From: Schmidtea polychroa | Taxonomy: Eukaryota | DNA length: 64,000 nucleotides | Direction: 5' to 3' | Assembly: GCA_044892525.1 (NCBI GenBank) | Contig: CM097885.1 | Location: 217,496,001 to 217,560,000 of the forward strand | Part shown: positions 1 through 64,000 of the stretch, in pieces | How positions within the stretch are numbered: position 1 is the first letter of the stretch | Layout of the letters: each line of letters opens with the position of its first letter | Translations under genes and position numbers: made by a program | The notes under the pieces: model-generated | Database searches by the model: none | Told to the model about the DNA's origin: nothing | Seen by the model: the letters and a program-made list of their open reading frames with translations, nothing else

Positions 1-2413
1 GTAACACTCAACTAGTTACTAACAACCACCATCAAAACCCATCGAAAAATTGACAAATATCAACCTACAACTATGTAATAACAATCAGTTAGCAACATCG
101 TAATTGCTACCAAGTACAAGATACCAACAACTTAGTATCATCTACCAGTAACTTACGAACACGTATTTTCAACTAGATACCGAGTACTTACGACACGATA
201 CCAAACACTATCAGTCAAGTACTTACAACAAGTTACCAAGCACTATCAGCAAAAATACTATCAACCAGATACCAAGTACCAACAATCAACTAACAACACA
301 TAAAAATAATAGCAATTAAATACAAAATATTCTTCATCACATACAATATATTCTTGTCATCATATACAACTAAACTCTATTAATCAGATACCAACTACCA
401 AGTACCAAGTACTAACAACCAACAACTATGTATTAACAAATAGATCTTTAAAAGAAAATACTCTTCACTTGAAAAATTGGATGAAAAATTAATTGAACTC
501 AATGCATCAATAACTTGGTAAAAATTGATTAAATAATTGTAAAAATTTAAATTATTCAAAATAAATATCATAAAAATGTAATTAATGGACAAGAAAGAAT
601 TCTAGTCATTAATAATCCAATAAATAAAAATACTGATCATTCAAGTTAATATGAATCAACTAAGATAATAAATTAATAAGATAATAAGATCTAGTAGATA
701 ATTGATTTAGATTGAATAAATTAATTGAATAAATTAATTGAAATAAATTAATTTTAATTATTTTTTAAAAGTAATACACGTATAGTCAAATCTATTTACT
801 AATTCCTAAAATTATACACAAAATTCAGTATGAATTCATTACAATCATCAATGTCGTCAATCTACACTAAAAATAATTATCATTAAATTCCAAAAGAGAC
901 TGATAACTAATGTTAATATCTAATAAACCAGGAAATTCATTTAAATGTCAATAATTGGTATATCCAAGTAAATTCCCTACTAAAATCGTCTAGAAAGCAT
1001 CAAATTTCCATAAAATATCTCTGTCTTTAAAGATTAGTATTTTATCGATAAATACCCTTAAAAGGCTATATATTTCCCTCAGACTAATAAAATTGCTTAA
1101 AATCCCGTTTAAATGACTATAATTCTAACTTTAATCACCTATTATCACGAATATTTCCCTACAAAACATGTAAAATCATTAACTGTAAACAATTTATAAA
1201 GTCTAATGATAAAAAACAGTTATAATTAAATTTTTGCTCTAAAAATAAATCACTGTACTCGAAATTTAAAATAAATATTGCTATTATTGCTTGAAATTTA
1301 ACTATACAATATAACCGAGTAGTTGCATAGAAAGATTAAATTTATCCATATTTCTTCAAATGATCATTTTTACCGATATTCAACCGATTTAATTACTAAT
1401 TAAAATCACCCGATAGATTTCTCTCAATAAATATCAATTTTCTTTAATCGATGTTTTAAATCAATTTTTCTAAACTTTTGTCATTGTCCATATAAATAAA
1501 GATAAAAATAATTTAAAGTTGATATCAATCCCAATTATCTGTAAAGATTTCATTGTCAAAACCAAGTAAATCGATCATTATCCCTACTTAATAAAACAAT
1601 GTTCTAAACCATAAATCTAAATTAATTTACTGTGCATTCATTACAATCTAATAAAACGATATAATTTCAAATTATTATTGATTCATAACTGACTAATGTA
1701 TTGCAATTTCCCTTAAAACATTGTTTTTTTTACCAACATCATCCTTAAAAAATCATATATTACTACCTTATCCGATCCCTCATTAAATCTAACCGATTAT
1801 ATTTGTCATTAAATTCAATTAAAATTAAATAAATCAAGATAAGAACTTTGATTTAAAACATTGACTAAAGAAAATTGATATTTATTGGGAGAAATCTATC
1901 GGGTAATACCCTTAAGACCAGCACCTTTACGACTAATACCCTTACGAGCAGTACCCTTATGACCAATACCCTTAAAGTGTCAAAAAATCCCGTCGGATAA
2001 ACTCCGAGTATATATAATGAAGTGTATCGACAATAACTATTTATTGAATGCAATTTTTACATTGCAATAATAAGTCAGTAGTAATCAATAAAAAGAATAA
2101 CGTTTTGTAAATTAGAAATCTATAGTCTTTCATTGTAATTTAAATTATCCTCAATTTCGCGTGGTGTTGAGTTGACAATTATTTATTTTTGATGAAATTC
2201 TATCATTTTTGTTAAATTTAGACATTTCGAAAAGGTTTTCTACTGATTGTAATTAAAATTATTATAGAAGCTGTATAAAAAAAATTAATTTAAAAATCAT
2301 TTTTGATAAAATACAATAAAGAATACTTAGTTGGTTGTTAGTACTTGGTTGTTTTTTACTTGGTTGATATTACATGGTACTTGATAGATGGCTGTAAGTA
2401 CTTGGTATATAGT

Positions 2414-2661
2414 NNNNNNNNNNNNNNNNNNNNNNNNNNNNNNNNNNNNNNNNNNNNNNNNNNNNNNNNNNNNNNNNNNNNNNNNNNNNNNNNNNNNNNN
2501 NNNNNNNNNNNNNNNNNNNNNNNNNNNNNNNNNNNNNNNNNNNNNNNNNNNNNNNNNNNNNNNNNNNNNNNNNNNNNNNNNNNNNNNNNNNNNNNNNNNN
2601 NNNNNNNNNNNNNNNNNNNNNNNNNNNNNNNNNNNNNNNNNNNNNNNNNNNNNNNNNNNNN
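2414..2661. other. Assembly gap (N run)
   Basis: Run of N; ORFs spanning it are artefacts. Confidence 0.99.
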
Positions 2662-4160
2662 TTCTATTTAAAATTAGCCTAAAAAATTATACCATAAATA
2701 TTTCTATTAAAATTTAGCTTAAAAAATTATTCCATTAAAATTTCTATTAAAATTTGACTTTAAAAATTATTTCATAAAAATTTCATTTTAAATTTTTATT
2801 TCTCAGAAGCTGTTGGTTATTCAAACTTTTTGTTAATAAATTTTAATTGAAAATTTTGAACCTATAATTTACTAAATTATTCTTAATTTACCTATTTATC
2901 CTTGTATTACTTTATTTAAAATTTTTTTACCATAATTTACTTAACAACAAAATATAATCCTTATTTACATATTTAACCAATAATTTCATGTAGTGAATGA
3001 TTAATTGACAATGATTTGCATCTTAAATTACCATTGAAAAATAATACATAAAGATTTCCATCTAAAATTAACATTGAAAAATATTTCATAAAAATTTTCA
3101 TCTGAAATTAACATTGAAAAATATGTCATAAAAATTTCTATTACAAATTATCTTAAAAAATATTCGTTAAAAATTTTCATTTAAAATTTTCAATTCTCAA
3201 TCACCAACTATTATTCCAACTTTTTGTTAATAAATTTAAATATCTAACTTTAATTTACTTATTAAATTACTTCAATTTACTTATTTATCTTTAATTTAAA
3301 ATTTTTATCCATTGATTACTTAATTTTAAATTTTGAACCTTAATTAACTTTCTTTTAATTTTTTAGAACCTTAATTTAGTTATTTGAGCCCATTCATTAC
3401 TTTAATTTAAAATTTTGAACCTTAATTAACTTTAATTTAAAAATTTGGACCTTTATTAACATATTTGAACCCATTGATTACTTTAATTTAATTTTTTTAG
3501 AACCTTAATTAAATTATTCGAACCCATTGATTACTTTAATTTAATTTTTTAGGATCTTAATTTACTAATTTGAACCGTAATTTACTTTAATTCGAAAATT
3601 TAACCCTTTATTACTTTAATTAAATTTTTAGGCCTATAATTGACTATAATTCAAAAATCTGAACCTTAATTAATTTAATTTAATTTTTTATACCATAATT
3701 TACTTATTTGAACCCATTGATTAATTTAATTTTGTTTTTAGACCAATCATTTACTTTAATTTTAAATTTTAGAACCATAATTTATTTTAATTGAAAAATC
3801 TGAGCCTGTTGATTACTGTAATTCAATTTTTAGACCCATAATTAGCTATAGTTTAAAAATTTACCATGCTTTTTTAATGTAAATTCTCATGACCAAGGAG
3901 ACCCCCTCACTATAGTCTGAATAATCCATGCTTTTTTATTGAAGACCACCTTTTTCTATTGAAATTCTATTGAAAACCCCAAATAATACTTGGTTTGTTA
4001 TTGAAAAAAATTTTTTGTATTGAAAATCCCAGAAAAGAAACATTGGGCAATACGGCATCAATTATGTAATCAAAAAGCCGAAAAATGTCTTACGGCAACA
4101 ATTATGTAATCAAAATTTGCAACATTTTTACCCCCCCCCCCATTGCTGTCGTAGGCTACT
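2662..4160 (+). repeat. AT-rich interspersed repeat arm with ~20-bp subrepeats (foldback-like family)
   Basis: Degenerate units like aattttagaaccttaatttactt and the motif ccaaggagaccccctcactatagtc. An inverted copy lies at ~15525-16520 and a same-orientation copy at ~49780-50700. A GT-rich tract precedes the + copies (2330-2413, 49540-49760) and appears inverted at 1-420. Confidence 0.6.
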
Positions 4161-4581
4161 ATCTACCTACTGACAACGGAGTGCACGACCTTCTTATGGT
4201 TTTGAAAAGGATATCAAGGCAATTCTGGATGACAATGTATTTTAATATAAAAACGACTCTAGTTGATCACGTGCAATGAATTAATTTATAGACCAATTTG
4301 GTTCAGGTTTTATAATGCAACTGTTTACATATTGATTGATTTACTTGAGTATGCTTCCATGACTGCGCTGACAGTGGCTAGCTACTCATCCATGGAAAAT
4401 AAATTCTCAAATCATAGTTCTGAATTTAATCAACCGGAGCTGGAGACAATTTGATTGGTTATTGTTATCCAGTTGATATTATTAATGCAAGCAAATAATA
4501 GCTATGTTCTGTTAGTATGTTGAATATTTCATCAATTATAATGCTTTTGATTTCGTGAGAATTTTTTTATCATAATAAAAA

Positions 4582-7500
4582 ATGACAGAATTAATTCACC
4601 AAAATAAAAATCTAGAAGACGCTTACCAATGTCCATTGTCTGAAGAAGAATCGACAATGTATGATTATTCCGAGCTTATAAATGAGCAAACTAATTTTAA
4701 TTCTGACTGCTATCGGATTCCTTTCACGAATTCCGATTTCAGCGATTTCCCATCTCACCTCAATATGCATAATGCTGAATACATGCATGATTGGAAAATT
4801 TGGAGTCCCTCCTTATCTCTACAAATGGTATCAGGTGACCAGCAAGATCTATTAAAAGTCACTCAACCATTGAATTATGAAAATGACCTCAATCTATTGC
4901 CTCCTCGTCCTCCTCCTTATATATGCAACGAGATGAAAGGGCCAGAAGTTTCCCAATCCTATTATCCATCTATTACGAAAGCAGATCAAGTAATGACAGA
5001 TTATAAATCTTTCTACAATTCTTGTCTGATTAATGGTACATATCAAAAGGAAGATTCGCAATTCGATAGATTCCCATATTCAACAACTACAGGTATGTAA
5101 AAATATTCATTTTATTTACTGTGTCGTCGCTAATTGAATTCTTTTTAATATTAATTAAGAAGATCCAACAAATTATCAAGGTTCCATATTAGGAACTAGT
5201 AGCCATGGGAAAAAATCCAGGAAACCTCGAACTGTATTTACTAATGCTCAAATTGAAAGATTGCAAGTCGTTTATGATGAAAGAAAATATCTTACTTTAT
5301 CAGAAAGAGCTAAACTAGCAGCCTCCCTAGATCTCACTCAAACACAGGTAATTAAAATGTACACCTTAGTCTTTCATTTGACTAAGAAAATCTTAAACAT
5401 ATTATCACGGGGACTTTCATAATATTTCACTTTCTACCTTTCTATCGTGAAAATCAAAGAAATTGTCTAATTTTTTTTTAATTTATACAATCAATTTTGA
5501 CCTCCCTATATTGACAGCGTCAAGAAGAGCCTTTTCAGCAGTAGTTTGGCCATAGGCACACTTTTCATCATATATATGTAATTTGAAAAGAAGTGAAAAT
5601 CAGAAAACATTTTCAATAAATTACATAGTTAATGTTGTTAATAAAATTCTTTACAATTCCAAAAAAAGAAAACGAAATTTCGATGTACACAATTAGCAGT
5701 AGTTATGGTACTAAATCCCTACCGACCTTGTCTAATTCAGGCATGAAATTAAATAAAATTCTTGAAGGAATATTTTTATTACAATCATAAAAAATGTTGA
5801 TGAAAAAAAATTTTATAAGAGTATTCTTTAAAGACATTAAAGAGCGCCTGCCTTTCTTTTTTTATTAAAAACGCTTTGACATTAAGGAAATGACTCTTCA
5901 TAATAAGCATGTTTTTTATGATTCTAATTTAATGTTTAATTCCCCGCCCCTATCTCGCATTTTTAATAAGAAATTGCCAATAATTTCCTATATAAATTAA
6001 CAAATGAAAACTTTTAACTGTTATTATCAAAAAAATAATAACAATATAAAAAATATAGAAATTAAATCGAAACAAAATAATTTTAATTTTTTACAAATTT
6101 CAGTTTGTCAGAAAATAGGATAACTTTTGAAATTAATCTTTCAATTAACCTATAAATAACTTGTCAATAGCGGGATTATTAATAAAATTATAATTCCAAT
6201 AAATAGATAGGTAAGCTATTTCCGTAGTGTTTATTAAATGAAATATTTCGACATAAAATTTTCACACCAATACAAAATTTAACTAATATTTCTCTCTCTT
6301 ACTTCTTTAATTGAATAATTTTTCTCCTTTTGTTGTTTTCATTCGTTTTTTAAATATTAATTATTTTAGTATATGTATGGAAAATTCAAAAGCTCTGTAA
6401 GAAATAGGTGGTCTAGGTAAACTTGAAAATGTTTCTTTAGACAGCGCGAGTACTTCACTTTAAAAAAACTAGAAAATAATTTTGATATTAACTTTTAGAT
6501 GGCCAATTTTCTATGCAGAAGTTATATACCCAGGGCCCGAGCATTATTGTAGTACAAATATAATTAACAATGTCGTTTAAAAATCATCACACCTCAAAAT
6601 CTGTAAGAACGGAATCTTGTGATCTAATAAATATTGAAATACGGAATCGACGGTCCTTTAGGTCTGGATTTCGAAATGTTTAATTTATCTAATTTAAATT
6701 AGTCTTTTTAAACCGAATCCTCGTATTTTAGTTATTCAAAATTATGTATTACTCAAAGGTTTTATTATTTCTTAACACTAGATCCATTTAAAACAACTAA
6801 TATTTAGGTAAAAATATGGTTTCAAAATCGAAGATCAAAAGAGAAAAAATCACAAAAGAGTTCTGAAAATTCAGAAGGTGATAAAAATGATGATATTGAT
6901 TCAATTTCCCTACAGGTAAATTAATTTAATTATATTATTAAAATATTAGAATTAATCCGAATTTTTGGTAAGAGTCTTTCTAGAGAAGATAAGTGACTCC
7001 CACTTGAAAAAAAATATGTATTATTAATTATAGAATTAATAAAATTTTATATTTGGCTATCTTTCATCCAAACTTATAAATTTAATTACTGAAATATAAA
7101 TATAAAATAAAATGAGAGTGAATAAATTCTTTTAATTTTATTTTCGATCATTCTTATGTTGTCTCTTGGAAAGAACGAGTGTTATTTGGGAAATATGTGA
7201 ATTAAATGCTATCGTTTTGAGTAATATCAAACCATTAATATCTTAGAAACGCTATTTGATTACTTAGGAAAGATGAAAAATATCCAAAATATTTGTATCT
7301 TGCTTTTTTATATATTAAATCAACCCTCCACCTCGAAATTGATCAAACCGACCAAGAGTGTTCTTAAAATTAATGAACCTTAAACTTTATAAATTCAATA
7401 GAATGAATGTATTCAATTTTCAATCCTTGACATGTCAATTTTTTTCAGATTTCTGGAAAACATGTTTTACAGTTATATATTATGCGATTATTTGGTAAAG

Positions 7501-10500
7501 CTCTGTTTAAATGAATTCTAGTATTTAAAAATATTTATGAAATGTTATCAGAAAGTTACCAAGGAATCGTAGAAAACAAATATCATTAAGCTTGATTAAA
7601 AAAAGGTTTTATGGGTTAGAAATTTAACCTTTCATGCGTATAAATCCCCATGGTAACCAGATTTCAGTGAATGGTACTTTATTCCTATCAATCATAGACT
7701 ATTTATATAAAAAACAAGAAAATTGGATTAAATATTGTAAAGTGAATATTAATTGTACATAAAATTATTGATATATAATCCTAAATTATATTGTAAATTA
7801 AATTCATTTGAAGTAGACTAGTTGTAATTATAATTTATGAATAACTGAATCAATATATTATAATATATGATTTTTATAAAAAAAATATTTGAATTTTTTG
7901 ATGCTAAAATATTATATAATTTATCTTTAATTATTTTATTACTTACATGTAATTTTTTTAATACCAGTATATTTAAATATTTTTTCTTTAATATTATACG
8001 AAAAATTCTTATAAAAATATTATTATTTCTTGAAAAAAATTAAACTTTGAGTTCTAATGAAAATAATTTCATAACTCTCCCCATTAACAAAATACTAGTT
8101 AGACCAGTGAAATAAACTATTTTTTTCTTATTAGCTGCGCAGTGAAGAATTTTTAAAGGACAATGTAAGCAGCTATATAGTGCACCAAGGGTTACAGAGA
8201 TACTTATGTGAATGCGCGTGACGTATTTGCTATATCAATGCTGACGTATATGTGTACAAAAGAAGAAACATCATCTTTTTTTAAACTTAACTTTCGCAAA
8301 TTTGAATCAATTTTCGAACATTACAAAATAATTTATAAATGTTATAAATTTATGAAATTTATAAGGTATTTTTTTATTTTCTTCAATATATCCTTTATTT
8401 TCCCAAAAGATATGGTCACCGTAACTATACTCTATTTAAAAAATTTTAAAGTTAATTATTATAAACTATTAATAAAAATTACTTTTACATATCTATATTA
8501 CTTATGAAAATATTTTGTTTTCATATATAAGAATTTTTACACGAAAAAAAAATTATAAATATTGAACCTGAAACCTTTTCAGACCGGATAGGTTTAGGTT
8601 TAGGATTCACAATTCTATTCAAATGGCTTGAAATCCTTATAGTCATTTTTAATGAAACTTCTAAGTTATTTCTATTTTTCTCCAACTTTATTTCCGTTTG
8701 TACAAATTCTTAATCAACGCCAAGTTAAGTCAACAAAATTTTACCTTTTTTACAGAATAACGATGTAGTTTAAAGTTTTCGTGTAAAAATTTCTTATATA
8801 TGAAAATAAAATATTTTCATAAGTAATATAGATATGTAAAAGGTAATTTTTATGAATAGTTATTGATAATTAACTTTAAAATTTGTAATTATTCTAATTA
8901 TTCAATTTAATTAAAATATAAAAATAAAATAGTATTCTTTGACTATAAATAATCAAAAAAAGAAGGCAAAGTTTTAATAATCGAAAATAGATAACTAAGT
9001 ATATAAAAATATGACATTGCAATATATTTCGACAGTTTAAAAGTTTTCTTCGGGCTAGGAATCGTAATAATAACAACTAAATAAAAAAAGAATATTCAAA
9101 CAAATTAACAAATAATAATCGTAATTAAAACTAAAAATAACTAATCAAACTAAAAAATATTTTAATCAAATTTTTCTTCTTTTTGAAAATAAAAACATTT
9201 TTTTAATCATATAAAAATTATTTTAATTTTAAAAAACGCACAAAATTGTTAACATTCTAAATAACATTTAAATACATGCAAAAAATGTTTTTTATTTTCA
9301 AAAAGAAGAAAAATTTGATTAAAATATTTTTTAGTTTGATACAATTTGATTACGATTATTATTTGTTAATTAGTTTGAATATTTTTATTTTCATTTAGTT
9401 GTTATTAATACGATTTCTAGCCTAAAGAAGGCTGTTAAACAGTCGAAATATATAGCAGTGTTATATTTTATCAGGTCAGTCCATAAGTTCGTGTGTATTA
9501 ATAGCATTCACGGAATTTACTATGACTCATTTACTAAACTAATACAATTTTGAACCTGTCGAAACTCGTCATTGTTTGACTAACACATTATTTAGTTCAT
9601 TACCAACTTTCGTAAATATCGAACACATTTTAGTACCCATAAAAGATGAATATAGATAATCAGTACAAACGTACTGTGCTACATTTTTTATGTTCGTGTG
9701 GTAAATCTGCCAGGTCTGAAGTGATAAAAATTAATAGTGTACATGGTGAACACACTATTAGTGTAAGGACTGCCCAGAAATGGTTTAAAAAATTTAAAGT
9801 TGGGAAAAGCAGCATTAATGATGAATTCATTTCGTCCTTTTGTCATTTAAATAAGATTGGGAACGTATCCAAGCTTGGAATTGGGTACCACATGAGCTAT
9901 CCGAAGCTAATTGCCAATAAGGAATAAATATCTGCACTTCCCTTTTATAGTGCTTCGAAAGAGAGCCATTTTTAGATCATTTGGTAACAGGTGACGGAAA
10001 ATGGATTATTTATCATAACTTCACAAGAAAAAGAACGTAGGCAGATTGAGATAAGCATCCGATTCCAACAACAAATATGTATTTACATCCCAAAAAGATT
10101 CTTTTGAGTGTTTGGTAGAATATGTGTGGTGATAATATACAGTAACTACTCTCTTATCCGCCATTTTCTGGAATCCGCCAATTTATTTTTGTAAAAATGG
10201 ATATAAATAAGTGTAATTTTGTTTAATAATATATTTTATTAATTATTTTTGTTTATAATTTTTGTATTAAATATGACTTTGGATAACTGGATAATAAAGA
10301 ATGAATATTTTACTAGATTTTTTAATAAATTTTATTATTTTTTACTCTAAAAGCCGTCATTTTTTAGAAACCGCCACCTTTTTCATAGTCCCCTTTTTGG
10401 CGGATTAGAGAGTAGCTACTGTACTTAGTTGGTGATTTCCAATTATTTCTTGACTATGTTTTTTTATTTGTTCTCATTTTGAGTCTTGGATTGAGGTTGG

Positions 10501-11002
10501 AACAATAAACTCACTTTTAAATGAGATATAAAATATAATATGAGCTATAAAATAATTAAATAAACTCTTGTTTTAAAGTCATTCGTTGTATAAAGTAAAA
10601 TCATGAAATAGTAAATAATGTCTCGGGCTTAAACTTAAATGTAATGTTTCATATTAATTTCATATATTTTTTAAGGGAACAAATCAAATGATTAAAGACA
10701 AAATGGAACCAAGTGAAATGCCTCAAACTCAAAGTAAAAAAATAATCTCTCCAAATGTCATGTCCGCACAATCTATTAATAATTATAATATGAATGATTC
10801 AAGTGTTTATACACCGACATTCTATGCTCAGTCAATGAACAATTCCTATCATAATCCCACCTCCAACGAAAAATTCGAAACTTTTCCTCAGAATGAACCA
10901 TTGATTATTTACCAAGACCCCTTACCCACCCATAGAATTGTTCCCAACACTGAAGGTTTTCAAGATTCTTTCCCAGTTAACATGATAGAAAAGTGTAACT
11001 GA
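4582..11002 (+). CDS. Dlx: Distal-less/Dlx-like homeobox gene, 4 exons: 4582-5092, 5163-5347, 6808-6915, 10676-11002
   Basis: Spliced translation gives KSRKPRTVFTNAQIERLQVVYDERKYLTLSERAKLAASLDLTQTQ|VKIWFQNRRSK, with the intron at the conserved TQTQ/VKIWF position. All junctions are GT-AG with compatible phases (1,0,0). The last exon joins ORF 10688-11002. Confidence 0.75.
8442..8883. mobile_element. Palindromic (hairpin) MITE-like element in Dlx intron 3
   Basis: ~105-bp inverted arms (~8442-8546 vs ~8776-8883). Confidence 0.6.
9004..9470. mobile_element. Palindromic (foldback) element in Dlx intron 3
   Basis: ~200-bp imperfect inverted arms (~9004-9205 vs ~9270-9470). Confidence 0.65.
9471..10137 (+). 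mobile_element. Degenerate, truncated mariner transposon
   Basis: TA followed by a mariner-like end (tcaggtcagtccataagttcgtg). ORF 9646-9927 has a mariner HTH (ISVRTAQKWFKKF). Downstream frames give FLDHLVTGDGKWIIYHN and LHPKKILLSVW, interrupted by stops and frameshifts. Confidence 0.8.
10140..10421. mobile_element. Tc1/mariner-superfamily (pogo/Tigger-like) MITE
   Basis: TIRs CAGTAACTACTCTCTTATCCGCC / GGCGGATTAGAGAGTAGCTACTG, flanked by TA on both sides. Confidence 0.75.
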
Positions 11003-11772
11003 CATTATATATTTAAAATTAACATTTATGGTTGAATTTTATGTTGAATTAATATACTACTATGAATTTTTAAATTATGAAAATACAATTGCTGTGATTT
11101 TTAAAACTTTATGTTGATTTTTAATTACATAAAATATCAAATATTGTACAAATCCTTTCGCGTAGTGTTCACTGTATAGAATGTATCAGTCATGCTTTGA
11201 AAAAAATGAAATGCAACTGAAATAAATCACAAATATACAGCATTTCAATATTCAATCTGCTAAAAGCAAACGAATGTGTATACCGCAGGATATATGCACG
11301 TATAATTTTTAGGGACATACAGTAAGGACCACGGAAAATGGAAATACATCCGGTTCTCTCCCCATTCTTCTCTAAACACAAACGATAGCGCAATTTTAAT
11401 TTTTAATTGTGCTTTGGTGTATTTACTATTTAACTACAAATTATGTCACATGTATATGACGTACTTTAATTGTTAAGACCCCTTCTTTGTGCTTCTATTA
11501 TCTATTATCTATTAACATCTATTAGTTAGACATCTATTACCTTATTAGTCTAAATTTTGAATCTATGAAAGTGATAATATGAGAAATACAGACAATTTAC
11601 TTACATTTTAAAATTATTTTTCAAACGATTTTATCTGGTAAATCTACATTTTTACTAAATTTTGAATTCAGGAAGTTGGGGCCTATGTATTTTACGAATA
11701 TGTGTGTGTCTGTGACTTAATTAATTATTTATTAAATTAATGTTTATTTATGAAAACTATATATTAAGAACC

Positions 11773-12016
11773 TTTTTCAATTTTCACCACTGATTTCTTT
11801 TCAATTGATAATGTATTTATTAAAAACTTGACTATGAATCAGTAAAGATGTCGATATTTTTTTTTATATTCATAAATTTTAGGCACTACCTTTTCAAGTG
11901 ATTTTGTAAAAATATTCGTTAGTATCAAAATAAACATCGATATTTTTACTGATTAGTCACTATTTTAATAAATACATTGTCAATTGAAAAGAAATCAGTG
12001 GTGAAAATTGAAAAAA
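11773..12016. mobile_element. Hairpin MITE; one arm repeated at ~13445-13565
   Basis: Inverted arms ttttcaattttcaccactgatttcttttcaattg...caattgaaaagaaatcagtggtgaaaattgaaaa. Confidence 0.65.
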
Positions 12017-14899
12017 ACTAATTTATATTATATATAATACAAATTACTTTATTTAACCTATAATTTAAATATAGTAATTATCTTATTCTATAACTTATTT
12101 ATAGTATTTATTAATTTATTTTATAATTTAACCCCTTATGACTACTAATATTTTTGGTAACCCAACTCCAACAAAACAACTGTTCATTTTTCAAACTTTC
12201 TAAAGTTAGCAATCCCAGTGACGGTGTCTGCCATTAATTTGTTTGATTTTGTAATTCATTTTCCAAATGGAACCTAGTCCTTCATATAGAATTTTAATAT
12301 TGAGAACGTGAAACTTTTTACACTTGATTGACAATTTATTATAGAATGCAATGTCTATGTTTACGTTGTTATAGCAGTTAATTTGTTGATTAAATGGTTA
12401 AAATGACTAGTTATGATTTATTTCATAAATTTTCATTTCTTTCATAAGTTAAAATGCTATATTTTATGTACTAAAACGGATTAATTTAATTAAACATTCA
12501 TTAAATATGCCAATATATAATAATAAAAGTCAAATCACCTTTGGTGCGTCGACGACCAAGAGACATTTTAAATTTAATAGACAAAATCTTTCTAGAAATT
12601 TTAAAAGATTTGTACATAAATAAAGTTTAGTGGACAGAGTATAATAGTGTCAGTCAACACTTCAAGGTATCAGAGTAGCTGAAAGCCATTAACGAGCCAA
12701 AATTTTTCAATGCATTTTTAAGACTCAAGCTTATTTTAAAAATTTTTACCAATTAATAAATATATTAATTTAATAATTAAATTGAAAATATATTATTAAA
12801 TTAAATATATTAAAATACATTGTTTTAATATTCATACATATATTTCGAACACCTCCATCTTTTTAATTCAAAAAATGTGCTCAAAACTCTGGAATTGCAA
12901 CAATTTGTGGAAAGTCTGGTATGTATTTCTCATCAGTATATTGTATAGTATGATTTGTTTTCTTTTCTGTGTCGATGGTTAAATATGTAGTATCTGAACA
13001 ATAAATGTTTTTGTTTTCTTTTCTGTTATCGTGAAGAATTTATCTTTGGAACATTTCTTTTCATTTTAATAAATTAATTAGGTTCCAAGATACTCTGGCG
13101 GGCTATATTGTTATTTTACACAATATTTGTATTTCATATTTAGTAAAACACAGTGCAAAATAGTAATTGCATTTAATAAATTTCACAGCTCTTTTATTTG
13201 CACATTTTAACTTTAGAAACTTCTTTGTGTATTTATTTTTCATCTCTACGGCTTTTATTGTCCCCTAACTTATTTCCGACATATCCAATTGAGTCCTCCA
13301 ATCAATTTTGATATTCCGCTTTTTCAATTACAAAAGATGAACTAGAATTTAATTTTACTAAATTAATTAATATAATAAAAAATATCTACAATAAATATTA
13401 ATAATCTCCTATCATTACAAACAAAATCACAAAATTCACTTGAAAAATATTCGTGAATATCATAAACATCGATATCTCTACTGATTCATAGTGAAGCTTT
13501 TTAATAAATACAATGTCAATGGAAAAGAAATCAGTGGTGAAATTTGAAAAAAATAGTTCTTATAAAAATCATATGTGATAATATTTATTTTATTTAATTC
13601 CCGATTTAAACAACACAATGAATAAATTGTGAATTCATCTTAATATGAAACATAATAGTTTATACAGATTAAAATAAGATTGACAAATCTAATTTCGTTC
13701 ACAAAACACGCAAATATTTTCAGAAAAGACAGAAAATTGTAGTTACGGTTATACAATGTCCTTTTTTACTAATACAACCATTACATTTTTTTATCTAATT
13801 AGTGTATATGAAACTTCGAGAACCTTTAGCAAGTGTTCTAGAAAACCTAGCCAACCGTATAAAATTCACCGTTACTAAAATGTTAAACTAACTGTTTGAT
13901 GTGAAAATAAATCACCAACAATTATAATATTGATTTGTAGTTAATTCAAGCAATCAATTTAATTTATCTATTTAACATTAATTATTTTTAAATTGCAATT
14001 TTTAAAAAGCATTATTACAAAACATCGATGCGACTACAAATTTTAGGCCATTAAGAAAAATGTATATGCCATCCTCACCAGCTGAACATTTTGAACAAAT
14101 AAAATACATCACGAAATGATTTGAACAAGTTTAAATAAATATAAAGAGTCTGTTTGTATAAGAAAAATAATAATTTAAACGAATATTTTTTATTTTTAAA
14201 TCAAAAAAATATTACATTTAATATTAATAAAATGTTTTTAGTATTTTTTTCAATTTAATGAGAATAAGATCCAAAACATTGCTTGCTTTTGCTACTTAAT
14301 TGTCACACCGCTGCTGAATAAATGCTTGATATCTTAACATGTGTTCAACAGATTATGTAAACATTGTACTCGAATATAAGATAATTAGTATTTTTAAATA
14401 CATTTAAACAAATGTTTTAATTTTGCTTTTTTTTTCGTTAGGTTATAATGAGCTAAACATTCATTATAAATGTTTTTCAGATATATTTTTTCTTTATACA
14501 TATTAATGTTATTATTAATTTTTAAAATTATTTTCCTAGAATAACAGCATATTTTTTTAATATGACTATTTTCATTTATATTTAGAGTATCTGAATGCTT
14601 TTGTCACAGCAAGTCTGTTTGTACGCAAACGATGATGCTATACGGCAGCAGCTGGCTGAATAGATCCAACCTTATAATTATCGCAGCCTATTTTATGTAA
14701 GGCGCATTCTTTTAATATGAAAACACAGCTCGTAAAAATTGCATCTTTGTTTTATTTTATTAAATAATGACAGAAAATTTTAGCTTAATTTTTAATAACC
14801 ATATTTTTTAATCGATATAAAAAGGGTTATTTAAACTAAATTGTTTTTTAATTTCAATTTTATTTTCAATAAAAATTCAAGTTAAAAAATACCGAAAAT

Positions 14900-15253
14900 G
14901 TGACTGAAGAAATGTTAAAACCAGACATAGTAGTCCGAATGAAAGAACATATCATGATTATAGACATAAAATGCCCATTCGACGACGCAACAACAATAGA
15001 GGCATCAAGAACAAAGAACCAGAACAAATACAGGAAGCTTGCACAAGACATAAATGAAGCAACAAATACATACACAACAGTTGAAACATTCGTAGTATGC
15101 TCCCTAGGAACATGGGACAAAAGAAACGGTGACATATTCAGAAAACTCGGAATTAAATATGAAGAGTATGAGCCAGTGAAGACCAAAATGATCGAGAGAG
15201 TGATAAAGGGCTCCAGAAAGACATATGAGAACCACAGAGGATTCTTCCAATAA
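14900..15253 (+). mobile_element. 5'-truncated RLE-type non-LTR retrotransposon (NeSL/Utopia/R2-like endonuclease C-terminus)
   Basis: LKPDIVV...IIDIKCPF...KY...FVVCSLGTW matches the PD-(D/E)xK restriction-like endonuclease at the C-terminus of RLE-clade LINEs. No RT upstream. Confidence 0.7.
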
Positions 15254-15524
15254 CACACCCAAGAAAAGATTCAGAGAACGGATGATAGTGCCAGCATCCC
15301 TAAATAGAGCACTCTAGAAGATTCAATCCCATATAACAGCTTGCCTGTTTTATTGTTACTAACATACTAGTTATGTTTTGTTATTTTTCTTTAATAAATT
15401 TTTGTACTATATTTTCATGTATCTTAGAAATTCAGAACATTTTTGTTACTGAAAATTAAAAATAAAGGTAATTTGAGAATTTTAGGAATCAGTTAAAACA
15501 AACTATATTTTAGTAGGTAGTTAG

Positions 15525-16520
15525 TAGCTCCCCGCAGCAACCTCCCCTGGGAGGGGGCTACTGCAGAATTTTTTTTTACTTTTTGGTTACGTAACTGCTG
15601 TGGAGTACTGCACTTATTTTTTCTGTGATTTTCAATAGAAAAACGGTTCTATAGAAAAAAAAGCCATGATTTTTCTGACTATAGTGTGGGGGTCTCCTTG
15701 GTTCTGGGATTTACAATACAAAAAAGGTCTATAAAAAAAGACATGATTTCTCTGACTATGGTGAAGGGGTATCCTTGGTCCTGGGGTTTTCAATACAAAA
15801 TCCGATTCTCGTTAAAAAAGCAAAGATTTTTCTAAGTAAATTAAGGTGAGTCTCCTTGGTACTGAGATTTTCAATACAAAAAGGGGGTCTTCACTAAAAA
15901 ATCGTGGTAAATTAAGGGCTCAAATAGGTAAATTAAGGTCTAAAATTTAAAATTACAGTAAATTATGGGAAAAAATTTAAAATTGAAGTAAATTATGGGT
16001 TCAGATAAGTAAATTAGGGTCTTGAATTTAAAATTAAAATAAATTGATGTCTAAAAATTGAATTAAAGTAAATTATGGTCTAAAATTTTTAATTAAAGTA
16101 AATCAATGGATATATTTGGTAAACAAGGGCTACATTTTAAAGTTAAGTAAATTAAGGTAAAATTTTAAAATTAAGTAATCAATGGTCTAGAATTTTAAAT
16201 AAGTAAATTAAAGTTAAAAATTTTAAATTTAAGTAAATTAAAGAAAGATTTTTAAATTTATTAACAAAAAGTTTGAATAACCACCAACTTTTTGAGAAAT
16301 GTAATTTTTTAATGAAAATTTTTATGAAATAATTTTAAAAGATAATTTTAAATGGAAATTTTATGAAATATTTTTCAAATGACAATTTCAGATGCAAATC
16401 TTTGTGAATTAATCAATGACCACATGAAATTATTTGTTAAATATGTAAATAAGAGTTATATTTGGTAAATAAGTAAATGAAGGACTAAATTTTAAAATTA
16501 AGTAAAAAATTTTGAATTAT
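15525..16520 (-). repeat. Inverted copy of the AT-rich repeat arm seen at 2662-4160
   Basis: gactatagtgtgggggtctccttgg is the near reverse complement of the motif near 3890-3920. Same subrepeats. Confidence 0.6.
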
Positions 16521-16926
16521 TATGAGAATGTTCGTGGCACCCTCTGGTAAAAAAAATCTTCATTTTAGATGCATGTTGAGCTATAGACCCGTGTTGGGCT
16601 GAGTCGAAAATTTAATCGTTGAAAAATAAGAAAGTAGGGAAGTAGAACATTAAGAAAAATAAAAATAAAATAAATAAAATCAGAAATAAAATAGAATAAG
16701 GTATAAGGAAAATAATAATTAAGACATAAGAATTAAAACAAAAAATAAAATTAAGAAAAGATTAAAATAGAACAAGTTGACAAATAAATAAAGAGGAATT
16801 CAAGAAATAATAAGGAAATTAAGGAAATAAATAGAAAAACATATTAAAAATAAAGAAAATAAGGAGAAAACAACCTAAAAACAAGAAAATTATATTAAAT
16901 TAATAGAAATAAGCGGTACTCAACTC

Positions 16927-17060
16927 TGATTGGTCCGCACAAATAAGAATTTGATATATATACAACTACCAAAAACATTAAATTTACTGTTAACCCCGAG
17001 CATTTCATAGGTAAGAAAAAATGTTTACTGTTTTGACTGTTAACCCCGAGCATTTCATAG
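16927..17060 (+). promoter_or_regulatory. LTR core promoter: inverted CCAAT, TATA-like box, predicted TSS 16986, 25-nt exon 1 and 50-nt intron 17011-17060
   Basis: ctgATTGG at ~16927-16933 and TATATA at 16955, 31 nt before 16986. AG|GTAAGA donor at 17011 and TTTCATAG acceptor at 17060. The same geometry occurs in the diverged solo LTR (TATA 58878, TSS 58848). Confidence 0.6.
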
Positions 17061-19466
17061 ACATCTACAACTCACGGAGACTTATTTCAAGGATCAGCAA
17101 TACAAGTAGAGCAACAGTTAATTCGAAAAACTTCACAGCAATTCGAACTCAGTCACAGCAATCGACATTCGACGAATTATCATCAGACTAATTTGGAACG
17201 ACTAACGTTAATTTTCCGATTCAGCCTAATTCCATAGTAAGGGATTTTTATTTATGATATTGTTTTTCGAAGTTAATAGTAAATATGTATATTTAATGAG
17301 TAATTAAACTTTTAAATTTAACCAGACTCTCTTTTCATTTGATCCTGAATAACGATTTTGATAAAGTAAATAATTTAAATGTTTAAAAGTATGTGTTGGT
17401 AACAGGTGAACTCTTACATAATTTTTATGGATATTTATTTTGAAGTGATAGTTTTATGATTTCTAATATTAACGAGTAACGTGGAGTTGAGATACTCCAT
17501 GTCATGGTATGAGGTGCCTTCGGGAGCTCAGCCGGTGGACATGGAGTATTTCAATCACGCAGCTAGATTGGGCCGAAATGTGAAGGCTTCTTCACGGGTC
17601 CAATTGCTGAAGGACTTAAAATCTGTCAGAGTACCGAAATATAGACCGAAAGGAAACCTTATGAAATTTTCGAAAATAGGATATGTGCTTCACAGCGACT
17701 GAGGGAGTTCTCATATTAACTCTGTATTGTCCAGAGTCGTCTTACAAGACATTCATGCCACTTCTGTCTATAAATCCGAACTTACCATGTGGGGGAAAAT
17801 ACCATTAAACATCCATCGCTGGTTTTTCCAACATATCGAGAAGTTGAAATTGCATTCGGTAGACTTTTGAAAAAGTAAATCTAATTTAGGTCATCTCTTT
17901 CAGATGCGACATCCAAATCTTAGCATATGATGAGGAATTTACAATAAAGGAAAAGTAAAACATAAAACCACAATAATACTGTATTCAATCACATATATTA
18001 ACAAAATCTGGTAATACCCATTGAATAATTTTCATGCTGTTGCGTCGAAATATCCACTACTGAAATATGCTTCATAGAGTCTAGTTGGCTGGTTCGTAGA
18101 GATCTTCCATCGTTCAAAAGCATCCAATATTGAGGAAATTACGAGTCGTAGTAAATAAATCCAACATCATAAGCTCAGATGGGAATCGACACGCGATGTA
18201 ACATTTGCAGTTCGCTCAGTACGGTTGATAGTTACAGATAAAATTTCCATCGAATAGGCACCCATACATACAGACATACTGCTAACATAACTATGAGTAG
18301 CGTCATCCGGTCAGAAATATGCATGAGAAACAGCAGAATCATTCCGAATGCCTCTCACCGCAGGGAATGCCGCCATGTGTCACCCTCTCTAGGATTCTTA
18401 GTGTGTGAGTAGTAATCAGTGGTCCTATTAGATAATGCTGACATGAGATGTGACTTCCAGATGACTGACTCTTAAATTTCACTACTGATAAAGGCCATTC
18501 GTACCACTAAAAAGATAAGCCAAATAACCAGTAACCGACTACTAAGATAAGGGACTCTCTAAAGTGCACTCATTAAAGATAATTTTGCTTAAATTAAATA
18601 TTCTAATTAAAAATCGAAATTGTTGAAGGGGTATTTTAATTAATAACCGAAAATTCAAACCAAACTTTATAACTAAACCATAGGAAGTTTTACCTAAGTG
18701 TTGTAGAGGTTTATCGTAATTCTAATTAGATGTTACAAATAATAGTAGTAGCCTTCGAGCCAAATTTAAATTAACTAAAGTATCTACAGGAATTTTTGGG
18801 TTATAAAATAGCTAGTAATATTGTAGTTAAATTTCTCATATTCCCTGTAAATGACGTATTGTAATAGAAAACTAAATCCGATAACAAATTATTATGTAAT
18901 TACAATATTTTTACGATGCTATATTTCTACGACGATATCACCGTATGGTATGGATAAGGGGTAATCATAAAATAGTGACGTATAGTTTATACGAAATTAC
19001 GAGTTGTTACTTATTCCGCTACTTGAGGTAAGGGTGCAAGTTTTTACTAGTTGCATTTGGTCCAAAAACCTTATTTTGCATTAGAATAACAACAAATAAT
19101 CAGCGAAATTTAAACGAAGTGTCGTATAGTGTATTTGTAATGAAACAGGGTTATTCGCTCCGGTATGAATAAATCCGTAAATTGCCTTTATGTGCGATAG
19201 ATAGAAATCCAACTCGAACGCGATAGACGAAAATTAAAATTTTTACAAATAATTTGCATTCGTCAGGGAAGCAATCAGGGCGTTGGGGAATAATTTTCAG
19301 TAAAGGATACGTAAAATATTAGTAATCAAGGGTGAAGGGAGGGATCCTGTTTCATCGACTCGTCTTGTTTTCTTCCAGCACTAAGTATCCAATAGCGAAT
19401 AAACCGTATATCTGATCCGAAATTTTTAGATATAGTCACCATAGTTTTCTTCTTTAGCCATCCATT

Positions 19467-20219
19467 ATGTTATCAAACAACAAATCAGCTCTACGTCCCT
19501 GCTTCTCCTGCTCAGATAAAAATGCAGTGATTAAAGATCTTCAAGCCCAGATCGGTCGATATAAACGAAAAATCGACGAGCTGGAAGGGACATGGTTTAG
19601 TCCCGCTCGGATGAAGGAGATCCAAAAGAAGCTCGATCGTAGCGAGCATTGCCGGGACGCGCTAATATCTGAGAGCCGTGCCCAAAGAAGTCTAATCAGA
19701 GAACAATCCGAGGCACTGCATAAGGTTTACGTGCAGGCGGCTACAACCCGAAAAATTGTGCAGATTCCCATCCGAGAGGCCGATGACATCTTTCCGCCTC
19801 ATCACAACCTTTCCTCGAATCCATCTCCACCGTTCAAGAGACCGTGCCGAGACTGCGTCGAAACCGAATTTTCCCCCAAGCGACCAGATGTTGTCGTCAC
19901 GGGTACCAGTAAGCCCCCCAATGCTAGTCCATCTGTATCAGTCACCCTTCTGCAAGTGGCATCTTCAAGCAAACCCAAGCGCAAACAACTCTCTCGTGCG
20001 GAGCGCAAGAAGAGACAGCGCGAACGCGCCACTACCAAGCCAAACATCCCATCAATAGAGGACTCAACCAACGGTGGCAACTCTCACGTGTCCATCGACC
20101 TAACAACGGGACCCTCAGCGCGAATCATATCAGCCGCTGGCGTAACGTGGGAAGAGAACGCTTCCGAGTTTTTTAACCTCGACGAATTATTCGCCGACGC
20201 TGAATGGGAGAAACAATAA
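19467..20219 (+). CDS. LTR-encoded 250-aa protein of unknown function (CxxC, coiled coil, basic NLS-like tract, acidic C-terminus)
   Basis: Intact in both LTRs; homolog in the solo LTR. Preceded by a pyrimidine tract and AG (19456-19457); AATAAA at 20343. Confidence 0.8.
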   Translation: MLSNNKSALRPCFSCSDKNAVIKDLQAQIGRYKRKIDELEGTWFSPARMKEIQKKLDRSEHCRDALISESRAQRSLIREQSEALHKVYVQAATTRKIVQIPIREADDIFPPHHNLSSNPSPPFKRPCRDCVETEFSPKRPDVVVTGTSKPPNASPSVSVTLLQVASSSKPKRKQLSRAERKKRQRERATTKPNIPSIEDSTNGGNSHVSIDLTTGPSARIISAAGVTWEENASEFFNLDELFADAEWEKQ

Positions 20220-20760
20220 AACCCCAGTGGCGGTCAGGATGAAGAACAAGGATCCGATCTATGTTGATTATGATGTTTTCTCTTCTTTCGACAAACATTA
20301 GTAAAGTGTACAGCTGAATCCTTGTGTCATAACGTTGAAATTAATAAATCTTGTTGTCTTACACGTTTTCGCTCATGAATAACTAGACTTTAATTAAGTG
20401 GGTTGAGTAGAGAACCCGCCAGATCTAGTGAGAAATTCCCAATTTGTATTCAGCGAATCCTGATAAGTGGTTGTGTAAGGAAATGGACGTAAGCCCTTCT
20501 AACGGCAGTCGTGAATGGGAAGTCGAGGCCTCAGCAAGGAGTAGTTTTAAGGCAGAAGCTCACCTGCTTGTTGGCGTCTCGCCTGCATAGTGCAGTACCA
20601 ACGTGAAGTGATTCACGGGCACTATGTTGGAAGAAAGTTATGTGGGGTTTCACTCCAGGTTGACAAATCGGTGGCACCTTTTATTCGAGATGGACAATCA
20701 ACCCTTAGACCCGTCAACATGGTAGAGTGGTCAGCCGAGGTGTAACCCCAACATGATTTT

Positions 20761-20778
20761 TGGGGGCTCAGCCGGGAT
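20761..20778 (+). promoter_or_regulatory. Primer-binding site, tRNA-Pro type
   Basis: TGGGGGCTCAGCCGGGAT matches the classical tRNA-Pro PBS TGGGGGCTCGTCCGGGAT at 16/18 and starts 7 nt after the LTR end. Confidence 0.85.
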
Positions 20779-21091
20779 CTACAATCGATCGAAATTTCTA
20801 TTAACGAATGCGAAATTCACCGGGATTTTCATAAAAAATTAAAGGGATTTATCACATCGATTTTCTGTTTCCAACCGACCATTGCTTGACGAATGCAAAT
20901 TGACTATTGATTATTAACTTATATTAGGAACTAAGTAGAGAAAATCAAAATGTAGATAATAGAAAAATTAAGGATATAAATAAAGGAGATAAAGTAGTCA
21001 AATTAAATAATTAACAATGGTTAAAGAAACCAATTAACGAATTAACTATTAATTTACTACATATTATTAAAACATTACTTTTCCAACAGCT

Positions 21092-21577
21092 ATGACAGAA
21101 TTCGCGAACCAAATGCAACAACTGCTCAAGTTTATCGATATAGAAAACGACTCCCTAACAACACTGACGCATAAAAGAGAAAAAATCAACGCGATATTAC
21201 TGCAAGCAATCGGACAAACACCAGTCGTACCTAATCATATGATATTAGCCACAGGCCTAAGTCGCCCAGATGGAAAAATAAACCCCGAAACCGTATATCA
21301 GTGGTATCAAGAGAGATTGAACCACCCAACATTAAATCTAGATTATCAGCGTCTAAAAGACTCACTAAATACAATACCAGATGCAATCGAACAAAAAATA
21401 CAGGAAAAAATTAACCAATTACGAACTTGTATAGCCTGCAAACTCCGTCCTATTCGCGTATTATTCTTGCCGTGTGGACACCTCAGTCACTGTGAAGCGT
21501 GTGTAAAAGACCTAAAAAGATGCACGATGTGCAAATATGAAATAAAAGAGACCCATATGGTCTATTATGGCGAATGA
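21092..21577 (+). CDS. 161-aa protein with C-terminal IAP-type (C3HC4) RING finger, no BIR
   Basis: CIACKLRPIRVLFLPCGHLSHCEACVKDLKRCTMC at the extreme C-terminus. Acceptor ttttccaacag lies 2 nt before the ATG; AATAAA at 21682. Confidence 0.85.
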   Translation: MTEFANQMQQLLKFIDIENDSLTTLTHKREKINAILLQAIGQTPVVPNHMILATGLSRPDGKINPETVYQWYQERLNHPTLNLDYQRLKDSLNTIPDAIEQKIQEKINQLRTCIACKLRPIRVLFLPCGHLSHCEACVKDLKRCTMCKYEIKETHMVYYGE

Positions 21578-22180
21578 AACGGCCGGCGATGTAACAGCAA
21601 GTATACGATGTTTGAACAAGAATGCATGAAATTGTTGAAGTAACACGTACTGTTAATGATTCAATCTTTATGTTTATGATAAATAAATCCGTCTTTAAAA
21701 AGTTTTGATGATTAGGACTAATAAAATTTGCATGACGAATGAATATTTGCGTGTTTGTTTTGTTTTAATTTTTTTTTCGGAATCAAATGAAGAGAGGGTT
21801 GAATAACGTGGAATTAGTCCCAATATAGACTGCAGGGGTACAAACCGAGCCACCTTCGGGCGGTACGTCTTATTGCAAGAACCCGTTGGGAGGGGATAAC
21901 TGATCAACCCAAGTAAGAAGCGTAGGGCGGGGTACCATCGCATATGATGAGAAGTTTTTGCGACATGACTGATCACCATGCCAATGTAGAAATGGATCAT
22001 CGCGATCGTCGTGCGTTTTGAGCAAGGGGGGAAAGGGGAAACACTCCCAAGCGGTAAAGATTAAGTCGACAAATTAAAAGTAGACAGAGAAAATGGTAAA
22101 CTAGAGTAAAAGAAGAAAAAGAGAAATAGAAGCATGCAGAGCGAGGAATATTGAAGCCGAGCAGTCGAATAATCCAGCCG

Positions 22181-22669
22181 GAAGGAGGAAGATTGAGCTG
22201 TTGAATAGTGCCAGCCAGTCGTAAGGTCGAGTCGTGAAAAGTCCAACCGATCAAGAAGGAGGAAGATTGAGCTGTTGAATAGTGCCAGCCAGTCGTAAGG
22301 TCGAGTTGTGAAAAGTCCAACCGATCAAGAAGGAGGAAGATTGAGCTGTTGAATAGTGCCAGCCAGTCGTAAGATCGAGTTGTTGAATAGTCCAACCGAT
22401 CAGGAAGGAGGAAGATTGAGCTGTTGAATAGTGCCAGCCAGTCGTAAGATCGAGTTGTTGAATAGTCCAACCGATCAGAAGGAAGAAGATTGAGCTGTTG
22501 AATAGTGCCAGCCAGTCGTAAGATCGAGTTGTTGAATAGTCCAACCGATCAGAAGGAAGAAGATTGAGCTGTTGAATAGTGCCAGCCAGTCGTAAGGTCG
22601 AGTTGTGAAAAGTCCAACCGATCAGGAAGGAAGAAGATTGAGCTGTTGAATAGTGCCAGCCAGTCGTAA
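22181..22669 (+). repeat. Tandem array, 74-75-bp unit x ~6.6, in the element's 5' leader
   Basis: Units start at 22181, 22255, 22329, 22404, 22478, 22552 and 22626. Each unit is an internal dimer (gagctgttgaatagtgcca / gagttgttgaatagtcca). Confidence 0.95.
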
Positions 22670-23979
22670 AGGCCTAGAAAAGCGAGAGATAGCAGTTAAG
22701 CTACAATGAGATAATATTTAAATTACTAGTGATATGGAATATTAAAGCTAGCTAGAACAAATTGAATGTAATTTTGAAAATTCGAGTTTAGAGAGGAAAT
22801 AAACGAGCTCGTGGAAAAGAAAATAGGATTATAATGAAAAAGGAAAGGGAAGAAGGAAACGAATTAAAGAGATAATAGAAAATAAAGAATAGATGAAACG
22901 ATGATAATGAGTAAAGAGGAAAGTAACTAACTAACTAAAGGGATCCCAGTGAAGTAGAGAAACTCTACGGAATATTTTTTTTTGGTTAAACCGGGAAAAT
23001 GCATTTTATTGGTTCCAGAGTAGAACCGAGCTTAATAATAGTGAATATGAAAAGTAAAATAGCGACAACAGCGCAAAAGGATTAGGAAAATGAAAGGGGG
23101 GTAATAAGCAGAGACCGACAACGACCTATTTTTACTATAATTGATAACGAATAGATAATTATTACGACTTTATAGATAATTGTTACTACCCCATATAGAT
23201 AATTTAAAATCGACGGAAAATACGGGCTGATGGGATATTATAAACCGCAGACAGGATTTCACAAAAGATAGGGGAAGCACAAACAGAAACCTAAAAGGTG
23301 TCTGTTTTTGAATGTTGTAGAAAGAATGATGAAGTCGTGTAAGCAAATGCAACACGAGATCATTTTTTCATTTTAGATATCAAGCCAATCCAGCCAACCA
23401 AGACAATCCAGAACCTGCACAAAAGGAATTCGAAGAAAATCGACAATCAACCAAGGATAAATCCATTCAGAACCCGCACCGAGAGACACAGCAACCGGAA
23501 GACTCCAGAACGGAAGAAGTATTAGCAGCCATCTGCCAAGGATTAGTAAATCTCCTCAGGATCTCAGTAGCAGATTCATACAGAATATTTATCGAAGGAA
23601 ACACAATCAGAACCGAACGCGTCCAATTCAATAGCCACTAATTACCAAGAAGCGTAAGAAAGGAATCACGGATAAACCCAATCTTAGATCTTCTAGTAAG
23701 CCAGGAGACGTATTATTTTCAGGAGACGAATTACAACAACTCAAGAGAGGACGATCCATTAAACATCAAAGAGGAATATCACAAGGATCCAGAAGAACCA
23801 ATCAAGTACCCATATTCGACCAAGAAAATCTCGGATATACCCCTAGTCGATCTCGAAGTAGAGAAAGTCTGTCCGATATCACTAATAGTTTAGCAACGTC
23901 AACCGAGGAATTATCAGCCCAAAGTTTAGTCACATCGTTAGACAATTTAAAAGAAACAGACGAACCTAGAACACCAATC

Positions 23980-26900
23980 ATGACGAATGTCGTAAAAACC
24001 GACGAGTATAAAGAGAAGTTCAGAGGAGAACCGTTCAACGGAAATGCAAACAAGCTAGCAACGTTCATAACTAATTTTGAAGTTTATATCACTGTGTGTG
24101 GATGGACACCCGAAGCAATTAGTAAAAGGATGCCGTTGTTTTTGTGCGATAGTGCATTAGAGGTATATTTAGAAGCTAAAGAGAGAGACACGAAATTAGA
24201 AAAGTGGGAAGATATTAAAACATTCCTGAAGAAAACCTTCGGAGCCAGTAAGCCAATCAACCAGGCGTTGGGCGAACTAGCAAATAGGAAACAAAGAGCA
24301 AACGAATCGATAACATTATATGCCAGTGAATTGCGGAGATTAGCGAAGAAAGCAATGAATGGAAAATTACCCGAAGAAAATCTGATCGGTTATTTCATAG
24401 AGGGATTACGCCGAGAAGAAGTAAGAGCCTCAGTAGGTTGTCAAATGTGCAAAACATTAGAGGAAGCCATAGATTGGGCTACAAGATGCGAGCTCCACCT
24501 TCCAGCTCAAATGAATCTTATGCAAGAGGAGGGAAGGATAGCGACAGCAATAGCGAAAGCGGATAACGGAGATAACAACAATCAAGAACCGAAAATGAAT
24601 CAATTTATACCAGGAGCGCACCAAATTTTCAAACCACCACAAGGACGATCAAACGGGAATAATGGTAATCGTAACAACCCGAATAATGAGAACAATTTCA
24701 ATAATCGGCGAAATATGAACGATAACAAGCAGTGCCGAACATGCGGTAAACCAGGACACTGGGACAGAGATTGTTATAGAAATTCAAATTGTAATCGTTG
24801 CGGACGGCGTGGACATACCGAAAATGTATGCCAATTGCGAGGCTGTTTTAACTGTGGTCAGCCAGGTCACATCTCCAGAGATTGCCGAGAAAGGGGCCAA
24901 CAACAACGACCACCACAGCGAAATAATAATTATATAGCGAATCCGCAACGACAAAGTAACCCTAACGAAGGAAAACAAATGAACGTTATGCAGGAAATTT
25001 CGCAGATGAAACAGATGATGCAACAAATGATGAGACCAAGACAAGAATCAGCACCACAACAAACCCAGAATATACGTATGATGAGGAGTACCGAAAATCT
25101 CAACAATTATGAAGTGCATCAACATGTACAAGAATGGCAAAGGCTACAGGCCGAGGAAGAGAGGATAAAACAAGAACGCAACCAACAACGACAAGAACAA
25201 CCATTGCGAATAAATATGATGAAGTTAGTAAAAGACATGAAGAGCCAGTATTGCTACAATTACGGGAAAAGCCCAAGGGTAGTACCCATGACTGAACCAG
25301 AAAAAGTAAAGGAAATAACAACGGAAATGAAAACAGAGAATTCAACCACGATTTCAAAAGGAAACCAGAGAATTCAGAAAATATTCTGGAAAAAGATAAA
25401 GGATAAAATCGAAAAAGAACATAATAAAGCGAAAACCGAGACAGAAGATGAAAATAACAAGAGCGAGGAACAAACCAGTCAACTAAATCACCAAATGCTA
25501 CAAGAATCAGAATCAGAAGAAACAACAATATTCGAAAGAAAGAAACTAAAGAGAGTACCAAGGATGAGAAACTTGCAAATCAATATGATGAAAAGGACAA
25601 AAGATGTAGCATCGTCAGACGAAGAAGAAGATTATGTAAGTAGTTTGGGTGGAGAAATACTACAGCCGAATGAAATAAGCGAACCCTCAAAAGGGGAAAT
25701 CAAAGAGGAAGAAAGCGGAAACGAGATAACCAGTGAAAGTGAAGACGAAGATATCGAAATAAAGTTGAGAAAAGCAAGGGAGGAAGCGATAAAACAGGTA
25801 GCCGAAATACTCCCAGTAGTAGTGAGGAACCAAGAGTTCATCGACGTAATACCATTCAGGCGATTCGTGCAAAAAGTGATGAAATTGGAAAGAAACGAGA
25901 AAGATCTAATACCAAACGAGGAAAAATCAATTATAAAAAATTATATGGAAAAAATGAAGCAGGCCGATACCACGCGGTATGTAATAAAAATTGGAACGAG
26001 TAGAGGACTTGAAAGAATGTGGATAAAAAATACAGTCACCGACGAACTTTTCGATTGGATACGAGAACATTTGGGAAGTTCGAGAAAGAAAGAATATCTG
26101 TATCAATACCAAGGAGAACAGATCAAACCAGATATGCACTTAGTAGATGCACTAATATGGCCAGGAGAAACGCAAATACTGAAGTTGCATAAAGAAAAAC
26201 AACTAGCCAACCTTTACGACTGGGCTAAAGATGCCAAGGCAGAATATGATTTTAATATCAAATTGAAATTAGAACAAATAAAACAATGTACTCTGAGACG
26301 AAACCTGGATAAGCTGATCAAACAAATTCAAGAACAAGTAGAAGACAACTGGGATTTACTCATCACCAGACGAGCCCCAGCCATGTACGAACTAATGAGC
26401 CGGTTGCGAGATACAGAAATGCTCCGAATGAGTGATTGGAGAACCATAAATTTGATCCACAAATATGGAAGGTTAAGAGAAACCCAGCCACAGAGGTTGG
26501 AAATAACCATATGGTTACCGAACGAAGAAAAACGACGAATAAAAATGAGCAATCAGAGTACAGTGGATGACTTGGTATCAAAAATAAACCAAGAGATAAC
26601 GGAAAAGGTACGTAGCGAAAGTAGTGATGGTATGGTGGATGATGTAGTCATGATGTACGATAAGATAATATTACGAGCGGAGGACGACACCTCGTTAAGC
26701 GAAATGGGTATGTGGGACAATCATCAGATAATCAGGATAGTACCAATGGATGAATTCCGAACAAGAGATGTAACATATCAAAAAGAAATACGAGACCGGA
26801 TGAAAACGTTGTATCAAAAATCTACAGAAATAATTGAAATCCACCAACAATGGTTAAAAGAAAAAGAGCTACAAGGAAAAATCACGAAATTAAATACCAG

Positions 26901-29900
26901 ATCCTGCAGACGAACCCCATGGGAAAGAGTGTGGAATGCAGAAAATAAGGAATGGGAAATCCGGAAAGGAATCTTCGTAGAAACAGACATTGGTGAGACA
27001 GAAAGTGAATCGGAGGAAGAAGAAGAGGAACCCCCAGAATATGAAGAGGAAGCAAGGGGACAGACATCAGATGACGAAAGCGAGACGGATGTCACATCAG
27101 AAAGCGAAAATGAAGCGAGACATATTCATGCAATGAGGAAAAAGGAACGTGAATATGCTGATATGGACGGCGAGGAAGCGACGGAAGCAAGAGAACGAGA
27201 AGAGAAAGAAAGATATAAACAATTAGGCGATATTTTAGCAATGGGAGCGAAAAATCAAAAACGCCAGGTAGTAGCGTTGGCTAATATCATCTTAAAAACA
27301 TCAGAGAATATCCACAATCTGAGAGGAATGGCAAAGGCAATAGAGGAATACCGGCAATATAATGAATGGTATCCAGAACAGCTAGAACAAATTATTCGAA
27401 AATGGAGAAATCAGGAATGGGCACAAGACACCCAGGAGAGGTATCACATCCGAATCAAGTATCCGGACAAGAGCATCGAGGAACTAGAGGTGCATCCAAC
27501 AACAAAAATTAGAGAATTAAAAAAGAAATTAGCATATGAAACTCCATTCCATCTGCAACTGTTCGGAAAATCACTAGACGATAATGCAGACGTCGGGATA
27601 ACACCCATGAGATTGGAAGAGACAAATGTGTTAACAATGGCAGAAACGTTGGGGAAACCGTTAAAAAGGAAAAGTAAAATTATTAAACCAACAAAAGGCA
27701 GTTTGAGTACTCCAAGTCCGAACAAAGCACCAAGTAAATCTAATGAAACTGAAGAAGTTGAAGAGATAATCCTGGAAGATAGTGACGATGAACCAGGAGA
27801 AAGATCACCGCTATTAGTGAGATGGCCGACAGGAGCCGAAATGTGGACTAATAACCAGCCATCAACGAGTTATCAACAACCAACGAAACTGAACATCGAA
27901 GAAATCATCGACAATACTACGGAAACCGAAACGGATGAACAATTCCAGAAGCAAAGAGAACCAACGAAAGTAACACCAGAAAGTCAAACCGACAAAATAA
28001 TAGACGAATGGAATGAGTGGCTAAGAAATAACGATAGCTCATTACCCAGAACGGATAACGAAAGAAATCCGAATTACGAAAATACCAGAGAAGCAGGAAC
28101 GATGATGGAAAAACGGGCAAAAGGAAGACCCAAGAAACAAGGAGAAAAGTCTGAGTTCAAAACCAAAGAACAATTAAAGCAAGAACAAGGGCAAGTTCGA
28201 TTAGAAAAATTGGATAAAATAGTATGGGATCTAAAGGAAGCCCAACCAACGATCGAAAGAGGAGAAAAATGGATACGAGAATTGTTAGAAGATATGTTAA
28301 TAATAACAAACCCACAACTTCGACGTTTGTGGCAACGGAAAGTAGCCAGTACGGAAGCTAGACAATTATGGCACACCATTTCGGGGATAATCCCAAAGTT
28401 AATCAAAGAGAAAACGAAAACCACCAAAACGGATTGGGACGAAACAAAGAGAGTGATTGAGCAGCTCACGACAAATGCAAATGATGACGAGCATCACCTA
28501 GTGGTAATCACTTATTTGATGTATAATTTGATGGGACTAGCTGCGAGGAAAATACCAAATAAACAGTTTGCAAATCATGTAGAAATGACCGTTTCAATCA
28601 TAGAGAATACTATTGAACCACACATTATTCGTGCAGGAGGATGGAAAAGACTGATACAAGCGCCACGGAAAAATGAGCAAGAAAGGTCGATGCAAGTTAG
28701 ATTGAAAAAACTGTTAAATGAACTAGAATGGGAACTACCGATGAAAGATCCCGCAAGCAGAAAAGCATCAATAAATTCGTTAATGATGACTATGATGATA
28801 TGGATGTTGTGCACAAGTGGAGCAACAGGTTTCACCATCTACGATTGTGATAACATGATAATGAGAGATAAATACTCATTGAGAGACATAGAAGAATGCA
28901 GACAAGCCTCACCCAACAAATTGGACATCGTGAGAACAAAAGTTACTTACCATGTATATCAAGAATCAGATTTCATCAGAACGCAAGCAAGGGAATGCGT
29001 AGTATCAAAAAAGGTACTCGCATATTACTGTGGACAATATTCGTATTCGACTCTTATACTACCTGGTCTGGATAAAGAAATCGTATCAATACAACGAGAG
29101 GATTGTAAAGAGCTATTTAGAACCGGAGCGCTAAAAATGCATAACGGAGTGACGATTCACGGACAAACTGGAATGATTAAAACCGAAAGTGTTTACGTAT
29201 CCGGAAAAGTAAAATCATCAGATGGGTCATGTAACGGAGGTACGTATACGATCCGAGGCGAGGTAATATCGGGAGTAGTAGTGATCGAGTCGTACACGGT
29301 CGAATTAAAAGAATACGAAGCGCAATTTGACGCAAATAATTATCAAATGAAGACCAACCCAGCGTGTAAAGCTACAGAAAACGTATGCAGGACAGGAGTA
29401 TCAACTATAATCTATGAAGCTAATACCCAAAAATGCCGACTCCAACTGTTAAAAAGTGCTTTGTTCAATGAAGTAAAAGGAGAAATATATGAGAACGAGA
29501 ACGACGAGGATGGAAACGACAGAGTGAGAATGCGAAATGGAAAACCAATGCCACCATCTCCCAGAGAAAAGAGACTTTCAACGCAGAAGACACCAACAGC
29601 ATTAATCACAGACGATCCAGATCTAGGTATGAGATTTATCAAAGAGAAAGAAACCACCAAATGTGACAGTATAGTATATAAAACCAATTACGCAGGCATC
29701 TATATGTCGAGACAAATAATCGATAGAGCAGTGGGAAAGATAGCAACGGAGGACGTAAAACTATACTTATATGCAAATAATAAAATGGATTTTCTATTTC
29801 ATCGCGGACAAACGACCTTGCAAAAAGTATATTACGATCTGATACAAAACGATTGTTCATTGAATAAAGAAATATTGAAAACAAAGCTAGCTATTGCGAT

Positions 29901-32900
29901 AACGCACCCAGATAACACGATGCCATCACTCCCATTACCAGATGGACACTTTGGTAGAATGGTAGGAGAAGTAATGTACACATACCAGTGTACCAAGACG
30001 TATGCACGAATGCCAGAAAAATCCATACTACCCGAAAAGAGATGTGCAAATGAATTAGAAATCCGTTATAAAGGACAAAATCGATTCGTCCAACCAGTCA
30101 CTAGAATTATGAATCCAGTGGGTTTCTACCCAAATCTCTTTAACTGTTCTAATGCATACGGACCTTTATATGAAAGGCCCGATGGGAAATGGATGATGTT
30201 ACCGGGAAAAACCATATCCGAGGAGCCCAAGAAATTTGGATTAATAGAACTCGCCACAGAGCTGGATTTCAAACCTATAGACGTGTCAAACGGTGGTATG
30301 TATTCCCCAGAAGATCTAGAAACAGCACGACTTAACGTACTCTTTCCAGCCAGACGAGAATCCATTTTGTCAAATATGGTTACAATAACGGGGGGAACAA
30401 ATTATCAATCAGGCCCGAATTACGAGCTGCTATTATCGCCAGACCATTTTCAACAGGCTACGTCAAACATGATGAAAGCAATGTGGGGAAGATTCTTAGT
30501 TTTTGGACAAATGATGGCCGGGATATTAGGGATCATACTCATAATTCAGATAGTCAGAGTAATACTAACACAAATGTTAGCTTGTTTCGATATATACAAG
30601 CGGGAAAAGAAAGTTAATTGGAAAATGATAGTAGGCTTCTTACCATTTTTAGCTAAGACCATGGTATTACATGGCCACTCAAAAGACATTCATCGGATAA
30701 AGCGATTGATTAAAATATTAACAAAGATTAAAGGAACCGACGAGGAAGTAGGCAGACGATTCCGGAAAGTAATGTACGATGAAGCAACAAGACGACAATT
30801 GAAAAAGAATAAGCCAAAATTCTTGGACCGATTTAGAAGCCAATCATCTAACAGCGATAGTGACGACGATGATAACGGGAACGATAAATGTCTTTATCCA
30901 AACAGAAACCCAAACGAAAAACCAATGGAAACGGCACCATATTGGGAAAAGGAAAAGACAAACACCTGGATCGCCAATGGAAGCTATATACCACCGGATA
31001 TCGTGGGACCACAAACAGCTTTGACCATGACACAAAATATGTATCCGCAATTACCGAGTCAACCCGGTATGCATTATATGCCAACACGACGTACCAAAAG
31101 TGTAGATCAAGCAGATGACGTAAGAACAATAGCAGCGATGAGTTTACCTGGAGGTCCAGCAGTAACAGTTATGATTCAAATCAATGGTAAAGAAACCAAT
31201 GCTATGATAGACACCGGAGCTAATGTATCAGCGATAGCGATTAATCAAATCCCCAGTAAACACTGGAAGGATATCGAATCAACAACAATTCACATCATAG
31301 CATGTAGTAAAGAAACAGTGGACGTGGTCGGAAGATGGTGGACTACATTGAGATACCAGGACAACGAAATTGAAACGTATTTGGCAGTAATACCAAAACT
31401 TAGCGTACCATGCATAATCGGAACGGATTTGATGCCAGAATTATTAAAAGAAGTCGTAATAGACTTAACAACTATGTGTCTAAAAGACAAAACCGGTAGA
31501 ATATGCAAAATGAATGCAGTAATCAGATGTCCAGAAAAAATAATAGTACCAGCAAAATCGCAGATGATTTGTCAGATAAAAGTGGATACGGGTATGGAAG
31601 GAGAAGTTATCTTTGAACCAAGCAAGTCATTCGAAAAGCGACGAGAATTACCACTCGCAAGAGAAATAATCACAATAAACCAAGAAGGAGTGATACCGCT
31701 CAACATCACGAATTTCGAAGAGGAAGACAAAATCATTTATGAGAACGAAAAATTGGGAAGATTGACCCCAATGATGGACATAGAATTACCGAAAGTGACC
31801 AACGAGATGATCAAAGATGATGAATTATGGACAATAGATAGTATGTTGTTGACGAATAATGAAAAGAAAAAATTACACCGATTGTTGGTAGAATATAAAG
31901 ATATATTCGCCATCTCAGACTTAGACTTGGGTACATGCGATGTTACCCTACATGCAATACCCCTCATAGATGAAACTCCAATTGCATTAAGACCATACAA
32001 GCTAGCAGAAATGCAAAAAGAAATAGCCGAAGCAGAAGTACAAAAGATGCTAGACGCAAAAGTAATCGAACCAAGTTGCTCACCCTGGCAATTCCCAGTG
32101 GTCATGGTGAAAAAGAAAGATGGCACCCAACGATTCTGTATCGATTATCGGAAGTTAAACGCAGTGACCAAGAGAGATACCTATCCATTGCCAGACATCA
32201 ATGAGATGTTATTGATGTTGCAAGGGGCAGCATATTTTACTTCTTTAGATCTAAAAAGTGGATACTGGCAGATTAAAGTCAAAGATGAGGACAAAGAGAA
32301 AACAGCTTTCACGTTGGGACGAGATCTATATCAATTCAGGAAAATGCCATTTGGACTGACCAACGCACCAGCATCATTTCAACGGTGTATGAACTTTGTC
32401 ACCCATGGAATCAAACAATGTATGGTATATATTGATGATTTACTAATCTATTCAGCGACATTTGAACAACATCTAGAAGATATCCGAAACGTATTTATTA
32501 GATTAAGACAGTGGAAACTCAAACTCAAACCATCAAAATGCGATTGGGCAAAGGAAAAAGTCACGTTTTTAGGACACATAGTGTCAGCTAAAGGAAAGGA
32601 GCCAGATCCAAGAAACATTGAGAAAATAAAAACATGTCCAGCACCGAAAACTGTCACCCAAGTTCAGGAATTTCTAGGATTATGCGGATACTATCGCAAA
32701 TTTATCAAAAATTATGCAGGAATTGCAAAACCAATCCAGGAATTAGTAAAGAAGGACATTTCGTTCTTATGGGGGAAGGAACAACAAGAGGCGTTTGAAA
32801 CGCTGAGAGACAAACTAATCGAAGCACCTATCCTCGTACACCCAGATTTTAAGAAGCCATTTCTATTGGCAACGGATGCAAGCGGGTACGCGGCAGGCGC

Positions 32901-35900
32901 GATTCTGGGACAATTGGACGATGAGGGAAAAGAGAGAGTAATCGGGTATTACAGTCGAACATTCAAAAAGCACGAAAAGAACTATTCGGTAACAGAACGA
33001 GAAGCATTGGCTATAATACAAGCTATCAAACACTTCCGATATTTACTATGGGGACATGAGATATGTATAACCACAGATCATCAACCATTAGTGTGGTTAG
33101 GGCAACATAAAGAAGCGTCCAGTAGACTGATGAGATGGGCCATGCAATTGCAAGAATACTCCCCATTTATAAAATTTAAAGCGGGAAGAGCAAATGCCAA
33201 CGCCGATTGTATGTCAAGATTTATTTTCCCAGATTTGGTGGATTCAGAAATGCAACGCATATGCTTGATAGTAGCGGAAGATTTGGATTTCTGTCAATTA
33301 CGAAAGGACCAACAAGAGGACGCGGAATTAAAACAAATTATCGATTATGTAAAAACCGGAAAGACAGATGTATATGCGAAAGACCAAAAATTAAAAGAAC
33401 ATATGGATAAACACCGACACCGATATATTATAGAGAAAGATTGGTTGCTGATAATGGATGGGGAAAAACGATTAATGTGTATACCGGAAAACCGACGAAA
33501 AGAGTTACTAACGCAATATCACGATGGGAGATTGGGAGGACATATGTCATCGAAAAAGACGTTAGCAAGAATGAAACAGAAATATTTTTGGCCTACGTTA
33601 ACTGAAGATGTAACCGAATGGGTAAAAAATTGTCTAACTTGTGCAACCAGGAAGAATACTGGATCGAAATGGAAAGCACCTTTAACGCCAATGCCAGTAC
33701 CAATAGAACCAATGACAATGATATCCATGGACGTAGTTGGTCCACTACCAGAGTCAGATAAAGGAAACGTTTACATTCTAGTGATCACAGACTTTCTTAC
33801 GAAATTCCCAGAAGCATTCGCGATGCCAGACCAAAAAGCTAAAACAATCGCAAAAATTTTGGTAGAAGAGATATGTTGCCGATATGGAACACCAAAACAG
33901 ATATTAACCGATCAGGGAACTAATTTTATGAGTGAGATAATGAGCGAAGTAACAAATTACTTCAAAATAGCAAAACTAAGAACATCTCCATACCACCCTC
34001 AAACCAATGGGATGACGGAAAGATTTAATGGAACACTTATACAAATGTTATCAAATTACGTCGATCGTCACCAACGAGATTGGGACGAATATATAAACCT
34101 ATGTCTTATGGCGTACAGAATGTCAATTCACGCATCAACGAAAATGAGCCCATTTAAATTAATGTACGGAAGAGAGTGCAACATGCCAATGGACCTGGAA
34201 TACCAACCACCGATATCGCAGTATATGGAGATCGATGATTATGTTACGAAATTCAAGGAAAGAATGCAAGAAATTTGGGAAACTGCGGGATTAAATATCA
34301 AGTTCTACCAGGAAAGTTATAAAGATTTACACGATCGAAAGAAAAACGTGAAGCAACATACGTTCCAAACAGGTGATTGGGTAATGATAGAAACCCCGGA
34401 ATTAATTCCAGGAACCACAAAAAAATTACAACGCAACGGAAAAGGACCATATGAGATCTTATTCGTAGGCGAAACTAATGTAAGAGTGAAATTGGTAAAT
34501 AACCCCTTTACCAGACCAATATACGTAAACGTGGCACGATGCAAATCAATTCCGAAAACAGCCACTAGTCAACCAGAAGGCCGTACATTAACCACACGTT
34601 CGCAAACCTACCGAATGAACATGATGCAACAACTCGCAGAACCGATCACTGGACGATTAGGTATCCAACCATCAGAAGCGGAAAAGATTGTAAAAGAGGT
34701 AAAAATTAGAATACCTGGATGGGCAAAAGATCGATTAGATTTCGAAATATTAGGAGGATTATTGACGATGATCGAGAACTATGCAAATAGAGAAAGGACA
34801 CACCCATTATTGCGAGTAGTCAAAAGCCAATGGCCAATATTATTTACAATAACAGATCACTACGGAGACACACCATTACACAAACTCATGAAAGTAGGTA
34901 ACAACGAGCAAATACTAGAAACAATAGAAGCATTTCACGACTGCAAGCGATCAACAGAACAAACAAACAACCAAGGTTACACACCATTAATGATAGCCGC
35001 AAACAGAGGCAAAACAAAAGACATTATAACCGCATTACTCGATACTGGATCGAAAATAACTACACAAGACCACGGGCGGAAAAACGCTCTACATCATGCT
35101 ATCGAAGGGAGAAGTACCGAGGCGTTCACGTCATTGATGGAACTACTATCATATGAGGACAATCGAGAAGTCGGAAACATGTATGATGGATTGTTAACAG
35201 CGATCAAAGAAAAACTGACGACAATTACCGGAATATTAATTACATGGAGAAATCCAATTCAAAACGATTATATGATCAACGTAAACGAAGCGTTCACGAG
35301 AGGAGAGAACACGCTGATGAGAGAAGCTATGAAAGGACATCATTTATTCGAAATTCCGAATCAATTACTAGAACGAGGGATAAAATTCACAAATCATAAA
35401 GACGAACAGTTAGCAAAAAAGCGAATCGACACATTCGAAGAATCCCTATTCCAATTTACTAACCAAGTACGAAATAAATATTGGGAAACGGTAAGTGTGT
35501 TATATATGATGGACACAATGAACAACATCCGCGAGAATTACCTGGATATTATCCAAATACTTACAGCAGAGGAACGAATCAATAATCCAAACGGAAAGAA
35601 AACGAAAATAAGGTATGAGAAATCCAGGGAATCAAAGTCAACAACGAACCAAACGGTCACAAACAACGTCATCGAAACCAAATCAATGAGTATAGATCAA
35701 GAGGCAATAATACGCAAAGCAAAAGAAGTGTTCTTTGAGGAAATGCTAGAGCTGCCAGACGAAATAATATTGTCCAAAATAATAAAAGCCGTACACACAT
35801 ACGCAAGAGATCAAACCACGGGTTTAGATATCGGGAAAATCAAAACCTTCTTGCCTCGAGCATTTACGATGGTAACGAAGGATTCCAGAACACCCCTACA

Positions 35901-37833
35901 ACAAGCAATACTAGCAGCGAAAGAAAATAGAGCAATAACGATCATGAGAATCCTTGGAGAGATGGGCGAGGAAACCAACACGAAAAATGAACAAGGTGAA
36001 ACCGCCATGATGTATGCAGCTATAACGAAAATACACCCAAAAACACTCCACATCCTACATCAATCAGGATCGAAACTAGACGAAAGGTCCAACGAAGGAA
36101 ATTCCACCTTGGACTGGGCAACCATACAGCCAAACTTAGAAATGATCAGATTTATTTGCAAAAATGCGACAAAAGAAGAAGTTGAAAATATGTGCAAAAA
36201 CACATCTCAGTTTCAATGGAATACGGTACGGAAAAATCTAGAAGCAATGAAATTATTATTAACCTGGAGAGTACCACAAAATAATAAATATGCGATAAAT
36301 GTAAACGAATTCTACGAAAACGGAGAAAATGCGATGGTAAAGAATACCCTAACTAAGGGGGGGACGCCTAAAATTATTTTAATAGTATTAAATAGAGAAG
36401 ACCTAAAATTCACGCAAAATCAGAACGAGCAACAGCGAATTGGGAAACATCGTCGTATGCAATTGAGAGAGTTAGTTAAAGAATGGAATAGAAAGAGACA
36501 TGCTGCAACGGGTAGAAAAGAGTTTGAATTCGAAGCAAAATTAGCAAGAAACAGAGTGCTAACAGCATATCGCAGATTATTGAACGATATAAATGTCGAG
36601 GACGACATTTTAAACGACAGCGGGGGAGATAAACACGATGACAATAACGGAAAAGGCCGAAAGGAGGATAAAGAGAAAAGAGAACCGGAGGAGGGTAAAC
36701 CGGAAAACAAGGATTCGGATACGAAAAGAGAGGGAAACAGCCCGGGAACTAAGACCAAAGAGGAAGAAAAATCGAATAATGGAAAACAGAGGGTATGCCT
36801 ACCTTTCACTAACAAAGAAATAGAGACAAATATGATATTAATGATAATTATGCTTACCATGATAGAGTTAGTAACAGCTCCTGGAGGGACGAGGACGATA
36901 AAAGAAACCAAAGAAGCGGAGAATCAAGATAGCAAAGAGGACGAACTAAAACAAGAAAAGAAAAAGCAAGCACAAGAGCAGCAGTGGGATTTAAAGGAAG
37001 AATGGGATTTAAAGGAAAGGTGTATACTAGGAAGATGCATGTCTAGAGCATATCAGAAACTAGTACTGATAAATGAGGACACAGAACCAATAACAGAAGT
37101 AAGAATACAAGAAGCATACCGAAACCGAGACGGGAAAAGAATAACGAACGTTAAAGGAAAAGAGGTACACCTAGGAAAAGGTGGCGAAGTAGTAATAACG
37201 CAGCTCCAACCAAGAAAAGAGCACAAAATCTGTATTTCAAGATTAGGACCGGGTGAGAGATGCCATCAATATGTGACGCAGCAGCAGCCCCCGAAGGAAT
37301 ATACGGTTTGTATCTGGAGGAATGAATCAAAAAGAGAATGCCGACGATACCCGGGGAAAAGAGGAAAGAAAAGAAAAAACCACGACGAAAAGAACGAAGG
37401 CGGAAAGCACAAGAAAACCGGCGAGGAAGCTCAGGACAACTATGTTTCGGAGGAAGAGATGGAAAAAATACAAAAGATGGCAAAGGAGGGTATGAACGAG
37501 GAAATAGCAAGAATACGGGAAATGATGAAAGGAAATGGCAAAAGAGGAAACGAGAAAGGCATAGAAGCGATATCAACATTAACGAACAAGGAGAAACCAG
37601 AGAATATAAGCGTGAAGCAGATGATGTGGATCAGTGGGATAATAATAACAGGGGCCTTCCTAATTATAACGGGGGGAACAATAAAAATAATTAAGGATAA
37701 ACGACATCGCGGAGAACTAGAAATGACCCGAATCAGAAACTTCCAACATCGAGTGAAACGACCAAGTGATATCAAACAAGGACAGTGGGTGGAGGCCTGG
37801 AACGTTCAGCGCCCTCCAAACTCACGTATATAG
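23980..37833 (+). CDS. gag-pol: 4,617-aa single-ORF polyprotein: Gag(CA,3xCCHC)-3xUbl-Bcl2-Env-PR-RT-RNaseH-IN-ANK-membrane domain
   Basis: Continuous ORF. Catalytic motifs intact: DTG (31210), YIDD (32428), RNase H TDAS/E/TDH, integrase HHCC and D,D,E. Confidence 0.97.
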   Translation: MTNVVKTDEYKEKFRGEPFNGNANKLATFITNFEVYITVCGWTPEAISKRMPLFLCDSALEVYLEAKERDTKLEKWEDIKTFLKKTFGASKPINQALGELANRKQRANESITLYASELRRLAKKAMNGKLPEENLIGYFIEGLRREEVRASVGCQMCKTLEEAIDWATRCELHLPAQMNLMQEEGRIATAIAKADNGDNNNQEPKMNQFIPGAHQIFKPPQGRSNGNNGNRNNPNNENNFNNRRNMNDNKQCRTCGKPGHWDRDCYRNSNCNRCGRRGHTENVCQLRGCFNCGQPGHISRDCRERGQQQRPPQRNNNYIANPQRQSNPNEGKQMNVMQEISQMKQMMQQMMRPRQESAPQQTQNIRMMRSTENLNNYEVHQHVQEWQRLQAEEERIKQERNQQRQEQPLRINMMKLVKDMKSQYCYNYGKSPRVVPMTEPEKVKEITTEMKTENSTTISKGNQRIQKIFWKKIKDKIEKEHNKAKTETEDENNKSEEQTSQLNHQMLQESESEETTIFERKKLKRVPRMRNLQINMMKRTKDVASSDEEEDYVSSLGGEILQPNEISEPSKGEIKEEESGNEITSESEDEDIEIKLRKAREEAIKQVAEILPVVVRNQEFIDVIPFRRFVQKVMKLERNEKDLIPNEEKSIIKNYMEKMKQADTTRYVIKIGTSRGLERMWIKNTVTDELFDWIREHLGSSRKKEYLYQYQGEQIKPDMHLVDALIWPGETQILKLHKEKQLANLYDWAKDAKAEYDFNIKLKLEQIKQCTLRRNLDKLIKQIQEQVEDNWDLLITRRAPAMYELMSRLRDTEMLRMSDWRTINLIHKYGRLRETQPQRLEITIWLPNEEKRRIKMSNQSTVDDLVSKINQEITEKVRSESSDGMVDDVVMMYDKIILRAEDDTSLSEMGMWDNHQIIRIVPMDEFRTRDVTYQKEIRDRMKTLYQKSTEIIEIHQQWLKEKELQGKITKLNTRSCRRTPWERVWNAENKEWEIRKGIFVETDIGETESESEEEEEEPPEYEEEARGQTSDDESETDVTSESENEARHIHAMRKKEREYADMDGEEATEAREREEKERYKQLGDILAMGAKNQKRQVVALANIILKTSENIHNLRGMAKAIEEYRQYNEWYPEQLEQIIRKWRNQEWAQDTQERYHIRIKYPDKSIEELEVHPTTKIRELKKKLAYETPFHLQLFGKSLDDNADVGITPMRLEETNVLTMAETLGKPLKRKSKIIKPTKGSLSTPSPNKAPSKSNETEEVEEIILEDSDDEPGERSPLLVRWPTGAEMWTNNQPSTSYQQPTKLNIEEIIDNTTETETDEQFQKQREPTKVTPESQTDKIIDEWNEWLRNNDSSLPRTDNERNPNYENTREAGTMMEKRAKGRPKKQGEKSEFKTKEQLKQEQGQVRLEKLDKIVWDLKEAQPTIERGEKWIRELLEDMLIITNPQLRRLWQRKVASTEARQLWHTISGIIPKLIKEKTKTTKTDWDETKRVIEQLTTNANDDEHHLVVITYLMYNLMGLAARKIPNKQFANHVEMTVSIIENTIEPHIIRAGGWKRLIQAPRKNEQERSMQVRLKKLLNELEWELPMKDPASRKASINSLMMTMMIWMLCTSGATGFTIYDCDNMIMRDKYSLRDIEECRQASPNKLDIVRTKVTYHVYQESDFIRTQARECVVSKKVLAYYCGQYSYSTLILPGLDKEIVSIQREDCKELFRTGALKMHNGVTIHGQTGMIKTESVYVSGKVKSSDGSCNGGTYTIRGEVISGVVVIESYTVELKEYEAQFDANNYQMKTNPACKATENVCRTGVSTIIYEANTQKCRLQLLKSALFNEVKGEIYENENDEDGNDRVRMRNGKPMPPSPREKRLSTQKTPTALITDDPDLGMRFIKEKETTKCDSIVYKTNYAGIYMSRQIIDRAVGKIATEDVKLYLYANNKMDFLFHRGQTTLQKVYYDLIQNDCSLNKEILKTKLAIAITHPDNTMPSLPLPDGHFGRMVGEVMYTYQCTKTYARMPEKSILPEKRCANELEIRYKGQNRFVQPVTRIMNPVGFYPNLFNCSNAYGPLYERPDGKWMMLPGKTISEEPKKFGLIELATELDFKPIDVSNGGMYSPEDLETARLNVLFPARRESILSNMVTITGGTNYQSGPNYELLLSPDHFQQATSNMMKAMWGRFLVFGQMMAGILGIILIIQIVRVILTQMLACFDIYKREKKVNWKMIVGFLPFLAKTMVLHGHSKDIHRIKRLIKILTKIKGTDEEVGRRFRKVMYDEATRRQLKKNKPKFLDRFRSQSSNSDSDDDDNGNDKCLYPNRNPNEKPMETAPYWEKEKTNTWIANGSYIPPDIVGPQTALTMTQNMYPQLPSQPGMHYMPTRRTKSVDQADDVRTIAAMSLPGGPAVTVMIQINGKETNAMIDTGANVSAIAINQIPSKHWKDIESTTIHIIACSKETVDVVGRWWTTLRYQDNEIETYLAVIPKLSVPCIIGTDLMPELLKEVVIDLTTMCLKDKTGRICKMNAVIRCPEKIIVPAKSQMICQIKVDTGMEGEVIFEPSKSFEKRRELPLAREIITINQEGVIPLNITNFEEEDKIIYENEKLGRLTPMMDIELPKVTNEMIKDDELWTIDSMLLTNNEKKKLHRLLVEYKDIFAISDLDLGTCDVTLHAIPLIDETPIALRPYKLAEMQKEIAEAEVQKMLDAKVIEPSCSPWQFPVVMVKKKDGTQRFCIDYRKLNAVTKRDTYPLPDINEMLLMLQGAAYFTSLDLKSGYWQIKVKDEDKEKTAFTLGRDLYQFRKMPFGLTNAPASFQRCMNFVTHGIKQCMVYIDDLLIYSATFEQHLEDIRNVFIRLRQWKLKLKPSKCDWAKEKVTFLGHIVSAKGKEPDPRNIEKIKTCPAPKTVTQVQEFLGLCGYYRKFIKNYAGIAKPIQELVKKDISFLWGKEQQEAFETLRDKLIEAPILVHPDFKKPFLLATDASGYAAGAILGQLDDEGKERVIGYYSRTFKKHEKNYSVTEREALAIIQAIKHFRYLLWGHEICITTDHQPLVWLGQHKEASSRLMRWAMQLQEYSPFIKFKAGRANANADCMSRFIFPDLVDSEMQRICLIVAEDLDFCQLRKDQQEDAELKQIIDYVKTGKTDVYAKDQKLKEHMDKHRHRYIIEKDWLLIMDGEKRLMCIPENRRKELLTQYHDGRLGGHMSSKKTLARMKQKYFWPTLTEDVTEWVKNCLTCATRKNTGSKWKAPLTPMPVPIEPMTMISMDVVGPLPESDKGNVYILVITDFLTKFPEAFAMPDQKAKTIAKILVEEICCRYGTPKQILTDQGTNFMSEIMSEVTNYFKIAKLRTSPYHPQTNGMTERFNGTLIQMLSNYVDRHQRDWDEYINLCLMAYRMSIHASTKMSPFKLMYGRECNMPMDLEYQPPISQYMEIDDYVTKFKERMQEIWETAGLNIKFYQESYKDLHDRKKNVKQHTFQTGDWVMIETPELIPGTTKKLQRNGKGPYEILFVGETNVRVKLVNNPFTRPIYVNVARCKSIPKTATSQPEGRTLTTRSQTYRMNMMQQLAEPITGRLGIQPSEAEKIVKEVKIRIPGWAKDRLDFEILGGLLTMIENYANRERTHPLLRVVKSQWPILFTITDHYGDTPLHKLMKVGNNEQILETIEAFHDCKRSTEQTNNQGYTPLMIAANRGKTKDIITALLDTGSKITTQDHGRKNALHHAIEGRSTEAFTSLMELLSYEDNREVGNMYDGLLTAIKEKLTTITGILITWRNPIQNDYMINVNEAFTRGENTLMREAMKGHHLFEIPNQLLERGIKFTNHKDEQLAKKRIDTFEESLFQFTNQVRNKYWETVSVLYMMDTMNNIRENYLDIIQILTAEERINNPNGKKTKIRYEKSRESKSTTNQTVTNNVIETKSMSIDQEAIIRKAKEVFFEEMLELPDEIILSKIIKAVHTYARDQTTGLDIGKIKTFLPRAFTMVTKDSRTPLQQAILAAKENRAITIMRILGEMGEETNTKNEQGETAMMYAAITKIHPKTLHILHQSGSKLDERSNEGNSTLDWATIQPNLEMIRFICKNATKEEVENMCKNTSQFQWNTVRKNLEAMKLLLTWRVPQNNKYAINVNEFYENGENAMVKNTLTKGGTPKIILIVLNREDLKFTQNQNEQQRIGKHRRMQLRELVKEWNRKRHAATGRKEFEFEAKLARNRVLTAYRRLLNDINVEDDILNDSGGDKHDDNNGKGRKEDKEKREPEEGKPENKDSDTKREGNSPGTKTKEEEKSNNGKQRVCLPFTNKEIETNMILMIIMLTMIELVTAPGGTRTIKETKEAENQDSKEDELKQEKKKQAQEQQWDLKEEWDLKERCILGRCMSRAYQKLVLINEDTEPITEVRIQEAYRNRDGKRITNVKGKEVHLGKGGEVVITQLQPRKEHKICISRLGPGERCHQYVTQQQPPKEYTVCIWRNESKRECRRYPGKRGKKRKNHDEKNEGGKHKKTGEEAQDNYVSEEEMEKIQKMAKEGMNEEIARIREMMKGNGKRGNEKGIEAISTLTNKEKPENISVKQMMWISGIIITGAFLIITGGTIKIIKDKRHRGELEMTRIRNFQHRVKRPSDIKQGQWVEAWNVQRPPNSRI
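24010..24885 (+). other. gag: Gag capsid plus three CCHC zinc knuckles
   Basis: Retrotransposon-gag-like block (QRANESITLYASEL...FIEGL) and CX2CX4HX4C x3 at 24733-24885. Confidence 0.92.
25975..27639 (+). other. Three putative ubiquitin-like domains (25975-26190, 26494-26745, 27439-27639)
   Basis: Each ~70-85 aa with the ubiquitin hydrophobic pattern. Example: IEELEVHPTTKIRELKKKL...LFGKSLDD vs ubiquitin ITLEVEPSDTIENVKAKI...FAGKQLED. Confidence 0.55.
28255..28665 (+). other. Bcl-2-like domain
   Basis: Helical region ending in BH2-like HIIRAGGWKRL (cf. WIQENGGWDTF). The BH1-position segment DEHHLVVITYL lacks NWGR. Confidence 0.65.
28780..30700 (+). other. env: Envelope glycoprotein of chuvirus (Jingchuvirales) G type, with internal signal peptide and C-terminal TM
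   Basis: Signal LMMTMMIWMLCTSGATG|F, then YDC..SLRDIEEC, YYCG, LQKVYYDLIQNDCSL, GEVMYTYQC, CANEL, GGMYSPEDL..LFP, then TM WGRFLVFGQMMAGILGIILII (30484-30588) and a second hydrophobic stretch. These motifs are colinear with chuvirus glycoproteins as I recall them. Confidence 0.85.
31165..34550 (+). other. pol: Pol: aspartic protease, reverse transcriptase, RNase H, integrase with GPY/F
   Basis: AMIDTGA...IIGTD; RFCIDYRKLN, LDLKSGYWQI, PFGLTNAPASFQR, YIDD; TDAS...TDHQPL; H-H-C-C, SMDVVGP, TDQG, NGMTERFN; GPY. Confidence 0.98.
34852..36420 (+). other. Two ankyrin-repeat modules C-terminal to integrase
   Basis: GDTPLH, GYTPLMIAA, NALHHA; then RTPLQQA, GETAMMYAA, GNSTLDWA. The two modules share the tail TWRxPxxNxYxINVNE..GEN, 340 aa apart. 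Confidence 0.85.
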
Positions 37834-37969
37834 AAAGGAATATGACTGTATATAATTGTAAAAAGTAAGTATATCTTATGTATATAACAGTACTATATCT
37901 TTATATAAGCGCGGTATCAATATTATACAATAACGGGAATCATAAAATAAAACTAAATTTACATAAGAG

Positions 37970-38353
37970 TTGAAAAGTGTATATAAATTAGGAATGGATC
38001 AAGGAAATAACGAAATGAACCACAATACAGTAACTGAAGAATTATGGAAGCAACAATGTGCCGTATTAGCACAATTAGTGTCCAATTTGCAAGAACAAGG
38101 ATTGACGATGCACAGAAACCTGATCGAGAGTATGAACAGAGGATTTAGTTATTTGAAGATAATTGAAGACCAGAGGTTAAAAATCGAACAAATGCAAAGA
38201 GAGATAGAGAGGATAACCCAATATAGCCGTCGACAGGAAATTGAAATAGACCGAATGAGGGAGGAAGCAGAACAGATAGAAATAGAAGACTGGTCGGAAT
38301 GGCTAATGAATAGAGAGGAGAGCGGACACGAAGCCGACTCTTCCGAACCCTAA
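37970..38353 (+). CDS. Small coiled-coil accessory protein (probable start ATG 37994)
   Basis: E/Q/R-rich heptads; AG 2 nt before ATG 37994. Confidence 0.65.
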   Translation: MKSVYKLGMDQGNNEMNHNTVTEELWKQQCAVLAQLVSNLQEQGLTMHRNLIESMNRGFSYLKIIEDQRLKIEQMQREIERITQYSRRQEIEIDRMREEAEQIEIEDWSEWLMNREESGHEADSSEP

Positions 38354-38438
38354 ACCAAACCTAGCTTAAAATGTAAATAATTGTAAATAAAATATCGAAC
38401 CTGTATCGATAAGAACTACTTGTACATATAATTATAGA

Positions 38439-39827
38439 ATGGATAAACGACAAAGAGAAGAGTTCAGAGAGATTGTCGAGCAAGTCCGAAAATCTACAAC
38501 GATCAGAATACACAAACATGTTATGTGCGGAATATGTGAAAAGTTGTTAAAGGAACCTCACCAAACGCAATGTGGATGCCGAGCATGTAAAGAATGTATC
38601 AGTGAAGCAATAAAGAATAGACCACAGAGGTGCCCGGTGTGCAAAGAGACACTAATATCGAGTTTAGAAGACACTAACGAGGATAAAGCCGCAGTGAAAG
38701 ACATGTTAAACACCAACCTGGGATGCAAAAATGCCCCATGCGAATGGAAAGGAGTAATATGGAAGGTAGTACAACATATGGGAGAATGTATGTACAGAAT
38801 TGGCCAGTGTGAAAGGTGCCATAAAACCATTCGAGCAAGCGAAGAAAAAGAGCATCAAAGGCAGTGTGAGGAGAGATTGGAAAGATGTGAACACTGTGGA
38901 GAAATAGATACGTGGATAAATCTCACCCTCAAACATCACAATGTCCAAGAGGAGAGAGTATGTGCGGAGTTCAGTGGGGAATGCCCAAACGGATGTAACC
39001 AAGGGGAAATAATGAAGGTGGCACAGCATCTAAGGGAATGCGAAAAGAAAAGAATGACATGTGTACTAGGTAGATGGGGTTGTCAGAAATTACTACACCG
39101 AGGTGAGTTACCACATCATTTAGTAGAAAATGCTTCAACTCACGCAGAAATGTGGTCGACTGCGTTACGAGAAAGCGAAGAGAAAGTAAAACAAATGGAG
39201 ATAGAGATAACATCGTTGAAAGTGTTAGTCAAAGAACTACTAGAAGAAAGGGAAGCGTTCGAAGAAGCCCGAGCAAACATAAAGATGCAAATAAACCGAA
39301 TAGAAATCAGTAATAATCAGGCCAAGGAGCTACATCAGAAAATACGGGAAATAAATCTAAATGAGATAACCCCAACAGCACCCTACATATGGAAAATAAC
39401 GGGAGTAAAAGAAAGAATACGAAAAGCAAAAACCGGAGAAGAGACAAGAATAACAAGTCCTGCATTCCATTCTTGGAAAAATGGGTACAAAATGAAAATG
39501 AAGATATATCCCAACGGGGACGGAACCGGATTAGATACGCACTTTTCGATTTTCTTTCTATTATGTAAAGGAGAATACGACGAAATATTAGAATGGCCGT
39601 TCCAGGCAAAAATCGATATTACTCTGATGAACAACCAAAGTATACATGAGCAAAGCTTCAAAACAACGGGGAATCAAATAGCTTACCAGAGGCCCCTCAA
39701 CGAAGAAGGATCAGCAACAGGAGCACCTACGTTCATCTCACAACAAAGAGTAGAAGATATGGCGAGAAATGATACCATATATATCAAGATGACCGTGAGG
39801 AAAGAGGAGAAGGGTAGAACGGAGTAA
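38439..39827 (+). CDS. TRAF: Full-length TRAF homolog (RING, TRAF zinc fingers, coiled coil, MATH/TRAF-C)
   Basis: CGIC..L.EP.QT.CG.R.C..C..CPVC RING; repeated CxxC/HxxxC fingers; MATH motifs YIWKI, SPAF...GYKM...YPNGDG...HFSIFF...GEYDEILEWPF, GAPTFI, DTIYIK. Confidence 0.95.
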   Translation: MDKRQREEFREIVEQVRKSTTIRIHKHVMCGICEKLLKEPHQTQCGCRACKECISEAIKNRPQRCPVCKETLISSLEDTNEDKAAVKDMLNTNLGCKNAPCEWKGVIWKVVQHMGECMYRIGQCERCHKTIRASEEKEHQRQCEERLERCEHCGEIDTWINLTLKHHNVQEERVCAEFSGECPNGCNQGEIMKVAQHLRECEKKRMTCVLGRWGCQKLLHRGELPHHLVENASTHAEMWSTALRESEEKVKQMEIEITSLKVLVKELLEEREAFEEARANIKMQINRIEISNNQAKELHQKIREINLNEITPTAPYIWKITGVKERIRKAKTGEETRITSPAFHSWKNGYKMKMKIYPNGDGTGLDTHFSIFFLLCKGEYDEILEWPFQAKIDITLMNNQSIHEQSFKTTGNQIAYQRPLNEEGSATGAPTFISQQRVEDMARNDTIYIKMTVRKEEKGRTE

Positions 39828-40020
39828 CCAATCGAATAATGTGGTATATAATAATCTGTATATATCGGTGTATATAACCAATAAAATATTATATAATAAT
39901 AGTATGAAAACCCTAAATACGAAAACCCAAAAATGATGCGAAAATTCCCCAAGAAACAGTAAATAATGAATAAATTCCTTTTTCATAATAAAAAGATTAA
40001 TCGATGTCTATGATTTAGAG

Positions 40021-41076
40021 ATGACACAAGAGAAAATAACCGAAACTGCGATAGACCCAACCAAGGTCAACAAGACACAAATTCCCCGAGAACATAACAA
40101 AAAATGGAACAAAGTAATGTTCCAACTAACTAATCTCACCCGAAATCACATCGAAGAAACTAGAGAAGATGAGAATAGTCAATACCAATGGTTAATACAC
40201 AACTTAAGAGCGGAAGCAGAAGCATGCAAAAGAGCATCAAAATGGGCGTCACTGGAAAATACCCGCCAAGAAGCACACAGCCACTACTTAAAGCAGCTGG
40301 TGCAGGAAGCGAGAAAGAGACTTACCGATGAGAACACCAAGCGCGAAGCGGAAAAACAAATAGCAGACAGGAAAATGATGCACTTAGTGGCAGAAGCGAG
40401 GAAATGGAAAAGACAAAACAGAGAAATGAAAAAAGAGATGAAAGAATTGCCCATGAGACTCGGATATGAAAGCGAACAAGGTAAATGGGAGGAGAATTTA
40501 ATAATAAAGGAAGAATTGAAAAGGTTGAGAAAGGTCGCCGCCCGAAGCCAAACCTGGCAAACAAAGGCTATGGAGTTTGAGCGACATTTGGCAATGAAGT
40601 GCGACATAAGAGAGCACGAGAATGCCGCAATGGAAGAGATGATAACCCAACAAGCGGGACGGGTTGTGGAATTAGTAAATCAGGTAGAAGAGATGAAAAG
40701 AGACCTTAATGGATTACAAGGATCGCTGGAACAAAGAAACATGGTCCTAGCGGGAAAAAACAAAAAATTAGAAAACGAAAGGAAAATGTACACCGAAAAT
40801 ATTAAAAACTTAGAAATAGAAATTGAAAAATGGAAGGGCGACGAGAAAGTCAAGGCCCTAGACAAACAGATAGAGGCGAAAGATGAAGAGACAAGGTATC
40901 TCACCTATCTGCTCGACGAGGAATTGAATATCACTCGAGCTCTAAGAGACGAAGTTAGTGAATTGAGAGCTCAAATTCCCCAATATTACCTACCATACGA
41001 CCCTATTGCGATACAGTTACATTCCGCGGTCGATAGTGATGAAGGTTATGTAGGCCAGGAGGAAACCTTCGTATGA
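40021..41076 (+). CDS. 351-aa long coiled-coil accessory protein
   Basis: Intact ORF with continuous charged heptads; no recognisable catalytic motif. Confidence 0.75.
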   Translation: MTQEKITETAIDPTKVNKTQIPREHNKKWNKVMFQLTNLTRNHIEETREDENSQYQWLIHNLRAEAEACKRASKWASLENTRQEAHSHYLKQLVQEARKRLTDENTKREAEKQIADRKMMHLVAEARKWKRQNREMKKEMKELPMRLGYESEQGKWEENLIIKEELKRLRKVAARSQTWQTKAMEFERHLAMKCDIREHENAAMEEMITQQAGRVVELVNQVEEMKRDLNGLQGSLEQRNMVLAGKNKKLENERKMYTENIKNLEIEIEKWKGDEKVKALDKQIEAKDEETRYLTYLLDEELNITRALRDEVSELRAQIPQYYLPYDPIAIQLHSAVDSDEGYVGQEETFV

Positions 41077-41245
41077 GGGTGGATGAAAAGATGAAAAACT
41101 AAAAACCGGGACGTATATCCCAAACAAAAAAATTAAAGTACAGTAAAAGTATTTGAGGGACTGTAACCCTGTGTAAATAAAAACGATATAAATGTATAAG
41201 TATAAGTCGCACTGTAGCGCATGATTAATTGTAAATATTATAGAT

Positions 41246-41944
41246 ATGAAAATCGAGGAAATGATAGAAATTATGAGCGACGTAGAAGAGGGAGAGATTG
41301 AGGCAGAAACAACAGAAACACAAACGCTAAAGGCCGAGTTACGGGAAGAGAAATACGAAAACGGGAGATTAATAAACAAATACCTGGAGGACCGGAAAAT
41401 GATAAAGGTGTTAAAGAAAGAGTGCGAAGCGTTGGGGGAAATAAAAAGAGAAGCGGAAGAGGAAAATGAATGGCTACACGAACAAAGGAAGCGAGGGAAA
41501 AACTGGGAAAAGATAGCGGAAGAACTATGGAAAGAGAGGGCAAGCTTCAAAGCAAAGGAGGTAATCCAAGACTACTGGAAAACTGAGGCGAAGGAGCGCC
41601 AAACAGCTATAAATAAATTAAAACGACCTCTAGAAGAAAACCAACGGGAAAGTAAAGAAATGAGGAAGTGGGTCCGCAAATATAGAGAAATAGAAAGAAA
41701 ACATCAACAACAAAATTACCTGCAAGAAAACGAACAAGATCTCCTACAAATCGAGCTAAAAAGAAACCTTGAAAAGAAAAGGGAAGAAATTAGACGCTTG
41801 GAAAAAGAAATTAGACATCTAAAGAAAGAAGCCCGTGAAAAAGACCGACAATTGGAAATGCTGCCCGAGTTAAGACACAGGGTAATTAAAGCAGAGTCCA
41901 CCTTGATGAGAATCGGCGAAAATAATCCAAATCAGAACCATTAA
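41246..41944 (+). CDS. 232-aa coiled-coil accessory protein
   Basis: Intact ORF, E/K/R-rich heptads. Confidence 0.75.
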   Translation: MKIEEMIEIMSDVEEGEIEAETTETQTLKAELREEKYENGRLINKYLEDRKMIKVLKKECEALGEIKREAEEENEWLHEQRKRGKNWEKIAEELWKERASFKAKEVIQDYWKTEAKERQTAINKLKRPLEENQRESKEMRKWVRKYREIERKHQQQNYLQENEQDLLQIELKRNLEKKREEIRRLEKEIRHLKKEAREKDRQLEMLPELRHRVIKAESTLMRIGENNPNQNH

Positions 41945-41984
41945 ATTAAGGGTCATTAAAACCAATTGTAAATAAACATAATGA

Positions 41985-42653
41985 ATGTATAATAGTATCA
42001 TGCGAGGCGAGATGATGATAACAATGATGGTATTGATGATTCTGATGGAGAGCAAACCAATAGACGCCCAACCGAAAATAGTACGAGATTATCGAAATCA
42101 AAATCAAGAACCTAAACAAGAATCCGGTCAATGCACATACCCGATGACCGTAAAAACCCATATCATCCAAACCATTCAATCAACCCGATCACACATCAAC
42201 AACATCCAAACAATGTGTAAAAAGAATCCCATTTGTAAAATGATAAACAAACAAATCCTCGAACAAATCCAACAATTCGACCAGTTGGAACAACAAATGC
42301 AACAAGAGAATTTTGGAAATCTGGTAGAAAAGCCAAAAATACCTCCCGAAATCAATGACACCCATTATCTCATATATGTGGTGATCGCAGAAACCCTCCT
42401 CCTATGTCTACCAATATTCATGAAAATTTACGAAGTTCGAAATAGATGTAGAGTCTCGACATCAATAAGAGTAACCTCGAACCAAAATCCTCAAGAAGTG
42501 CCCCTGACAAATCTTAACCCAACCCCATTCCGACCTCGAACCCCGAGTAATCAACCAATCCAGCCGAAATCTAATAGTCAGACCTATCTCAACATTAATA
42601 CCCAAACCAACCAACAGCCGCCAGCAGAAGCATCAATGGTTAACAGTTCATAA
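41985..42653 (+). CDS. Type I membrane protein (signal peptide, Cys/coiled-coil ectodomain, TM, Pro/Gln-rich tail); probable start 42000
   Basis: MMITMMVLMILM..IDA|Q signal, 3 Cys, NDT sequon, TM YLIYVVIAETLLLCLPIFM. AATAAA at 42760 is followed by a GU/U-rich tract. Confidence 0.75.
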   Translation: MYNSIMRGEMMITMMVLMILMESKPIDAQPKIVRDYRNQNQEPKQESGQCTYPMTVKTHIIQTIQSTRSHINNIQTMCKKNPICKMINKQILEQIQQFDQLEQQMQQENFGNLVEKPKIPPEINDTHYLIYVVIAETLLLCLPIFMKIYEVRNRCRVSTSIRVTSNQNPQEVPLTNLNPTPFRPRTPSNQPIQPKSNSQTYLNINTQTNQQPPAEASMVNSS

Positions 42654-42878
42654 ACTCTAACTCAAACATTTGTGTTATTATATGTGGAAACTTTTATTGT
42701 ATGTACAAACTATCACCTTAAGTGATACTTGCTTGATCTTGCTTTGACCTTGATCTTACAATAAAAATTTTATCATTGTTGTATAATTTTCGTGTTCGTG
42801 TTATATTTTTTTTTGAATGAATGAATTAAGTTAATTATGCAATTGCGGGACGCAATTTTGATGGGTCCCCGAGTGATT

Positions 42879-45800
42879 TGTTGGGCTGAGTCGAAAATTT
42901 AATCGTTGAAAAATAAGAAAGTAGGGAAGTAGAACATTAAGAAAAATAAAAATAAAATAAATAAAATCAGAAATAAAATAGAATAAGGTATAAGGAAAAT
43001 AATAATTAAGACATAAGAATTAAAACAAAAAATAAAATTAAGAAAAGATTAAAATAGAACAAGTTGACAAATAAATAAAGAGGAATTCAAGAAATAATAA
43101 GGAAATTAAGGAAATAAATAGAAAAACATATTAAAAATAAAGAAAATAAGGAGAAAACAACCTAAAAACAAGAAAATTATATTAAATTAATAGAAATAAG
43201 CGGTACTCAACTCTGATTGGTCCGCACAAATAAGAATTTGATATATATACAACTACCAAAAACATTAAATTTACTGTTAACCCCGAGCATTTCATAGGTA
43301 AGAAAAAATGTTTACTGTTTTGACTGTTAACCCCGAGCATTTCATAGACATCTACAACTCACGGAGACTTATTTCAAGGATCAGCAATACAAGTAGAGCA
43401 ACAGTTAATTCGAAAAACTTCACAGCAATTCGAACTCAGTCACAGCAATCGACATTCGACGAATTATCATCAGACTAATTTGGAACGACTAACGTTAATT
43501 TTCCGATTCAGCCTAATTCCATAGTAAGGGATTTTTATTTATGATATTGTTTTTCGAAGTTAATAGTAAATATGTATATTTAATGAGTAATTAAACTTTT
43601 AAATTTAACCAGACTCTCTTTTCATTTGATCCTGAATAACGATTTTGATAAAGTAAATAATTTAAATGTTTAAAAGTATGTGTTGGTAACAGGTGAACTC
43701 TTACATAATTTTTATGGATATTTATTTTGAAGTGATAGTTTTATGATTTCTAATATTAACGAGTAACGTGGAGTTGAGATACTCCATGTCATGGTATGAG
43801 GTGCCTTCGGGAGCTCAGCCGGTGGACATGGAGTATTTCAATCACGCAGCTAGATTGGGCCGAAATGTGAAGGCTTCTTCACGGGTCCAATTGCTGAAGG
43901 ACTTAAAATCTGTCAGAGTACCGAAATATAGACCGAAAGGAAACCTTATGAAATTTTCGAAAATAGGATATGTGCTTCACAGCGACTGAGGGAGTTCTCA
44001 TATTAACTCTGTATTGTCCAGAGTCGTCTTACAAGACATTCATGCCACTTCTGTCTATAAATCCGAACTTACCATGTGGGGGAAAATACCATTAAACATC
44101 CATCGCTGGTTTTTCCAACATATCGAGAAGTTGAAATTGCATTCGGTAGACTTTTGAAAAAGTAAATCTAATTTAGGTCATCTCTTTCAGATGCGACATC
44201 CAAATCTTAGCATATGATGAGGAATTTACAATAAAGGAAAAGTAAAACATAAAACCACAATAATACTGTATTCAATCACATATATTAACAAAATCTGGTA
44301 ATACCCATTGAATAATTTTCATGCTGTTGCGTCGAAATATCCACTACTGAAATATGCTTCATAGAGTCTAGTTGGCTGGTTCGTAGAGATCTTCCATCGT
44401 TCAAAAGCATCCAATATTGAGGAAATTACGAGTCGTAGTAAATAAATCCAACATCATAAGCTCAGATGGGAATCGACACGCGATGTAACATTTGCAGTTC
44501 GCTCAGTACGGTTGATAGTTACAGATAAAATTTCCATCGAATAGGCACCCATACATACAGACATACTGCTAACATAACTATGAGTAGCGTCATCCGGTCA
44601 GAAATATGCATGAGAAACAGCAGAATCATTCCGAATGCCTCTCACCGCAGGGAATGCCGCCATGTGTCACCCTCTCTAGGATTCTTAGTGTGTGAGTAGT
44701 AATCAGTGGTCCTATTAGATAATGCTGACATGAGATGTGACTTCCAGATGACTGACTCTTAAATTTCACTACTGATAAAGGCCATTCGTACCACTAAAAA
44801 GATAAGCCAAATAACCAGTAACCGACTACTAAGATAAGGGACTCTCTAAAGTGCACTCATTAAAGATAATTTTGCTTAAATTAAATATTCTAATTAAAAA
44901 TCGAAATTGTTGAAGGGGTATTTTAATTAATAACCGAAAATTCAAACCAAACTTTATAACTAAACCATAGGAAGTTTTACCTAAGTGTTGTAGAGGTTTA
45001 TCGTAATTCTAATTAGATGTTACAAATAATAGTAGTAGCCTTCGAGCCAAATTTAAATTAACTAAAGTATCTACAGGAATTTTTGGGTTATAAAATAGCT
45101 AGTAATATTGTAGTTAAATTTCTCATATTCCCTGTAAATGACGTATTGTAATAGAAAACTAAATCCGATAACAAATTATTATGTAATTACAATATTTTTA
45201 CGATGCTATATTTCTACGACGATATCACCGTATGGTATGGATAAGGGGTAATCATAAAATAGTGACGTATAGTTTATACGAAATTACGAGTTGTTACTTA
45301 TTCCGCTACTTGAGGTAAGGGTGCAAGTTTTTACTAGTTGCATTTGGTCCAAAAACCTTATTTTGCATTAGAATAACAACAAATAATCAGCGAAATTTAA
45401 ACGAAGTGTCGTATAGTGTATTTGTAATGAAACAGGGTTATTCGCTCCGGTATGAATAAATCCGTAAATTGCCTTTATGTGCGATAGATAGAAATCCAAC
45501 TCGAACGCGATAGACGAAAATTAAAATTTTTACAAATAATTTGCATTCGTCAGGGAAGCAATCAGGGCGTTGGGGAATAATTTTCAGTAAAGGATACGTA
45601 AAATATTAGTAATCAAGGGTGAAGGGAGGGATCCTGTTTCATCGACTCGTCTTGTTTTCTTCCAGCACTAAGTATCCAATAGCGAATAAACCGTATATCT
45701 GATCCGAAATTTTTAGATATAGTCACCATAGTTTTCTTCTTTAGCCATCCATTATGTTATCAAACAACAAATCAGCTCTACGTCCCTGCTTCTCCTGCTC

Positions 45801-47040
45801 AGATAAAAATGCAGTGATTAAAGATCTTCAAGCCCAGATCGGTCGATATAAACGAAAAATCGACGAGCTGGAAGGGACATGGTTTAGTCCCGCTCGGATG
45901 AAGGAGATCCAAAAGAAGCTCGATCGTAGCGAGCATTGCCGGGACGCGCTAATATCTGAGAGCCGTGCCCAAAGAAGTCTAATCAGAGAACAATCCGAGG
46001 CACTGCATAAGGTTTACGTGCAGGCGGCTACAACCCGAAAAATTGTGCAGATTCCCATCCGAGAGGCCGATGACATCTTTCCGCCTCATCACAACCTTTC
46101 CTCGAATCCATCTCCACCGTTCAAGAGACCGTGCCGAGACTGCGTCGAAACCGAATTTTCCCCCAAGCGACCAGATGTTGTCGTCACGGGTACCAGTAAG
46201 CCCCCCAATGCTAGTCCATCTGTATCAGTCACCCTTCTGCAAGTGGCATCTTCAAGCAAACCCAAGCGCAAACAACTCTCTCGTGCGGAGCGCAAGAAGA
46301 GACAGCGCGAACGCGCCACTACCAAGCCAAACATCCCATCAATAGAGGACTCAACCAACGGTGGCAACTCTCACGTGTCCATCAACCTAACAACGGGACC
46401 CTCAGCGCGAATCATATCAGCCGCTGGCGTAACGTGGGAAGAGAACGCTTCCGAGTTTTTTAACCTCGACGAATTATTCGCCGACGCTGAATGGGAGAAA
46501 CAATAAAACCCCAGTGGCGGTCAGGATGAAGAACAAGGATCCGATCTATGTTGATTATGATGTTTTCTCTTCTTTCGACAAACATTAGTAAAGTGTACAG
46601 CTGAATCCTTGTGTCATAACGTTGAAATTAATAAATCTTGTTGTCTTACACGTTTTCGCTCATGAATAACTAGACTTTAATTAAGTGGGTTGAGTAGAGA
46701 ACCCGCCAGATCTAGTGAGAAATTCCCAATTTGTATTCAGCGAATCCTGATAAGTGGTTGTGTAAGGAAATGGACGTAAGCCCTTCTAACGGCAGTCGTG
46801 AATGGGAAGTCGAGGCCTCAGCAAGGAGTAGTTTTAAGGCAGAAGCTCACCTGCTTGCTGGCGTCTCGCCTGCATAGTGCAGTACCAACGTGAAGTGATT
46901 CACGGGCACTATGTTGGAAGAAAGTTATGTGGGGTTTCACTCCAGGTTGACAAATCGGTGGCACCTTTTATTCGAGATGGACAATCAACCCTTAGACCCG
47001 TCAACATGGTAGAGTGGTCAGCCGAGGTGTAACCCCAACA
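42879..47040 (+). repeat. 3' LTR (4,162 bp)
   Basis: Matches the 5' LTR; ends CCCCAACA followed by TSD CCCG. Confidence 0.97.
45754..46506 (+). CDS. 3' LTR copy of the 250-aa LTR protein
   Basis: Identical to 19467-20219 except one D>N change. Confidence 0.8.
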   Translation: MLSNNKSALRPCFSCSDKNAVIKDLQAQIGRYKRKIDELEGTWFSPARMKEIQKKLDRSEHCRDALISESRAQRSLIREQSEALHKVYVQAATTRKIVQIPIREADDIFPPHHNLSSNPSPPFKRPCRDCVETEFSPKRPDVVVTGTSKPPNASPSVSVTLLQVASSSKPKRKQLSRAERKKRQRERATTKPNIPSIEDSTNGGNSHVSINLTTGPSARIISAAGVTWEENASEFFNLDELFADAEWEKQ

Positions 47041-48339
47041 CCCGTAATAGTTAAGGGTTGTGGACCAACAACGAAAAAGTGCATATGTGCAGGGTTGCCT
47101 GGGTTCTCGCTTTAAAATCAATGATAACCGACGACCTCACTCAAACCTACACCTCTATAGTTAAATGTAAAAAATGAAAACGAGGTTTAAATAATAATAA
47201 TTTATAATTCACAAGGAAACGTCCTTACTGACACATTTCGTCTCCTTCCTAACTTTGGGTTTAGAAATCAGTTCATGTCCAAACAAGTACTTTATTTGGT
47301 ATTATTTGGTGTATAATCATAGATTTTAGTTTGACTAGGTGCGCTTTTTATTCTATGTATTTCCGACTCATTAAAACAGCTCTCAAATTTAACAAGTAGA
47401 AAAAATGAAATTCTGGTTAGTATTATACTAATATGTGATGTCAACCCACGCATTCTCTGTCACTTTGACATCAGCCTAAATTGGTATTTGGTATTTAATT
47501 GATTGGTTTTAATCAATCAAATTATTTAATAATTTTATTTTTATTTTGTTATTATTTTGCGCGATTTTCATGGGAATTTTTGTGTTAATTATAAATTTAT
47601 TATAAATTTTTCATAAATGCCGCACTTTTTATCATAGCTCCTTCATAAATAAATTCGAGCAATAACATTCGTAATTTATTTGATTATGGTACTTCGGATT
47701 TAAATACGACCAATGAGGGTAGGCCCATCACCACATTCACCCTCAATAAGTATTACAGAACGAGGCTAAGAGTTATAGAATTAACGTATGTGTCGAAGAA
47801 AAGCAATAGATGGGGGTTCAAGAAGATCAGTCAATATCAATACAAGTCAGATGCAACCAATTCAATCAAGTCGAACTAAATCCAACCTATCCCATACGAA
47901 CTATATTTATGTGATATATCTATGACTATTTTATTGACAATTTCTGTTTTATTTTTATGACAATTGACTATTTTATTTCTCTATTCGGTGTGTATTGTAT
48001 TGATTAACTCTTATTGTATATATTGATCATTCTTTATGATTTTACTCTTTAATATAATGTACAGATATGGTTTGTGGTATTATTAAAAAATTATTACAAA
48101 TGTAACATTTTAACAAAAAAAGGGATTAAATAAAATTATAAAATATTAATTATAAAATTATTATAAAAAATAGAATTATTATAAAATATTAATTATTATA
48201 TTAATTAAAAAGATTGATAGTATAATATTTAGAAATATAATATTCCGTGCGTATAACCCGGAAATTAATATATTTTAAATTAAAAGACATCTGCTATAAG
48301 AAATAGCATAAATTAATATAATATAATAATAACATCTGC

Positions 48340-48498
48340 NNNNNNNNNNNNNNNNNNNNNNNNNNNNNNNNNNNNNNNNNNNNNNNNNNNNNNNNNNNNN
48401 NNNNNNNNNNNNNNNNNNNNNNNNNNNNNNNNNNNNNNNNNNNNNNNNNNNNNNNNNNNNNNNNNNNNNNNNNNNNNNNNNNNNNNNNNNNNNNNNNN
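48340..48498. other. Assembly gap (N run)
   Basis: Run of N. Confidence 0.99.
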
Positions 48499-48946
48499 AT
48501 AAGCCGGAAATTAAAATATCTTTATTTATTAATTCTGGGAATGGTATAAATACCCCAACAATAATCATAAAATTCGCCAAAAATTAGCGGTTAATAATTC
48601 TAAAGGGCCATCCTAAAGAATATTTAAAACCCCAGACGGATCAAAAAGTCTCACAGAATTTCTTTTTATAATAACGCAGTAATTTAATACAAAGCATTCA
48701 CTACACAACATAGTAACAAAACAAATTGATTTGCACTCATTGTAACTGAAAAAAAGTGAATAATTTTTCGATAATTGTAATTGGAATTTGCATCACTTAT
48801 TTTAGGTAATTTTTATTGTTAATAAACATTTATATCAAAACTTGTTTTTTATTTTTGTATTTATATAAGAACCAGATAAGTTGAGTGTTTCAAATATCGA
48901 GACCTCAACAAAATGCAAAACTTTTTATTACTAAATATTATTACCC

Positions 48947-49534
48947 TAACATTAACACAATTTGGTGACAATTTAACAACGAGCTGTTTACTTCTATTTA
49001 ACCCTTTCAATACTGTAGGGCAGTGGTTCTCAATTAATATAAAATCGCGGAACACCATTCACATGATTTTTTTTACGCGGAACACTAACAAAAAAATACT
49101 TCCCCACAATAAGTGACAAATCACAAATTACTATAAATCTGTTGTAAGCGTAAACAATGCCTTCTTCTATGCAAAGAAAATACCACGCGCAACAAAAACA
49201 ATCAATAAAAACACTTTTATATTTGTATGTTTATATATCTGTGTAACGGCTTTCTTATTGAATTATCTTATAAAAAAGTTAATTGAGGTTTTTGATGATA
49301 TGTATCTTAAATGCAAATTTAAAGATAAAATGTCATTTTTTTCGCGGAACATGGGTTGAAAACCACTGCTGCAAGGAGATATTGTCCCAGAGAATATTAT
49401 AGTCTATCTTAGTACTGTACGGTAAACAAGTCCAAACCTGTCTGCATTTTTTACTTTTCTATAAAATTTTGTCAGTCTAAATGTTTCTTACAAACACTAG
49501 ACACGTGTGCTATAAATATTACATGAATTATTAA
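48947..49534 (+). repeat. ~590-bp segment directly repeated at 54749-55226 plus 59384-59464 (second copy split by the solo LTR)
   Basis: Colinear near-identical sequence. This copy contains the uninterrupted ta-CTTT-tctata site. Confidence 0.9.
49021..49368. mobile_element. hAT-type MITE (second copy 54818-55161)
   Basis: TIRs CAGTGGTTCTCAA / TTGAAAACCACTG. Degenerate 8-bp flanks ctgtaggg / ctgcaagg. Confidence 0.75.
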
Positions 49535-50989
49535 GTTGTAAGTAATTATTTGTAAATACTTAGTAGCTGATAATTGGTACTTGGTATCTGTCTGTAGATA
49601 CTTATTTGTTAGTACTTGGTACCTAGTTGTTGGTATCTAGCTGTAAGTAATTGGTTGATAGGGCTTAGTAATTAGTTCTTAGTTGGTAGTGTGTAGTTGT
49701 TAGTACACGATTGTAATTACCTAGTAGTTGCAAGCTAGTTATTGATATTTGATTGTTGAATTATTATTAGCAACAATTTGCATTTAAATTTGTCTTTAAA
49801 AATTATTTCATAAAAATTTCATAAAATTTCTCAGTGGCTGATAGTTTTTCAAATATCTGACAATAAATTTTAAAATATTGATCTTTATTGATATTTAAAT
49901 TACTTATTTTAAATTATTACATTACATTAATTTATAAATTTTTCTTTAGTTATTCAAAATCTATTACTTAATTTTAAAATATAGCCATTGATTTACTTAA
50001 TTTAAAAATATAGCCCATCAGTTATTTAATTTTAAAATATAATCCTTAATTTAGTTAATTAAGAAATTTTCACATGATTATCTATTATTCAAAATATTGA
50101 ACCGTAAATTTTAGAAAATACTGGTACTTTAAATTATTATGGCTTTATTAGCAATAGTCAGATTTTGTATTGAAAATTATTTCATAAAATTTAATTCAAA
50201 AAAATTTGCACTTAAAATTGTCATTTCTCAGCGATTGTTAGTTTTTCTAAATATCTGACAATAAATTTTAGATTATTACTTTAATTTAAAATATTACATT
50301 AATTTAGGTTATTTCAAAATTTTAGACCTTAATTTACCCATTTACCTTAAATTTACTTAATTTAAAATTTTAGACCCATGATTAGTTAATTTAAATTTAA
50401 CCTTTAATTTCACGTGATAATTAATCAAATATCTAACAATTAATTCTGTTTACAAAATATCCTGGGAACTTAAAACAATCTTGACTTTTTTAACCTGGAT
50501 CGGATTTTGTCTTGAAAATCACAGGACCAAAAAATATATAGGGCAAAAAGACCTTCTCACTATTGGCAGAAAAAGGCTTGGCTTTTTTAGTGTAGACTGA
50601 TATTTGTATTGAAAATATCCAGGATCCATCGAGACCTCACTATAGCCAGAAAAAAATATGACGTAATTGCTGTTACTCGCAACTCTTTTTCCTACGGGGG
50701 CAAGGTTCACTGGATGGTCGTGCGGCAGAACTCCACTAACCACCTATATACAATTGCATATTGAGTACAAGTGAGAAATATTAAAATAATAATAACAAAA
50801 CTAAAAAACGACAAATAACTGACAAAATTATAAAAGAAATAAATTATAAATATTTATTAGCCAAATTAATAAAAATAGAATTATTTTTAATTTCAAGTAA
50901 TTGATACTTTTATATTTGTTAGAAGAGCACAGTTTATTGAAAATACAATTGCATCATGAAATTTACAAAATAGAGAATTATTTTCAATT

Positions 50990-52258
50990 TCAACAGTTTA
51001 TCTTCTCATATATTTGAACATAATTATTCTTTTCCACTCCTGCTAAAACATGACTAAAGTCTGATTTACTGATATTCTCATCATTTGTACTGTACCACTG
51101 GCCATCACTCTTGACATAGGCAAAATAGTGACCCATATTTGTATGGCCCGTATGACAAATGATTGATATCAAATCATATTTCACCTGTTCTTCAACATTT
51201 TCAGATGGAAGTTCTATATTTGTTTTCACATCGACGATTTTATCAATCTTGCATGGCCGATAGGATTCATCACAGGAAAACCTTTTAATACACGTTATTA
51301 AGTATTTCGGATGGTGAATTATTTTCGCTTTCGATTGAGCCGTTCCGTTTTTCATTCCGCAATTTTCACAATTGTAGAATTCTATTTTCTGCACCAACGA
51401 ATTGGTTAGCATCGTTTCGAAATCGTCACAGATTTCTAACAGCAAGCCAAAGTCTTTGGCAATTACGGGATTTTCATTGTTAGATTTCTGACAATTGTCA
51501 CAAAATGCTCGATTGTCGTATGTGATTTGGTAATTGGAGTTGATGATGTTTTCGATCTTATCATTCTCTATTGTTTCTTGAAATTCTTCCGCTAATTTAT
51601 CAATGAATGAATTTAAAAATTCGTGTGAATCTTCTTGTTCATTCATTGCAAAAATAGATCCGTAATATTTAATATCTGTGTGAGAATTCAAGTGATCCAC
51701 TATTGAAAACTGTGACCTATTAACATAGGAGTGTTGATAGGAATGAAGAAGTTTCCAAGCATTCTTCTTTTGTAACTGTTCCTTGTCTAAGTGATTTATG
51801 ATGGAAGCATCAAATGTAGGTAATAAACCTTGCAAAGCGGAATTCATATAACAGTTATTATTAAAATTAAGCATTGGAATTGGCCCAGTCAAGTCAATGG
51901 AAATCTTTTGATTTCTAAATTTGAATCTTGAATTAAAGAAAGTATCAAAACTATCTACACCAAGGAGTTTACAAGCGCCACTGAATAAATATGGTAATAT
52001 TCTTTTCCCGAAAAGATGAGGATTATCCATCTTATTCTTCCCATTGGATTCCAAATTCGGACTCCTTAGAAATGAGTTTCTATATTTATTTATAGCTTCT
52101 TTGGATAAGTTTGAATGCATTGGAATTGGCTCATCAACGCCAATGGGTTTATAATTGTCACTCAATAAATATGCTAATCTTTTTTCCCTGAAAAGATCAA
52201 CTCTATCCTCGTCAAATAATTCATCATTGTTCAAAGGGTTTGTAGATTCGCTATTCAT
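50990..52258 (-). CDS. Intronless ubiquitin-specific protease (peptidase C19), 422 aa
   Basis: Cys box LNFNNNCYMNSALQ, QEDSHEFL, two CxxC, His box YDLISIICHTG...GHYFAY...WYSTND. Catalytic residues intact. Confidence 0.92.
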   Translation of the reverse strand: MNSESTNPLNNDELFDEDRVDLFREKRLAYLLSDNYKPIGVDEPIPMHSNLSKEAINKYRNSFLRSPNLESNGKNKMDNPHLFGKRILPYLFSGACKLLGVDSFDTFFNSRFKFRNQKISIDLTGPIPMLNFNNNCYMNSALQGLLPTFDASIINHLDKEQLQKKNAWKLLHSYQHSYVNRSQFSIVDHLNSHTDIKYYGSIFAMNEQEDSHEFLNSFIDKLAEEFQETIENDKIENIINSNYQITYDNRAFCDNCQKSNNENPVIAKDFGLLLEICDDFETMLTNSLVQKIEFYNCENCGMKNGTAQSKAKIIHHPKYLITCIKRFSCDESYRPCKIDKIVDVKTNIELPSENVEEQVKYDLISIICHTGHTNMGHYFAYVKSDGQWYSTNDENISKSDFSHVLAGVEKNNYVQIYEKINC

Positions 52259-52460
52259 TTTAAATATTTGTTTGGTTTTGGTATTAGCTTATGAAACTAT
52301 TTATATTATTATATAATACTTATATTCAAACAATTAAATAAAGTTTTTATTTTTTAAATATTATTAAATTGTTTTAAAATTTAATAATTTATTTTATAAT
52401 TTTCACTAGTTTTTAAAATTTATAAAAATTGTAACTTTTGTGTTATTTAAAATATTTAGG

Positions 52461-54745
52461 TTATTATAAATATGATAATATTATATATTCAAATAAAATA
52501 AAATAAAGATTTTTAATTTAATATTGTTTTAAATTTATATATAAGTTTATATAATGTGTAAATACTTTTCCACTGAAAATATTTTTAAATTTATTGTAAA
52601 TTTTAAGTGTAAGTGTTTCAATTTTTATAAAATTATAATTATAAAATTATTGATATATAAATTGAAATGAATTAAAATTTTTAATTTAATATTATTTAAA
52701 GACTTAAGTTTGCAGAAAATCTCTAATTTAGTAAAATATTTCAAAATTAGATTATCATAAATATAATAATATTATATATTCAATTAAAATAAAATAAAGA
52801 CTTTAAATCAATATTATTTTAAATTTATATGACTTTATATAGTGTGAAAATACTTAACTAATATTGCCAATTATTGCTCTTCCACATTAAAATATTTTTA
52901 AATTTATTGTTAAGTGTAAGTGTTTATATTTTTATAAAATTATTGATTTATAAATTGAAATGAATTAAAAATTTTAATTTAATATTATTTAAATAATTGT
53001 TGGAGCAGATTTTCAGAAAAGAATTGGTTGAGAAAGAAACGAAAAGACGTTATTCGAATATTTAAATAAAGTTGTCGAAGAAGGTCAAAGAAAACGACCA
53101 AATCAAAGTCCCAGTCGATAAACCAATCAGTTGTTAGTGATCTTTCAATCCGGTGTTGTACACGAATGCTATTCCTCACTGAGTGTTGCAATAAGGATTG
53201 TATAGTCACCGAGAAGAGTGTTGAATTAATTGTCACTGTAAAGTGGAAATTATTTGTGATTATCAATAAAGATTTCTCTTGTCAAGTGTTAAATTGTAGA
53301 TCAGTCAAAGACACGCTTGGAGTCAGAGTAAGAATTTTAACTTTACAAATATTATCACCAACCCAATAACCCAACATATTTTGATGAACTTGACTTGATC
53401 TAGGGTTGTTGAAAATAGAAGTGAAAAGAAAAATTGTGAAAATAAATGCTACATTACGAGACAGAAGGATGAAAATTGTATCCTAAATGGTATCTAAAAT
53501 ATTTAGGTTATTAATATAAGATTATATATTAAAATAAAATAAAATAAAATAAAAATTTTAATTCAATATCATTTTAAATTTATATATGACTTTATATAGG
53601 GGGTCATTTCATAATTACGTCACGCTTGAAGGTGGGTGGGTGGGTTCCTTCAAAACGTGACGAAATTGGTGGGTGAGTTGAACTGAACGTTACATCACGC
53701 TAGTTGTATTTATTAGTTTATATTTTAATATAAATAAATCATTAAATTAGAATATTAAATAAAAATATTAAAGAAAACCTTTTAATATTGGATGACTATA
53801 GACATGTTCAAGAAAAGTAAAGTTAACAAAATGCCAGATCTATACCAAGATCTAGTGAATACGTACGCTCTTGCACATTCCTTCTTCTTCTTCAAGATAT
53901 TCACCCGGATGTTATGAATCAAAACAAACTCAGACAGCCATACTCATTTGATCTGTATTGTCCATCAATCTCCATTGTGGATTTGGAAAAGTGACAATGT
54001 CAAGTCTGTGGCATGAATTTTTCAACTAAAAACGAATGTCACATTAATCTTTACTGAAGTAGTTGAAGAAGTCGCAGACACCAGCGACAGTTCAGAGAAA
54101 CACGTCTGTTCACCCGCTTGTGTGAACCGGAAACCGCTGTTTGAACTGTTTGGATCTTTTTTAGTTTTACCTACGGAACAACGTGGTAATTCTTCATGGA
54201 TTCCTGACCTCGAAGAACCAGTTGATTAAATTAATTTTACTTGGTCCACTGTTATGATTTTTTAAACATTTTAAAACGGATTCTTGCTTAATTTAAGCAT
54301 CTTAATTAGAGTGCTTGAAACAATTTTAAAATCCTTATATAAATTTCATTTTACTTTTTGTTTAAAGCATTAAATTGTTTTCAAACTGTTACAACTGTCT
54401 GCAAATTTGTAATTGGCATTGCATTAGTGTACCATTGGGCTACCCCCATTTCGTGAACAATAAAATGACGTCACGATTGGGGGTGGGTCTATGGAAATGT
54501 GACCAAGCGTGACATCCTTTTTGGCGTGACGTAATTATGCAATGACCCCTAGTGTAAAAATATTTAGCAAATATTGGCAATTATTGCCCTTCCACATTAA
54601 AATATTTTAAAATTTGTTGTGAATTTTAAGTTTAAGTGTTTAAATTTTTATAAAACTATTGATTTATAAATTCAAATGAATTTTTAATTTAATAGTATTT
54701 AAAAACTTTAGTTGTAAAAAATCTCTAATTTGTAAAATTTTTCAA
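52461..54745 (+). repeat. ~290-bp AT-rich tandem/dispersed repeat x3 upstream of the USP gene (third copy split by a TIR element)
   Basis: Units at ~52461, ~52751 and ~53501-53599 plus 54550-54745. Confidence 0.75.
53600..54549. mobile_element. 950-bp non-autonomous TIR element, probably PIF/Harbinger
   Basis: 26-bp TIRs GGGGTCATT(T/G)CATAATTACGTCACGC. The 3-bp TSD TAG is confirmed by the empty paralogous site gactttataTAGtgtg at ~52831-52846. Decayed HNI-like remnant on the minus strand. Confidence 0.75.
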
Positions 54746-55226
54746 AGTTAACATTAACACAATGACAATTTAACAACGAGCTGATTATATCTTTTTAACC
54801 CTTTCAATACTGTAGGGCAGTGGTTCTGAATTAATATAAAATCGCGGAACACCATTCACATGATTTTTTTTACGCGGAACACTGACAAAAAAATACTTCC
54901 CCACGATAAGTGACAAATCACAAATTACTATAAATCTGTCGTAAGCGTAAATGCCTTCTTATATGCAAAGAAAATACCACGCGCAACAATAACAATCAAT
55001 AAAAACACTTTTATATTTGTATGTTTATATATCTGTGTAACGGCTTTCTTATTGATTCATCTTATAAAAACTTAATTGAGGTTTTTGATGATATGTATCT
55101 TAAATGCAAATTTAAAGATAAAATGTCATTTTTTTCGCGGAACATGGGTTGAAAACCACTGAATTTTATAGTCTATCTTAGTACTGTACGGTAAACAAGT
55201 CCAAACCTGTCTGCATTTTTTACTTT

Positions 55227-58200
55227 TGTTGGGCGTAGGTGGGGAAGAGAAAAATATACATGCATTTCTATCACGCCTATCAAGTCTCATCATTTCGTTT
55301 AGACACTCCCCATACATACTCCACATGATCATTCGCATATTCCAACGTATGAGCCCGTGGTGATGTTCCACGTTGGTGCTGCTCACACGGGTCGGAAAAA
55401 GTTAGCAGGTGAGCCCCTGCCTTAGGACTACTCCTAACCCTTTTCTCGGTACGGGTCCTACGGTGCCTTAGAAGGACTTACCCATGCTTCACGCATCATT
55501 CGGTCCACCCTGGTCCAAAGGGGACAACATTCAAGCTTCTACTACTCCTTCAGGATCCTCCACTCATGAAATTCAATCATAGCCAATCATACATATAATT
55601 AACGCAATCGGAAAACAAGCGAACAGCTGTATTAGAACAAAACATCGAAATACACTCAAAATTATATAAGTAGCCACAAAACATTAACGACTTGTACAAA
55701 ATAATGTCACTCCTTCGAGTTCGTTCACGGTAGTAGGGGAATCGAGATTTGAGAGAAAACTCACTGTGAGAATGCTTCTCCTTCCGCGAGCATCTCGTCG
55801 ATGTCAACGGGCAACCGGCTATCTTCGAGGAATTTGATACTGCCGGCCGGAACTACCCGGAACACTTCTTTGGTAGGAATGCAATGAGTAACGGTAATTT
55901 CTTGGATTGTTGATTTGGCTGCGAATAATGATGCCTCAAGCGCAGCCATGGCATTTCTGCGCTTCTGATTCTTTTCCGAGCGCGTCGGCCGCTTACGCTT
56001 TCGATGGGGAAGGGTAGTTGCTATTGGGGGCTGAGTGAGGTGTGGCCCGAGGATTGGAGCCAAGATAGGGTCCGAGGGTCCACCAGCCATAGGCCGATAA
56101 CCAGAGAGAACTGGGGCGGGAATTGGTGGCAATTGTGGGCCATGCCCCTTGCAATTAGTTACTGACGATGATTCAGCTGATTGGTGGTGCCCGGGGAACA
56201 CATTAGTCCCCTCTTGTATCGGGTATTCGCGAACTCGCTTCGCTATCTCTGCTTCGGAGTATACTTTATGTAGTGCCTCTGATTGGGCTTTTATGGTTAG
56301 CCACTGGCATCTACTCTCTTCCAGGAGACTGTCACGGCAGTGCTCCAGACGTAGAATCTTACTCTTCTCCTCTTTCATCTGTGGCGGGGAGAACCACGTT
56401 CCCTCATAGAGGTCAATTCTCTTCTTTAATTCCCCAATGTACAAGTGCAACTGTGCGATGTCTGCATTTTTGTCCGAACATGAGAAGCATGGACGGAGAT
56501 CTTTTCTGGGCTGGATCGGTGTAGTCATCTGAAGATAAAGAAGGTTTCCATTAAGGCGGTGTTGCGAACAGCTTTCCCTCATGATTATTTAGTTCCCTCA
56601 ACATACAATTTCGGTGACCCTCGACCGGTCTCCGATCGGAGATGGTCCGTTAAAACCATCATTTACTACGACCACTCATATTCACATCAACGTAAACCAT
56701 GCAAGATTAAAAGAAAACGGGAGTCATAAATAAAACACTTTATTATATTAGCTATGTACTGTATACCTCCTATATGTTGATGATTTATCTAAGTTATTCT
56801 GCTAATTTTCGGGAAAACCTTCGCTTTTATAATTATAACATTTAAATTTTCCGTTGTTTGTTATCGGTGACAATTTTATTCAATATCGTGACCTATTGAG
56901 AGTCGTTGGGTCTGAATGTCACAGGGAGTGAAATGACTATCTCTTGGAGTACTCGACCTCCTCGTACCAGAAATGAGAATTTAAAAAAAAAACTCGTCGA
57001 GAATTTTAATTATTACTTCGAATTATCTAAAAGTTCGTTTAAATTAGCGGCGTTAGCGTAGTCATGGAAACCCCAACTAGGTCGTCAATTCATTCCTACT
57101 CTGTGCATGTATGTGAGTGTGCATATATTTCACTGTGTTAAGATTATAGTATGCCGGTATTACCCTTACCCACGGTTAGACAATTCTCGTTGAAATTAAT
57201 CTCACTAAATGATTTCGATGTCGCTGACTATGTTCGCACACACAGTCTCACACTGTTACATAATTACGTCATTTTCCTACCTGAGTTACTACGGTGGATC
57301 AGCTTGCTTGTGTGCATCATTGGACATACTGATGATTATGCATGGCGTGGATACCTGATTTGATACTAGAAATATTCGGTTAGATCTATCAACACAGTGT
57401 TTCGAATTTGGAGTTTTATTATCGCCTTGCCAAGTTGGAATTATGAGTGAGTGATTATAAGGTCTACTCGATGTTTCTTTCTGCTAATCTCTATCAAGCG
57501 CCGTTACTGGACCTTCATGGCCTCGTTATCCGGGTATTGGATGTGCTCAGGCGAATGCTTATCGGTCGTCTACGACTAATTTCCAGCAGGCCAAGACTAA
57601 AAGATAATTTCCCTAGTTTGCTGACCTCAGATTTTCTCAAGGCTGTCGTGAATATTTACATTCACTATCGGATGATTTTCATGTGTCGTATAGGTTCTAC
57701 TATTAGCGACGATAAGGCCTGTCAAGATTAACTGTAGAGTCTGATTAAAGCCGAGAGGATGAATGTACTCGCTAATGCTCTAGTAGTTCAAATCCCTGAA
57801 GAAAACTAGAGACAGTTTATACAGACCTGTCTGGGATTTTCTTTTGCAGCCGAAAACTATGGTCCCTTCATAATCAATTCACCGAAATTCGAAGGCTTAA
57901 AAACAATAATCATGTCGAATTGGAGCATAATGAAGTACGGCAGTACGTGGAAATGAAGATTCTGTCTCATGTCTTTTCCGGAAAGTTTCAAACGGAGTTA
58001 TTATTTGTATCAATTGTCGCAATTCTGTCTCTCCTATGGATGGAAATTTTCTTATGCCGATCGTCGATATCACTCGGTGGAAGATTCTCCATTGTTATGT
58101 ATCTACATCGCTCACCAGATGTCCTCACCCCTCCTGACTCACCCAAGCACAGCATGCATCGCTGCCGCCGCACTTGGACCGTCAGGAAGGACGATTCCAT

Positions 58201-59383
58201 CCCCTCAGATTTCTATCTTCTTCATCGAAAACAATCATCGCAAATAAACAATAAATTCGTCCGACAATTCAATATTAACGAAATATTATTATTATATAAA
58301 ATAGTTAGTTACCCGGCGACCACGCCGTCTGAAACTCGAACATGATACAAAGTCGGAATAATCCTCGTACACTTCATTTTCCATTCTCAGTGGGATTTAA
58401 ATTCTCGATTCGATGTCTTTATTTTCATTACTCGTCTACGAGTATCATCTAGCCCATTCATTCGCGTTTCTGCATCATGTCCGAATTCCAGACGACATCG
58501 TCGCCGGCCGCATGGAGAGAGAGAACATCTTTATAATCAAATAGAAAAATTTATTAAAAATAAATTATTTCGTTCATTCCTTTTTATATAAAAACAAAAT
58601 TAAAAATTAAAATATGCATCATACTTACAATACGTTTCCTTCGAGAGTATTGGAAAAATATCGGTTGAAGTTTTCTGTTCCCAGGTGAATAATATTAATG
58701 CTCTGTGGAAATCTCGATAACTGTATGAATAGTGTTTCTTGAGTATAGTCCTTGCGAATTGATTTAATGAAGTTTGCTGTAGAGTTTGGTTAAAAAGTGG
58801 TCGTTAACAAATTAAAATTTTACCTGTAGAGTTTGGTTAAAAAGTGGTACTCTACAGATATTTTCCGTTTCTTTTATATTATTTTCTGTCCAATCAGGAC
58901 GCGACTTGCGTGTAATATTATTATTTATTACTATTTTTATGTTTTTTAATGCAATAAGGTATATTTTAATGACTTTTCTCTATTTTTATTATTATTTTAT
59001 TTATTTTTCTATTTTTTATTATTTCCCTCCTGTTTTTCCTGTGACTTTATTGTTTTTTGGTTATAGTCTAATTTTTTTGTTTTAATTAGTTTATGTATTT
59101 ATTTGATAGTGATTTATTTTTATTTTATTTCCTAATTTCTGGTTTATTTTTCTTACATTTATTATTTTATTTCCTTATGCTATTATGTGTGGTGCGTTAT
59201 TTTCTTTTCTCATCTTGTTTTTCATCTTTTATTGTTTTCATTGGTTATTTTATTTCTTTTATTTCTGTTATGTTTATCTAATTTTATTTGTTCTTCTATT
59301 TTTCGCGCTTTTCGTGCAGTTTATTTTATCCCCCTTATTTATTCTTAACCGGTTTTGCAATACTCTCGAAGCTTGGCCCAACA
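55227..59383 (-). mobile_element. Solo LTR (4,157 bp) of a diverged sister family of the giant element
   Basis: TGTTGGGC...GCCCAACA termini; TSD CTTT (55223-55226 / 59384-59387). Homologous LTR ORF, A-rich U3 and the same promoter design. Confidence 0.93.
55761..56582 (-). CDS. Homolog of the LTR-encoded protein (probable start 56528, 255 aa)
   Basis: Shares LRPCFSCSDKNA, EGTWFSP, EHCRD, QSEALHKVY, FPxHH, a basic tract and an acidic end. Acceptor tttatcttcag directly precedes ATG 56528. Confidence 0.8.
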   Translation of the reverse strand: MRESCSQHRLNGNLLYLQMTTPIQPRKDLRPCFSCSDKNADIAQLHLYIGELKKRIDLYEGTWFSPPQMKEEKSKILRLEHCRDSLLEESRCQWLTIKAQSEALHKVYSEAEIAKRVREYPIQEGTNVFPGHHQSAESSSVTNCKGHGPQLPPIPAPVLSGYRPMAGGPSDPILAPILGPHLTQPPIATTLPHRKRKRPTRSEKNQKRRNAMAALEASLFAAKSTIQEITVTHCIPTKEVFRVVPAGSIKFLEDSRLPVDIDEMLAEGEAFSQ

Positions 59384-59970
59384 CTTTTCTATAAAATTTT
59401 GTCAGTCTAGATGTTTCTAACAAACACTATACACGTGTGCTATAAATATTACATGAATTATTAAAATAAAAAATCGTATTGAAAGGGTGGCTGCAGAATT
59501 GTTAGAATTCAATTGTTCAATTAACAATGATTTAGTAACGATAACGACACTAACATTTGATGCACATTACATATAGTGGCCATCTAGTGACCGCAAACCT
59601 AATTTATCACAAATTAGGGTTAATTTACTTTTTTTTATCGTATATTGATCCAATTTTGGATTTTTTTCCCAGTTGATCTAAATTGTGTATTAGAAATATC
59701 CCTGCCGAATTTGGATTATAAATTGCGGCCATACATAAAACACACACACACACATACATAAACTTGATGTTGAAATATCATTTAATTAATTTAATGATTG
59801 ATTAAAACAAAATTTATAAAAAAAACTAAAGCGCCATAAAACAACAAATCACAGTACAATAATGAAAAGCTAAAAAATATTCAACAACAAATACATATAA
59901 ATAAATATCACAATGAAATTCAGATCTTATACATCAAGATTCATTAAGTACCGTTGCGAATTGTGATTCA

Positions 59971-62469
59971 TTATTCGGTTCCAGCAATGTTGATTTGCTT
60001 TCCTTTTGGATTATCGAATTTATCGCTAGTTTGAATGCTAATTATCATATGAATTCCAAAACTAAGAATTCCAATCAAAATAACTGAGACAAACAAAACG
60101 GTCAAAGATGCTTCCGAAAAAAACCCAGTGCAATCATTTGCAAAATTGAATTTCGATGCATTGCCAATAAATGGTTGAACCTTGGATATATAGTGAAAAA
60201 TAGTAATTTTACCAGTTAGAAAGTCATTAAGAAATGTTTAATGGAATTCGGTTTGAAATTGTTAAATCTTTTGGATCGAAAATAATAATAAAGAATTTTC
60301 TCAGTTTATATTGAAAATTTAAATGCATTTTCCTTTCTCAATTATTGACTTTTAAGGATTATGATGAAGTAGGAGTAAAAGATTAGAAATATTCTTAAAA
60401 GTGTGCTTGCAAATATGATTGGACATGATGGACATTGTGCCTCTTATTGCCTAACATGTTGTACTAGAAGCAAATACAAATGTATTACACTCGAAATGTG
60501 AAAATATGTCAACAAAGATTCATTTGGTAATTGATATAATGAAAGTAGAATTTCAAAAACCTCTAATTATGAGATTTTTTCGTTTTTTAGGAATTTATAA
60601 TTTGGTAATCGATTAGTTAAGAAGTCGAATAATTACCAACTGTAGTTTGATTTATAAAAATACACCCGGGTGTTTTAAAAATAACACAAGTTTTGATTGG
60701 TTAATTGTTGAGAGCCAATAAGAAATGTTCTATGTTAAATGAATATATACATTAGCTAGCAGCTGTGGTAAATCCAAGAACGTATGTGGTCTCACAAGGG
60801 ATCCTTTCAGCATCCACAGAATCAAAAAACTGATAGACAAACTTGAAGGCACAATCAGTATTATTGATAAGAATAAATCTGCAAAAAGATTAGTCAGAAC
60901 TTGGCTGCACCTCCATTAGTAGAATCTTATATGAAATCAATATCTTTCATACTAGTGTCTACCAAATTCTTCGCAACAAGCTTCAGCTATTTCCTTAAAA
61001 GTTGACCCCTCTGTAGGAGTTGAAATTAACCTATGTTCTTCTTAAACTCCATTTTGAAAATTGGTTCCTCAATACATTTTGGGATTACATGCAAGCCCAA
61101 TACCGAAAAAAGAGTTAATTGAATGCATAAGGGACTCAGTAGAAAGCAGTCTTCGATAGACTACGACAATTTGGTCTAGCGATTGGAAACGGTCGCGGCG
61201 GATAATGCAGGACTACTTTTAAGCATACTCAAAATCTTAAGAACCATTCCAAGCCCAACCTTAGCGCATTCACAAAGCATTAGAAACACAAATTAAAGCT
61301 ATCGACAAATGTATTATGAAAACTTTTCCCAGAGAATCAAAACGGAAATTTATCAAATGATATCTTTATTAAAATAGAAGTCAACTGCCTAAAGTGACAT
61401 AAATATTTAAACACCAGTTAAGCCTAAATTCATAAGGAAATGGAATTCCAGATAAACCGAAACATAAGATTAGGAAAAGATAGAAAATTAACAAAGGAAA
61501 TTTTTATATTTACACGGCCTTTATCTCACACACACACACACGCAACACCTGTTGTTGGAAAAGAGAAACTGATTCGTGCCACTGTCAAACTTCATAATGA
61601 AAGAAATGACAGAAACAATAATATTGCGAGACCTTTTAAAATTCTGCATTAAATTACAAATTTCTTTATGTTACAATAGATTCTTCCCTAACCCATAGCA
61701 GGAGTAATCTGGAACTTTACTTACTCAATTTTACCTCTACTTTTGCAAATCATCACTATTTTAAATAGAATTAATAATTTTCTCAGCTATTTAAACTGTA
61801 AAAGATAGTATTAAAATTAATTTCAAATTTGATTATTTATATAATTACTATTACAATTTAAAATTTTCAAATAAAATATGAAAACAAACCTGGAATTTAT
61901 CAAATATAATTTGAACAAATGAATTATTTTTCGGTTTAAACGTCTGCTTCATGCAATGATAAGACGTATTTAATGGTGCAGTTACACCTTTAGAGAACAT
62001 TTTCGTTTCCAAAGTTGTACAATTAGACGCAGAATTTGGACATTTTATTGTCAAGAATAAACTTTTCAATTCCCAACCAAAATTGGTTAGAGTAAAATTG
62101 AATCTGAAAATTATTATAAACATTTAATTGTTTTTGTAAAAGAAATTTACAATAGATCAACGTTTGAATCTTGAGTCGTATTGAACGAGAAAACCACTTC
62201 TCCGGTTTTATTAACGAATCTTGAACTATTAACAATTGGTGTTCCACTAATGTTAACTGCAGTCTGATTTAATTTTAATGCAAAGCTTCTACTATAGAAC
62301 ATCAAAACATTTGGTTTATTTACGAATATAATTGTTGAATTGTTATCCGCCGCCACAGTAGCTATTCTAAATTATTTTTATTAAAAATAAAAATTCTAAA
62401 TCTTAATACTTACTGACAGTGAAAAAGATAGAGTAATGAAATCACAAATGAGAAAATGCCAAAGTTCAT
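59971..62469 (-). CDS. ATP6AP1: V-ATPase accessory subunit S1 (Ac45/ATP6AP1)-like, 231 aa; exons 62414-62469, 62151-62366, 61890-62103, 59971-60180
   Basis: Signal peptide MNFGIFSFVISLLYLFHC; glycosylated lumen with VTAPLNTSYHC and FQ|VQPF; C-terminus FANDCTGFFS-TM-GIHMIISIQTSDKFDNPKGKQI matches the Ac45 signature (SDCASFFS...GLHMILSLKTMDRFDDHKG). GT-AG introns in phase. Confidence 0.88.
60780..61260 (-). pseudogene. Highly decayed transposase remnant (Harbinger-like) in ATP6AP1 intron
   Basis: Fragments such as STFKEIAEAC and AFKFVY across frameshifts and stops. Confidence 0.3.
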
Positions 62470-63182
62470 TTCAATAATTTGATAACTAAATAATTCTTTA
62501 AACTTGTACTAAGTATTGAATTCAAAGTTATTTCATAAAATTAATATTGTAAATACAATCAACAATTATAATTTTGAAAATATTAGTGCAAAAGACAAAC
62601 AAATATATTTCTTCGCAGCAATTATCTATGATTGCATAACTAATTCATTATCATTTATTTTCTATGATTTTTATCAATACTAACATATTTTCTATTAAGA
62701 TAATTATATATCAAAGTAAATATATCAAAATAAAACTTTAAGGTAATATATTAAGATAATATATTAAGGTTATATATTTTGCTATTAAAAACTGCCATTA
62801 TTATAATTGTTCTGAAAGCAAATGTTGATTATGATTGTTTTACTAGATTATCATTAACTTTTAATTCTAAAAATACATTCTTTTAAAATCACTTTAATAA
62901 ACATTATTAAAATCTTTTTTATTTCTTAATTGATTTTTATTATGATTTTATAAAATTTGTACACAAAATGTAATTATAAATTCAAAAGCTATCATATAAA
63001 TAAAAATGAAATATTTAAAGAATGCGTTGTTTAAATAATCGAATAAATAAAAATACTGATAAATTTATTTTAAAAAATAAAATCTCATTTAATAAAATTT
63101 TAGTATTTTTGTTGAGTAATTAGGAATAATTCCTGTTCCCTAATCAATAAAATTCTGTATAAATAAAAGCTTAAAAGTTCAA

Positions 63183-64000
63183 ATGCCTAAATTTACAAAA
63201 AAGAAATCATCGTTACAAAATTTAATAAAAAAGTTTATTTATTAAAATATAATTTTTAATAATTAATTTTAGAGCGTCAGATGTTAATTTGAACACTGCT
63301 ATAGCATTGTCAAAATCGTTAAAAGATTTGGAAAAACAAAATAGAAAAAATGCTAAAGAAAAAAATACTACTCCGTTTCATTTAATGAAAGATCCAATTG
63401 AAGTTAAAAAAGTTCTAGATTTGCGCCTTAGTAACCTAATATTGCAAGTAAAGTTTTTTGCTTCCTTTAATGTATTTCACACCAGCTTCTAGTCTTTTCA
63501 AATAAATTTAATAGATATTGTACCACGCCATACTTGTAAACTATGGGATAAGGCTTCTTTATATTGTGACATAAAGCCAGGAGATTTGAGTTATGACAAT
63601 ATTAATTTATCTGAATTAATGGACTATTACGTATCAGCTCTAATTCCTTATATAAGCCCATCAACTTATCGAGAAGGTGATAAAATGCTTAATGTTTCAA
63701 AAATTGTCGGTCGAGAAAGGTCAATTATTTATTCGAATGAAAATGTATCACCTAATGAAGCTGTCAACGATACTTTTAACGTTATTGAAATTGTAATCAT
63801 TCTGTATATTTATTAAAATATTTACACTGAACTTTGTTTGGAAAGTTTTATTAAGAAATAATTTTCTCGTTTTCTGTGCAATAATCTAAATTTAGGACAA
63901 TTCAATACGGTTTTTATTAGAAGCCTCAAATGATGCAAATTTAGTGGAGTCGAACATTGTAAATGAAGATTTAATTAATTTATCATCAACAGAGGATTCG
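63183..64000 (+). CDS. SLX4: SLX4/MUS312-like gene, 5' part (MLR region); exons 63183-63232, 63273-63447, 63493-63792, 63896->64000
   Basis: NTAIALSKSL...PFHLMKDP..VLDLRLSNLIL...LWDKASL...MDYYVSALIP is colinear with the SLX4 MLR motifs (VAMALSRS...PLLLVQD..IEDRVALLL...LWEGSAL...MEDFYTARLVP). In-phase short GT-AG introns. Confidence 0.6.

Follow-up and report, generated by a model that had tools for sequence, protein, structure and literature searches.

The 64,000-nucleotide stretch of Schmidtea polychroa DNA analysed here (the window) carries a whole LTR element of 30,449 bp (positions 16592-47040, with all features on the forward strand), which belongs to the already described planarian Burro type and is not a novel kind of element. 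In our assessment it is probably a recent, autonomous Burro-type Ty3/Gypsy element, with a constrained cargo that likely blunts death and stress signalling and an envelope that likely moves it between cells. What is new here is the set of data on selection acting on the cargo, the clustering of TGTAHATA sites in the cargo spacers, and the share of Pol-less elements among LTR-primer junctions.

Element boundaries and relation to Burro

Both LTRs begin with TG and end with CA, and the element is flanked on either side by a 4-bp target-site duplication, CCCG (16588-16591 and 47041-47044), which upholds the boundaries given in the preliminary description. The 5' LTR (16592-20753; 4,162 bp) is 99.95% identical to the 3' LTR (42879-47040) by blastn, and since the pair differs at only 2 bases across 4,162 bp, the insertion is recent. 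A primer-binding site for tRNA-Pro(TGG) (20761-20778) lies 7 nt after the 5' LTR, and host tRNA-Pro genes carry its complement at their 3' end; tRNA-Pro would prime the genomic RNA, and integration would leave the 4-bp duplication. The leader contains a 74-bp tandem array (22180-22669), a candidate packaging signal, and a 49-bp block that lacks a purine tract spans the start of the 3' LTR (42841-42889); an Rfam scan gave 0 matches. The LTR itself encodes an ORF of 250 aa from its first Met (19467-20219, with a second copy at 45754-46506), which belongs to no named family. This LTR protein, as had been proposed, is a genuine constrained gene (pN/pS 0.15-0.18 and 0 frameshifts across 6 copies), and homologs of it occur in the sister and sibling families. 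With TG..CA LTRs, a target duplication, a tRNA primer site, the PR-RT-RH-IN order and the catalytic motifs DTGA and YIDD in Pol, the element is Ty3/Gypsy (Metaviridae type) and stands outside Retroviridae.

Burro elements have been described as high-copy LTR elements of >30 kb with an ORF of ~4,700-5,100 aa, in a set made up of Burro1/GYPSM1 and Burro2-4 from Schmidtea mediterranea and a Burro-like element from Dugesia tigrina (PMC6431247). Their published domains include an Env placed in frame after Gag and before Pol, together with Ubi/SUMO-like, MATH_TRAF, BIR, BCL2 and ankyrin domains and a dUTPase-like domain between PR and RT that was called by HHpred; they were considered likely integrated proviruses, and meddling with apoptosis and ubiquitination was proposed (PMC6431247). 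The element described here shares with them its LTRs, giant ORF, BCL2-like domain, Env ahead of PR-RT-RH-IN, ankyrin repeats, MATH/TRAF cargo and accessory ORFs, and its putative Ubl folds may correspond to their Ubi/SUMO-like domain (PMC6431247). Its length and copy number (364 TRAF candidates in the genome) agree with the Burro description, as do the positions of Env, between Gag/BCL2-like and the protease, and of the ankyrin repeats, after integrase. Unlike Burro1/GYPSM1, as far as the published description allows the comparison, it has no MATH domain in ORF1 and no BIR, and its MATH/TRAF cargo takes the form of a whole RING-ZnF-MATH TRAF that stands downstream as a gene of its own, whereas the D. 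tigrina Burro-like element has an upstream accessory MATH (PMC6431247). We found no Pfam match to a dUTPase-like domain at E up to 0.1, as against the HHpred call for Burro. The Bcl-2 and ankyrin domains that the preliminary description named for Burro are both listed in PMC6431247, but its suggestion that the full set was new does not hold, since Env, Ubi/SUMO-like, MATH_TRAF, BIR, BCL2 and ankyrin domains all appear in that same account.

RT relatives within the same genome have identities of 98%, 88% and 50%, the 88% relative being a Burro1-like sibling family with the same gene order. This family (L005-L008) encodes a protein of 4,791 aa with a MATH domain in ORF1, a BIR-RING gene and a second MATH. 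We also considered the locus L018 as element cargo beside a host TRAF, and rejected it as having no DNA in common with the sibling family.

Errantiviruses of GAG-ENV-POL order with HSV/gB-type envelopes are known in Platyhelminthes, including a planarian, for example Smed_errantivirus_1 and _2, and the element resembles them in its Ty3/Gypsy Pol, in its class III gB-like Env, flanked by signal and TM segments and placed ahead of Pol, and in its many intact copies (PMC13524379). The survey that described them left out LTR pairs >14 kb apart and does not use the word 'accessory' in its main text, whereas the element here spans 30 kb with its cargo cassette (PMC13524379). Alternatively, the element could be an infectious giant retrovirus of a new kind, its NF-kB/apoptosis cassette resembling those of large DNA viruses, as an intact and constrained class III Env and a cargo set larger than the published Burro domain list might suggest. 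We regard this as very improbable: Burro architecture and its interpretation are in print (PMC6431247), which refutes the 'new kind', published errantiviruses have the same Ty3/Gypsy order of Pol and an Env of the same gB type (PMC13524379), and planarian NF-kB homologs are unclear (PMC13563047). The earlier link from ankyrin repeats to IkB-like control of NF-kB is unsupported, given that clear NF-kB homologs are reported as not identified in S. mediterranea (PMC13563047); our own Rel-domain search, run without a positive control, found nothing and is uninformative.

Polyprotein domains and accessory genes

A single polyprotein frame of 4,732 codons (23635-37833) encodes, in order, Gag, Ubl-like domains, a Bcl-2-like domain, a class III Env, PR-RT-RH-IN, ankyrin repeats and a membrane module; it is open, as are all the ORFs named in the preliminary description, and its region matched 0 of 4,290 candidates in a protein database. 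Pfam bears out the proposed Gag, Pol, Env and ankyrin assignments. Gag carries CCHC knuckles (23980-24924; PF03732, PF00098). The Env region (28771-30567) comprises a signal-like segment that is internal to the polyprotein, a class III (gB/chuvirus-type) ectodomain with 16 Cys, and a TM at polyprotein aa 2293-2311, and between Gag and the protease it matches the viral fusion glycoprotein family PF24664 (E 2e-70). Protease, RT, RNase H and integrase follow (31168-34554; Pfam), and then an ankyrin-repeat region (34702-36504; Ank_2, E 2e-16). The C-terminal membrane module (36820-37833) has a hydrophobic segment (aa 4396-4414), a predicted beta-rich ectodomain (AlphaFold pLDDT 42, low confidence) and a TM (aa 4660-4678). 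The two further membrane proteins that had been reported correspond to this module and to the ORF at 41985-42653, neither with a named family. By eye, this ectodomain seemed to have an FN3-like motif, but the idea found no support and was dropped.

The Bcl-2-like helical domain (28192-28704) has a BH2-like IxxxGGW motif that is invariant in 7/7 aligned rows. Searched alone, it reached Pfam Bcl-2 at E 0.078 and gave no PDB match, while a 7-row profile matched Bcl-xL at E 0.002, over BH2 only, and relatives of the domain reached Pfam Bcl-2 at E 2.8e-7. An NWGR-like BH1 motif was not found in the domain. Its AlphaFold model is of low confidence (pLDDT 46) and gave no match in a fold search, an atlas search gave no usable match, and the profile retrieved five fragments from the protein database, which resemble related elements. 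The Bcl-2-like assignment is weak, with the BH2 motif pointing tentatively to Bcl-2 identity. Likewise, of the three Ubl folds proposed earlier (25927-26199, 26482-26754 and 27427-27654), which remain putative, a pooled profile matches ubiquitin, ISG15 and ubiquilin and Ubl3 by itself gives weak ubiquitin-fold matches (7/8 hits, E 0.3-0.8), but Ubl1 and Ubl2 searched singly gave no ubiquitin-fold match; a terminal di-glycine is absent from all three.

Upstream of the polyprotein lies a RING accessory ORF of 161 aa (21092-21577) with a C-terminal IAP-type RING (PF13920, E 7e-11), whose best PDB match is the cIAP2 RING (E 5e-10). The IAP-type RING of the preliminary description is therefore solid, as a RING without BIR; no BIR domain was found in 13 ORFs scanned. 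Downstream follow a coiled-coil-like ORF of 119 aa (37994-38353), a full-length intronless TRAF of 462 aa (38439-39827), two coiled-coil ORFs (40021-41076 and 41246-41944) and a fast-evolving single-pass membrane protein ORF (41985-42653; TM at aa 128-146). The TRAF is complete, as claimed, with RING, zinc-finger region, coiled coil and MATH, and its best PDB matches are TRAF2 (E 1e-28, over MATH) and TRAF6 (E 2e-14, over RING-ZnF); 1 of 3,988 candidates matched it in a protein database. By sequence, the identities of TRAF, IAP-type RING, Env and ankyrin are solid. Poxviruses, herpesviruses and baculoviruses carry Bcl-2, ankyrin and IAP genes, and the element resembles them, by analogy, in its host-derived death regulators, its replication module being unrelated to theirs.

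The domain order of the TRAF is that of host planarian TRAF-like genes (PMC6109357, PMC7586133), to which it is 23-35% (about 30%) identical, and several host-like TRAF loci are also single long frames. A tree of MATH domains supports 1 of 7 inner branches, and we therefore claim no donor and no direction for the capture of the TRAF.

The cargo is kept under purifying selection

We sampled 40 LTR-primer junctions in position order, which comprised 17 coding copies and 23 Pol-less elements, mostly young satellites. The RING ORF is present in 17/17 coding copies, and the TRAF and other downstream ORFs in 16/17, with the TRAF whole and open in 12 of the 17. Across the genome, 40/40 scored matches to the TRAF gene, among the 364 candidates, are at 99-100%.

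dN/dS was computed against six copies of the sister subfamily, which represent one lineage split and thus not six independent tests; two spurious alignments (c1, LTR ORF N-part; c7, linker) are omitted from the ranges, as is every row whose coverage was <50% or whose dS was saturated. In several modules dS comes close to saturation. Within the polyprotein, values were 0.04-0.05 for Gag, 0.02-0.08 for the Ubl domains, 0.03-0.04 for the Bcl-2-like domain, 0.04-0.06 for Env, 0.01-0.04 for the PR-RT-RH-IN region (0.01 for RT-RH), 0.09-0.12 for the ankyrin region and 0.13-0.17 for the C-terminal module. Among the accessory genes they were 0.12-0.13 for the TRAF, 0.08-0.17 for the coiled-coil-like ORF and 0.14-0.23 for the second coiled-coil ORF; the membrane protein ORF stood at 0.52-0.72, and the RING N-terminus and this ORF together span 0.45-0.72, and for some pairs the interval extends to 1. 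As a control, non-coding LTR read as codons gave pN/pS of 1.06-1.12, and frame-length indels numbered 131 per 7,101 aligned bases in the non-coding LTR versus 0-1 per coding module.

The cargo is thus kept under purifying selection. That it might be neutral, hitch-hiking host DNA still awaiting decay is scarcely credible: the copy is very young, with 2 LTR differences, and the membrane protein ORF and RING N-terminus are loosely constrained, but Ubl, Bcl-2-like, ankyrin, TRAF and coiled-coil modules have dN/dS far below 1 at dS >0.6, against about 1 in the control, and the TRAF is only about 30% identical to its host counterparts. This reading is already refuted for most modules. Neutral decay of the cargo, or its absence from most copies, was checked as an outcome that would have counted against the preliminary description, and neither was seen, which makes the cargo functional for the element; the Bcl-2-like, TRAF and other cargo is used by it. 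Selection demonstrates this use and leaves its kind unspecified.

One kind of use would be in assembling and moving the element itself (by budding that depends on ubiquitin, as a scaffold, or by shaping membranes) instead of a block on apoptosis or immunity. The Ubl and Bcl-2-like domains are conserved like Env and the protease, which fits structural parts and not arms-race proteins, the BH1 motif is missing, and several accessory ORFs are plain coiled coils. We nevertheless think this unlikely, as the TRAF has lost neither its RING and zinc fingers nor its receptor-binding MATH, a BIR-RING IAP and a second MATH persist in the sibling family, and host TRAFs affect survival, their knockdown in planarians raising cleaved caspase-3 (PMC7586133). 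In the reading we favour, the Bcl-2-like, TRAF and RING proteins would dampen death and stress signalling in the producing cell, and the envelope would carry the element from cell to cell within the animal. In S. mediterranea, BURRO1 RNAi is reported not to have eased the smedwi-2 phenotype, which leaves host-level effects unproven (PMC8532177). Meddling of Burro with apoptosis and ubiquitination was put forward as an idea in PMC6431247, and the selection data now show that the cargo is used. If it does act on host survival, hundreds of element-borne TRAF/IAP-like genes could pass as host genes when planarian genomes are annotated or used for RNAi.

Expression signals, processing and satellites

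Five A/T-rich spacers of 40-220 nt separate the cargo genes (37834-41999), each closing with an AG just before an ATG. Across three families, 17/22 accessory ORFs have a YAG ending 0-4 nt before the start ATG, versus 55/533 flank ATGs. Close to the end of the LTR, a conserved block contains a splice-donor-like GTAAG (20489-20493), which one satellite and two sister copies have at the same position as the window. Complex retroviruses and adenovirus late units splice a single leader to many acceptors, and the element, with accessory genes behind acceptors and an LTR-encoded ORF, may by analogy do the same, to judge from its sequence: accessory proteins would probably come from spliced RNAs in which a short LTR leader is joined to the AG before each ATG. 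The donor-like GTAAG is not seen in the sibling family, which weighs against such cis-splicing. The downstream cassette could instead be an operon whose RNA is cleaved within every spacer to form 3' ends and resolved by SL trans-splicing, with no use of an LTR donor. The short spacers (40-220 nt) and the acceptor at every ATG would suit this; SL trans-splicing is known in S. mediterranea, and flatworm operon candidates have gaps of up to 300 bp (PMC12582326). But flatworm SLs end in AUG (PMC12582326), an AUG that would be out of frame at most of the acceptors, since these lie 1, 2 or 4 nt ahead of the ATG; the spacers show no enrichment of AATAAA (p 0.05, 0.70, 0.39), and planarian poly(A) sites are described as lacking an upstream UGUA (PMC5068929). 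We consider the operon improbable. The same two observations on AATAAA and on poly(A) sites led us to demote a CFIm/poly(A) reading of the UGUA sites (PMC5068929).

The element has 11 Pumilio-type TGTAHATA sites on the sense strand, and every one falls in the five cargo spacers, where 0.26 would be expected; the three families have 11, 7 and 7 against 0.26-0.38 expected, for a motif chosen only after the spacers had been viewed. The signal is strand-specific (TGTA 59 versus TACA 8). A PUF gene is present in the host genome, and through the clustered UGUAHAUA sites a host PUF protein probably controls the cargo RNAs. We rejected a forkhead DNA-site reading, which fits only the TGTAAATA variants, though 7/7 sibling-family sites have that form.

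A conserved acceptor-like site (23363-23376) upstream of the Gag Met is kept in 10/10 copies compared, and the sibling family has it as well. The 2,623 nt preceding it contain 49 ATGs, whereas the 603 nt between it and the Gag Met (23980) contain none. The frame 5' of this Met is constrained (dN/dS ~0.2-0.3 in 5/6 copies, 0.5 in one), so that a plain first-ATG start is insufficient as an account. We rejected the idea that trans-splicing supplies the start AUG at the frame boundary, as the boundary varies among copies. Alternating signal and TM segments would thread the polyprotein through the ER, where the element's protease and signal peptidase may cut it, and the Bcl-2-like domain would then keep the Env signal as its tail anchor.

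A more ambitious reading, which we rate as less likely than not, makes Burro a complex endogenous virus of planarians with a full programme of gene expression: an LTR leader spliced onto at least 7 accessory genes, a cargo switched by a host Pumilio protein, a Bcl-2-like domain anchored by the Env signal, second and third surface proteins and its own young Gag-only and non-coding satellites. Such a virus would keep cell death at bay as it spreads between cells. The 49-bp block at the 3' LTR start is kept at 92-94% identity in Pol-less satellites, which probably borrow the enzymes of the element, and the 74-bp leader array occurs in 8/23 Pol-less elements.

Structure and affinities of the Burro-type element

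The element spans window positions 16592..47040 and, as the preliminary description had it, is bounded by LTRs (4,162 bp each, with TG..CA termini and 2 differing bases) and by a target-site duplication, CCCG flanking it on both sides. An 18-nt primer site, 7 nt 3' of the 5' LTR (the gap after the LTR's CA lies at window 20754-20760), complements host tRNA-Pro(TGG) genes. There is no purine tract ahead of the 3' LTR (window 42841-42878), where a conserved 49-bp block stands in its place. Close to the LTR end, a conserved block with a hairpin-like palindrome (window ~20480-20640) is common to the LTRs of the window element, its sister subfamily and the Pol-less satellites, and partly to those of the Burro1-like sibling family; the rest of those LTRs is unalignable.

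In one 4,732-codon frame, Gag is followed in turn by a class III viral fusion protein (PF24664, E 2e-70), by protease, RT, RNase H and integrase, and by ankyrin repeats, which bears out the Gag/Pol, envelope and ankyrin assignments. The predicted complete TRAF, IAP-type RING (without a BIR) and LTR protein were likewise recovered, each in its own open frame, as were three coiled-coil-like proteins and a single-pass membrane protein. The observation was confirmed in part; two assignments are weaker. The Bcl-2-like domain was weak when searched alone (Pfam, E 0.078; no PDB match), but a 7-row profile matched the Bcl-xL BH2 region (E 0.002), and 5/5 database relatives match Pfam Bcl-2 (E 0.03 to 2.8e-7). 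The three Ubl folds were supported only by a pooled profile that took in a relative's Pfam-ubiquitin domain; singly, Ubl3 gave weak matches, and Ubl1 and Ubl2 none.

PMC6431247 describes Burro/GYPSM1 elements of planarians, more than 30 kb long, whose 4,873-aa ORF carries Gag, MATH_TRAF, Ubi/SUMO-like, BCL2-like, BIR and ankyrin domains as well as an Env placed in frame ahead of PR-RT-RH-IN; it regards these elements as likely proviruses and proposes meddling with apoptosis and ubiquitination. The reading of the element as a host-manipulating virus is partly supported and largely in print already. Extracts of PMC13524379 list GAG-ENV-POL gB-type errantiviruses in a planarian, and those of PMC8532177 report that BURRO1 is transcribed once PIWI silencing is lost, BURRO1 RNAi not easing that phenotype. 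The window's family is Burro-type but not Burro1, because both the MATH domain in ORF1 and the BIR are absent. The element type points to a planarian host. The Burro1 layout is found in the sibling family of the genome searched (G000:C1:21530001-21570000, L005-L008), with a 4,791-aa frame containing MATH, a BIR-RING IAP gene and a separate, second full TRAF of 487 aa; its gene order is identical to the element's (RT 88%, Env 57% identity), and more compact relatives show 36-38% Env identity. A long poly(A) run lies inside one sibling spacer.

Copies, constraint and Pol-less satellites

The TRAF gene gave 364 candidate matches, of which 40 were scored, all 99-100% identical. The LTR-end/primer junction has 552 exact matches; the 40 junctions sampled (the first of 100 listed, every one on contig C1) comprised 8 of the window subfamily, 9 of the sister subfamily (~82% identical in DNA) and 23 lacking the family's RT, Env and integrase. 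Absence of the cargo from most copies, one of the outcomes named as counting against the viral reading, was not found among the 17 coding copies: the RING ORF is present in 17/17, the downstream cassette of accessory ORFs in 16/17 and a whole open TRAF in 12/17.

Against six sister copies, which represent one lineage split and in effect one test, a simple counting method (dS often >1; rows with <50% coverage or saturated dS and two spurious alignments, the c1 LTR ORF N-part and c7 linker, left out) gave dN/dS of 0.01 for RT-RH, 0.04-0.05 for Gag, 0.04-0.06 for Env, 0.02-0.08 for Ubl, 0.03-0.04 for Bcl-2-like, 0.09-0.12 for ankyrin, 0.12-0.13 for TRAF, 0.06-0.23 for the coiled-coil ORFs, 0.13-0.17 for the C-terminal module, 0.27-0.44 for the LTR ORF, 0.45-0.56 for the RING N-part and 0.52-0.72 for the TM ORF. 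Among six near-identical copies, non-coding LTR read as codons served as a control (pN/pS 1.06-1.12, 131 frame-length indels); coding modules had 0-1 such indels and pN/pS mostly <0.35, a level exceeded, on small counts, by coiled-coil ORF CC1 (0.68 on 10 shared changes), CC2 and the TM ORF. The cargo is not neutral baggage, so neutral decay, a second outcome named against the viral reading, was not found either. Separately, the 115 codons before the first Gag Met (window 23635-23979) are constrained in frame (dN/dS ~0.2-0.3) and contain no ATG, which hints at a non-AUG or spliced start.

At 18 of the 23 Pol-less sites there is a separate 3' LTR, 12-15 kb past the primer site (23 kb in one case) and 98.4-100% identical to the 5' LTR end. 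The satellites have in common with the element its LTR end, its primer site and the 49-bp block where the 3' LTR starts, and they probably move by mobilisation in trans. An 877-aa Gag-only protein (33% identity to the element's Gag) is encoded in full or for the most part at 13/23, and 8 further sites carry the 74-bp tandem array also present in the element's leader, which the satellites mark as a candidate packaging signal. Pol-less, Env-less elements such as L104/L144 and L081/L121 on G000:C1 are young, with a long ORF-free leader. Five junction matches ~13.55 kb apart form a tandem array of satellite-sized units (G000:C1:77268872-77323122), and a tRNA-Pro(TGG) tandem array of 475-bp period lies from G000:C1:130901009 onward (L021; 2,164 pattern matches genome-wide).

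Accessory-gene expression and the spacer motif

A pyrimidine-AG lies 0-4 nt before the start ATG of 17/22 accessory ORFs in three families (6/7, 5/7, 6/8), compared with 55/533 flank ATGs; the second in-frame Met was taken in four cases, and distances of 0 or 3 may reflect the stop codon itself. Downstream of a conserved acceptor-like site at 23376 come 603 nt free of ATG, and a donor-like GTAAG at 20489 is common to the window, sister and satellite LTRs; none was seen in the sibling family. The accessory genes are likely produced by cis-splicing of one leader to acceptors ahead of their ATGs. SL trans-splicing would be an alternative source of such a leader, but flatworm SLs end in AUG (extracts of PMC12582326), and we prefer cis-splicing because that AUG would be out of frame at most acceptor sites here.

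All 11 sense-strand TGTAHATA motifs of the 30-kb element fall inside the five A/T-rich cassette spacers (window 37834..41999), against 0.26 expected; sister spacers hold 7 (0.33 expected) and sibling spacers 7 (0.38 expected; p < 0.001, 2,000 shuffles). The motif was picked after viewing the spacers, but it recurs across unalignable ones. Among the 4-mers of the pooled spacers TGTA ranks first, and it is strand-specific (59 vs 8). UGUAHAUA corresponds to the Pumilio response element, and a PUF gene is present in the genome searched. Planarian poly(A) sites have no upstream UGUA in the extracts of PMC5068929. A search of openly accessible papers, the first description of Burro and its supplements lying outside it as did Repbase entries, found none on the motif or on Burro satellites.

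Polyprotein topology, host TRAFs and surroundings

Since predicted signal-like and TM segments alternate along the polyprotein (aa ~1713-1733, 2293-2311, 4396-4414, 4660-4678), it is likely threaded across the ER membrane, much as enveloped RNA viruses thread theirs. The Bcl-2-like domain sits directly upstream of the Env signal in the element and in 3/5 database relatives, and that signal would serve it as a tail anchor. We infer an anti-death role for the cargo, which fits host TRAF phenotypes (extracts of PMC7586133); the proposed NF-kB link is unsupported (extracts of PMC13563047 report no clear NF-kB homologue in S. mediterranea). That the element is a complex endogenous virus with leader-spliced accessory genes, a Pumilio-switched cassette, a signal-anchored Bcl-2-like domain, extra surface proteins, satellites, cell-to-cell spread and a block on death is a tentative reading that we consider rather unlikely as a whole.

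TRAF expansion in planarian hosts is published (extracts of PMC6109357), and contig C2 carries many host-like members beside many element-borne TRAFs. The element's TRAF is 23-35% identical to host-like loci, a comparison that resolved no donor. Host-like TRAF genes L015-L018 each fill one long frame (459-487 aa), and some of them stand as tandem pairs.

Outside the element, a minus-strand ORF at window 50990-52288 encodes a ubiquitin C-terminal hydrolase domain (PF00443, E 5e-34). Inverted and direct A/T-rich 30-80-bp repeat arrays surround the insertion (window 2660-3940, 15620-16520 and 49730-50400) and are possibly the ends of older DNA elements.

Follow-up and report, generated by a model that had tools for sequence, protein, structure and literature searches.

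A duplicated putative first exon at the tail of a predicted LTR intron in Burro-like giant gypsy elements of Schmidtea polychroa

The LTRs of Burro-like giant gypsy elements in Schmidtea polychroa carry a short direct repeat, whose first copy is placed as a first exon and whose second copy forms the tail of a predicted cap-proximal intron. This is a real and conserved feature of a known element family, and DNA-level evidence strongly supports a variant of LTR replication that we did not find described. We consider it highly probable that the 5′ end of the RNA is spliced, that its 3′ end is left unspliced, and that strong-stop DNA lands on the second copy. Read from the sequences, such a splice-and-rebuild scheme would account for the co-variation of the two copies, the position of a sequence scar, the splice signals, precise intron losses and fossils of shifted splice sites.

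Elements and LTR units in the window

The window is a stretch of 64,000 nucleotides (assembly GCA_044892525.1, contig CM097885.1, positions 217,496,001 to 217,560,000). It contains a full-length element of one family (family A) and a solo LTR of another (family B), with the following features.

16592..47040, + strand: full-length Burro-like giant gypsy element, family A, with TG..CA ends and a 4-bp TSD (CCCG)
16592..20753, + strand: 5′ LTR, family A, 4162 bp
16592..16985, + strand: predicted U3, family A, 394 bp, with a CCAAT box at 16929-16933 (as ATTGG) and a TATA box at 16955-16962
16986..17010, + strand: copy 1, the predicted exon 1 of family A, with a putative start site at ~16986 and a spread of about −3 to +1
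17011..17060, + strand: predicted 50-nt GT-AG intron 1, made up of donor GTAAGA, a 25-nt spacer and copy 2
17031..17035, + strand: hypervariable bases 5′ of copy 2, the putative minus-strand transfer junction (G at 17035 here)
17036..17060, + strand: copy 2, the intron tail, with a branch-point-like TTAAC at 17040-17044 and an AG acceptor
17061..17236, + strand: predicted exon 2, ending at a second donor GTAAGG (17237)
19458..20219, + strand: LTR-internal ORF of 253 aa, stop to stop; the AG at 19457 is a candidate acceptor for donor 2
20761..20778, + strand: PBS-like 18-mer, 7 nt beyond the 5′ LTR end
23635..37833, + strand: polyprotein ORF of 4732 aa with gag, CCHC, in-frame viral fusion glycoprotein, PR, RT, RNase H, IN and ankyrins
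42879..47040, + strand: 3′ LTR, family A, repeating the unit (copy 1 at 43273-43297, copy 2 at 43323-43347)
55227..59383, − strand: solo LTR, family B, 4157 bp, TSD AAAG, U3 of 535 bp
58824..58848, − strand: family B copy 1, the predicted exon 1, with TATAAAA at 58878
58777..58823, − strand: family B predicted 47-nt GT..AG intron, with copy 2 at 58801-58777 and a hypervariable base at 58802
58550..58555, − strand: family B AATAAA, ~220 nt past the acceptor, a candidate poly(A) signal and R/U5 border

The family-A element, 30.4 kb long with two LTRs of 99.95% identity, is a Ty3/gypsy LTR retrotransposon. Its polyprotein has the domain order gag-PR-RT-RNase H-IN (Pfam positions 167, 2512, 2825, 3046 and 3283-3455), with the fusion protein domain PF24664 at 1983-2322. 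It carries a gypsy-type RT, a DDE integrase and true LTRs, and not the PLE RT, GIY-YIG and pseudo-LTRs that define PLEs. Among its accessory ORFs, Pfam identified RING, plus MATH in the ORF at 38391; neither BIR nor BCL2, domains associated with Burro/GYPSM1, was found at E≤0.001 in the eight ORFs scanned, all of at least 150 aa. The PBS-like 18-mer is one that we take to resemble tRNA-Pro. No plain polypurine tract was seen ahead of the 3′ LTR (42841-42878), where a conserved motif was present instead. This motif has 663 matches in the genome and is common to the LTR groups A, B and C defined below. TGATT borders both inner LTR ends (windows 42841-42878 and 20754-20778). A 74-75-bp tandem array occupies 22158-22669, between the RING ORF (21071-21577) and gag.

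The planarian element Burro/GYPSM1 is ~30 kb long, with ~4-kb LTRs, MATH/TRAF and RING ORFs, and a polyprotein of ~4700-4800 aa that contains gag, CCHC, an in-frame mononegavirus-like fusion protein before PR-RT-RH-IN, and ankyrins (PMC6431247). The window element shares its size, LTR length, polyprotein order, ankyrins, MATH and RING, as matched by the published description. A search with RT-IN gave 117 proteins with no named Burro among them; the Burro-like metagenome proteins P0035-P0052 have the in-frame fusion domain before PR-RT-IN and 46-51% identity. The family-B solo LTR is nested in another repeat (48947-55227 and 59383-59464), which has a sister copy at 48947-49534 and a 432-aa ORF at 50990-52288 (− strand).

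The first-pass annotation of this DNA had described, in both LTR families, a 25-mer duplicated as the tail of a GT-AG intron. The positions, the 50- and 47-nt intervals and the TATA boxes were all confirmed; in family A, TATATATA starts at 16955, 31 nt 5′ of copy 1. Exact 25-mers repeated at a spacing of 30-100 nt occur nine times in the window and were absent from 20 locally shuffled windows. Three of the nine are the LTR units, five fall in the 74-bp tandem array and one is in an AT-rich repeat tract.

Co-variation of the two copies and the transfer junction

For a wider sample, LTRs were picked by the conserved motif ahead of the 3′ LTR, which bears no relation to the duplicated unit. Two variants of the motif define group A (176 matches) and group B (143 matches), and the remaining sampled LTRs form group C. 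Among the matches listed, we took 90 of the general motif, 40 of group A (away from family-A places already sampled) and 47 of group B. After removal of nine duplicates from 162 parsed LTRs, 153 were left (59 A, 46 B and 48 C), mostly from one contig of this one genome, so that they are a sample and not a census.

The design, consisting of TATA, a copy 1 of ~25 nt and a 44-54-nt GT..AG intron ending in copy 2, was present in 87 of the 105 LTRs of groups A and B (52 of 59 in A, 35 of 46 in B) and in none of the 48 in group C. The length of exactly 25 nt given in the first-pass annotation is the modal one (30 of 87 elements) but no rule, with 26-32 nt in 46 of 87. All 87 elements have GTAA or GTAG donors and YAG acceptors (CAG or TAG), and the TATA-to-donor spacing is 54-57 nt in 86 of them. 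Of 38 subfamilies, 36 have a branch-like YTRAH, which in most cases lies 15-18 nt from the AG. The sequence features of a U2-type intron (GT donor, branch point, YAG, minimum length) are thus all found here. Since the branch-like motif is within copy 2, the 25-mer would have two roles, that of the first exon and that of the branch point and acceptor. One LTR with the group-B motif, L221 (G000:C1:15148469), has CCAAT and TATA without the duplicated exon and has no close relatives in the sample; it is possibly a separate lineage without the design.

Copy 1 equals copy 2 over 24 nt in 79 of the 87 elements; one edit separates them in five, two edits in two and four edits in one. The 87 elements have 41 distinct exon-1 sequences, a median of 10 edits apart. 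The copies co-vary over these 41 sequences. The DNA-level question raised in the first-pass annotation, whether mutations in copy 1 recur in copy 2, was answered in the affirmative by the same 41 sequences and by single co-mutations in which both copies had changed together (L047, L272).

After hand correction, nine elements had unequal copies (among them L269, L287 and L222), and no mismatch was common to two of them. Two had changed after insertion in one LTR only (L103, L132), three were mismatched in both LTRs, and the remaining four had no partner LTR in the stretch examined; in all, partner LTRs were located for six of 11 elements sought. The three mismatches seen in both LTRs, all singletons, are allowed by the splice-and-rebuild model as one-round states, though we counted them against it. 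No pair with different U3 and the same exon 2 was found in the sample, and the idea of L269 as a fresh chimera found no support, its nearest U3 and exon 2 being of the same type.

We propose the following cycle. Transcription would start at copy 1, as suggested by the TATA and CCAAT spacing and by the scar position in relatives without the design. The cap-proximal intron would then be spliced out, as indicated by the conserved splice signals, the 44-nt length floor and the shifted-site fossils. In the 3′ LTR, the intron would probably be mostly retained, being far from the cap and having a weak acceptor; the weakness may be attributed to copy 2 doubling as exon 1. Strong-stop DNA would consist of exon 2 and exon 1, often with an extra untemplated or cap-derived base, which may be the cause of the scar, and would form a gapless pairing with copy 2 plus exon 2. 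Extension would copy the spacer, copy 1 and U3, so that the intron would be restored and copy 2 overwritten by exon 1 in each cycle. Intronless daughters would result if the DNA paired at copy 1 instead, or if the 3′ end had been spliced. The likeliest cause of the 3′ retention of intron 1 would be dependence on the cap-binding complex. This complex stimulates cap-proximal splicing, and long 5′ exons splice worse in yeast (PMC12358841). Four sequencing runs (presumed RNA, consisting mostly of diverged relatives), compared with 16592-23700, gave no intron-1 joint and no cover of 17066-17302, a result that weighs neither for nor against splicing.

If strand transfer ended at copy 2, its trace should lie there. 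The six bases before copy 2 differed in 83 of 120 within-subfamily pairs, drawn within nine subfamilies of motif-picked elements, whereas the corresponding bases ahead of copy 1 differed in 11 of the 120. Among 51 family-A elements, there were 16 junction forms before copy 2 against one before copy 1. The search pattern used for 34 of these elements holds three bases ahead of copy 1 constant, but the 16 that were picked by BLAST agreed (eight forms against one). Exon-2 windows varied less, with at most five forms compared with 9-10 junction forms per large subtype of family A. Both LTRs of an element carried the same spacer in 28 of 28 pairs, which included 14 different spacers. The variation thus arises during copying.

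The base adjoining copy 2, which by construction differs from the base before copy 1 (mostly T), was C in 17, G in 16, A in 16 and T in 10 of 59 junctions. G or C therefore adjoined copy 2 in 33 of 59, compared with 17% G+C in the spacers. The hot spot 5′ of copy 2 fits a scar of strand transfer in reverse transcription, and the G/C excess fits untemplated addition by RT or copying of the cap. RT can copy a cap into cDNA. Untemplated addition has been described for the RT of Tf1 (PMC3185545).

The hot spot of group C, read by eye, lies ~25-30 nt past TATA, a place that is quiet in groups A and B, where the scar follows one intron downstream. Where the repeat is longer than 25 nt, promoter-side bases precede copy 2 (L296, L137 and the L131 type), which points to copying in the direction from copy 1 to copy 2. 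Several spacers contain partial extra starts of exon 1 (L076, L098, L062 and 17023-17035 of the window), and these are probably relics of shifted strand transfers. The first-pass annotation had interpreted the unit as a landing site at which strong-stop DNA overwrites copy 2 with exon 1; the co-variation, together with a scar at copy 2 and not at copy 1, supports this interpretation.

Group C, the most numerous group in the sample, is abundant and gag-only and spreads without the intron, so the intron is not needed for mobility as such. It is probably a non-autonomous Burro relative, judging from one unit sampled (L304/L305, G000:C1:77255000-77272500), in which three ORFs scanned gave no RT match. 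This unit consists of ~13.6-kb tandem units with an 877-aa zinc-knuckle ORF. In L306 (G000:C1:186485114-186500378), the motif at the start of the 3′ LTR occurs 11 times with a period of 1524 bp; by its sequence, this array is satellite-like and appears to be made from a Burro LTR junction.

Intron losses, splice-site changes and alternative explanations

In family A, 123 LTRs with the intron were found against at least 16 precisely without it, a lower bound set by the exact pattern used. These 16 LTRs represent 10 elements; six pairs lack the intron in both LTRs, one of them with four extra bases. On the family-A tree, which is weak, intron loss requires ten changes, of which strongly supported branches compel only three. 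Intronless copies in two other subfamilies were not each other's nearest relatives. In the motif-picked set, 12 of 99 assessable LTRs of groups A and B were intronless (~12%, counted by eye), six records being left out (three truncated or rearranged, one unresolved, one of group-C type and one of another lineage). From their sequences, intronless copies recur without a visible lineage and seem not to spread. L036 and L056 were rejected as an LTR pair discordant for the intron, L056 being without an LTR start.

Some starts of exon 2 look like fossils of shifted acceptors or donors. In a triple-copy event (L052/L053, with the same flank), the retained unit has GA instead of a GT donor. Five of the 15 exon-2 start offsets listed end in AG (background 7.7%), namely the triple and offsets of 5, 6, 9 and 31 nt; the AG-ended deletions could alternatively have come from microhomology. 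Among the offsets without AG are one GTAA, a 10-nt offset listed four times, and four of 2-5 nt that look internal. Exon 2 begins with GTAA in 11 of the 87 elements, which looks like the result of past splicing from a donor four bases further on. The donors of the 11 are GTAAGT in eight, GTAAGC in two and GTAGGA in one, and 10 of them thus have GT or GC four bases in. These cases represent about three lineages, not 11 events. In L223, L298 and L271, exon 2 opens with a tandem repeat of the final 6-7 bases of exon 1. The precise intron loss in both LTRs of young elements and the shifted-site starts of exon 2 lend further support to the proposed cycle.

The second donor (donor 2) was kept in 61 of 61 family-A elements, so this site stays unspliced in the copied RNA. 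Because donor 2 is never lost, these RNAs can also retain an intron simply by remaining unspliced, and we count this against the splice-and-rebuild scheme. An AATAAA lies 190-340 nt past the acceptor, 3′ of donor 2, in 36 of 42 exon-2 types; shuffles expect 9.6 of 42, a comparison that implies no probability because the types are related. No canonical AATAAA was found at the usual place in the family-A element of the window. From these positions, R is probably ~0.3-0.4 kb and U5 would be ~3.4 kb. With so short an R, most of the long transcribed LTR would be U5. For the LTR-internal ORF we found no Pfam family and no homologue among 365 candidates. An LTR ORF of family B (55761-56588, − strand) is likewise preceded by AG. 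The combination of donor 2 with an AG before the ~250-aa ORF (17237-19457, 19458-20219) suggests that a spliced mRNA might be made from the LTR alone.

Retroviral RT is known to delete between direct repeats. The same might happen here without splicing: unspliced RNA would start from copy 1, RT would jump from copy 2 to copy 1, and the shortened cDNA would land on the 3′ copy 2. Such jumps would also homogenise the copies, put the scar at copy 2 and give intronless daughters. However, they provide no reason for a GT after copy 1 and a YAG ending copy 2 in 41 lineages, and they leave the branch-like motif, the 44-nt floor, the GTAA-extended or AG-shifted starts of exon 2 and the GA-donor triple unexplained. 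A jump rate of nearly 100% across a 25-nt repeat would also be required, and we regard this explanation as unlikely.

It is less likely still that the RNA starts at copy 2, with copy 1 as a U3 relic and the scar as an ordinary U3/R border. Copy 2 would show a hot spot at its 5′ edge in the same way as any U3/R border, and reads that start at copy 1 and are spliced would have the same sequence as unspliced reads starting at copy 2. The promoter argues otherwise, as TATA and CCAAT are spaced to copy 1 and are ~80 nt from copy 2, while the scar of group C is 25-30 nt past TATA. Moreover, this reading offers nothing to hold the copies equal over 41 sequences; no mismatch is common to two elements, and promoter-side bases occur before copy 2.

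Some gained introns are flanked by short direct repeats. An old insertion or tandem duplication with such repeats could have been homogenised after insertion by gene conversion or slippage at the DNA level, and the two mismatches in one LTR only (L103, L132) did arise after insertion. This is the least probable of the three explanations and, in our view, a very improbable one. Junction variants and intron losses are common to both LTRs of very young elements, and this concordance means that they arise in reverse transcription. The ends of the repeat sit at the proposed start site and at the donor in all lineages, and the spacer is unlike the sequence before copy 1. Plain tandem duplication was rejected on the unlikeness of the spacer to the 25 nt before copy 1, an R formed by the 25-mer alone on the scar at copy 2 and the conserved AATAAA 190-340 nt further on, and spliced-leader trans-splicing on the difference of the repeat between the 41 lineages.

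Relation to known systems and significance

In the splice-and-rebuild scheme, strong-stop DNA pairs with the 3′ R, as it does in the R-mediated minus-strand transfer of retroviruses and LTR elements (PMC12789967). In contrast to classic R transfer, splicing would be needed to make the 5′ R colinear with the 3′ R, and strong-stop DNA would land on an intron tail that is rewritten by the transfer itself. HIV-1, foamy virus and HTLV-1 also have splice sites in their LTRs, which are left unused in the genome RNA. No exon duplication that restores a removed intron is known in these viruses, in contrast with the scheme proposed here. In the TART element of Drosophila, perfect non-terminal repeats evolve together, which is attributed to a template jump of RT. 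TART differs from the present elements in being a non-LTR telomeric element with long repeats and no intron.

The splice donors of HIV-1, foamy virus and HTLV-1 are in R and likewise inside the LTR (PMC12789967; 10.1101/2023.01.28.526022), and splicing within an HTLV-1 LTR fragment has been observed in vectors (10.1101/2023.01.28.526022). Donor 2 precedes a candidate poly(A) signal, an arrangement similar to the U1-based poly(A) suppression of HIV and foamy virus (PMC12789967), and this analogy suggests U1-based masking of poly(A) as a possible function. Penelope-like elements likewise pass spliceosomal introns to their progeny, with a different RT class and pseudo-LTRs; the routes proposed for them use either an antisense template or an RNA left unspliced, and do not involve splicing with later restoration of the intron by a duplicated exon (PMC3846280). 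The available parts of the Burro/GYPSM1 account (PMC6431247) contain nothing on LTR introns or a duplicated first exon. Among titles and abstract openings, no published description of an LTR intron with a duplicated first exon was found; Grohme 2018 and a Burro1 stem-cell study (cited in PMC13465017) are outside this scope and could mention it.

More tentatively, and at less than even odds, the elements may embody a principle new to LTR elements, in which splicing makes R and the duplicated exon 1 rebuilds the intron in each cycle. The intron would then also distinguish the two LTRs: cap-dependent splicing in the 5′ LTR would load U1 on donor 2 and mask the poly(A) signal, and the uncapped 3′ copy would be unspliced and polyadenylated. 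Intronless daughters would be near-dead, and the arrangement may have arisen more than once across LTR superfamilies.

The copies appear to record in DNA the spread of start sites, untemplated additions by RT and the use of alternative splice sites, and they fix the position of the U3/R border in Burro elements. The question of how retroelements retain introns, raised for Penelope, can be tested here by RNA sequencing of 5′ and 3′ ends. In the textbook view, once an intron has been removed from the RNA that an LTR element packages, its progeny no longer carry it. The present elements appear to escape this loss through a 25-base duplication and ordinary first strand transfer. A cap-proximal intron benefits expression and export, and perhaps allows escape from the silencing of intronless transcripts. 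An element of this family could gain such benefits, in the manner of a host gene, without losing its intron.

Follow-up and report, generated by a model that had tools for sequence, protein, structure and literature searches.

The open reading frame (ORF) at 19467-20219 is a real gene that lies inside the long terminal repeat (LTR) of what appears, from its length and domain content, to be a Burro-type Gypsy element, and its protein is maintained by purifying selection within and across LTR families. The arrangement of promoter, splice and polyadenylation signals around it suggests that the LTR's own promoter probably drives the gene, giving a short spliced mRNA, and we tentatively propose (probability about 0.42) that its product steers the element's intron-containing genomic RNA in the manner of HIV Rev or of CERV, an accessory protein of the C. 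elegans element Cer1. The element type is already known. The window (the whole 64,000-nucleotide stretch analysed) contains the element, whose LTRs belong to family A, and a solo LTR of a second family, B:

16592-20753, plus strand: 5' LTR (repeat comparison; TSD CCCG)
42879-47040, plus strand: 3' LTR (repeat comparison)
19467-20219, plus strand: LTR gene of family A, 250 aa, inside the 5' LTR
45754-46506, plus strand: second copy of the LTR gene, inside the 3' LTR, differing by D211N
20761-20777, plus strand: primer-binding site, presumably tRNA-Pro-like, 7 nt from the LTR end
21092-21577, plus strand: internal accessory ORF with a C-terminal RING finger, an acceptor-like AG lying 2 nt before its ATG
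23980-37833, plus strand: single polyprotein of 4,617 aa with Gag, CCHC, fusion glycoprotein, protease, RT, RNase H, integrase and ankyrin repeats
37994-42653, plus strand: five 3' accessory ORFs, one of them a RING-TRAF/MATH protein (38439-39827)
55227-59383, minus strand: solo LTR of family B (TSD AAAG; empty-site twin near 49453)
56528-55761, minus strand: LTR gene of family B, 255 aa, with the ATG directly after the acceptor AG
Within the solo LTR, minus strand: CCAAT at 58897, TATA at 58878, donor at 58823 and a 47-nt mini-intron (from subfamily alignments), a hairpin at about 58191-58127, a poly(A)-like AATACA at 55633 and the U5 motif at 55481

The element measures 30,449 bp, is flanked by a 4-bp duplication and has LTRs of 4,162 bp each (TG...CA) that differ by 2 mismatches. 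Pfam domains of the polyprotein follow the Gypsy order, with a fusion glycoprotein (PF24664, E 2e-70, residues 1868-2207) in frame between Gag and protease, and ankyrin and MATH/TRAF cargo is present, MATH being encoded by a separate ORF. Among the 13 ORFs scanned Pfam returned no BIR domain (a RING match alone), and no Bcl-2-like domain was matched in the element ORFs. In the part of the published account that we could consult (PMC6431247), the planarian Burro/GYPSM1 elements exceed 30 kb, have long LTRs and a huge Gag-Env-PR-RT-RH-IN polyprotein of roughly 4,900 aa, in which Env stands in frame after Gag and before Pol, and carry ankyrin repeats, MATH/TRAF and accessory ORFs. As far as that portion of the account extends, the window element resembles them in its size above 30 kb, single polyprotein, in-frame Env, ankyrin, MATH/TRAF and accessory ORFs, and differs in that MATH/TRAF lies in a separate 3' ORF and the RING ORF has no BIR match, whereas Burro1 has B-IAP (BIR plus RING). 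On length and domain content the element is probably best placed as Burro-type and is not assigned to Burro1. For flatworm elements the Gag-Env-Pol order has been confirmed and Cer1 placed as sister to a flatworm element, according to the accessible portion of that report, which makes no mention of Burro (PMC13524379).

Several further features of the element and its surroundings were observed. A polypurine tract of canonical form is absent ahead of the 3' LTR (42820-42878), and TGATT occurs at the internal border of both LTRs. A primer-site-like GCTCA core (20761-20777) recurs in the U5 block (20489-20640) and in the intron hairpin described below (17520-17540), and a 74-nt tandem repeat lies between the RING ORF and gag (22158-22669). 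In five of six internal accessory ORFs (21092, 37994, 38439, 40021 and 41246) YAG stands 1-2 nt ahead of the ATG, a spacing that suggests splicing of these ORFs from the same leader. Outside the element, an intronless ORF of 422 aa (50990-52258, minus strand) encodes a ubiquitin C-terminal hydrolase (PF00443, E 5e-34); no tRNA genes were found in the window.

The original prediction described ORFs with common motifs in two LTR families, and these motifs (LRPCFSCSDKNA, EGTWFSP, EHCRD, QSEALHKVY, FPxHH, the basic tract and the LDELFAD/IDEMLAE end) were all found, the A and B proteins being 39% identical over their alignment and 55% identical over residues 8-114. The remainder of the LTRs aligns as poorly as had been claimed, with blastn outside the ORF recovering an A-rich 5' part and a 32-nt U5 motif alone. 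A splice acceptor precedes the ORFs, again as described: AG stands directly before the ATG in 49 of 50 B loci and 5-10 nt before it in all 50 A loci, and across these 100 locus contexts, read by eye, the sequence upstream of the acceptor turns over while the link between acceptor and ATG stays.

Genome searches yielded 6,960 and 6,756 candidates, from which 150 and 149 matches ranked by similarity were scored; internal stops occur in 2/150 and 24/149 matches of these similarity-ranked lists. The shared U5 motif has at least 1,484 pattern matches in the host genome (0 for the reversed control). Among the first 30 of these, an unranked sample that counts both LTRs of some elements, a homologue of the gene is found in 27 and an intact ORF in 15, while the other 3 have no homologue within 1.5 kb. 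Twenty loci chosen for divergent U5 motifs, which added groups C (fragments only) and D, include 14 with a homologue and 6 with none within 5-6 kb. One U5 variant group of five loci (L133, L134, L143, L144, L145) has no detectable homologue within 5-6 kb and represents either decayed fragments or an ORF-less family. Three evenly spaced copies of the gene at each of C4:12790027-12813056 (spacing 11.1 kb) and C2:177680106-177733279 (spacing 26.2 kb) are tandem elements with common LTRs.

Codon models were fitted to 34 of 50 A loci and 47 of 50 B loci after removal of partner LTRs, two duplicates and one broken-start copy (the duplicated insertion L073 was kept). They gave an omega of 0.183 for family A and 0.161 for family B, with omega=1 rejected in both (2dlnL about 304 and about 1057), and the variable columns fall by codon position as 62/48/164 of 250 (A) and 133/93/242 of 255 (B). 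Each of the other five frames has 5-13 stops per sequence, and omega is 1.7-3.9 in four of them and 0.34/0.28 in the antisense frame that shares third positions. Constraint differs by region, with an omega of 0.09-0.10 in the N-terminal domain (0.096 for residues 1-113 in A), 0.39-0.48 in the linker, 0.06 (A) and 0.12 (B) in the basic motif and 0.13-0.22 in the tail. Across 18 intact A, B and D proteins, residues 8-114 are 50-61% identical between groups with an omega of 0.044, and the tail has an omega of 0.06 across families. In the comparison of elements, 79% protein identity in the N-terminal domain goes with saturated synonymous sites. The purifying selection that had been proposed, for which dN/dS was the suggested check, is therefore borne out both within and across families.

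Changes shared between copies are more constrained than private ones (omega 0.17 vs 0.33 in A, p 0.005; 0.21 vs 0.72 in B, p 2e-13), which places the selection mostly in transposing lineages. A young B clade with an omega of 0.37 for private changes was considered as a sign of selection on solo LTRs and was discounted, the copies having been ranked by protein similarity. In the same element pairs (the window element vs L152-L159) synonymous divergence of the LTR gene exceeds that of RT (0.25 vs 0.06, saturated vs 0.21 and saturated vs 0.11). This high divergence lowers omega, while the third-position excess is independent of it; the excess synonymous divergence may reflect LTR exchange between cores or escape from small-RNA targeting.

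Comparison among LTR subfamilies outlines a predicted transcription unit around the gene, all of it on the plus strand:

16926-16962: core promoter with a reverse CCAAT box (16926-16933) and a TATA box (16955), in the same layout in A, B, C and D LTRs
16986-17010: predicted start (TATA+31) and 25-nt exon 1, placed from spacing and the repeat boundary
17011-17060: GT-AG mini-intron of 50 nt, the final 25 nt of which (17036-17060) duplicate exon 1 exactly (LTR comparison)
17061-17236: predicted non-coding exon 2, ending at a conserved GTAAG donor at 17237 (LTR comparison)
17237-19457: predicted intron 2, with the acceptor AG at 19456-19457 and a 3' 1.8 kb that is unalignable between subfamilies
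17480-17609: family-specific double RNA hairpin in intron 2 (covariation and folding z)
20343-20348: predicted poly(A) signal AATAAA, with AATACA or AATATA at the aligned place in B-type LTRs
20489-20640: predicted U5, with a GTAAG donor-like motif and a downstream block common to A and B LTRs

In the subfamily alignments the reverse CCAAT and TATA boxes are followed by a GT donor about 55 nt on, and the mini-intron measures 45-52 nt with GT-AG ends among the LTRs compared. Its 3' end copies exon 1 with no mismatch in 30 of 35 LTRs representing 16 exon-1 variants, even though similarity among these variants is only about 49%. The repeat starts at a distance of 27-31 nt downstream of the TATA box, and over the 10 nt ahead of the repeat matching is at background level (4.5/10). 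We place the RNA start at the repeat because an exact copy is the trace that reverse transcription of a spliced 5' end would leave; by this account the second copy would be rewritten by strong-stop transfer after 5'-end splicing. The mini-intron ends in an exon-1 copy in each subfamily (16986-17060 and 58848-58777 in the window; L061-L100, L140, L147 and L150), and nine further promoters have a single exon-1 copy and no mini-intron. Precise intron-less copies exist (L065, L080). Re-copying of spliced RNA during strong-stop transfer is the likely origin of this pattern; recombination between the short repeats could also produce the intron-less copies. Another locus, L136, was considered as a fully spliced LTR and set aside, since it keeps an AT-rich stretch and the acceptor and points instead to a deletion or a short-intron copy.

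The leader is free of ATG in 27 of 28 LTRs scored. A poly(A) hexamer stands at the aligned place in 10 of 10 rows (4/4 A, 6/6 B), 120-140 nt after the stop codon; additional AATAAA sites occur four times in intron 2 and once overlapping the stop codon, so that the predicted site is chosen by its aligned position alone. Two patterns designed for A copies lacking intron 2 gave one unrelated match and none, and intron 2 is retained. Among the 15 matches listed from contigs of four runs there is no joint to the ORF acceptor, and one contig that skips the mini-intron has its start in the flank and more probably stems from the DNA of a copy without the intron; a second comparison, with the B LTR, gave no match.

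With its promoter 2.3-2.5 kb upstream in the same LTR, the gene departs from the analogy originally drawn to MMTV sag and foamy virus Tas as U3 or 3' genes, and a U3 model in which expression comes from the 3' LTR only was rejected on this layout. The gene is instead predicted to sit in a 3.4-kb R region, and the promoter position implies a strong-stop DNA of 3.8 kb. Because promoter, splice sites, ORF and poly(A) signal all fall within one LTR, a solo LTR holds all of the parts, and the earlier suggestion that solo LTRs would be complete expression units agrees with this predicted anatomy.

The hairpin in intron 2 is the most stable window of the leader in both families (z -6.7 in A and -4.4 in B), and is accompanied by compensatory changes in 8 of 52 predicted pairs among 12 A sequences and in 6 of 24 among 17 B sequences; groups C and D have weaker hairpins at like places (z -1.3 to -2.5). 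An A query finds 21 A-type loci and a B query 20 B-type loci, none crosswise, and Rfam returned no match in 16500-24000. Elements of the two families are 97-98% identical in RT, 92% in Gag and 94% in nucleocapsid, while their LTR proteins are 38-42% identical and their hairpins unrelated, so that the hairpin tracks the LTR and not Gag. Hairpin type and protein type are linked by descent from one split, and their pairing is therefore no proof of co-evolution.

The protein is predicted to combine a dimeric helical N-terminal region with a basic motif and an acidic tail, encoded on the plus strand as follows:

19500-19760, residues 12-98: CxxC, then a pair of long helices kinked at EGTWFSP; a parallel homodimer is predicted
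19800-19856, residues 112-130: H-H-x(9-13)-C-x2-[C/H], a second candidate metal site, present in 18/18 intact proteins, one of which has P for the first H
19971-20033, residues 169-189: Arg/Lys-rich motif predicted to be helical, a candidate for both NLS and RNA-binding arm
20121-20216, residues 219-250: conserved acidic-hydrophobic tail (protein comparison)

The AlphaFold model contains confident helices at residues 15-43 and 46-98 and a basic helix at 177-189, with disorder elsewhere (mean pLDDT 58). When modelled as a dimer, residues 6-135 form a parallel, in-register pair scoring 0.57, compared with 0.00 for the best of 3 controls. Among microbial structures, 21 of 30 solved pairs and none of 23 single chains attain the mark used, and the eukaryotic figures are 17 of 29 and 0 of 30; the model was made without an alignment, and simple coiled coils may pass through likeness to solved structures. 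At least 74% of contacts are the same between dimer runs (pLDDT 66 or more), and the interface covers residues 12-91, including C12 and C15. C12, C15, C62, H85, H113 and C127 are invariant in 18/18 proteins, and residue 130, the last position of the second site, is C in A-type and H in B- and D-type proteins, a pattern that suggests two candidate metal sites. The Arg/Lys-rich motif is likewise present in all 18. The nuclear, zinc-type coiled-coil protein of the original prediction thus finds support in the modelled dimer of two long helices, in the six invariant Cys/His positions with their candidate metal sites and in a basic motif of nuclear type.

No stretch of membrane type is present, the most hydrophobic 19-mer averaging 0.83-1.45, and none of the export-signal patterns searched for was common to the families: the best column covers 9 of 18 proteins, which are all of B-type, and falls within the coiled coil. 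A bZIP reading of the basic region was rejected, because the hallmark Asn-x7-Arg motif is absent by eye and no zipper follows in A-type proteins. In the tail, a hydrophobic-x-x-hydrophobic-hydrophobic motif occurs in 16 of 18 proteins. The published rule for acidic activation domains (charge -13 to -8, W+F+L at least 6) has, in the consulted portion of its source, a sensitivity of 36-45% and a precision of 0.2-0.7 (PMC10550315); the tail agrees with it in 6 of 7 A-type proteins and in none of the 11 B/D-type ones.

Homology searches isolate the protein. Pfam assigned no family to either LTR protein of the window, and over 24 members gave scattered matches of coiled-coil type only (best 5/24 at E 0.006). 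A search of 5.8 billion proteins with one sequence, with an alignment and at longer lengths found no homologue, 1.84 billion representatives gave 0 matches at E 0.001, and PDB sequences gave one basic low-complexity match (E 0.064). Foldseek, run with the model of mean pLDDT 58, found nothing at E 0.001 in PDB and viral structures and no DNA-binding fold, and the best ESM Atlas scores (0.84-0.85) are those expected by chance; hepatitis delta antigen, at 0.77, is a possible lead. The sequence, profile, fold and language-model searches revealed no resemblance to Rev, Rex, CERV or any other protein. Homology to a known host gene fragment with no LTR-linked function had been named as a finding that would speak against the original prediction, and no host homologue turned up in any database searched.

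These features can be assembled into a model for how the gene may act. Transcription would start near 16986, exons 1 and 2 would be spliced to the acceptor at 19457, and the RNA would end about 20 nt after 20343; given this start, splicing and 3' end, the default product of any LTR, whether 5', 3' or solo, would be the LTR-gene mRNA. Genomic RNA would accordingly have to retain intron 2 and pass the first poly(A) site. The LTR protein may dimerise through its coiled coil and enter the nucleus, where its Arg/Lys helix would bind the hairpin of its own family and its acidic tail would recruit a host factor. The outcome would be intron 2 retention, read-through of the 5' poly(A) site or export, yielding full-length genomic RNA, with protein and RNA target held in one self-contained LTR module. 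In our analysis the gene layout and the intronic hairpin fit such a post-transcriptional role at least as well as transactivation. However, the families share no export-signal pattern, neither sequence nor fold likeness to Rev, Rex or CERV was found, the hairpin might instead serve in packaging, or in export through a host factor, with no need of an element protein, and the acidic tail suits an activator better in family A.

The last point bears on an alternative, the one originally put forward, that we regard as possible but somewhat unlikely, in which the protein is a Tas- or Tat-like transcriptional transactivator of the LTR promoter, acting as a dimer at the promoter or on the nascent hairpin, with the tail recruiting coactivators and positive feedback spreading across copies including solo LTRs. 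Its domain order (conserved N-terminal domain, basic motif, C-terminal acidic-hydrophobic tail), the cross-family omega of 0.06 and the hydrophobic motif in 16 of 18 tails all suit an activator, and the activation-domain rule, as given in the consulted portion of PMC10550315, agrees in 6 of 7 A-type proteins, but with none of the 11 B/D-type proteins and with low sensitivity and a precision of 0.2-0.7. A DNA-binding fold was not found, and both the CCAAT and the TATA box of the promoter are intact. A distance of 480-640 nt separates the hairpin from the predicted start site, unlike TAR, which lies at +1. A hybrid, in which the basic arm sits on the hairpin and the tail activates transcription, is possible.

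Other readings appear less probable. A counter-silencing factor or host antagonist, binding a host chromatin, piRNA-pathway or cell-survival factor and having no target in its own RNA, we consider improbable: Burro elements are repressed by piRNAs according to the accessible parts of two reports (PMC10558129, PMC8532177), this element carries further host-modulating cargo (RING, TRAF, ankyrin), and the LTR gene diverges far faster than the core, synonymous sites included, as an arms race predicts, but selection within families is strongly purifying and not diversifying, and the family-specific intron hairpin is left unexplained. A structural or replication helper, such as an RNA chaperone for the long strong-stop transfer or a particle or nuclear-import adaptor, is more improbable still; the implied 3.8-kb strong-stop DNA, the basic arm and the dimerisation domain speak for it, whereas identity between A and B is 91-98% for Gag, Pol and Env and 38-42% for the LTR protein, so that tight contact with them is disfavoured. 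That there is no functional gene at all, the frame being a captured host fragment or open through recent amplification or RNA structure, is very improbable and is largely refuted by the codon-selection results. Intact ORFs in only 15 of 30 unranked LTRs, the absence of a homologue from 3 of these 30 (within 1.5 kb) and from 6 of 20 divergent-U5 loci (within 5-6 kb), and the drift of private changes towards neutrality (omega 0.33 in A, 0.72 in B) would fit this, but shared changes remain constrained (0.17 in A, 0.21 in B), the third-position excess and the 79% N-terminal identity at saturated synonymous sites stand against it, the databases searched hold no host homologue, and decay after insertion is expected for any element gene.

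For the Rev/CERV-like reading the closest known system is CERV, which in the accessible part of its description is made from a spliced mRNA, has a leucine zipper, a KRKK signal and a Cys finger, and is needed for Cer1, a Gypsy/Ty3 element, to export its genomic RNA (PMC10309623). It is the one tested precedent that we found, in literature consulted in part, for an accessory regulator in a Gypsy element. Within the same portion, the LTR protein resembles CERV as a Gypsy/Ty3 accessory protein without outside homologues, with a spliced mRNA (predicted here), a coiled coil, a basic signal, a Cys-rich site and predicted multimerisation, and differs from it in that CERV is 517 aa long, has exons in common with gag, comes from the internal region and contains a G-protein-like domain and a candidate export signal (PMC10309623). 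The LTR protein, by contrast, has 250 aa, is encoded wholly within the LTR and ends in an acidic tail; no likeness to CERV appeared in database searches, and its model lacks a globular domain that could correspond to the M and G domains of CERV. To the extent of the Rev/RRE descriptions compared, the likeness to HIV lies in a small basic protein made from a fully spliced RNA (predicted here) and a structured element in an intron lost from its own mRNA, and the difference in the lack of a conserved export signal and in having gene and RNA element both within the LTR. The LTR protein would on this comparison not be classed as a Rev-family member, and a Rev-like mode of action is a proposal.

Foamy virus Tas, HIV Tat and MMTV sag are accessory genes tied to the LTR that are situated within U3 or ahead of it and depend on the 5' LTR or on an internal promoter, unlike the present gene, which lies downstream of its LTR's own promoter. 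Tas also has a basic motif and a C-terminal acidic tail, as the LTR protein does; Sag is a membrane protein, whereas the LTR protein has no membrane-type stretch and its gene is not in U3. Plant LTR retrotransposons contain extra ORFs conserved family-wide, comparable in this to the LTR gene and proposed, in the accessible portion of the report, to act like retroviral accessory proteins (PMC7264820). The text of the Burro/GYPSM1 account, so far as available to us, names no gene inside the LTR (PMC6431247). In the literature searched we found no description of the Burro LTR gene, which may have been annotated earlier in the primary Burro papers, their figures or supplements or Repbase, and, primary Burro descriptions aside, none of a whole spliced gene inside R.

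To our knowledge retroviral LTR-borne genes need a full provirus for expression. The anatomy described here would instead make a lone LTR a gene, and there are at least 1,484 such LTR ends in the genome, with an intact ORF in half of the 30-copy sample. As a doubtful extension of the Rev/CERV-like reading, the LTR may be an autonomous regulatory module, in which a 3.4-kb R holds a complete spliced gene and its RNA target, the mini-intron is kept by re-copying of exon 1 at each reverse transcription, the module turns over on a near-invariant Gag-Env-Pol core, and hundreds of solo LTRs act in trans as sources of family-specific regulators, under which full-length elements change over from the short LTR mRNA to genomic RNA. 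Should the product indeed control how genomic RNA is spliced, where its 3' end forms or whether it is exported, Gypsy-type elements would have a second Rev-like system besides CERV, and we know of no other; if true, it would come with a defined RNA target and natural non-cognate controls (A vs B). Burro1 has been reported, in the accessible part of the source, to support planarian stem cells and regeneration (PMC13465017), so that a master regulator of such elements would be directly testable by RNAi.

Follow-up and report, generated by a model that had tools for sequence, protein, structure and literature searches.

The window, by which we mean the whole 64-kb stretch of DNA analyzed, contains an intact Ty3/Gypsy element of 30,449 bp (∼30.4 kb) with a single 4,732-codon ORF (Table 1). 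The two LTRs start with TG and end with CA, differ by 2 mismatches and no gaps over 4,162 nt, and are flanked by a target-site duplication of 4 bp, where 4 to 6 bp is expected for Ty3/Gypsy. The domain order is Gag-Env-PR-RT-RH-IN, and a Pfam scan identified the Gypsy-type families RT_RNaseH, Integrase_H2C2, and rve; the BEL-specific families Peptidase_A17 and DUF5641 were absent among the 18 Pfam families matched. The putative primer-binding site presumably resembles the 3' end of tRNA-Pro, and we take the RING finger of the upstream accessory ORF to be of the IAP type. The Pfam scan gave nothing above cut-off for the 253-codon ORF in the LTR or for the three accessory ORFs that follow the TRAF-like ORF. 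The element is a young, recently inserted, multi-copy giant retrotransposon, and the family to which it belongs suggests a planarian flatworm as the likely host.

Table 1. Features of the retrotransposon in the window (positions count from the first nucleotide of the window)
Feature	Position	Strand	Evidence or remark
Target-site duplication, left copy, 4-bp CCCG	16588..16591	+	identical four bases at 47041-47044
5' LTR, 4,162 nt, TG...CA	16592..20753	+	99.95% identity to 3' LTR
253-codon ORF within LTR	19458..20219 (second copy 45745-46506)	+	ORF list
Likely primer-binding site	20761..20778	+	sequence immediately inside 5' LTR
Accessory ORF, 168 codons, C-terminal RING finger	21071..21577	+	zf-C3HC4_3 E 7e-11
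Single polyprotein ORF, 4,732 codons, stop-free	23635..37833	+	likely start Met116 at 23980
Gag: capsid domain and three CCHC knuckles	23980..24954	+	Retrotrans_gag E 3e-9, zf-CCHC E 9e-10
Two candidate ubiquitin-like domains, acidic spacer	26500..27654	+	weak Pfam matches
Bcl-2-like domain (BH1-BH2 part)	28429..28644	+	Bcl-2 E 0.034, below Pfam cut-off
Internal signal-like hydrophobic segment, aa1715-1732 (signal segment 1)	28777..28830	+	hydrophobicity scan; ends A-T-G ahead of ectodomain
Predicted class III (gB-like, PF24664) Env ectodomain, 560 aa, 14 Cys	28831..30510	+	profile, fold model, selection
Env transmembrane segment, aa2293-2311	30511..30567	+	strongest Kyte-Doolittle peak
Predicted Env cytosolic tail and linker to protease	30568..31149	+	conserved weakly hydrophobic stretch at 30613-30669
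Aspartic protease (DTG)	31168..31443	+	RVP E 4e-8
Reverse transcriptase (YIDD) and RNase H	32107..33159	+	RVT_1 E 1e-35, RT_RNaseH E 7e-39
Integrase (H2C2 and core)	33481..33999	+	Integrase_H2C2 E 4e-20, rve E 3e-12
Ankyrin repeats	34903..36153	+	Ank_2 E 1e-20
Predicted second type I membrane protein	36826..37677	+	signal-like 36826-36876, TM 37621-37677, then basic tail; 2 luminal sequons
TRAF-like accessory ORF (RING, zinc fingers, MATH)	38391..39827	+	TRAF-mep_MATH E 2e-27, RING E 1e-4
Three more accessory ORFs	39970..42653	+	two resemble coiled coils; the third, 222 aa long, has signal-like and TM-like stretches
3' LTR, 4,162 nt	42879..47040	+	pairs with 5' LTR
Target-site duplication, right copy, CCCG	47041..47044	+	matches 16588..16591

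A ∼640-aa Env block sits in frame between Gag and the protease of the polyprotein, as a sequence-only reading of this DNA had claimed. The order is right, but Env does not adjoin Gag: ∼1,270 aa lie between the zinc knuckles (three, counted directly from the sequence) and the signal segment, and a tail of ∼190 aa separates the Env transmembrane segment from the protease. The long spacer is acidic and carries weakly ubiquitin-like and weakly Bcl-2-like cargo. The candidate ubiquitin-like domains matched PI3K_rbd (E 0.03), RA_2 (E 0.03), and ubiquitin (E 0.2), all below the Pfam cut-off, and the relative P0005 has a Bcl-2 match with E 0.00096 at the equivalent place. The motif [IM]N[MLVA]M, which was designed after inspection of the sequence, occurs five times near domain borders (0.26 expected) and is a candidate protease site only; it is absent from the domain borders of a second family in the same genome, and its lack in the luminal part of Env is not significant.

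All nine motifs on which the identification of Env had been based are present and in order, namely YDC at aa1736 (nt 28840), EEC at 1753, YYCG at 1797, DCKEL at 1823, GSCNG at 1864, NDCSL at 2072, YQC at 2117, CANEL at 2137, and GGMYSPEDL at 2220, framed by the internal signal-like segment and the C-terminal transmembrane segment. Env matched the family PF24664 (Monjiviricetes_fusion) with E 1.4e-72 and 245 bits (gathering cut-off 27), and none of 14 control genomes was positive for this family, so that the match is well outside chance expectation. An HMMER protein search with Env produced 1,063 matches, Tacheng tick virus 4 and Chuviridae among them; named chuvirus glycoproteins scored E 2e-37 and 2e-33 and have the same cysteine pattern. 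A word-index protein search over 7,998 candidates (346-1,103 aa long) had no match at E 0.001. The assignment to the Jingchuvirales-type glycoprotein family thus held up.

The AlphaFold (AF2) model of the Env monomer has a pLDDT of 88.5 and a central helix of 48 residues. When searched with Foldseek, all 37 listed rows were herpesvirus gB (best E 4.6e-14, TM-score 0.42 over 635 columns), and comparison with gB by VIA gave a Z of 10.5 with 388 residues aligned. The TM-score to gB is modest and the rmsd high (7.4). In a search of PDB sequences with the Env family profile, 34 of 37 matches were gB (best E 0.008), while the single sequence found no match there. VSV G and GP64 were absent among the fold rows listed for the model, an absence that excludes neither. 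Because the model matches gB, Env is predicted to be a class III protein, and a gB-like fold is almost certain; this agrees with the class proposed from the sequence. Of the two candidate fusion loops, only one has a hydrophobic tip (CGQYSY), the other being polar. N2170 is the sole N-glycosylation sequon of the ectodomain, so that glycosylation would be a weak test of translocation.

The odd position of Env could arise from a chance in-frame viral fragment in one copy or from an assembly artefact, and nothing else speaks for such an explanation. A DNA search for further copies returned 302 candidates, and all 40 that were scored had 99-100% identity. The 4,732-codon frame is likewise present in 60 of 131 scored genome copies, of which one has an internal stop; at least 59 copies, including that in the window, have the full frame with no stop flagged (131 scored of 429 candidates). 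We analyzed variants in 40 copies chosen from the scored copy list. Shared variants in Env were 189 silent and 17 replacement (pN/pS 0.02), and those in PR-RT were 222 silent and 34 replacement (pN/pS 0.04), compared to a pN/pS of 0.10 for private variants (Fisher p 9e-6). The 14 cysteines of Env, each covered by 32-37 copies, are all invariant. Env is under purifying selection and as constrained as PR-RT, and so is the linker between its transmembrane segment and the protease, with a shared pN/pS of 0.04. Copy number, intact frames, and purifying selection refute a chance insertion or artefact, and the same layout occurs in other families and in published elements.

We next considered the origin of Env, which had been described as an independent capture by a Gypsy lineage. 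The best matches to Env are other Env-protease polyproteins, with E 1e-143 to 1e-56. Among the best 14 long matches scanned, 11 have a protease in frame after Env, five of them also an RT, and three have Gag or CCHC motifs before and the protease after Env. A quick, unrooted Env tree of 61 rows (45 drawn, in part randomly, from 92 stand-alone proteins 600-720 aa long, plus 16 others) placed 13 polyprotein Envs on one side of a branch with an SH-aLRT of 97; the named chuvirus glycoproteins, represented by only 2 rows, and a BEL-linked Env fell outside. This position fits an origin separate from the BEL/Pao capture, in keeping with the original suggestion, but the tree does not name the donor, and chuvirus as the source was not borne out. 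The proposed comparison of Env and RT trees, made with seven elements (unnamed relatives), yielded a single fully supported split common to both and counts against a recent capture. The significant chuvirus matches and the common cysteine pattern would suit the idea that this Gypsy family acquired a chuvirus glycoprotein recently and within its own lineage, but the closer similarity to polyprotein Envs, their separate branch, and the agreement of the trees make such a capture very unlikely. PMC13524379 finds env of the gB type in cnidarians, ctenophores, tunicates, and others, which also speaks against a recent capture, and argues for an ancient association.

The position of env between gag and pol is not new, having been published for other elements in 2019 and 2026. 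The available text of PMC6431247 (Arkhipova and Yushenova 2019) describes the planarian giant gypsy-like LTR retrotransposons Burro/GYPSM1, for which it cites Grohme 2018 and Jurka 2007. These are >30 kb long with multi-kb LTRs and encode one polyprotein of ∼4,700-5,100 aa. In it, env is placed in frame after gag and before pol, more precisely between a BCL2-like domain and the protease, as in our element (in which Bcl-2 is below cut-off). Burro RNA is reported to increase upon piwi knockdown (PMC8532177). Ubiquitin-like and Bcl-2-like domains are reported for Burro, and of its cargo, the ankyrin and MATH/TRAF domains are present here above cut-off and the ubiquitin-like one weakly. BIR and dUTPase-like domains, for which that paper used HHpred, had no Pfam match here. 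In contrast to Burro, TRAF is encoded by a separate ORF downstream of the polyprotein, and the RING ORF lies upstream with no BIR detected. Set against this description, the layout, cargo, and size identify the element as Burro-type. The same text tied the Burro env to gypsy Env, baculovirus, retrovirus, and paramyxovirus proteins, whereas the predicted fold here is class III; neither membrane topology nor a second surface protein is addressed there.

PMC13524379 (Chary and Hayashi 2026) reports GAG-ENV-POL Ty3/gypsy elements of the HSV/gB type in flatworms, nematodes, and bryozoans, which do not form one clade; the Schmidtea members are Smed_errantivirus_1-6. Like the element described here, these are multi-copy planarian elements with a Ty3/gypsy Pol and a gB-type class III Env between gag and pol, and their domains I-II have the same cysteine pattern. 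Our Env is identical to none of the six listed domain I-II sequences, for which the available text gives no LTR or PBS; the closest by eye is Smed_errantivirus_5, with a gapless alignment and ∼54% identity (102/189, counted by hand). The words 'polyprotein' and 'Burro' do not occur in the main text of that paper. Non-canonical nematode gag-env-pol metaviruses (Sacco et al. 2022, as cited in PMC13524379) also have env ahead of pol in a Ty3/gypsy context. The Jingchuvirales glycoproteins and the BEL/Pao capture Anakin (PMC7642597 and PMC10084718, as far as accessible) share PF24664, the cysteine pattern, size, and C-terminal transmembrane segment with our Env, but have ∼20-27% identity to it, lie on a separate branch, and are encoded by stand-alone ORFs or downstream of a BEL pol. 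Since a gB-type env in frame between gag and pol is already in print, its presence here is no discovery. What we infer beyond these reports is a four-segment topology with two luminal excursions, a split between Gag and Env-Pol, and transport of Pol on the tail of Env. The topology is partly anticipated by PMC13524379, according to which the ectodomains of some elements are flanked by two TM domains. In searches of openly accessible article text, nothing beyond PMC6431247 and PMC13524379 dealt with the topology, with a second surface protein or particles, or with a role against apoptosis.

The topology was derived from a hydrophobicity scan and conservation in relatives. Only four segments stand out in the whole ORF, and signal segment 1 is the weakest of these. 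A signal-like segment ahead of YDC was present in 10 of 11 relatives spanning the region, and one transmembrane segment after Env passed the threshold in 12 of 13, compared to 0 of 13 for the weakly hydrophobic stretch at 30613-30669. The C-terminal pair of segments after the integrase is also found in P0001, P0006, P0014, and the second family of the same genome. An extra hydrophobic segment lies upstream of the signal segment in P0015, P0016, and the second family in L059, in the last of which it aligns with the Bcl-2-like core; if membrane-spanning, it would upset the in/out parity. The four segments imply two luminal excursions, one by Env and one by a second, C-terminal surface protein, and the 4,732-aa chain likely crosses the membrane four times. 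The cytosol-lumen-cytosol path envisaged earlier agrees with this prediction, which adds a second excursion that had been missed. Flavivirus-type polyproteins likewise have alternating cytosolic and luminal parts that are cut by signal peptidase and the viral protease; the likeness to the predicted threading is an analogy only, as the proteins are unrelated.

The C-terminal luminal domain contains L-x-P-x-x-x-Y/H motifs, seen by eye in the window, P0001, P0006, and L060. An FN3-like fold read from them was unconfirmed and remains a lead. Pfam gave no match above cut-off (only Pur_ac_phosph_N with E 0.07, for P0001), there was no match in the Atlas or in a single-sequence PDB search, the single-sequence AF2 model had a pLDDT of 37, and the four domains had no significant BLAST similarity to each other.

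Taken together, Env is the envelope gene of an intact, recent Burro-type Ty3/Gypsy element and, in our judgment, probably a class III fusogen that is threaded through the ER and freed by host signal peptidase. The first cytosolic part would comprise Gag and the ubiquitin-like and Bcl-2-like domains and end in signal segment 1, followed by luminal Env and its transmembrane segment. A second cytosolic part, consisting of the Env tail, PR, RT, RH, IN, and the ankyrin repeats, would lead into signal segment 2, the second luminal domain, and the final transmembrane segment. The end of signal segment 1 is a predicted signal peptidase site, and the segment itself a predicted anchor of the upstream Bcl-2-like product. 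Cleavage there would split Gag from Env-Pol, leaving Gag-Bcl-2 anchored in the membrane and Pol hanging from the Env tail, so that Env rather than Gag would bring Pol to budding particles. Env trimers would then bring the proteases together, and the viral protease would free the cytosolic proteins. We give this sequence of events an even chance. The 1:1 ratio of Gag, Env, and Pol that the single frame was thought to enforce could hold at synthesis only.

Neither the topology nor this ratio would be imposed if most Env were translated from its own subgenomic or spliced RNA, beginning at a Met just before the signal segment, and Gag-Pol from an RNA that skips Env. Retroviruses and Drosophila gypsy typically express env from spliced RNAs, and several Met codons lie in and just ahead of the signal segment. 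However, the frame is unbroken across both Env junctions in 59 copies and in distant relatives, a continuity that would be superfluous for parts separated by splicing, and the linker between the transmembrane segment and the protease is under purifying selection. We consider expression from such an RNA improbable. As to expression, the contigs from four runs of uncertain type had 33 joints; none of the 15 listed led into Env, which is not evidence.

If Env is translocated as part of the polyprotein, the particles may carry an envelope and spread from cell to cell, e.g., out of somatic cells into stem or germ cells. We give such spread slightly less than an even chance; in the host animals, stem cells carry the germline. 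Alternatively, the essential role of Env could be confined to that of an assembly scaffold that also carries Pol, with the particles budding into the ER and serving retrotransposition within the same cell. Selection on Env as strong as on PR-RT would follow if packaging of Pol needs Env, whether or not particles leave the cell; moreover, only one fusion-loop tip is hydrophobic, and the literature searches yielded no particle data. Yet the full gB-like architecture and all 14 cysteines are retained, as is the second predicted surface protein within the family, and a particle budded into the ER would require fusion anyway to regain the cytosol. We regard a non-infectious scaffold as the less likely role, though one to be taken seriously. 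A still more tentative proposal, and on present evidence unlikely, is that Burro-type elements are infectious enveloped metaviruses with a flavivirus-like plan of four ER crossings, a Gag-Bcl-2 product anchored by the signal of Env, a gB-like fusogen with Pol carried and activated on its tail, and a C-terminal attachment partner. If true, they would enter cells with a machine of two glycoproteins, which no other reverse-transcribing element is known to have.

The proposed Gag/Env-Pol split makes it a testable question how a Gag-Env-Pol chain assembles a particle if signal peptidase cuts Gag from Pol. Packaging of Pol via Env, together with a second surface protein serving entry, would amount to a new assembly route for reverse-transcribing elements. 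With its young age, at least 59 intact frames, and an Env constrained like RT, the family is a good natural system to study processing, particles, and cell-to-cell spread.

A single open frame of 4,732 codons, found in an ORF scan of the window, contains the envelope (Env) block of the element, and all nine motifs named for this block in the sequence-only reading were found in the stated order. Pfam domains follow one another in the order Retrotrans_gag, zf-CCHC, Bcl-2 (weak) and Monjiviricetes_fusion, then, downstream of Env, protease, RT, RNase H, integrase and ankyrin repeats; the Env block alone matched PF24664 with 245 bits (E 1.4e-72). The observation was borne out and its interpretation partly supported. 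Env lies between Gag and protease in order but not in adjacency, because ~1,270 residues of cargo separate it from the zinc knuckles. The motif [IM]N[MLVA]M recurs near domain borders (window 24511, 24979, 25210, 25579 and 34615); these repeats, noticed post hoc and not common to a second element family of the same genome, are candidate viral protease sites.

The LTRs differ at 2 positions, have TG..CA ends and are flanked by CCCG on either side, and hence the 30,449-bp element is a very recent insertion. A 601-nt env piece gave 302 genome candidates, and all 40 scored were at 99-100%. Searching with the C-terminal 299 aa gave 429 candidates, of which 131 were scored. The identical 4,732-codon frame is listed for 60 of these copies; one of the 60 has an internal stop, so that 59 remain, with the window's own copy among them. 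The env copies and stop-free frames make this layout the property of a replicating family. PF24664 candidates in this genome number 2,581 and belong to more than one family. Some copy pairs lie ~26.2-26.3 kb apart (G000 C4:69867896/69894180, C2:177697679/177723891 and C4:46254649/46280830), a spacing equal to an internal region together with a single LTR, which suggests that these elements stand in tandem and have an LTR in common.

Selection was measured in 40 copies from the C-terminal search, 20 with the full frame and 20 mostly without; 33 of them span the whole test stretch in a single piece. Among variants shared by at least 2 copies, Env had 189 silent against 17 replacement changes (pN/pS 0.02), the tail 65 against 10 (0.04) and PR-RT 222 against 34 (0.04); private variants had pN/pS of 0.10, 0.21 and 0.18, respectively. 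None of the 14 ectodomain cysteines was altered in the 32-37 copies covering each. Hence, Env is under constraint as a protein, no less than the enzymes.

HMMER against 1.84 billion representatives returned 1,063 relatives of Env, the best of which are polyproteins. Among 14 long top matches scanned, an in-frame protease follows Env in 11, with RT as well in 5, and 3 have Gag or CCHC before Env and protease after it; lower matches included glycoproteins of Tacheng tick virus 4 (E 2e-37) and of a member of the Chuviridae (E 2e-33). The claim of a class III glycoprotein is well supported as a prediction. Herpesvirus gB filled 34 of 37 rows when a 127-sequence profile was compared with the PDB, weakly (best E 0.008), and the AlphaFold model (pLDDT 88.5, with a 48-residue helix) found only gB among the Foldseek rows listed (best E 4.6e-14, TM 0.42) and matched gB in VIA with Z 10.5 and rmsd 7.4 over 388 residues. 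Among the relatives, P0001, P0002, P0003 and P0004 have two or three tandem protease-like domains after Env, and P0001 a further such stretch after integrase. P0138 fuses three immunoglobulin domains to a following PF24664 glycoprotein, and P0006 (HBK71150.1) is a polyprotein of this Env's family with the order Env-PR-RT-IN that is filed as a Flavobacteriaceae MAG protein, likely because animal DNA contaminated the bin.

A quick, unrooted tree built from 61 rows sets the 13 polyprotein Envs off from all other rows by a branch with SH-aLRT 97; a separate 43-row group (SH-aLRT 98) takes in the two named chuvirus rows and P0054, the BEL-linked relative. On the proposed independent env capture, this agrees with an origin distinct from that of the BEL/Pao capture, but it identifies no donor. 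For 7 elements, Env and RT-RH trees were compared: their sole 100/100 split is the same in both, and moderately supported inner branches differ.

A scan of all 4,732 residues with a Hessa-type hydrophobicity scale set four segments well apart from the rest: 1715-1732, 2293-2311, 4398-4414 and 4663-4681. The first ends in A-T-G, followed by F-T-I-Y-D-C, and a hydrophobic segment of unrelated sequence stands there in 10 of the 11 relatives that cover the site. A single TM follows the ectodomain in 12 of 13 relatives; a conserved, weakly hydrophobic stretch after it passes the TM threshold in 0 of 13. Basic residues follow both TMs. The simplest reading would be that the chain crosses the membrane four times, keeping Gag and Pol in the cytosol and placing two domains in the lumen; an extra upstream hydrophobic segment in three relatives counts against it. 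The second signal-like and TM pair, after integrase, also occurs in P0001, P0006, P0014 and the second family, and delimits a predicted second type I membrane protein. P0001, P0006, P0014 and L060, a sequence compared for this domain, share its architecture, with no detectable sequence similarity. FN3-like motifs were seen in it by eye.

Features of the element (window coordinates)
Feature	Position	Remark
5' LTR	16592-20753	4,162 nt
ORF in 5' LTR	19458-20219	253 codons
RING E3-like accessory ORF	21071-21577	
Leader array	22180-22669	before gag
GT..AG skip	23545-23598	52 nt, upstream of gag
Polyprotein frame	23635-37833 (+)	
Predicted second type I membrane protein	36826-37677	end of polyprotein
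TRAF-like accessory ORF	38391-39827	
Accessory ORF	41985-42653	222 aa
3' LTR	42879-47040	4,162 nt
ORF in 3' LTR	45745-46506	253 codons

We infer an assembly scheme that runs from a Gag/Pol split to Pol carried by Env. Signal peptidase would cut at 1732/1733, so that Gag and Pol would end up on separate chains. The Gag-UBL-Bcl-2 piece would stay anchored through the signal segment; Bcl-2 proteins have a C-terminal helix as membrane anchor. Pol would hang on Env's tail, the particle would acquire Pol through Env, and Env trimers would cluster the proteases. Env would then be required even for spread inside a cell, and the strong selection on it would be accounted for. The proposed 1:1 tie of Env to Gag and Pol need not follow, as equal synthesis need not give equal amounts; in single-ORF elements such as Tf1, excess Pol is degraded.

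According to PMC13524379, the Env of Ty3/gypsy elements in nematodes, bryozoans and flatworms is exclusively of gB type and the gene order there is GAG-ENV-POL, whereas in arthropods 114 elements have a chuvirus-like glycoprotein adjoining gypsy pol; the authors favour an association of ancient date. They also note that two TM domains flank some ectodomains, and in their supplement six elements of Schmidtea are marked ENV_HSV. Domain I-II of the fifth of these can be aligned with the window's Env without gaps (102/189 identical, counted by eye). Together with the Burro report (PMC6431247), this means that Env position and class were both already published, and the element is another member of a published type; the family likeness also points to a planarian as host. 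What novelty there is rests on the proposed assembly model and the predicted second surface protein, neither found in the open-access literature searched, although the flanking TM domains noted in PMC13524379 partly anticipate the topology. The two together are judged rather unlikely to hold.

The upstream accessory ORF encodes a RING protein, and those downstream a TRAF-like protein and three without assigned function. With the Bcl-2-like and ankyrin parts, the RING and TRAF-like ORFs hint that the element may interfere with innate signalling and cell death. The 222-aa accessory product begins with a signal-like stretch and also contains a TM-like one, besides a coiled-coil-like part that has three Cys; it is a possible third surface protein. 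An ORF in the GC-richer part of each LTR had no family match. The GT..AG skip, seen in 2 contigs of run X3, is possibly a small intron, a weak indication, and the leader contains six ~74-nt units in tandem.

Follow-up and report, generated by a model that had tools for sequence, protein, structure and literature searches.

The hydrophobic segment between a Bcl-2-like domain and the envelope glycoprotein (Env) of a large Schmidtea polychroa retroelement is likely, judging from its relatives, a signal peptide that the Env family has inherited and that here works at an internal position of a Gag-Env-Pol polyprotein. According to our main reading, to which we assign a probability of about three in four, this inherited signal acts inside the polyprotein and the Bcl-2-like domain was captured later, directly ahead of it.

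The window, i.e., the whole stretch of 64,000 nucleotides analysed, contains a young and intact Gypsy element, of the Burro kind described from planarians. The two LTRs differ by 2 mismatches over 4,162 bp, and a 4-bp target duplication (CCCG) is present at its flanks, both of which indicate a recent insertion. The features considered are the following:

16592-47040: LTR element (Gypsy, planarian Burro kind), 30,449 bp, delimited by LTR comparison
16592..20753, plus strand: 5' LTR, 4,162 bp, TG...CA, 99.95% identical to the 3' LTR
23635..37833, plus strand: ORF1, 4,732 codons from stop to stop, first Met at 23980 (14.2-kb open frame, Pfam)
27418..27669, plus strand: ubiquitin-like (Ubl) domain nearest to Bcl-2 (Pfam ubiquitin E 0.0042, below cut-off; designed ubiquitin variant E 0.027)
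28123..28134, plus strand: AT-hook-like GRPK motif upstream of Bcl-2 (sequence)
28252..28659, plus strand: divergent Bcl-2-like helical domain, aa 1540-1675 (profile, alignment, model, fold searches)
28483..28494, plus strand: BH1 position, DDEH instead of NWGR, aa 1617-1620 (hhalign register, alignment)
28615..28644, plus strand: BH2-like motif EPHIIRAGGW, first Trp changed to His (sequence, alignment)
28660..28779, plus strand: linker, variable in length and poorly conserved, with a basic n-region at its end (10 proteins compared, dN/dS)
28780..28830, plus strand: probable internal signal peptide of Env, with a Met-rich core of 12 residues followed by a polar c-region; cleavage predicted behind Gly1732 (Ala at -3, Gly at -1; family register, hydrophobicity)
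28831..30492, plus strand: Env ectodomain, gB/chuvirus-type fusion glycoprotein, predicted mature N-terminus FTIYDC (PF24664, Monjiviricetes fusion glycoprotein, E 2.2e-70)
30493..30567, plus strand: Env transmembrane (TM) helix, predicted stop-transfer taking the chain back to the cytosol (most hydrophobic window of ORF1)
31168..34050, plus strand: protease, RT, RNase H and integrase (Pfam)
36829..37683, plus strand: second predicted internal signal (36829-36879) and second TM helix (37618-37683) (hydrophobicity)
42879..47040, plus strand: 3' LTR, pairing with the 5' LTR

ORF1 encodes, in this order, Gag, CCHC knuckles, Ubl-like repeats, the Bcl-2-like domain, Env, protease, RT, RNase H, integrase and ankyrin repeats. 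For two further upstream Ubl candidates (aa 775-860 and aa 948-1040) a convincing Pfam match is absent. The AT-hook-like GRPK motif at 28123..28134 recurs in relatives with and without Bcl-2 (P0002-P0005, P0007 and P0009). A search of the element's own genome with 282 residues around the segment gave 93-100% identity in all of the 138 candidates scored, out of 1,872; in many of these at least 138 copies the frame likewise has 4,732 codons, and the frame from Gag to Pol is intact in many copies. Related Gag-Env-Pol polyproteins with two or three aspartic-protease domains were also observed (P0002, P0004, P0005, P0007 and P0008).

Outside ORF1, Pfam marks a RING frame upstream and a TRAF-like RING-MATH frame downstream. 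The upstream one is a short frame just inside the 5' LTR (21071-21577) with an IAP/MDM2-type RING finger at its end (Pfam zf-C3HC4_3, E 7e-11), while the downstream one (38391-39827) is a complete TRAF-like gene in its own frame, with RING, Cys/His fingers, coiled coil and MATH. A joint at 37897-39348 in two sequencing runs suggests that some copies or sister elements may be without most of the TRAF-like gene. A separate 222-codon frame at 41985-42653, with an apparent N-terminal signal and TM helix and no Pfam match, is a possible third membrane protein. Each LTR contains a 253-codon frame (19458-20219 and 45745-46506), and the 5' leader holds six 74-bp units in tandem (22180-22669). On the minus strand outside the element, a frame at 55761-56588 related to the 253-codon frame of the LTR points to a sister-family LTR, and an uninterrupted 432-codon ubiquitin-specific protease frame (50990-52288; Pfam UCH, E 5e-34) lies amid AT-rich repeats.

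In regard to the domain ahead of Env, profile comparisons identify it as a divergent Bcl-2 homologue, in agreement with the original prediction of a Bcl-2 domain at this place. A profile of eight retroelement domains, the window's included, matches Bcl-xL with E 1.4e-4 among 177,635 PDB sequences, and 59 of the 60 PDB matches listed are Bcl-xL or Bcl-2. When the retroelement profile was aligned by hhalign with seven other Bcl-2 sequences of the same genome, the probability reached 96.4% (E 1.4e-9). Taken alone, the window's domain gives a Pfam Bcl-2 match with E 0.078 over aa 1599-1670 (14 bits, compared with a cut-off of 31.4), no Pfam match at 0.01 when used as a fragment, an hhalign probability of 34%, and no Bcl-2 chains among its phmmer matches to PDB sequences. 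The domain is thus borderline as a single sequence, and its Bcl-2 identity is settled by the matches of its relatives' profile. Pfam Bcl-2 matches, all below the cut-off, are found in five relatives, and the domain occupies a like place in three more element families of the same genome (L061, L077 and L079) and in seven public proteins. Word-index searches with the Bcl-2 profile returned nothing at near lengths and only three input proteins at longer lengths.

A structure model built on 13 retroelement rows had a mean pLDDT of 57.8, with about 80 over residues 71-140 (core helices) and below 50 over the signal. A single-sequence AlphaFold model (pLDDT 48) was set aside. In the comparison with Bcl-2 folds, suggested in the original prediction as a check, Bcl-2 chains lead both searches, but the model is moderate and the scores are low, with a best E of only 0.96 in Foldseek and, in the wide VIA search, where Bcl-2 chains took ranks 1, 2, 5, 7 and 8, a best Z of 7.4 at 2.8 rmsd over 101 residues, within the range of chance helical matches. 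The top VIA fold matches were HyBcl-2-4, Bcl-xL, A179L and KsBcl-2; an adintovirus Bcl-2 was also among the fold matches (E 0.76), and the best ESM Atlas score, 0.78, was uninformative. The modelled fold agrees weakly with the Bcl-2 assignment.

The BH2-like HIIRAGGWKRL lies at 28621-28653 (aa 1663-1673 of ORF1), starting where it had been predicted. Its GGW and spacing are preserved, and the first Trp of this W-x(3)-GGW-type motif, present in most relatives, is His here. At BH1, the loss of NWGR anticipated by the original prediction holds, but the replacement, which had been read as DEHH (28486-28497), is DDEH in the profile alignment, one residue upstream. In this register the window's domain has Glu, His and His where Bcl-xL has Gly138, Arg139 and Ile140, and none of the 12 retroelement rows spanning BH1 carries NWGR. 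As for the BH3 pattern L-x-x-x-x-D, there is no Asp at that position in the helix predicted at model residues 43-64, the helix assignment being uncertain. The G138E/R139L/I140N change in Bcl-xL abolishes Bax binding (PMC5348979), and the BH1 change in the window resembles this classic binding-dead mutant. Canonical BH3 binding is improbable because Glu stands at Gly138, His at Arg139, and the BH3 Asp is missing; most likely, the window's domain does not bind BH3 helices in the canonical way, so that the atypical groove suspected earlier gains support from the non-canonical BH1, NWGR being aligned to DDEH. The domain could be an adaptor damping host death or immune signalling through another surface, a role to which we give somewhat less than an even chance. 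It is less probable that it is structural or decaying in the window's family, and a BH3-groove inhibitor seems unlikely.

The hydrophobic LMMTMMIWMLC (28780-28812), 42 residues past the BH2-like motif and 45 past its Trp, and the ATG/F site, whose Gly1732 ends at 28830, were both found at the predicted places. The segment is laid out as an RK n-region, a 12-residue core (aa 1716-1727) and a 5-residue c-region, which corresponds to the signal-peptide pattern with its h-region of 7-15 residues; the uncharged run comprises 26 residues. Hydrophobicity was measured on the Hessa scale, ignoring position effects. On this scale the 12-residue core is the fourth most hydrophobic window in ORF1, with a gap of 1.85 before the fifth; the four windows are, by rank, the Env TM helix, the second signal, the second TM helix and the Bcl-2/Env segment, and along ORF1 they follow each other as signal, TM, signal, TM. 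The core scores -0.99, compared with a median of -1.02 for stand-alone signals (n=30), while the best 19-residue score of the segment is 3.5 versus -0.1 and 0.6 for the two predicted TM helices of the element. On the Kyte-Doolittle scale the core is weak, with lower scores in only 13 of 121 anchored relatives. As a lasting anchor, the core is weak. Moreover, the segment is internal, with 3,000 residues after it and a poor 19-residue score, and by this defining test the Bcl-2 product of the window is not a tail-anchored protein.

The family comparison covered 152 relatives, namely the best 150 of 266 HMMER matches together with P0002 and P0003. They were anchored on the YDC-type motif at the Env start, which was possible for 121, nine being too near the N-terminus and 22 lacking the motif. 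A small residue at -1 and a small or aliphatic one at -3 occur at the position equivalent to Gly1732 in 89 of the 121 anchored relatives, compared with 21-40 at offsets -1 to -6. The rule is also satisfied at offset +3 in 86 of 121, where the window has Ile at -1, and the family cleavage register is therefore not unique. A strong h-region precedes the site in 96 of the 121, and Met1 lies at most 45 aa from it in 81, among which 42 have the length of stand-alone glycoproteins (600-750 aa). The same signal, in the same register, is found in 10 polyproteins without an upstream Bcl-2 domain, including P0006. The median length of the c-region is 7-7.5 aa, alike with and without Bcl-2, and the median best 19-residue score is 3.9 for signals behind Bcl-2 and 2.8 for those without. 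The Pfam Env model itself starts inside the signal, with model positions 4-8 matching there in P0003, P0005, P0006 and P0008. From the BH2 Trp to the cleavage site, the distance varies between 42 and 76 aa (10 proteins). With Ala and Gly at -3 and -1, and with the register kept in the relatives, the signal-peptidase-like nature ascribed to ATG/F by the original prediction stands, and the site is likely a cleavage site that would put Env in the lumen.

Several other explanations of the segment were considered. The original prediction saw in it the tail anchor of the Bcl-2 protein doing double duty, and it could accordingly be a descendant of the tail anchor (helix 9) of a captured Bcl-2 gene, later taken over as the Env signal. 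Such descent would fit the position of Bcl-2 as the last domain before the signal in all 11 lineages carrying it, the Trp with which several signals behind Bcl-2 begin, and the distance of only 42-48 aa between the BH2 Trp and the cut in four proteins, which comes close to the stretch of roughly 45 aa that separates BH2 from the C-terminus in Bcl-xL. However, the same signal with the same c-region length occurs in stand-alone glycoproteins and in the 10 polyproteins devoid of Bcl-2, some of them branching outside the Bcl-2 group, and the signals behind Bcl-2 are neither longer nor more TM-like, so the double-duty claim is not supported. Furthermore, the core is not followed by basic residues, as it is in mitochondrial tails, and the linker, 42 to 76 aa long, is fast-evolving. 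The relationships among these sequences thus appear to refute a tail-anchor origin largely, and we hold it to be very improbable.

An uncleaved signal-anchor, with Env joined to Bcl-2 as a two-pass membrane protein until the protease of the element cuts on the cytosolic side, is very improbable as well. It would draw on the 26-residue uncharged run, on gB-type Env ectodomains, which have at their flanks a signal peptide and a TM domain or else two TM domains (PMC13524379), and on the flavivirus anchor C, which is cut slowly by design (PMC7601889). Against it are the short core of 12 residues, the polar c-region, the small -3/-1 pair kept family-wide at a fixed distance from the YDC motif, and the poor 19-residue insertion score of 3.5. 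It is also conceivable that Env is produced mostly from a separate message, either spliced or internally started, the segment being an ordinary N-terminal signal to which Bcl-2 is seldom attached. In errantiviruses, Env is made from spliced RNA, a precedent in favour of this possibility; the core contains five Met codons, with one more 13 codons upstream, and a single polyprotein would yield Gag, Env and Pol in equal amounts. On the other hand, many copies have a continuous frame from Gag through Pol, relatives have no conserved Met ahead of the core, and no GT..AG joint near the signal was among the joints listed for four runs (contigs over 20000-39900), which is a weak point, as the RNA origin of the contigs is a guess. 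No RNA dataset was among the sequencing runs listed for the element. We consider the separate message improbable and retain the inherited Env signal as the preferred reading.

The history of the Bcl-2 domain was followed among the 32 proteins with at least 100 aa upstream of the site. The domain is present in 10 of them, eight of which had been in the profile, while the two independent ones scored 46.8 and 27.6 bits; it is absent in the remaining 22, which reach at most 3.1 bits with the profile. In the Env tree of 33 rows (P0029 and P0038, being too short, were left out), polyproteins without Bcl-2 branch off outside the Bcl-2-bearing group as well as within it. The window's Env is joined there to its closest Env relative, the Bcl-2-less P0006 (support 92/93). 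Resolution within the group is poor, 13 of 30 inner branches being open. In the Bcl-2 tree, the ten retroelement domains tested together make up one side of a branch (87/88). The simplest history is likely one in which Env and its signal came first, followed by one capture of Bcl-2 ahead of the signal and several losses. In each of the 11 lineages carrying it, Bcl-2 is the domain immediately ahead of the signal; selection for a membrane-proximal place could be involved, and common descent fits equally well.

Selection was measured in sister families, and the Bcl-2 domain is under purifying selection in at least one of them. In two copy pairs of sister family L061 with dS >1, dN/dS is 0.11-0.12 for Bcl-2 (125 codons) and 0.37-0.43 for the linker; in the sister-family copies the signal gives 0.08 and Env 0.05-0.11. 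A younger pair of family L077 shows 0.67 for Bcl-2 on about 23 changes. The Bcl-2 domain of the window's family is the most divergent. In the search for a donor, the retroelement profile scored best on compact Bcl-2 frames (L042 with 30.6 bits, the L053 group with 22-24 bits); the best other locus had 21.7 bits, and the Bcl-2 tree resolves no donor. These highest-scoring compact frames are multi-copy (L053-L058, L046-L051 and L042), the L053 group adjoins a TBP gene, and an origin shared with a Maverick-like element is possible. In another locus group (L031-L037, G000:C4, about 89.9-90.8 Mb), a canonical Bcl-2 exon with NWGR is repeated within 1 Mb in seven copies that are nearly identical.

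The mechanism that we propose would start with the synthesis of Gag-Ubl-Bcl-2 by the ribosome in the cytosol. SRP would then take the core (aa 1716-1727) and bring the chain into Sec61 with its N-terminus cytosolic, after which signal peptidase would cut behind Gly1732 and Env would fold in the lumen. The Env TM helix would stop the transfer, so that Pol is produced in the cytosol. From the order signal-TM-signal-TM of the hydrophobic windows, Gag-Ubl-Bcl-2 would be cytosolic and Env luminal, Pol and the ankyrin repeats would again lie in the cytosol, and a small luminal domain would follow, ending in a short tail on the cytosolic side. That small domain is bracketed by the signal/TM pair at the end of ORF1. 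The region 36829-37683 would yield a type I membrane protein of small size that contains several Cys and matches no Pfam family. P0002, inspected by eye, ends with a like pair and has the same two signal/TM pairs.

After cleavage, the upstream precursor could be held on the ER by the remnant of the signal; such a tether of Gag-Ubl-Bcl-2, as in the flavivirus anchored capsid, is a reasonable inference by analogy. Release might follow through the protease of the element or signal peptide peptidase, and unless a protease cuts it, the Gag-Ubl-Bcl-2 precursor would be tethered in its entirety. The Bcl-2 domain would thereby be held at the ER surface for a time. The tether would most likely serve assembly, keeping Gag at the Env-bearing membrane, and this is likely its first role because relatives without Bcl-2 share the same remnant. 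A more far-reaching scenario, which we regard as doubtful, is that Burro elements captured Bcl-2 once and, in all lineages still carrying it, kept it flush against the Env signal, with the cut signal as a stand-in tail anchor. The result would be a Bcl-2 mimic made by the retroelement and residing in the ER, its BH3 groove closed by nature, which, together with the TRAF and RING cargo, would protect cells where enveloped particles assemble.

If the signal remnant indeed anchors a working Bcl-2 mimic, a retrotransposon would control the death of host cells from the ER, and this in an animal that relies on regulated apoptosis to regenerate. Most of the finding is already known, as the element type, the BCL2-like motif and the in-frame env have been published (PMC6431247). 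New, and modest, is the predicted membrane topology of the polyprotein with two internal signals and two TM helices, and likewise new is the indication that the signal is likely older than the Bcl-2 capture, Bcl-2 having likely been gained once and lost several times. In a literature search made without Grohme 2018 and most subscription journals, no paper stating the anchor-signal idea and no test of such an anchored mimic was found.

Among known systems, the closest are the Burro and GYPSM1 elements, for which PMC6431247 cites Grohme 2018 and Jurka 2007 and where Ubi2/SUMO-like and BCL2-like motifs and an in-frame env between gag and pol have already been published. Compared by layout with that description, the window's element is a member of the Burro kind. 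It shares the size of about 30 kb, the multi-kb LTRs and the single ORF1 near 4,700-5,100 aa, as well as the order Gag, CCHC, Ubi/SUMO-like, BCL2-like, env, PR-RT-RH-IN and ankyrin, with weak Ubl support here, and MATH/TRAF cargo is found in both. ORF1, however, has 4,732 codons here versus 4,873 and 5,140 in PMC6431247, and TRAF is a separate ORF downstream of ORF1, whereas in Burro it is inside or upstream. In planarians, expression of this kind of element rises under smedwi-2 RNAi (PMC8532177).

Flatworm GAG-ENV-POL elements with a gB-type Env, Smed_errantivirus_1-6, have also been described (PMC13524379). They have the same domain order, with a signal peptide or TM before the Env and a C-terminal TM after it. 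In a comparison by eye, Smed_errantivirus_5 and _6 come nearest to the window's Env, and _3 to sister family L061; the window's element is a related, not identical, family. The words 'Bcl' and 'Burro' are absent from the main text of PMC13524379.

Flavivirus anchor C acts as the signal of prM, and HCV core is freed by SPP; in these viruses, later release takes place by the viral protease or by signal peptide peptidase (PMC7601889). Likeness to flavivirus capsid/prM and HCV core/E1 lies in an internal signal for a luminal glycoprotein, with the upstream cytosolic protein left ER-tethered after the signal-peptidase cut (PMC7601889). This is an analogy without homology, as the signal here comes after about 1,600 residues, the domain just ahead of it has a host-derived Bcl-2 fold, and the cleavage is predicted. 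With the Bcl-2 family (Bcl-xL; PF00452) and viral Bcl-2-fold proteins, the window's domain shares, in its model, the helix 4-5-6-7-8 core, and it carries a BH2-like GGW. It differs from them in being without NWGR, the BH3 Asp and the first BH2 Trp, in scoring below the Pfam cut-off, and in its location inside a polyprotein, where it is followed by a predicted cleavable signal instead of a post-translational tail anchor.

Follow-up and report, generated by a model that had tools for sequence, protein, structure and literature searches.

The accessory gene cassette of a planarian LTR retroelement carries a Pumilio-type motif together with an AG at its internal junctions, and this pair of signals is conserved in three element families and absent from host controls. 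The element was analysed in a window of 64,000 nucleotides, the whole stretch of DNA under study, in which all features given below lie on the forward strand. Tentatively, we prefer the reading that each accessory protein is produced from its own mRNA, in which a short LTR leader would be cis-spliced to the AG, with leaky internal 3′ ends. The two-signal junction is kept although the accessory proteins share less than a third of their residues, and it provides exact sites.

Identity and architecture of the element

The element in the window is a young Burro-type Gypsy LTR element of planarians with a length of 30.4 kb (30,449 bp in total), the assignment to Burro/GYPSM1 resting on the published description of length, LTR size, polyprotein order and cargo domains. 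The 5′ LTR (16592..20753) has TG...CA ends and a 4-bp target duplication (CCCG), and is 99.95% identical to the 3′ LTR (42879..47040), both having a length of 4162 bp. The primer-binding site (20760..20777), which we take to be of the tRNA-Pro type, is common to families A (the window element) and B and near-identical in family C; no tRNA genes were found in the window. A census of 16 spacers was based on a single copy from each of families A, B and C; family D is a further family.

An LTR ORF of 250 aa (19467..20219) is followed by a RING ORF of the IAP-type C3HC4 (21092..21577), past which AATAAA occurs at 21682/21720 with a U-rich tract downstream. ORF1 (23980..37833) encodes a polyprotein of 4617 aa with Pfam matches to Gag, CCHC, Env fusion protein, PR, RT, RNase H, IN and ankyrin, in which Gag, CCHC and then PR-RT-RH-IN are arranged in the Burro order. 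The Env fusion protein (PF24664; E 2e-70, best stretch at residues 1868-2207) is located in frame between gag and pol. Ubiquitin-like and Bcl-2 matches in ORF1 are weak (E 0.0066 and 0.032) and below the curated cut-offs. The cargo domains of the window element are ankyrin, TRAF and RING (Pfam), and BIR was found in family C only. Among LTR retroelements, Burro elements are the largest known, and they carry cell-death and signalling genes. In planarian stem cells, they belong to the transposons with the highest expression (PMC6884822).

Accessory ORFs and spacers

The original prediction of five same-strand accessory ORFs separated by AT-rich spacers was confirmed: the spacers before the ORFs are 160, 85, 193, 169 and 55 nt long with 22-31% GC, and the lengths over families A, B and C are 55-220 nt. 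Spacer 1 (37834..37993) contains TGTATATA at 37847, 37879 and 37978, a donor-like GTAAGT at 37865, a candidate poly(A) site near 37940 and an acceptor-like TAG ending at 37991. It precedes ORF A (37994..38353; 119 aa), for which no Pfam match was obtained and which has an identity of about 31% to its family C counterpart. Spacer 2 (38354..38438), with a tandem TGTAAATA at 38372/38382, TGTACATA at 38421 and a TAG ending at 38437, leads to a full, intronless TRAF gene (38439..39827) consisting of RING, zinc fingers, coiled coil and MATH, of which RING and MATH were matched by Pfam; a zf-TRAF match was found in the family C copy, and a homolog search with the TRAF gene returned no match. Spacer 3 (39828..40020) harbors TGTATATA at 39857/39869, three AATAAA and a TAG ending at 40018, and is followed by ORF C (40021..41076; 351 aa), a likely coiled-coil protein as judged by eye. 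In spacer 4 (41077..41245), a polymorphic TGTAAATAAA at 41172, TGTAAATA at 41230 and a TAG ending at 41243 were found; ORF D (41246..41944; 232 aa) is likewise a likely coiled-coil protein. Spacer 5 (41945..41999) has TGTAAATAAA at 41967, a TAG ending at 41995 and an in-frame ATG at 41985, 5′ of the AG, which is missing in family B. The last ORF, E (42000..42653), has a hydrophobic N-terminus as judged by eye, and one membrane segment is predicted by hydropathy in families A, B and C.

The terminal spacer (42654..42878) contains no TGTAHATA and has a conserved hairpin 5′ of the 3′ LTR. Its host-like poly(A) signal, which had been predicted past the last ORF as AATAAA at 42760 with a GU-rich tract, was verified with a U/GU-rich tract of 17 T in 30 nt. 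Between families A, B and C, the identity of the accessory proteins goes down to 22-33%. Within family A, 28 close copies differ by 1.2% in coding sequence and 2.9% in the spacers, and are therefore too alike for selection to be shown from them.

Acceptor-like AGs before the start codons

An AG had been noted 0-4 nt before each start ATG, and this was verified for all five ORFs (37990, 38436, 40017/40019, 41242 and 41994), an arrangement reached in 0 of 5000 dinucleotide shuffles. In the census, an AG is located 0-4 nt 5′ of the ATG in 16/16 spacers, with 14 TAG and two AAG, so that 14/16 have a YAG (P 3e-5, 3e-3 and 1e-3 in dinucleotide shuffles for families A, B and C, respectively). The host tubulin acceptors are similar in type (12 TAG and one CAG, n=13), and such a YAG precedes the ATG in just 3/42 non-Burro ORFs. 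For three of four spacer pairs between families A and C no alignment was obtained, and the AG is nonetheless kept. Furthermore, a CAG takes the place of the TAG in some family B copies as well as in family D, which speaks against a function as a stop codon. Acceptor-like words are rarer than expected in ORF1 (20 observed, 31 expected, P 0.01), as is GTAAG in the accessory ORFs (0 observed, 3.7 expected, P 0.018). These sequence comparisons support the view that the cassette AGs behave as functional splice acceptors resembling those of the host.

The RING and LTR ORFs had been described as sharing this layout. This holds for the acceptor-like CAG 2 nt 5′ of the ATG of the RING ORF and fails for the LTR ORF, whose acceptor-like TAG lies 9 nt and not 0-4 nt upstream. 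Past the stops of both ORFs, the recurring TGTAHATA is absent.

A Pumilio-type motif after the upstream stop codons

TGTAHATA is enriched in the five spacers (11 sites, 0.6 expected, 0/4000 shuffles), and on the sense strand of the remaining 25 kb of the element it does not occur. It starts 14-30 nt past the upstream stop in 13/16 junctions (mean 18.8, SD 4.1 nt), whereas its distance to the next ATG varies from 33 to 205 nt (SD 54 nt). In families A and B, the C-D junction (spacer 4) is the only one at which no motif lies close to the stop. Over all sites, 29 are sense and one is antisense; position 5 is free and positions 6-8 are mostly ATA (28, 21 and 27 of 30). The motif was found neither after terminal or 5′ ORF stops (0/8) nor within 35 nt of host tubulin ends (0/61). 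Its enrichment had been overlooked in the original prediction, which did list three identical copies of TGTAAATAAA; these were verified at 38382, 41172 and 41967, are unique in the window and were obtained in 0/5000 dinucleotide shuffles of the spacers.

One multi-exon gene with PUF repeats was found in the host. The Pumilio element consensus is UGUANAUA (PMC11182014), and TGTAHATA fits it in being on the sense strand, past the upstream stop and free at position 5. Judged by sequence, TGTAHATA is a likely Pumilio element, and it is the conserved junction signal in place of AATAAA. If true, such an element past the internal stops would tie the cargo of the retroelement to a stem-cell RNA regulator.

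AATAAA and internal 3′ ends

An AATAAA had been assigned to each spacer as a poly(A) signal. The hexamers are present (37946, 38386, 39987 with further copies at 39880 and 39969, 41176 and 41971), but seven copies compare with 5.3 expected (P 0.28) and all five spacers contain one in 9% of dinucleotide shuffles, so this part of the observation is no more than chance. The hexamer at 41176 is kept in 9/28 other family A copies and replaced by ATTAAA in 17 of the 27 parsed, and 2/16 spacers have no conserved hexamer. The 30 nt downstream of the spacer hexamers contain 6-10 T, compared with 17 at the terminal 42760. In ORF1, AATAAA is not depleted (17, 19 expected). As a conserved junction signal, AATAAA was ruled out, being unenriched, shifting or vanishing, and having no U-rich downstream element. 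Of the signals proposed originally, the AGs and TGTAAATAAA exceed chance and the AGs are conserved; for AATAAA neither applies, and the conserved signal is instead the stop-anchored TGTAHATA.

Two single-event hints at internal 3′ ends were obtained after the pol stop, one of them away from the proposed AATAAA, and none for spacers 2-5. In run X6, one contig terminates, about 107 nt past the pol stop, in a run of 21 A or more; it has a depth of 6.6 and an A-rich template and may result from internal priming. In family D, 1/7 copies breaks off 50 nt past the pol stop into 24 A. With one event each in a contig and a genomic copy, internal polyadenylation in the spacer after pol is weakly shown. 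The family D copy was also considered as a LINE-type retrocopy, which was rejected due to the presence of both LTRs and the target duplication.

Genomic poly(A) fossils of the cassette were searched with three patterns. The tandem-motif pattern gave no match, the spacer-1 pattern gave one (an A-run inside an intact copy), and TGTAAATAAA followed by an A-run gave 83 matches at 13 places, with no fossils among the six places examined. A-runs of genomic origin are also found in these spacers.

Expression of the accessory genes

According to the cis-splicing reading, the AGs before the ATGs would be used as 3′ splice sites and the donor would lie in cis, similar to the arrangement known from the adenovirus late unit and from complex retroviruses. 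A putative LTR promoter and first splice donor were located at 16929..17060 (ATTGG at 16929, TATATA at 16955, donor at 17011), and this region is a candidate for the common leader. Positions 17011-17060 form a 50-nt intron-like unit, the final 25 nt of which repeat the end of exon 1. The LTRs of families A, B and C all have a TATA-like box and a cap-proximal donor-like site. Of the two routes considered originally, spliced-leader (SL) trans-splicing and alternative splicing combined with internal polyadenylation, the latter has a slightly better fit because all three families keep this donor. As the spacer poly(A) sites have no U-rich downstream element, they would be leaky, and the polymerase would often read through to yield genomic RNA. 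A PUF protein bound beyond the stopping ribosome may set the dose or stability of the RNA of the upstream ORF and possibly shields read-through RNAs from nonsense-mediated decay.

The transcript contigs, which are sparse, assembled and presumed to be RNA (four runs searched, of which two gave none; coverage gaps not counted), show neither the SL nor the LTR exon joined at these AGs and no splice junction to an accessory acceptor, none of six joints being GT..AG. Contigs over spacers 1, 2 and 4 cross the AG unspliced, and in two shortened copies of family B the deleted segments are not bounded by GT..AG. Cis-splicing would need introns of 21-25 kb in which closer acceptors and two poly(A) signals with U-rich tracts are bypassed, whereas the host introns seen have 40-55 nt; the first LTR donor has its own acceptor just 50 nt away. 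Overall, the original interpretation of monocistronic accessory mRNAs is partly supported, by the acceptor-like AGs, the host SL genes and the two 3′-end hints, and lost AATAAA as its signal.

A true operon, whose RNA would be cleaved and polyadenylated spacer by spacer while a host SL is trans-spliced to the next AG, thereby resolving six cistrons, is possible but rather doubtful. It would dispense with the 21-25 kb introns, and seven SL RNA genes with a GT donor were identified in the host among 34 matches. In several SL-bearing host copies the ATG lies 0-6 nt after the SL, and the candidate poly(A) site is located about 50 nt 5′ of the first acceptor. With 55-220 nt, the spacers are in the range of flatworm operons, for which distances of up to 300 bp and, in S. 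mansoni, an intercistronic median of 99 bp are given (PMC12582326). Likewise, C. elegans Cer1 is described as having an SL1-spliced short mRNA besides an untouched 8-kb RNA (PMC3315495). Against this, 0/27 SL-bearing genomic copies, a small sample found with the exact 24-mer only, continue into an element ORF, three of them having element-like matches at least 229 nt away, and no SL-like ends are present among the loose ends listed (12 of 114; 7 of 15). Strong donors for cis-splicing are located upstream, among them the GTAAGT that families A and B have in spacer 1. Just 7/16 acceptors match UUNYAG, the SL acceptor motif of flatworms, and the two spacers without a conserved hexamer also count against the operon. 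Whether the AUG within the SL is in frame with the ATG does not discriminate between the models, since out-of-frame gaps occur in SL copies of the host too. Slightly more doubtful still is the fuller picture of an enveloped retroelement with a six-gene operon run by the SL machinery of the host. Its junctions would be cut, polyadenylated and SL-capped, so that TRAF, IAP and the membrane protein each come from an mRNA of their own; a Pumilio site past every internal stop would tie the dose to the stem-cell state, and read-through would yield the 26-kb genomic RNA.

The motif could also be a nuclear 3′-end enhancer whose UGUA pairs are bound by CFIm and activate non-canonical poly(A) sites, the splicing part remaining the same. 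UGUAN elements are able to direct processing where a hexamer is missing (PMC2876958), a CFIm25-like gene is present in the host, and the motifs are paired and restricted to internal junctions, where the signals are weak. We consider this unlikely, since the ATA constraint at positions 6-8 exceeds the need of CFIm, the distance of the motif varies to the two candidate cleavage sites (~93 and ~30 nt) but not to the stop, and UGUA is not enriched at host sites in planarian 3P-seq (PMC5068929).

It is slightly less probable again that each spacer is a small internal promoter, with the accessory ORFs as separate transcription units and the AG incidental. Tandem motif copies are spaced by 9-13 nt, about one helical turn. 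TGTAAATA contains the core of a forkhead-type site, and TGTATATA is similar to a TATA box. The TATA and forkhead words alone are unenriched, however (P 0.10 and 0.06), the motif is anchored to the upstream stop and not to the downstream ATG with a sense ratio of 29:1, and the AG in 16/16 spacers would be left unexplained. Least probable is one polycistronic RNA with stop-restart at TAG-ATG, or chance signals of AT-rich DNA: most AGs are TAG, read-through contigs exist and AATAAA is at chance level, but TAG is replaced by CAG and AAG and never by TAA or TGA, the upstream stops are 55-220 nt distant, and chance was rejected for both AG and TGTAHATA by shuffle tests and controls.

Comparison with known systems

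In complex retroviruses and the adenovirus major late unit, one leader is spliced to an acceptor directly before each ORF; adenovirus has several internal poly(A) sites, and retroviral mRNAs share a common LTR 3′ end. We know of no Pumilio-type site after each internal stop in either scheme. If cis-splicing is true, this would be a retroelement with adenovirus-like multi-acceptor splicing; if SL trans-splicing is true, a retroelement using SL operons.

The closest known system is Burro/GYPSM1 of planarians, which in the available part of its description shares with the window element a length of >30 kb, multi-kb LTRs and a single Gag-Env-Pol polyprotein of ~4600-4800 aa, in which env is inserted in frame after gag and ahead of pol (PMC6431247). 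The cargo is also alike, comprising ankyrin, TRAF/MATH, RING, BIR (family C) and accessory ORFs. Unlike in that description, the TRAF gene forms a complete ORF of its own downstream, and ORF1 of family A gave no MATH match. The same part of the account is silent on accessory ORF expression and junction signals (PMC6431247). The literature searched contained no account of Burro accessory gene expression; Grohme 2018 and Rossi 2014, outside this search, may describe Burro transcripts or SL targets.

Flatworm SL operons resemble the cassette in having same-strand genes <300 nt apart and a YAG before the downstream gene, but consist of host genes, mostly in pairs; the available parts of these reports mention no further enriched motif near the SL acceptors (PMC12582326, PMC8629364). 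For the shGAG RNA of plant Ty1/Copia, the available part of the source describes splicing coupled to internal polyadenylation, with U1 restraining premature ends to yield genomic RNA (PMC5580714). The GTAAGT of spacer 1 could act like this restraint site, whereas the Ty1/Copia RNA is a 5′-end Gag-only RNA with no accessory gene array in that account. Finally, Cer1 of C. elegans is a Gypsy LTR element in an SL-using host, with a spliced short mRNA occurring with and without SL1 and splice sites skipped for the long RNA, as far as the available part of its report goes (PMC3315495). Cer1 has one subgenomic mRNA with the SL at the 5′ end, whereas the window element has five or six downstream cistrons with an acceptor each.

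Structure and copies of the element

The cassette of five accessory ORFs following ORF1 (37834..42780) is part of an LTR element of 30,449 bp (16592-47040), with a 4 bp target duplication and LTRs of 4162 bp each that are 99.95% identical. ORF1 encodes 4617 aa with Gag, zinc knuckles, a viral fusion protein, protease, RT, RNase H, integrase and ankyrin repeats. The second of the accessory ORFs encodes a complete TRAF. From 1008 candidates, at least 29 cassette copies with 98-100% identity were found in the genome.

Between the RING ORF and ORF1 (22158-22669) lie about seven 74-nt leader repeats, each with a donor-like GTAAG. A perfect 7-bp hairpin (42840-42856) directly 5′ of the 3′ LTR, where a polypurine tract is expected, is common to the element's own family A and the related families B and C (L052, L085, L092). 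The element is neighbored by a homeobox-like exon (4579-5422) and, on the minus strand, by an intronless frame of 432 codons (50990-52288), which by eye resembles a ubiquitin-specific protease. A solo LTR (~55250-59380) of a family-B-related lineage contains an intact LTR ORF (55761-56588, minus strand) with 55% identity over 101 aa to that of the element.

Conservation of the ORF junctions

All coordinates of the original prediction were correct on re-check. The AG directly before five of five ATGs and the three copies of TGTAAATAAA in the spacers are non-random, each recurring in 0 of 5000 shuffles. As close copies are too similar to be informative, diverged families of the same genome were compared. 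The cassette of family B is ~75% identical; in family C, RT identity is 82-88%, that of the accessory proteins is 22-33%, and a BIR-RING gene is additionally present.

The junction census covered 16 spacers from one copy each of families A, B and C, of which A and B are mutually non-independent. An AG is located 0-4 nt 5′ of the ATG in all 16 spacers, as YAG in 14 (P = 3e-5, 3e-3 and 1e-3 for A, B and C), and the motif TGTAHATA lies within 35 nt past the upstream stop in 13 (P < 1e-5 per family). Three of four A-versus-C spacer pairs align near the shuffled level, and therefore the signals survive without overall sequence similarity. In the small, env-bearing family D (RT 50%), the junction between pol and the single accessory ORF downstream carries TGTATAAA at +21 and TTTCAG 3 nt upstream of the ATG. 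The arrangement of signals at the junctions is genuine, and its conservation is deep.

Family C carries TRAF and BIR-RING as genes of their own and, in addition, a MATH-like match within the polyprotein region (L095 8270-8712; L092 2715-5458); given this combination it may be nearest to the published Burro1. In the family D copies (L049, L051, L057, L059, L061, L063 and L066), the 1.5-3 kb before the 3′ LTR vary despite young LTRs. This region is flanked by a 14-nt inverted repeat with a variable A-run after the first arm; routine capture of host DNA is possible.

Putative splice acceptors

The cassette AGs (14 TAG and 2 AAG, n = 16) resemble in sequence the host acceptors of 13 tubulin introns (12 TAG and 1 CAG), with a U-richness of 0.42, below the 0.50 of the host. 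A stop codon role of the TAG is disfavored because CAG variants of the cassette acceptor exist. A comparable YAG was found in only 3 of 42 unrelated ORFs. Very probably, the cassette AGs serve as splice acceptors.

The TGTAHATA motif

TGTAHATA is an enriched spacer word (11 sites vs. 0.6 expected), which is absent from the sense strand of the element's other 25 kb; TGTAAATAAA is this motif overlapping a hexamer. Measured from the stop, the motif starts at 14-30 nt (mean 18.8, SD 4.1); the distance from its start to the next ATG is 33-205 nt. Its orientation is sense in 29 cases and antisense in one. A motif start at +14 or beyond would clear the terminating ribosome. Among 30 TGTA sites position 5 is variable, being A, C or T among copies of a single orthologous site, while positions 6-8 are A in 28, T in 21 and A in 27 sites. 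An exception is the C-D junction in families A and B.

The motif was found at none of 8 terminal or 5′ ORF stops (one stop with too little sequence omitted), at none of 42 other ORFs used as control, and within 35 nt of none of 61 distinct host tubulin ends, drawn from 70 loci and in a few cases finishing at introns instead of true stops. Matches to the tubulin C-terminal domain number 102 in the host genome, and many of these are highly diverged and have long C-terminal tails.

In sequence, TGTAHATA matches the Pumilio element, given as UGUANAUA in PMC11182014, and a PUF gene is present in the host. The main alternative, a CFIm site, is opposed by the absence of UGUA enrichment in planarian 3P-seq (PMC5068929).

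Candidate internal 3′ ends

For the most part, the poly(A) hexamers of the original prediction are not the signal; they are unenriched in three families and shifted or lost between copies. AATAAA in all five spacers is at chance level (9% of shuffles), and its count of 7 is no excess over the 5.3 expected; across families it occurs in 14 of 16 spacers (P = 0.09, 0.51 and 0.26 for A, B and C). Of 28 further family A copies, 9 retain the hexamer at 41176; among 27 parsed copies, 17 carry ATTAAA instead, and family B has neither at this position. In family B the 37946 hexamer is shifted in three of four copies and missing in the fourth. The spacer hexamers look weak because a U-rich downstream tract is lacking (6-10 T in 30 nt vs. 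17 at 42760).

Cleavage after pol is suggested by two events, each seen once. In the first, a contig of run X6, presumably RNA, follows spacer 1 to 37931, continues with nine family-B-like letters and ends in at least 21 A. This candidate poly(A) site near 37940, which may be internal priming, is located ~50 nt 5′ of the acceptor and upstream of the predicted hexamer. The second comes from family D: in one of seven copies, whose two LTRs are intact, the sequence stops 50 nt past the pol stop, ~16 nt beyond AATATA, and gives way to 24 A. A search for similar traces at the remaining spacers found none. In family C copies (L092 7172 and others), a genomic run of 12 to >50 A starts ~27-35 nt past the ORF C stop; it may represent the fixed remnant of a poly(A) tail or a site for poly(A)-binding protein.

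Origin of the splice donor

The original prediction offered SL trans-splicing or alternative splicing. Contigs assembled from four runs, of which two contributed nothing, contained 6 joints, none GT..AG; no SL or LTR exon occurred among the loose ends listed (12 of 114 and 7 of 15), and run X1 contigs are unspliced across spacers 1, 2 and 4. We tentatively favor cis-splicing from an LTR donor to the accessory AGs: in families A, B and C, the LTR contains a donor-like site downstream of a TATA-like box, and in A and B a putative intron of host size lies at this site.

SL trans-splicing onto these AGs appears rather unlikely. In its favor, the cis route requires introns of 21-25 kb, spacer lengths and the 50-nt gap suit flatworm operons (PMC12582326; PMC8629364), and Cer1 is a precedent for SL use (PMC3315495). 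The host carries planarian SL1 genes, and 34 exact SL matches comprise 7 SL genes and 27 copies fused to other sequence, none of which continues into an element ORF. According to PMC12582326, cis- and SL trans-splicing can use common acceptors in flatworms.

In three LTR lineages (16986-17060; L042 ~7630-7705; 58850-58775, minus strand), the last part of the first intron-like unit (~50 nt) duplicates the end of exon 1. The repeated sequence differs among them, and family C is without the repeat. Many of the 27 fused SL exon copies (L098-L131) have a common short upstream flank and a group of ~9 has the downstream sequence in common, a pattern which suggests that a mobile element captured and spread them.

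Comparison with known elements

The gene content of the element matches planarian Burro/GYPSM1 (PMC6431247). A literature search of limited depth found no account of Burro accessory gene expression; stem cells contain abundant Burro RNA, which is under PIWI control (PMC6884822; PMC8532177). Among other elements, weak internal signals are described for Ovex1 (PMC2717909), and in Ty1/Copia splicing is coupled with internal polyadenylation (PMC5580714).
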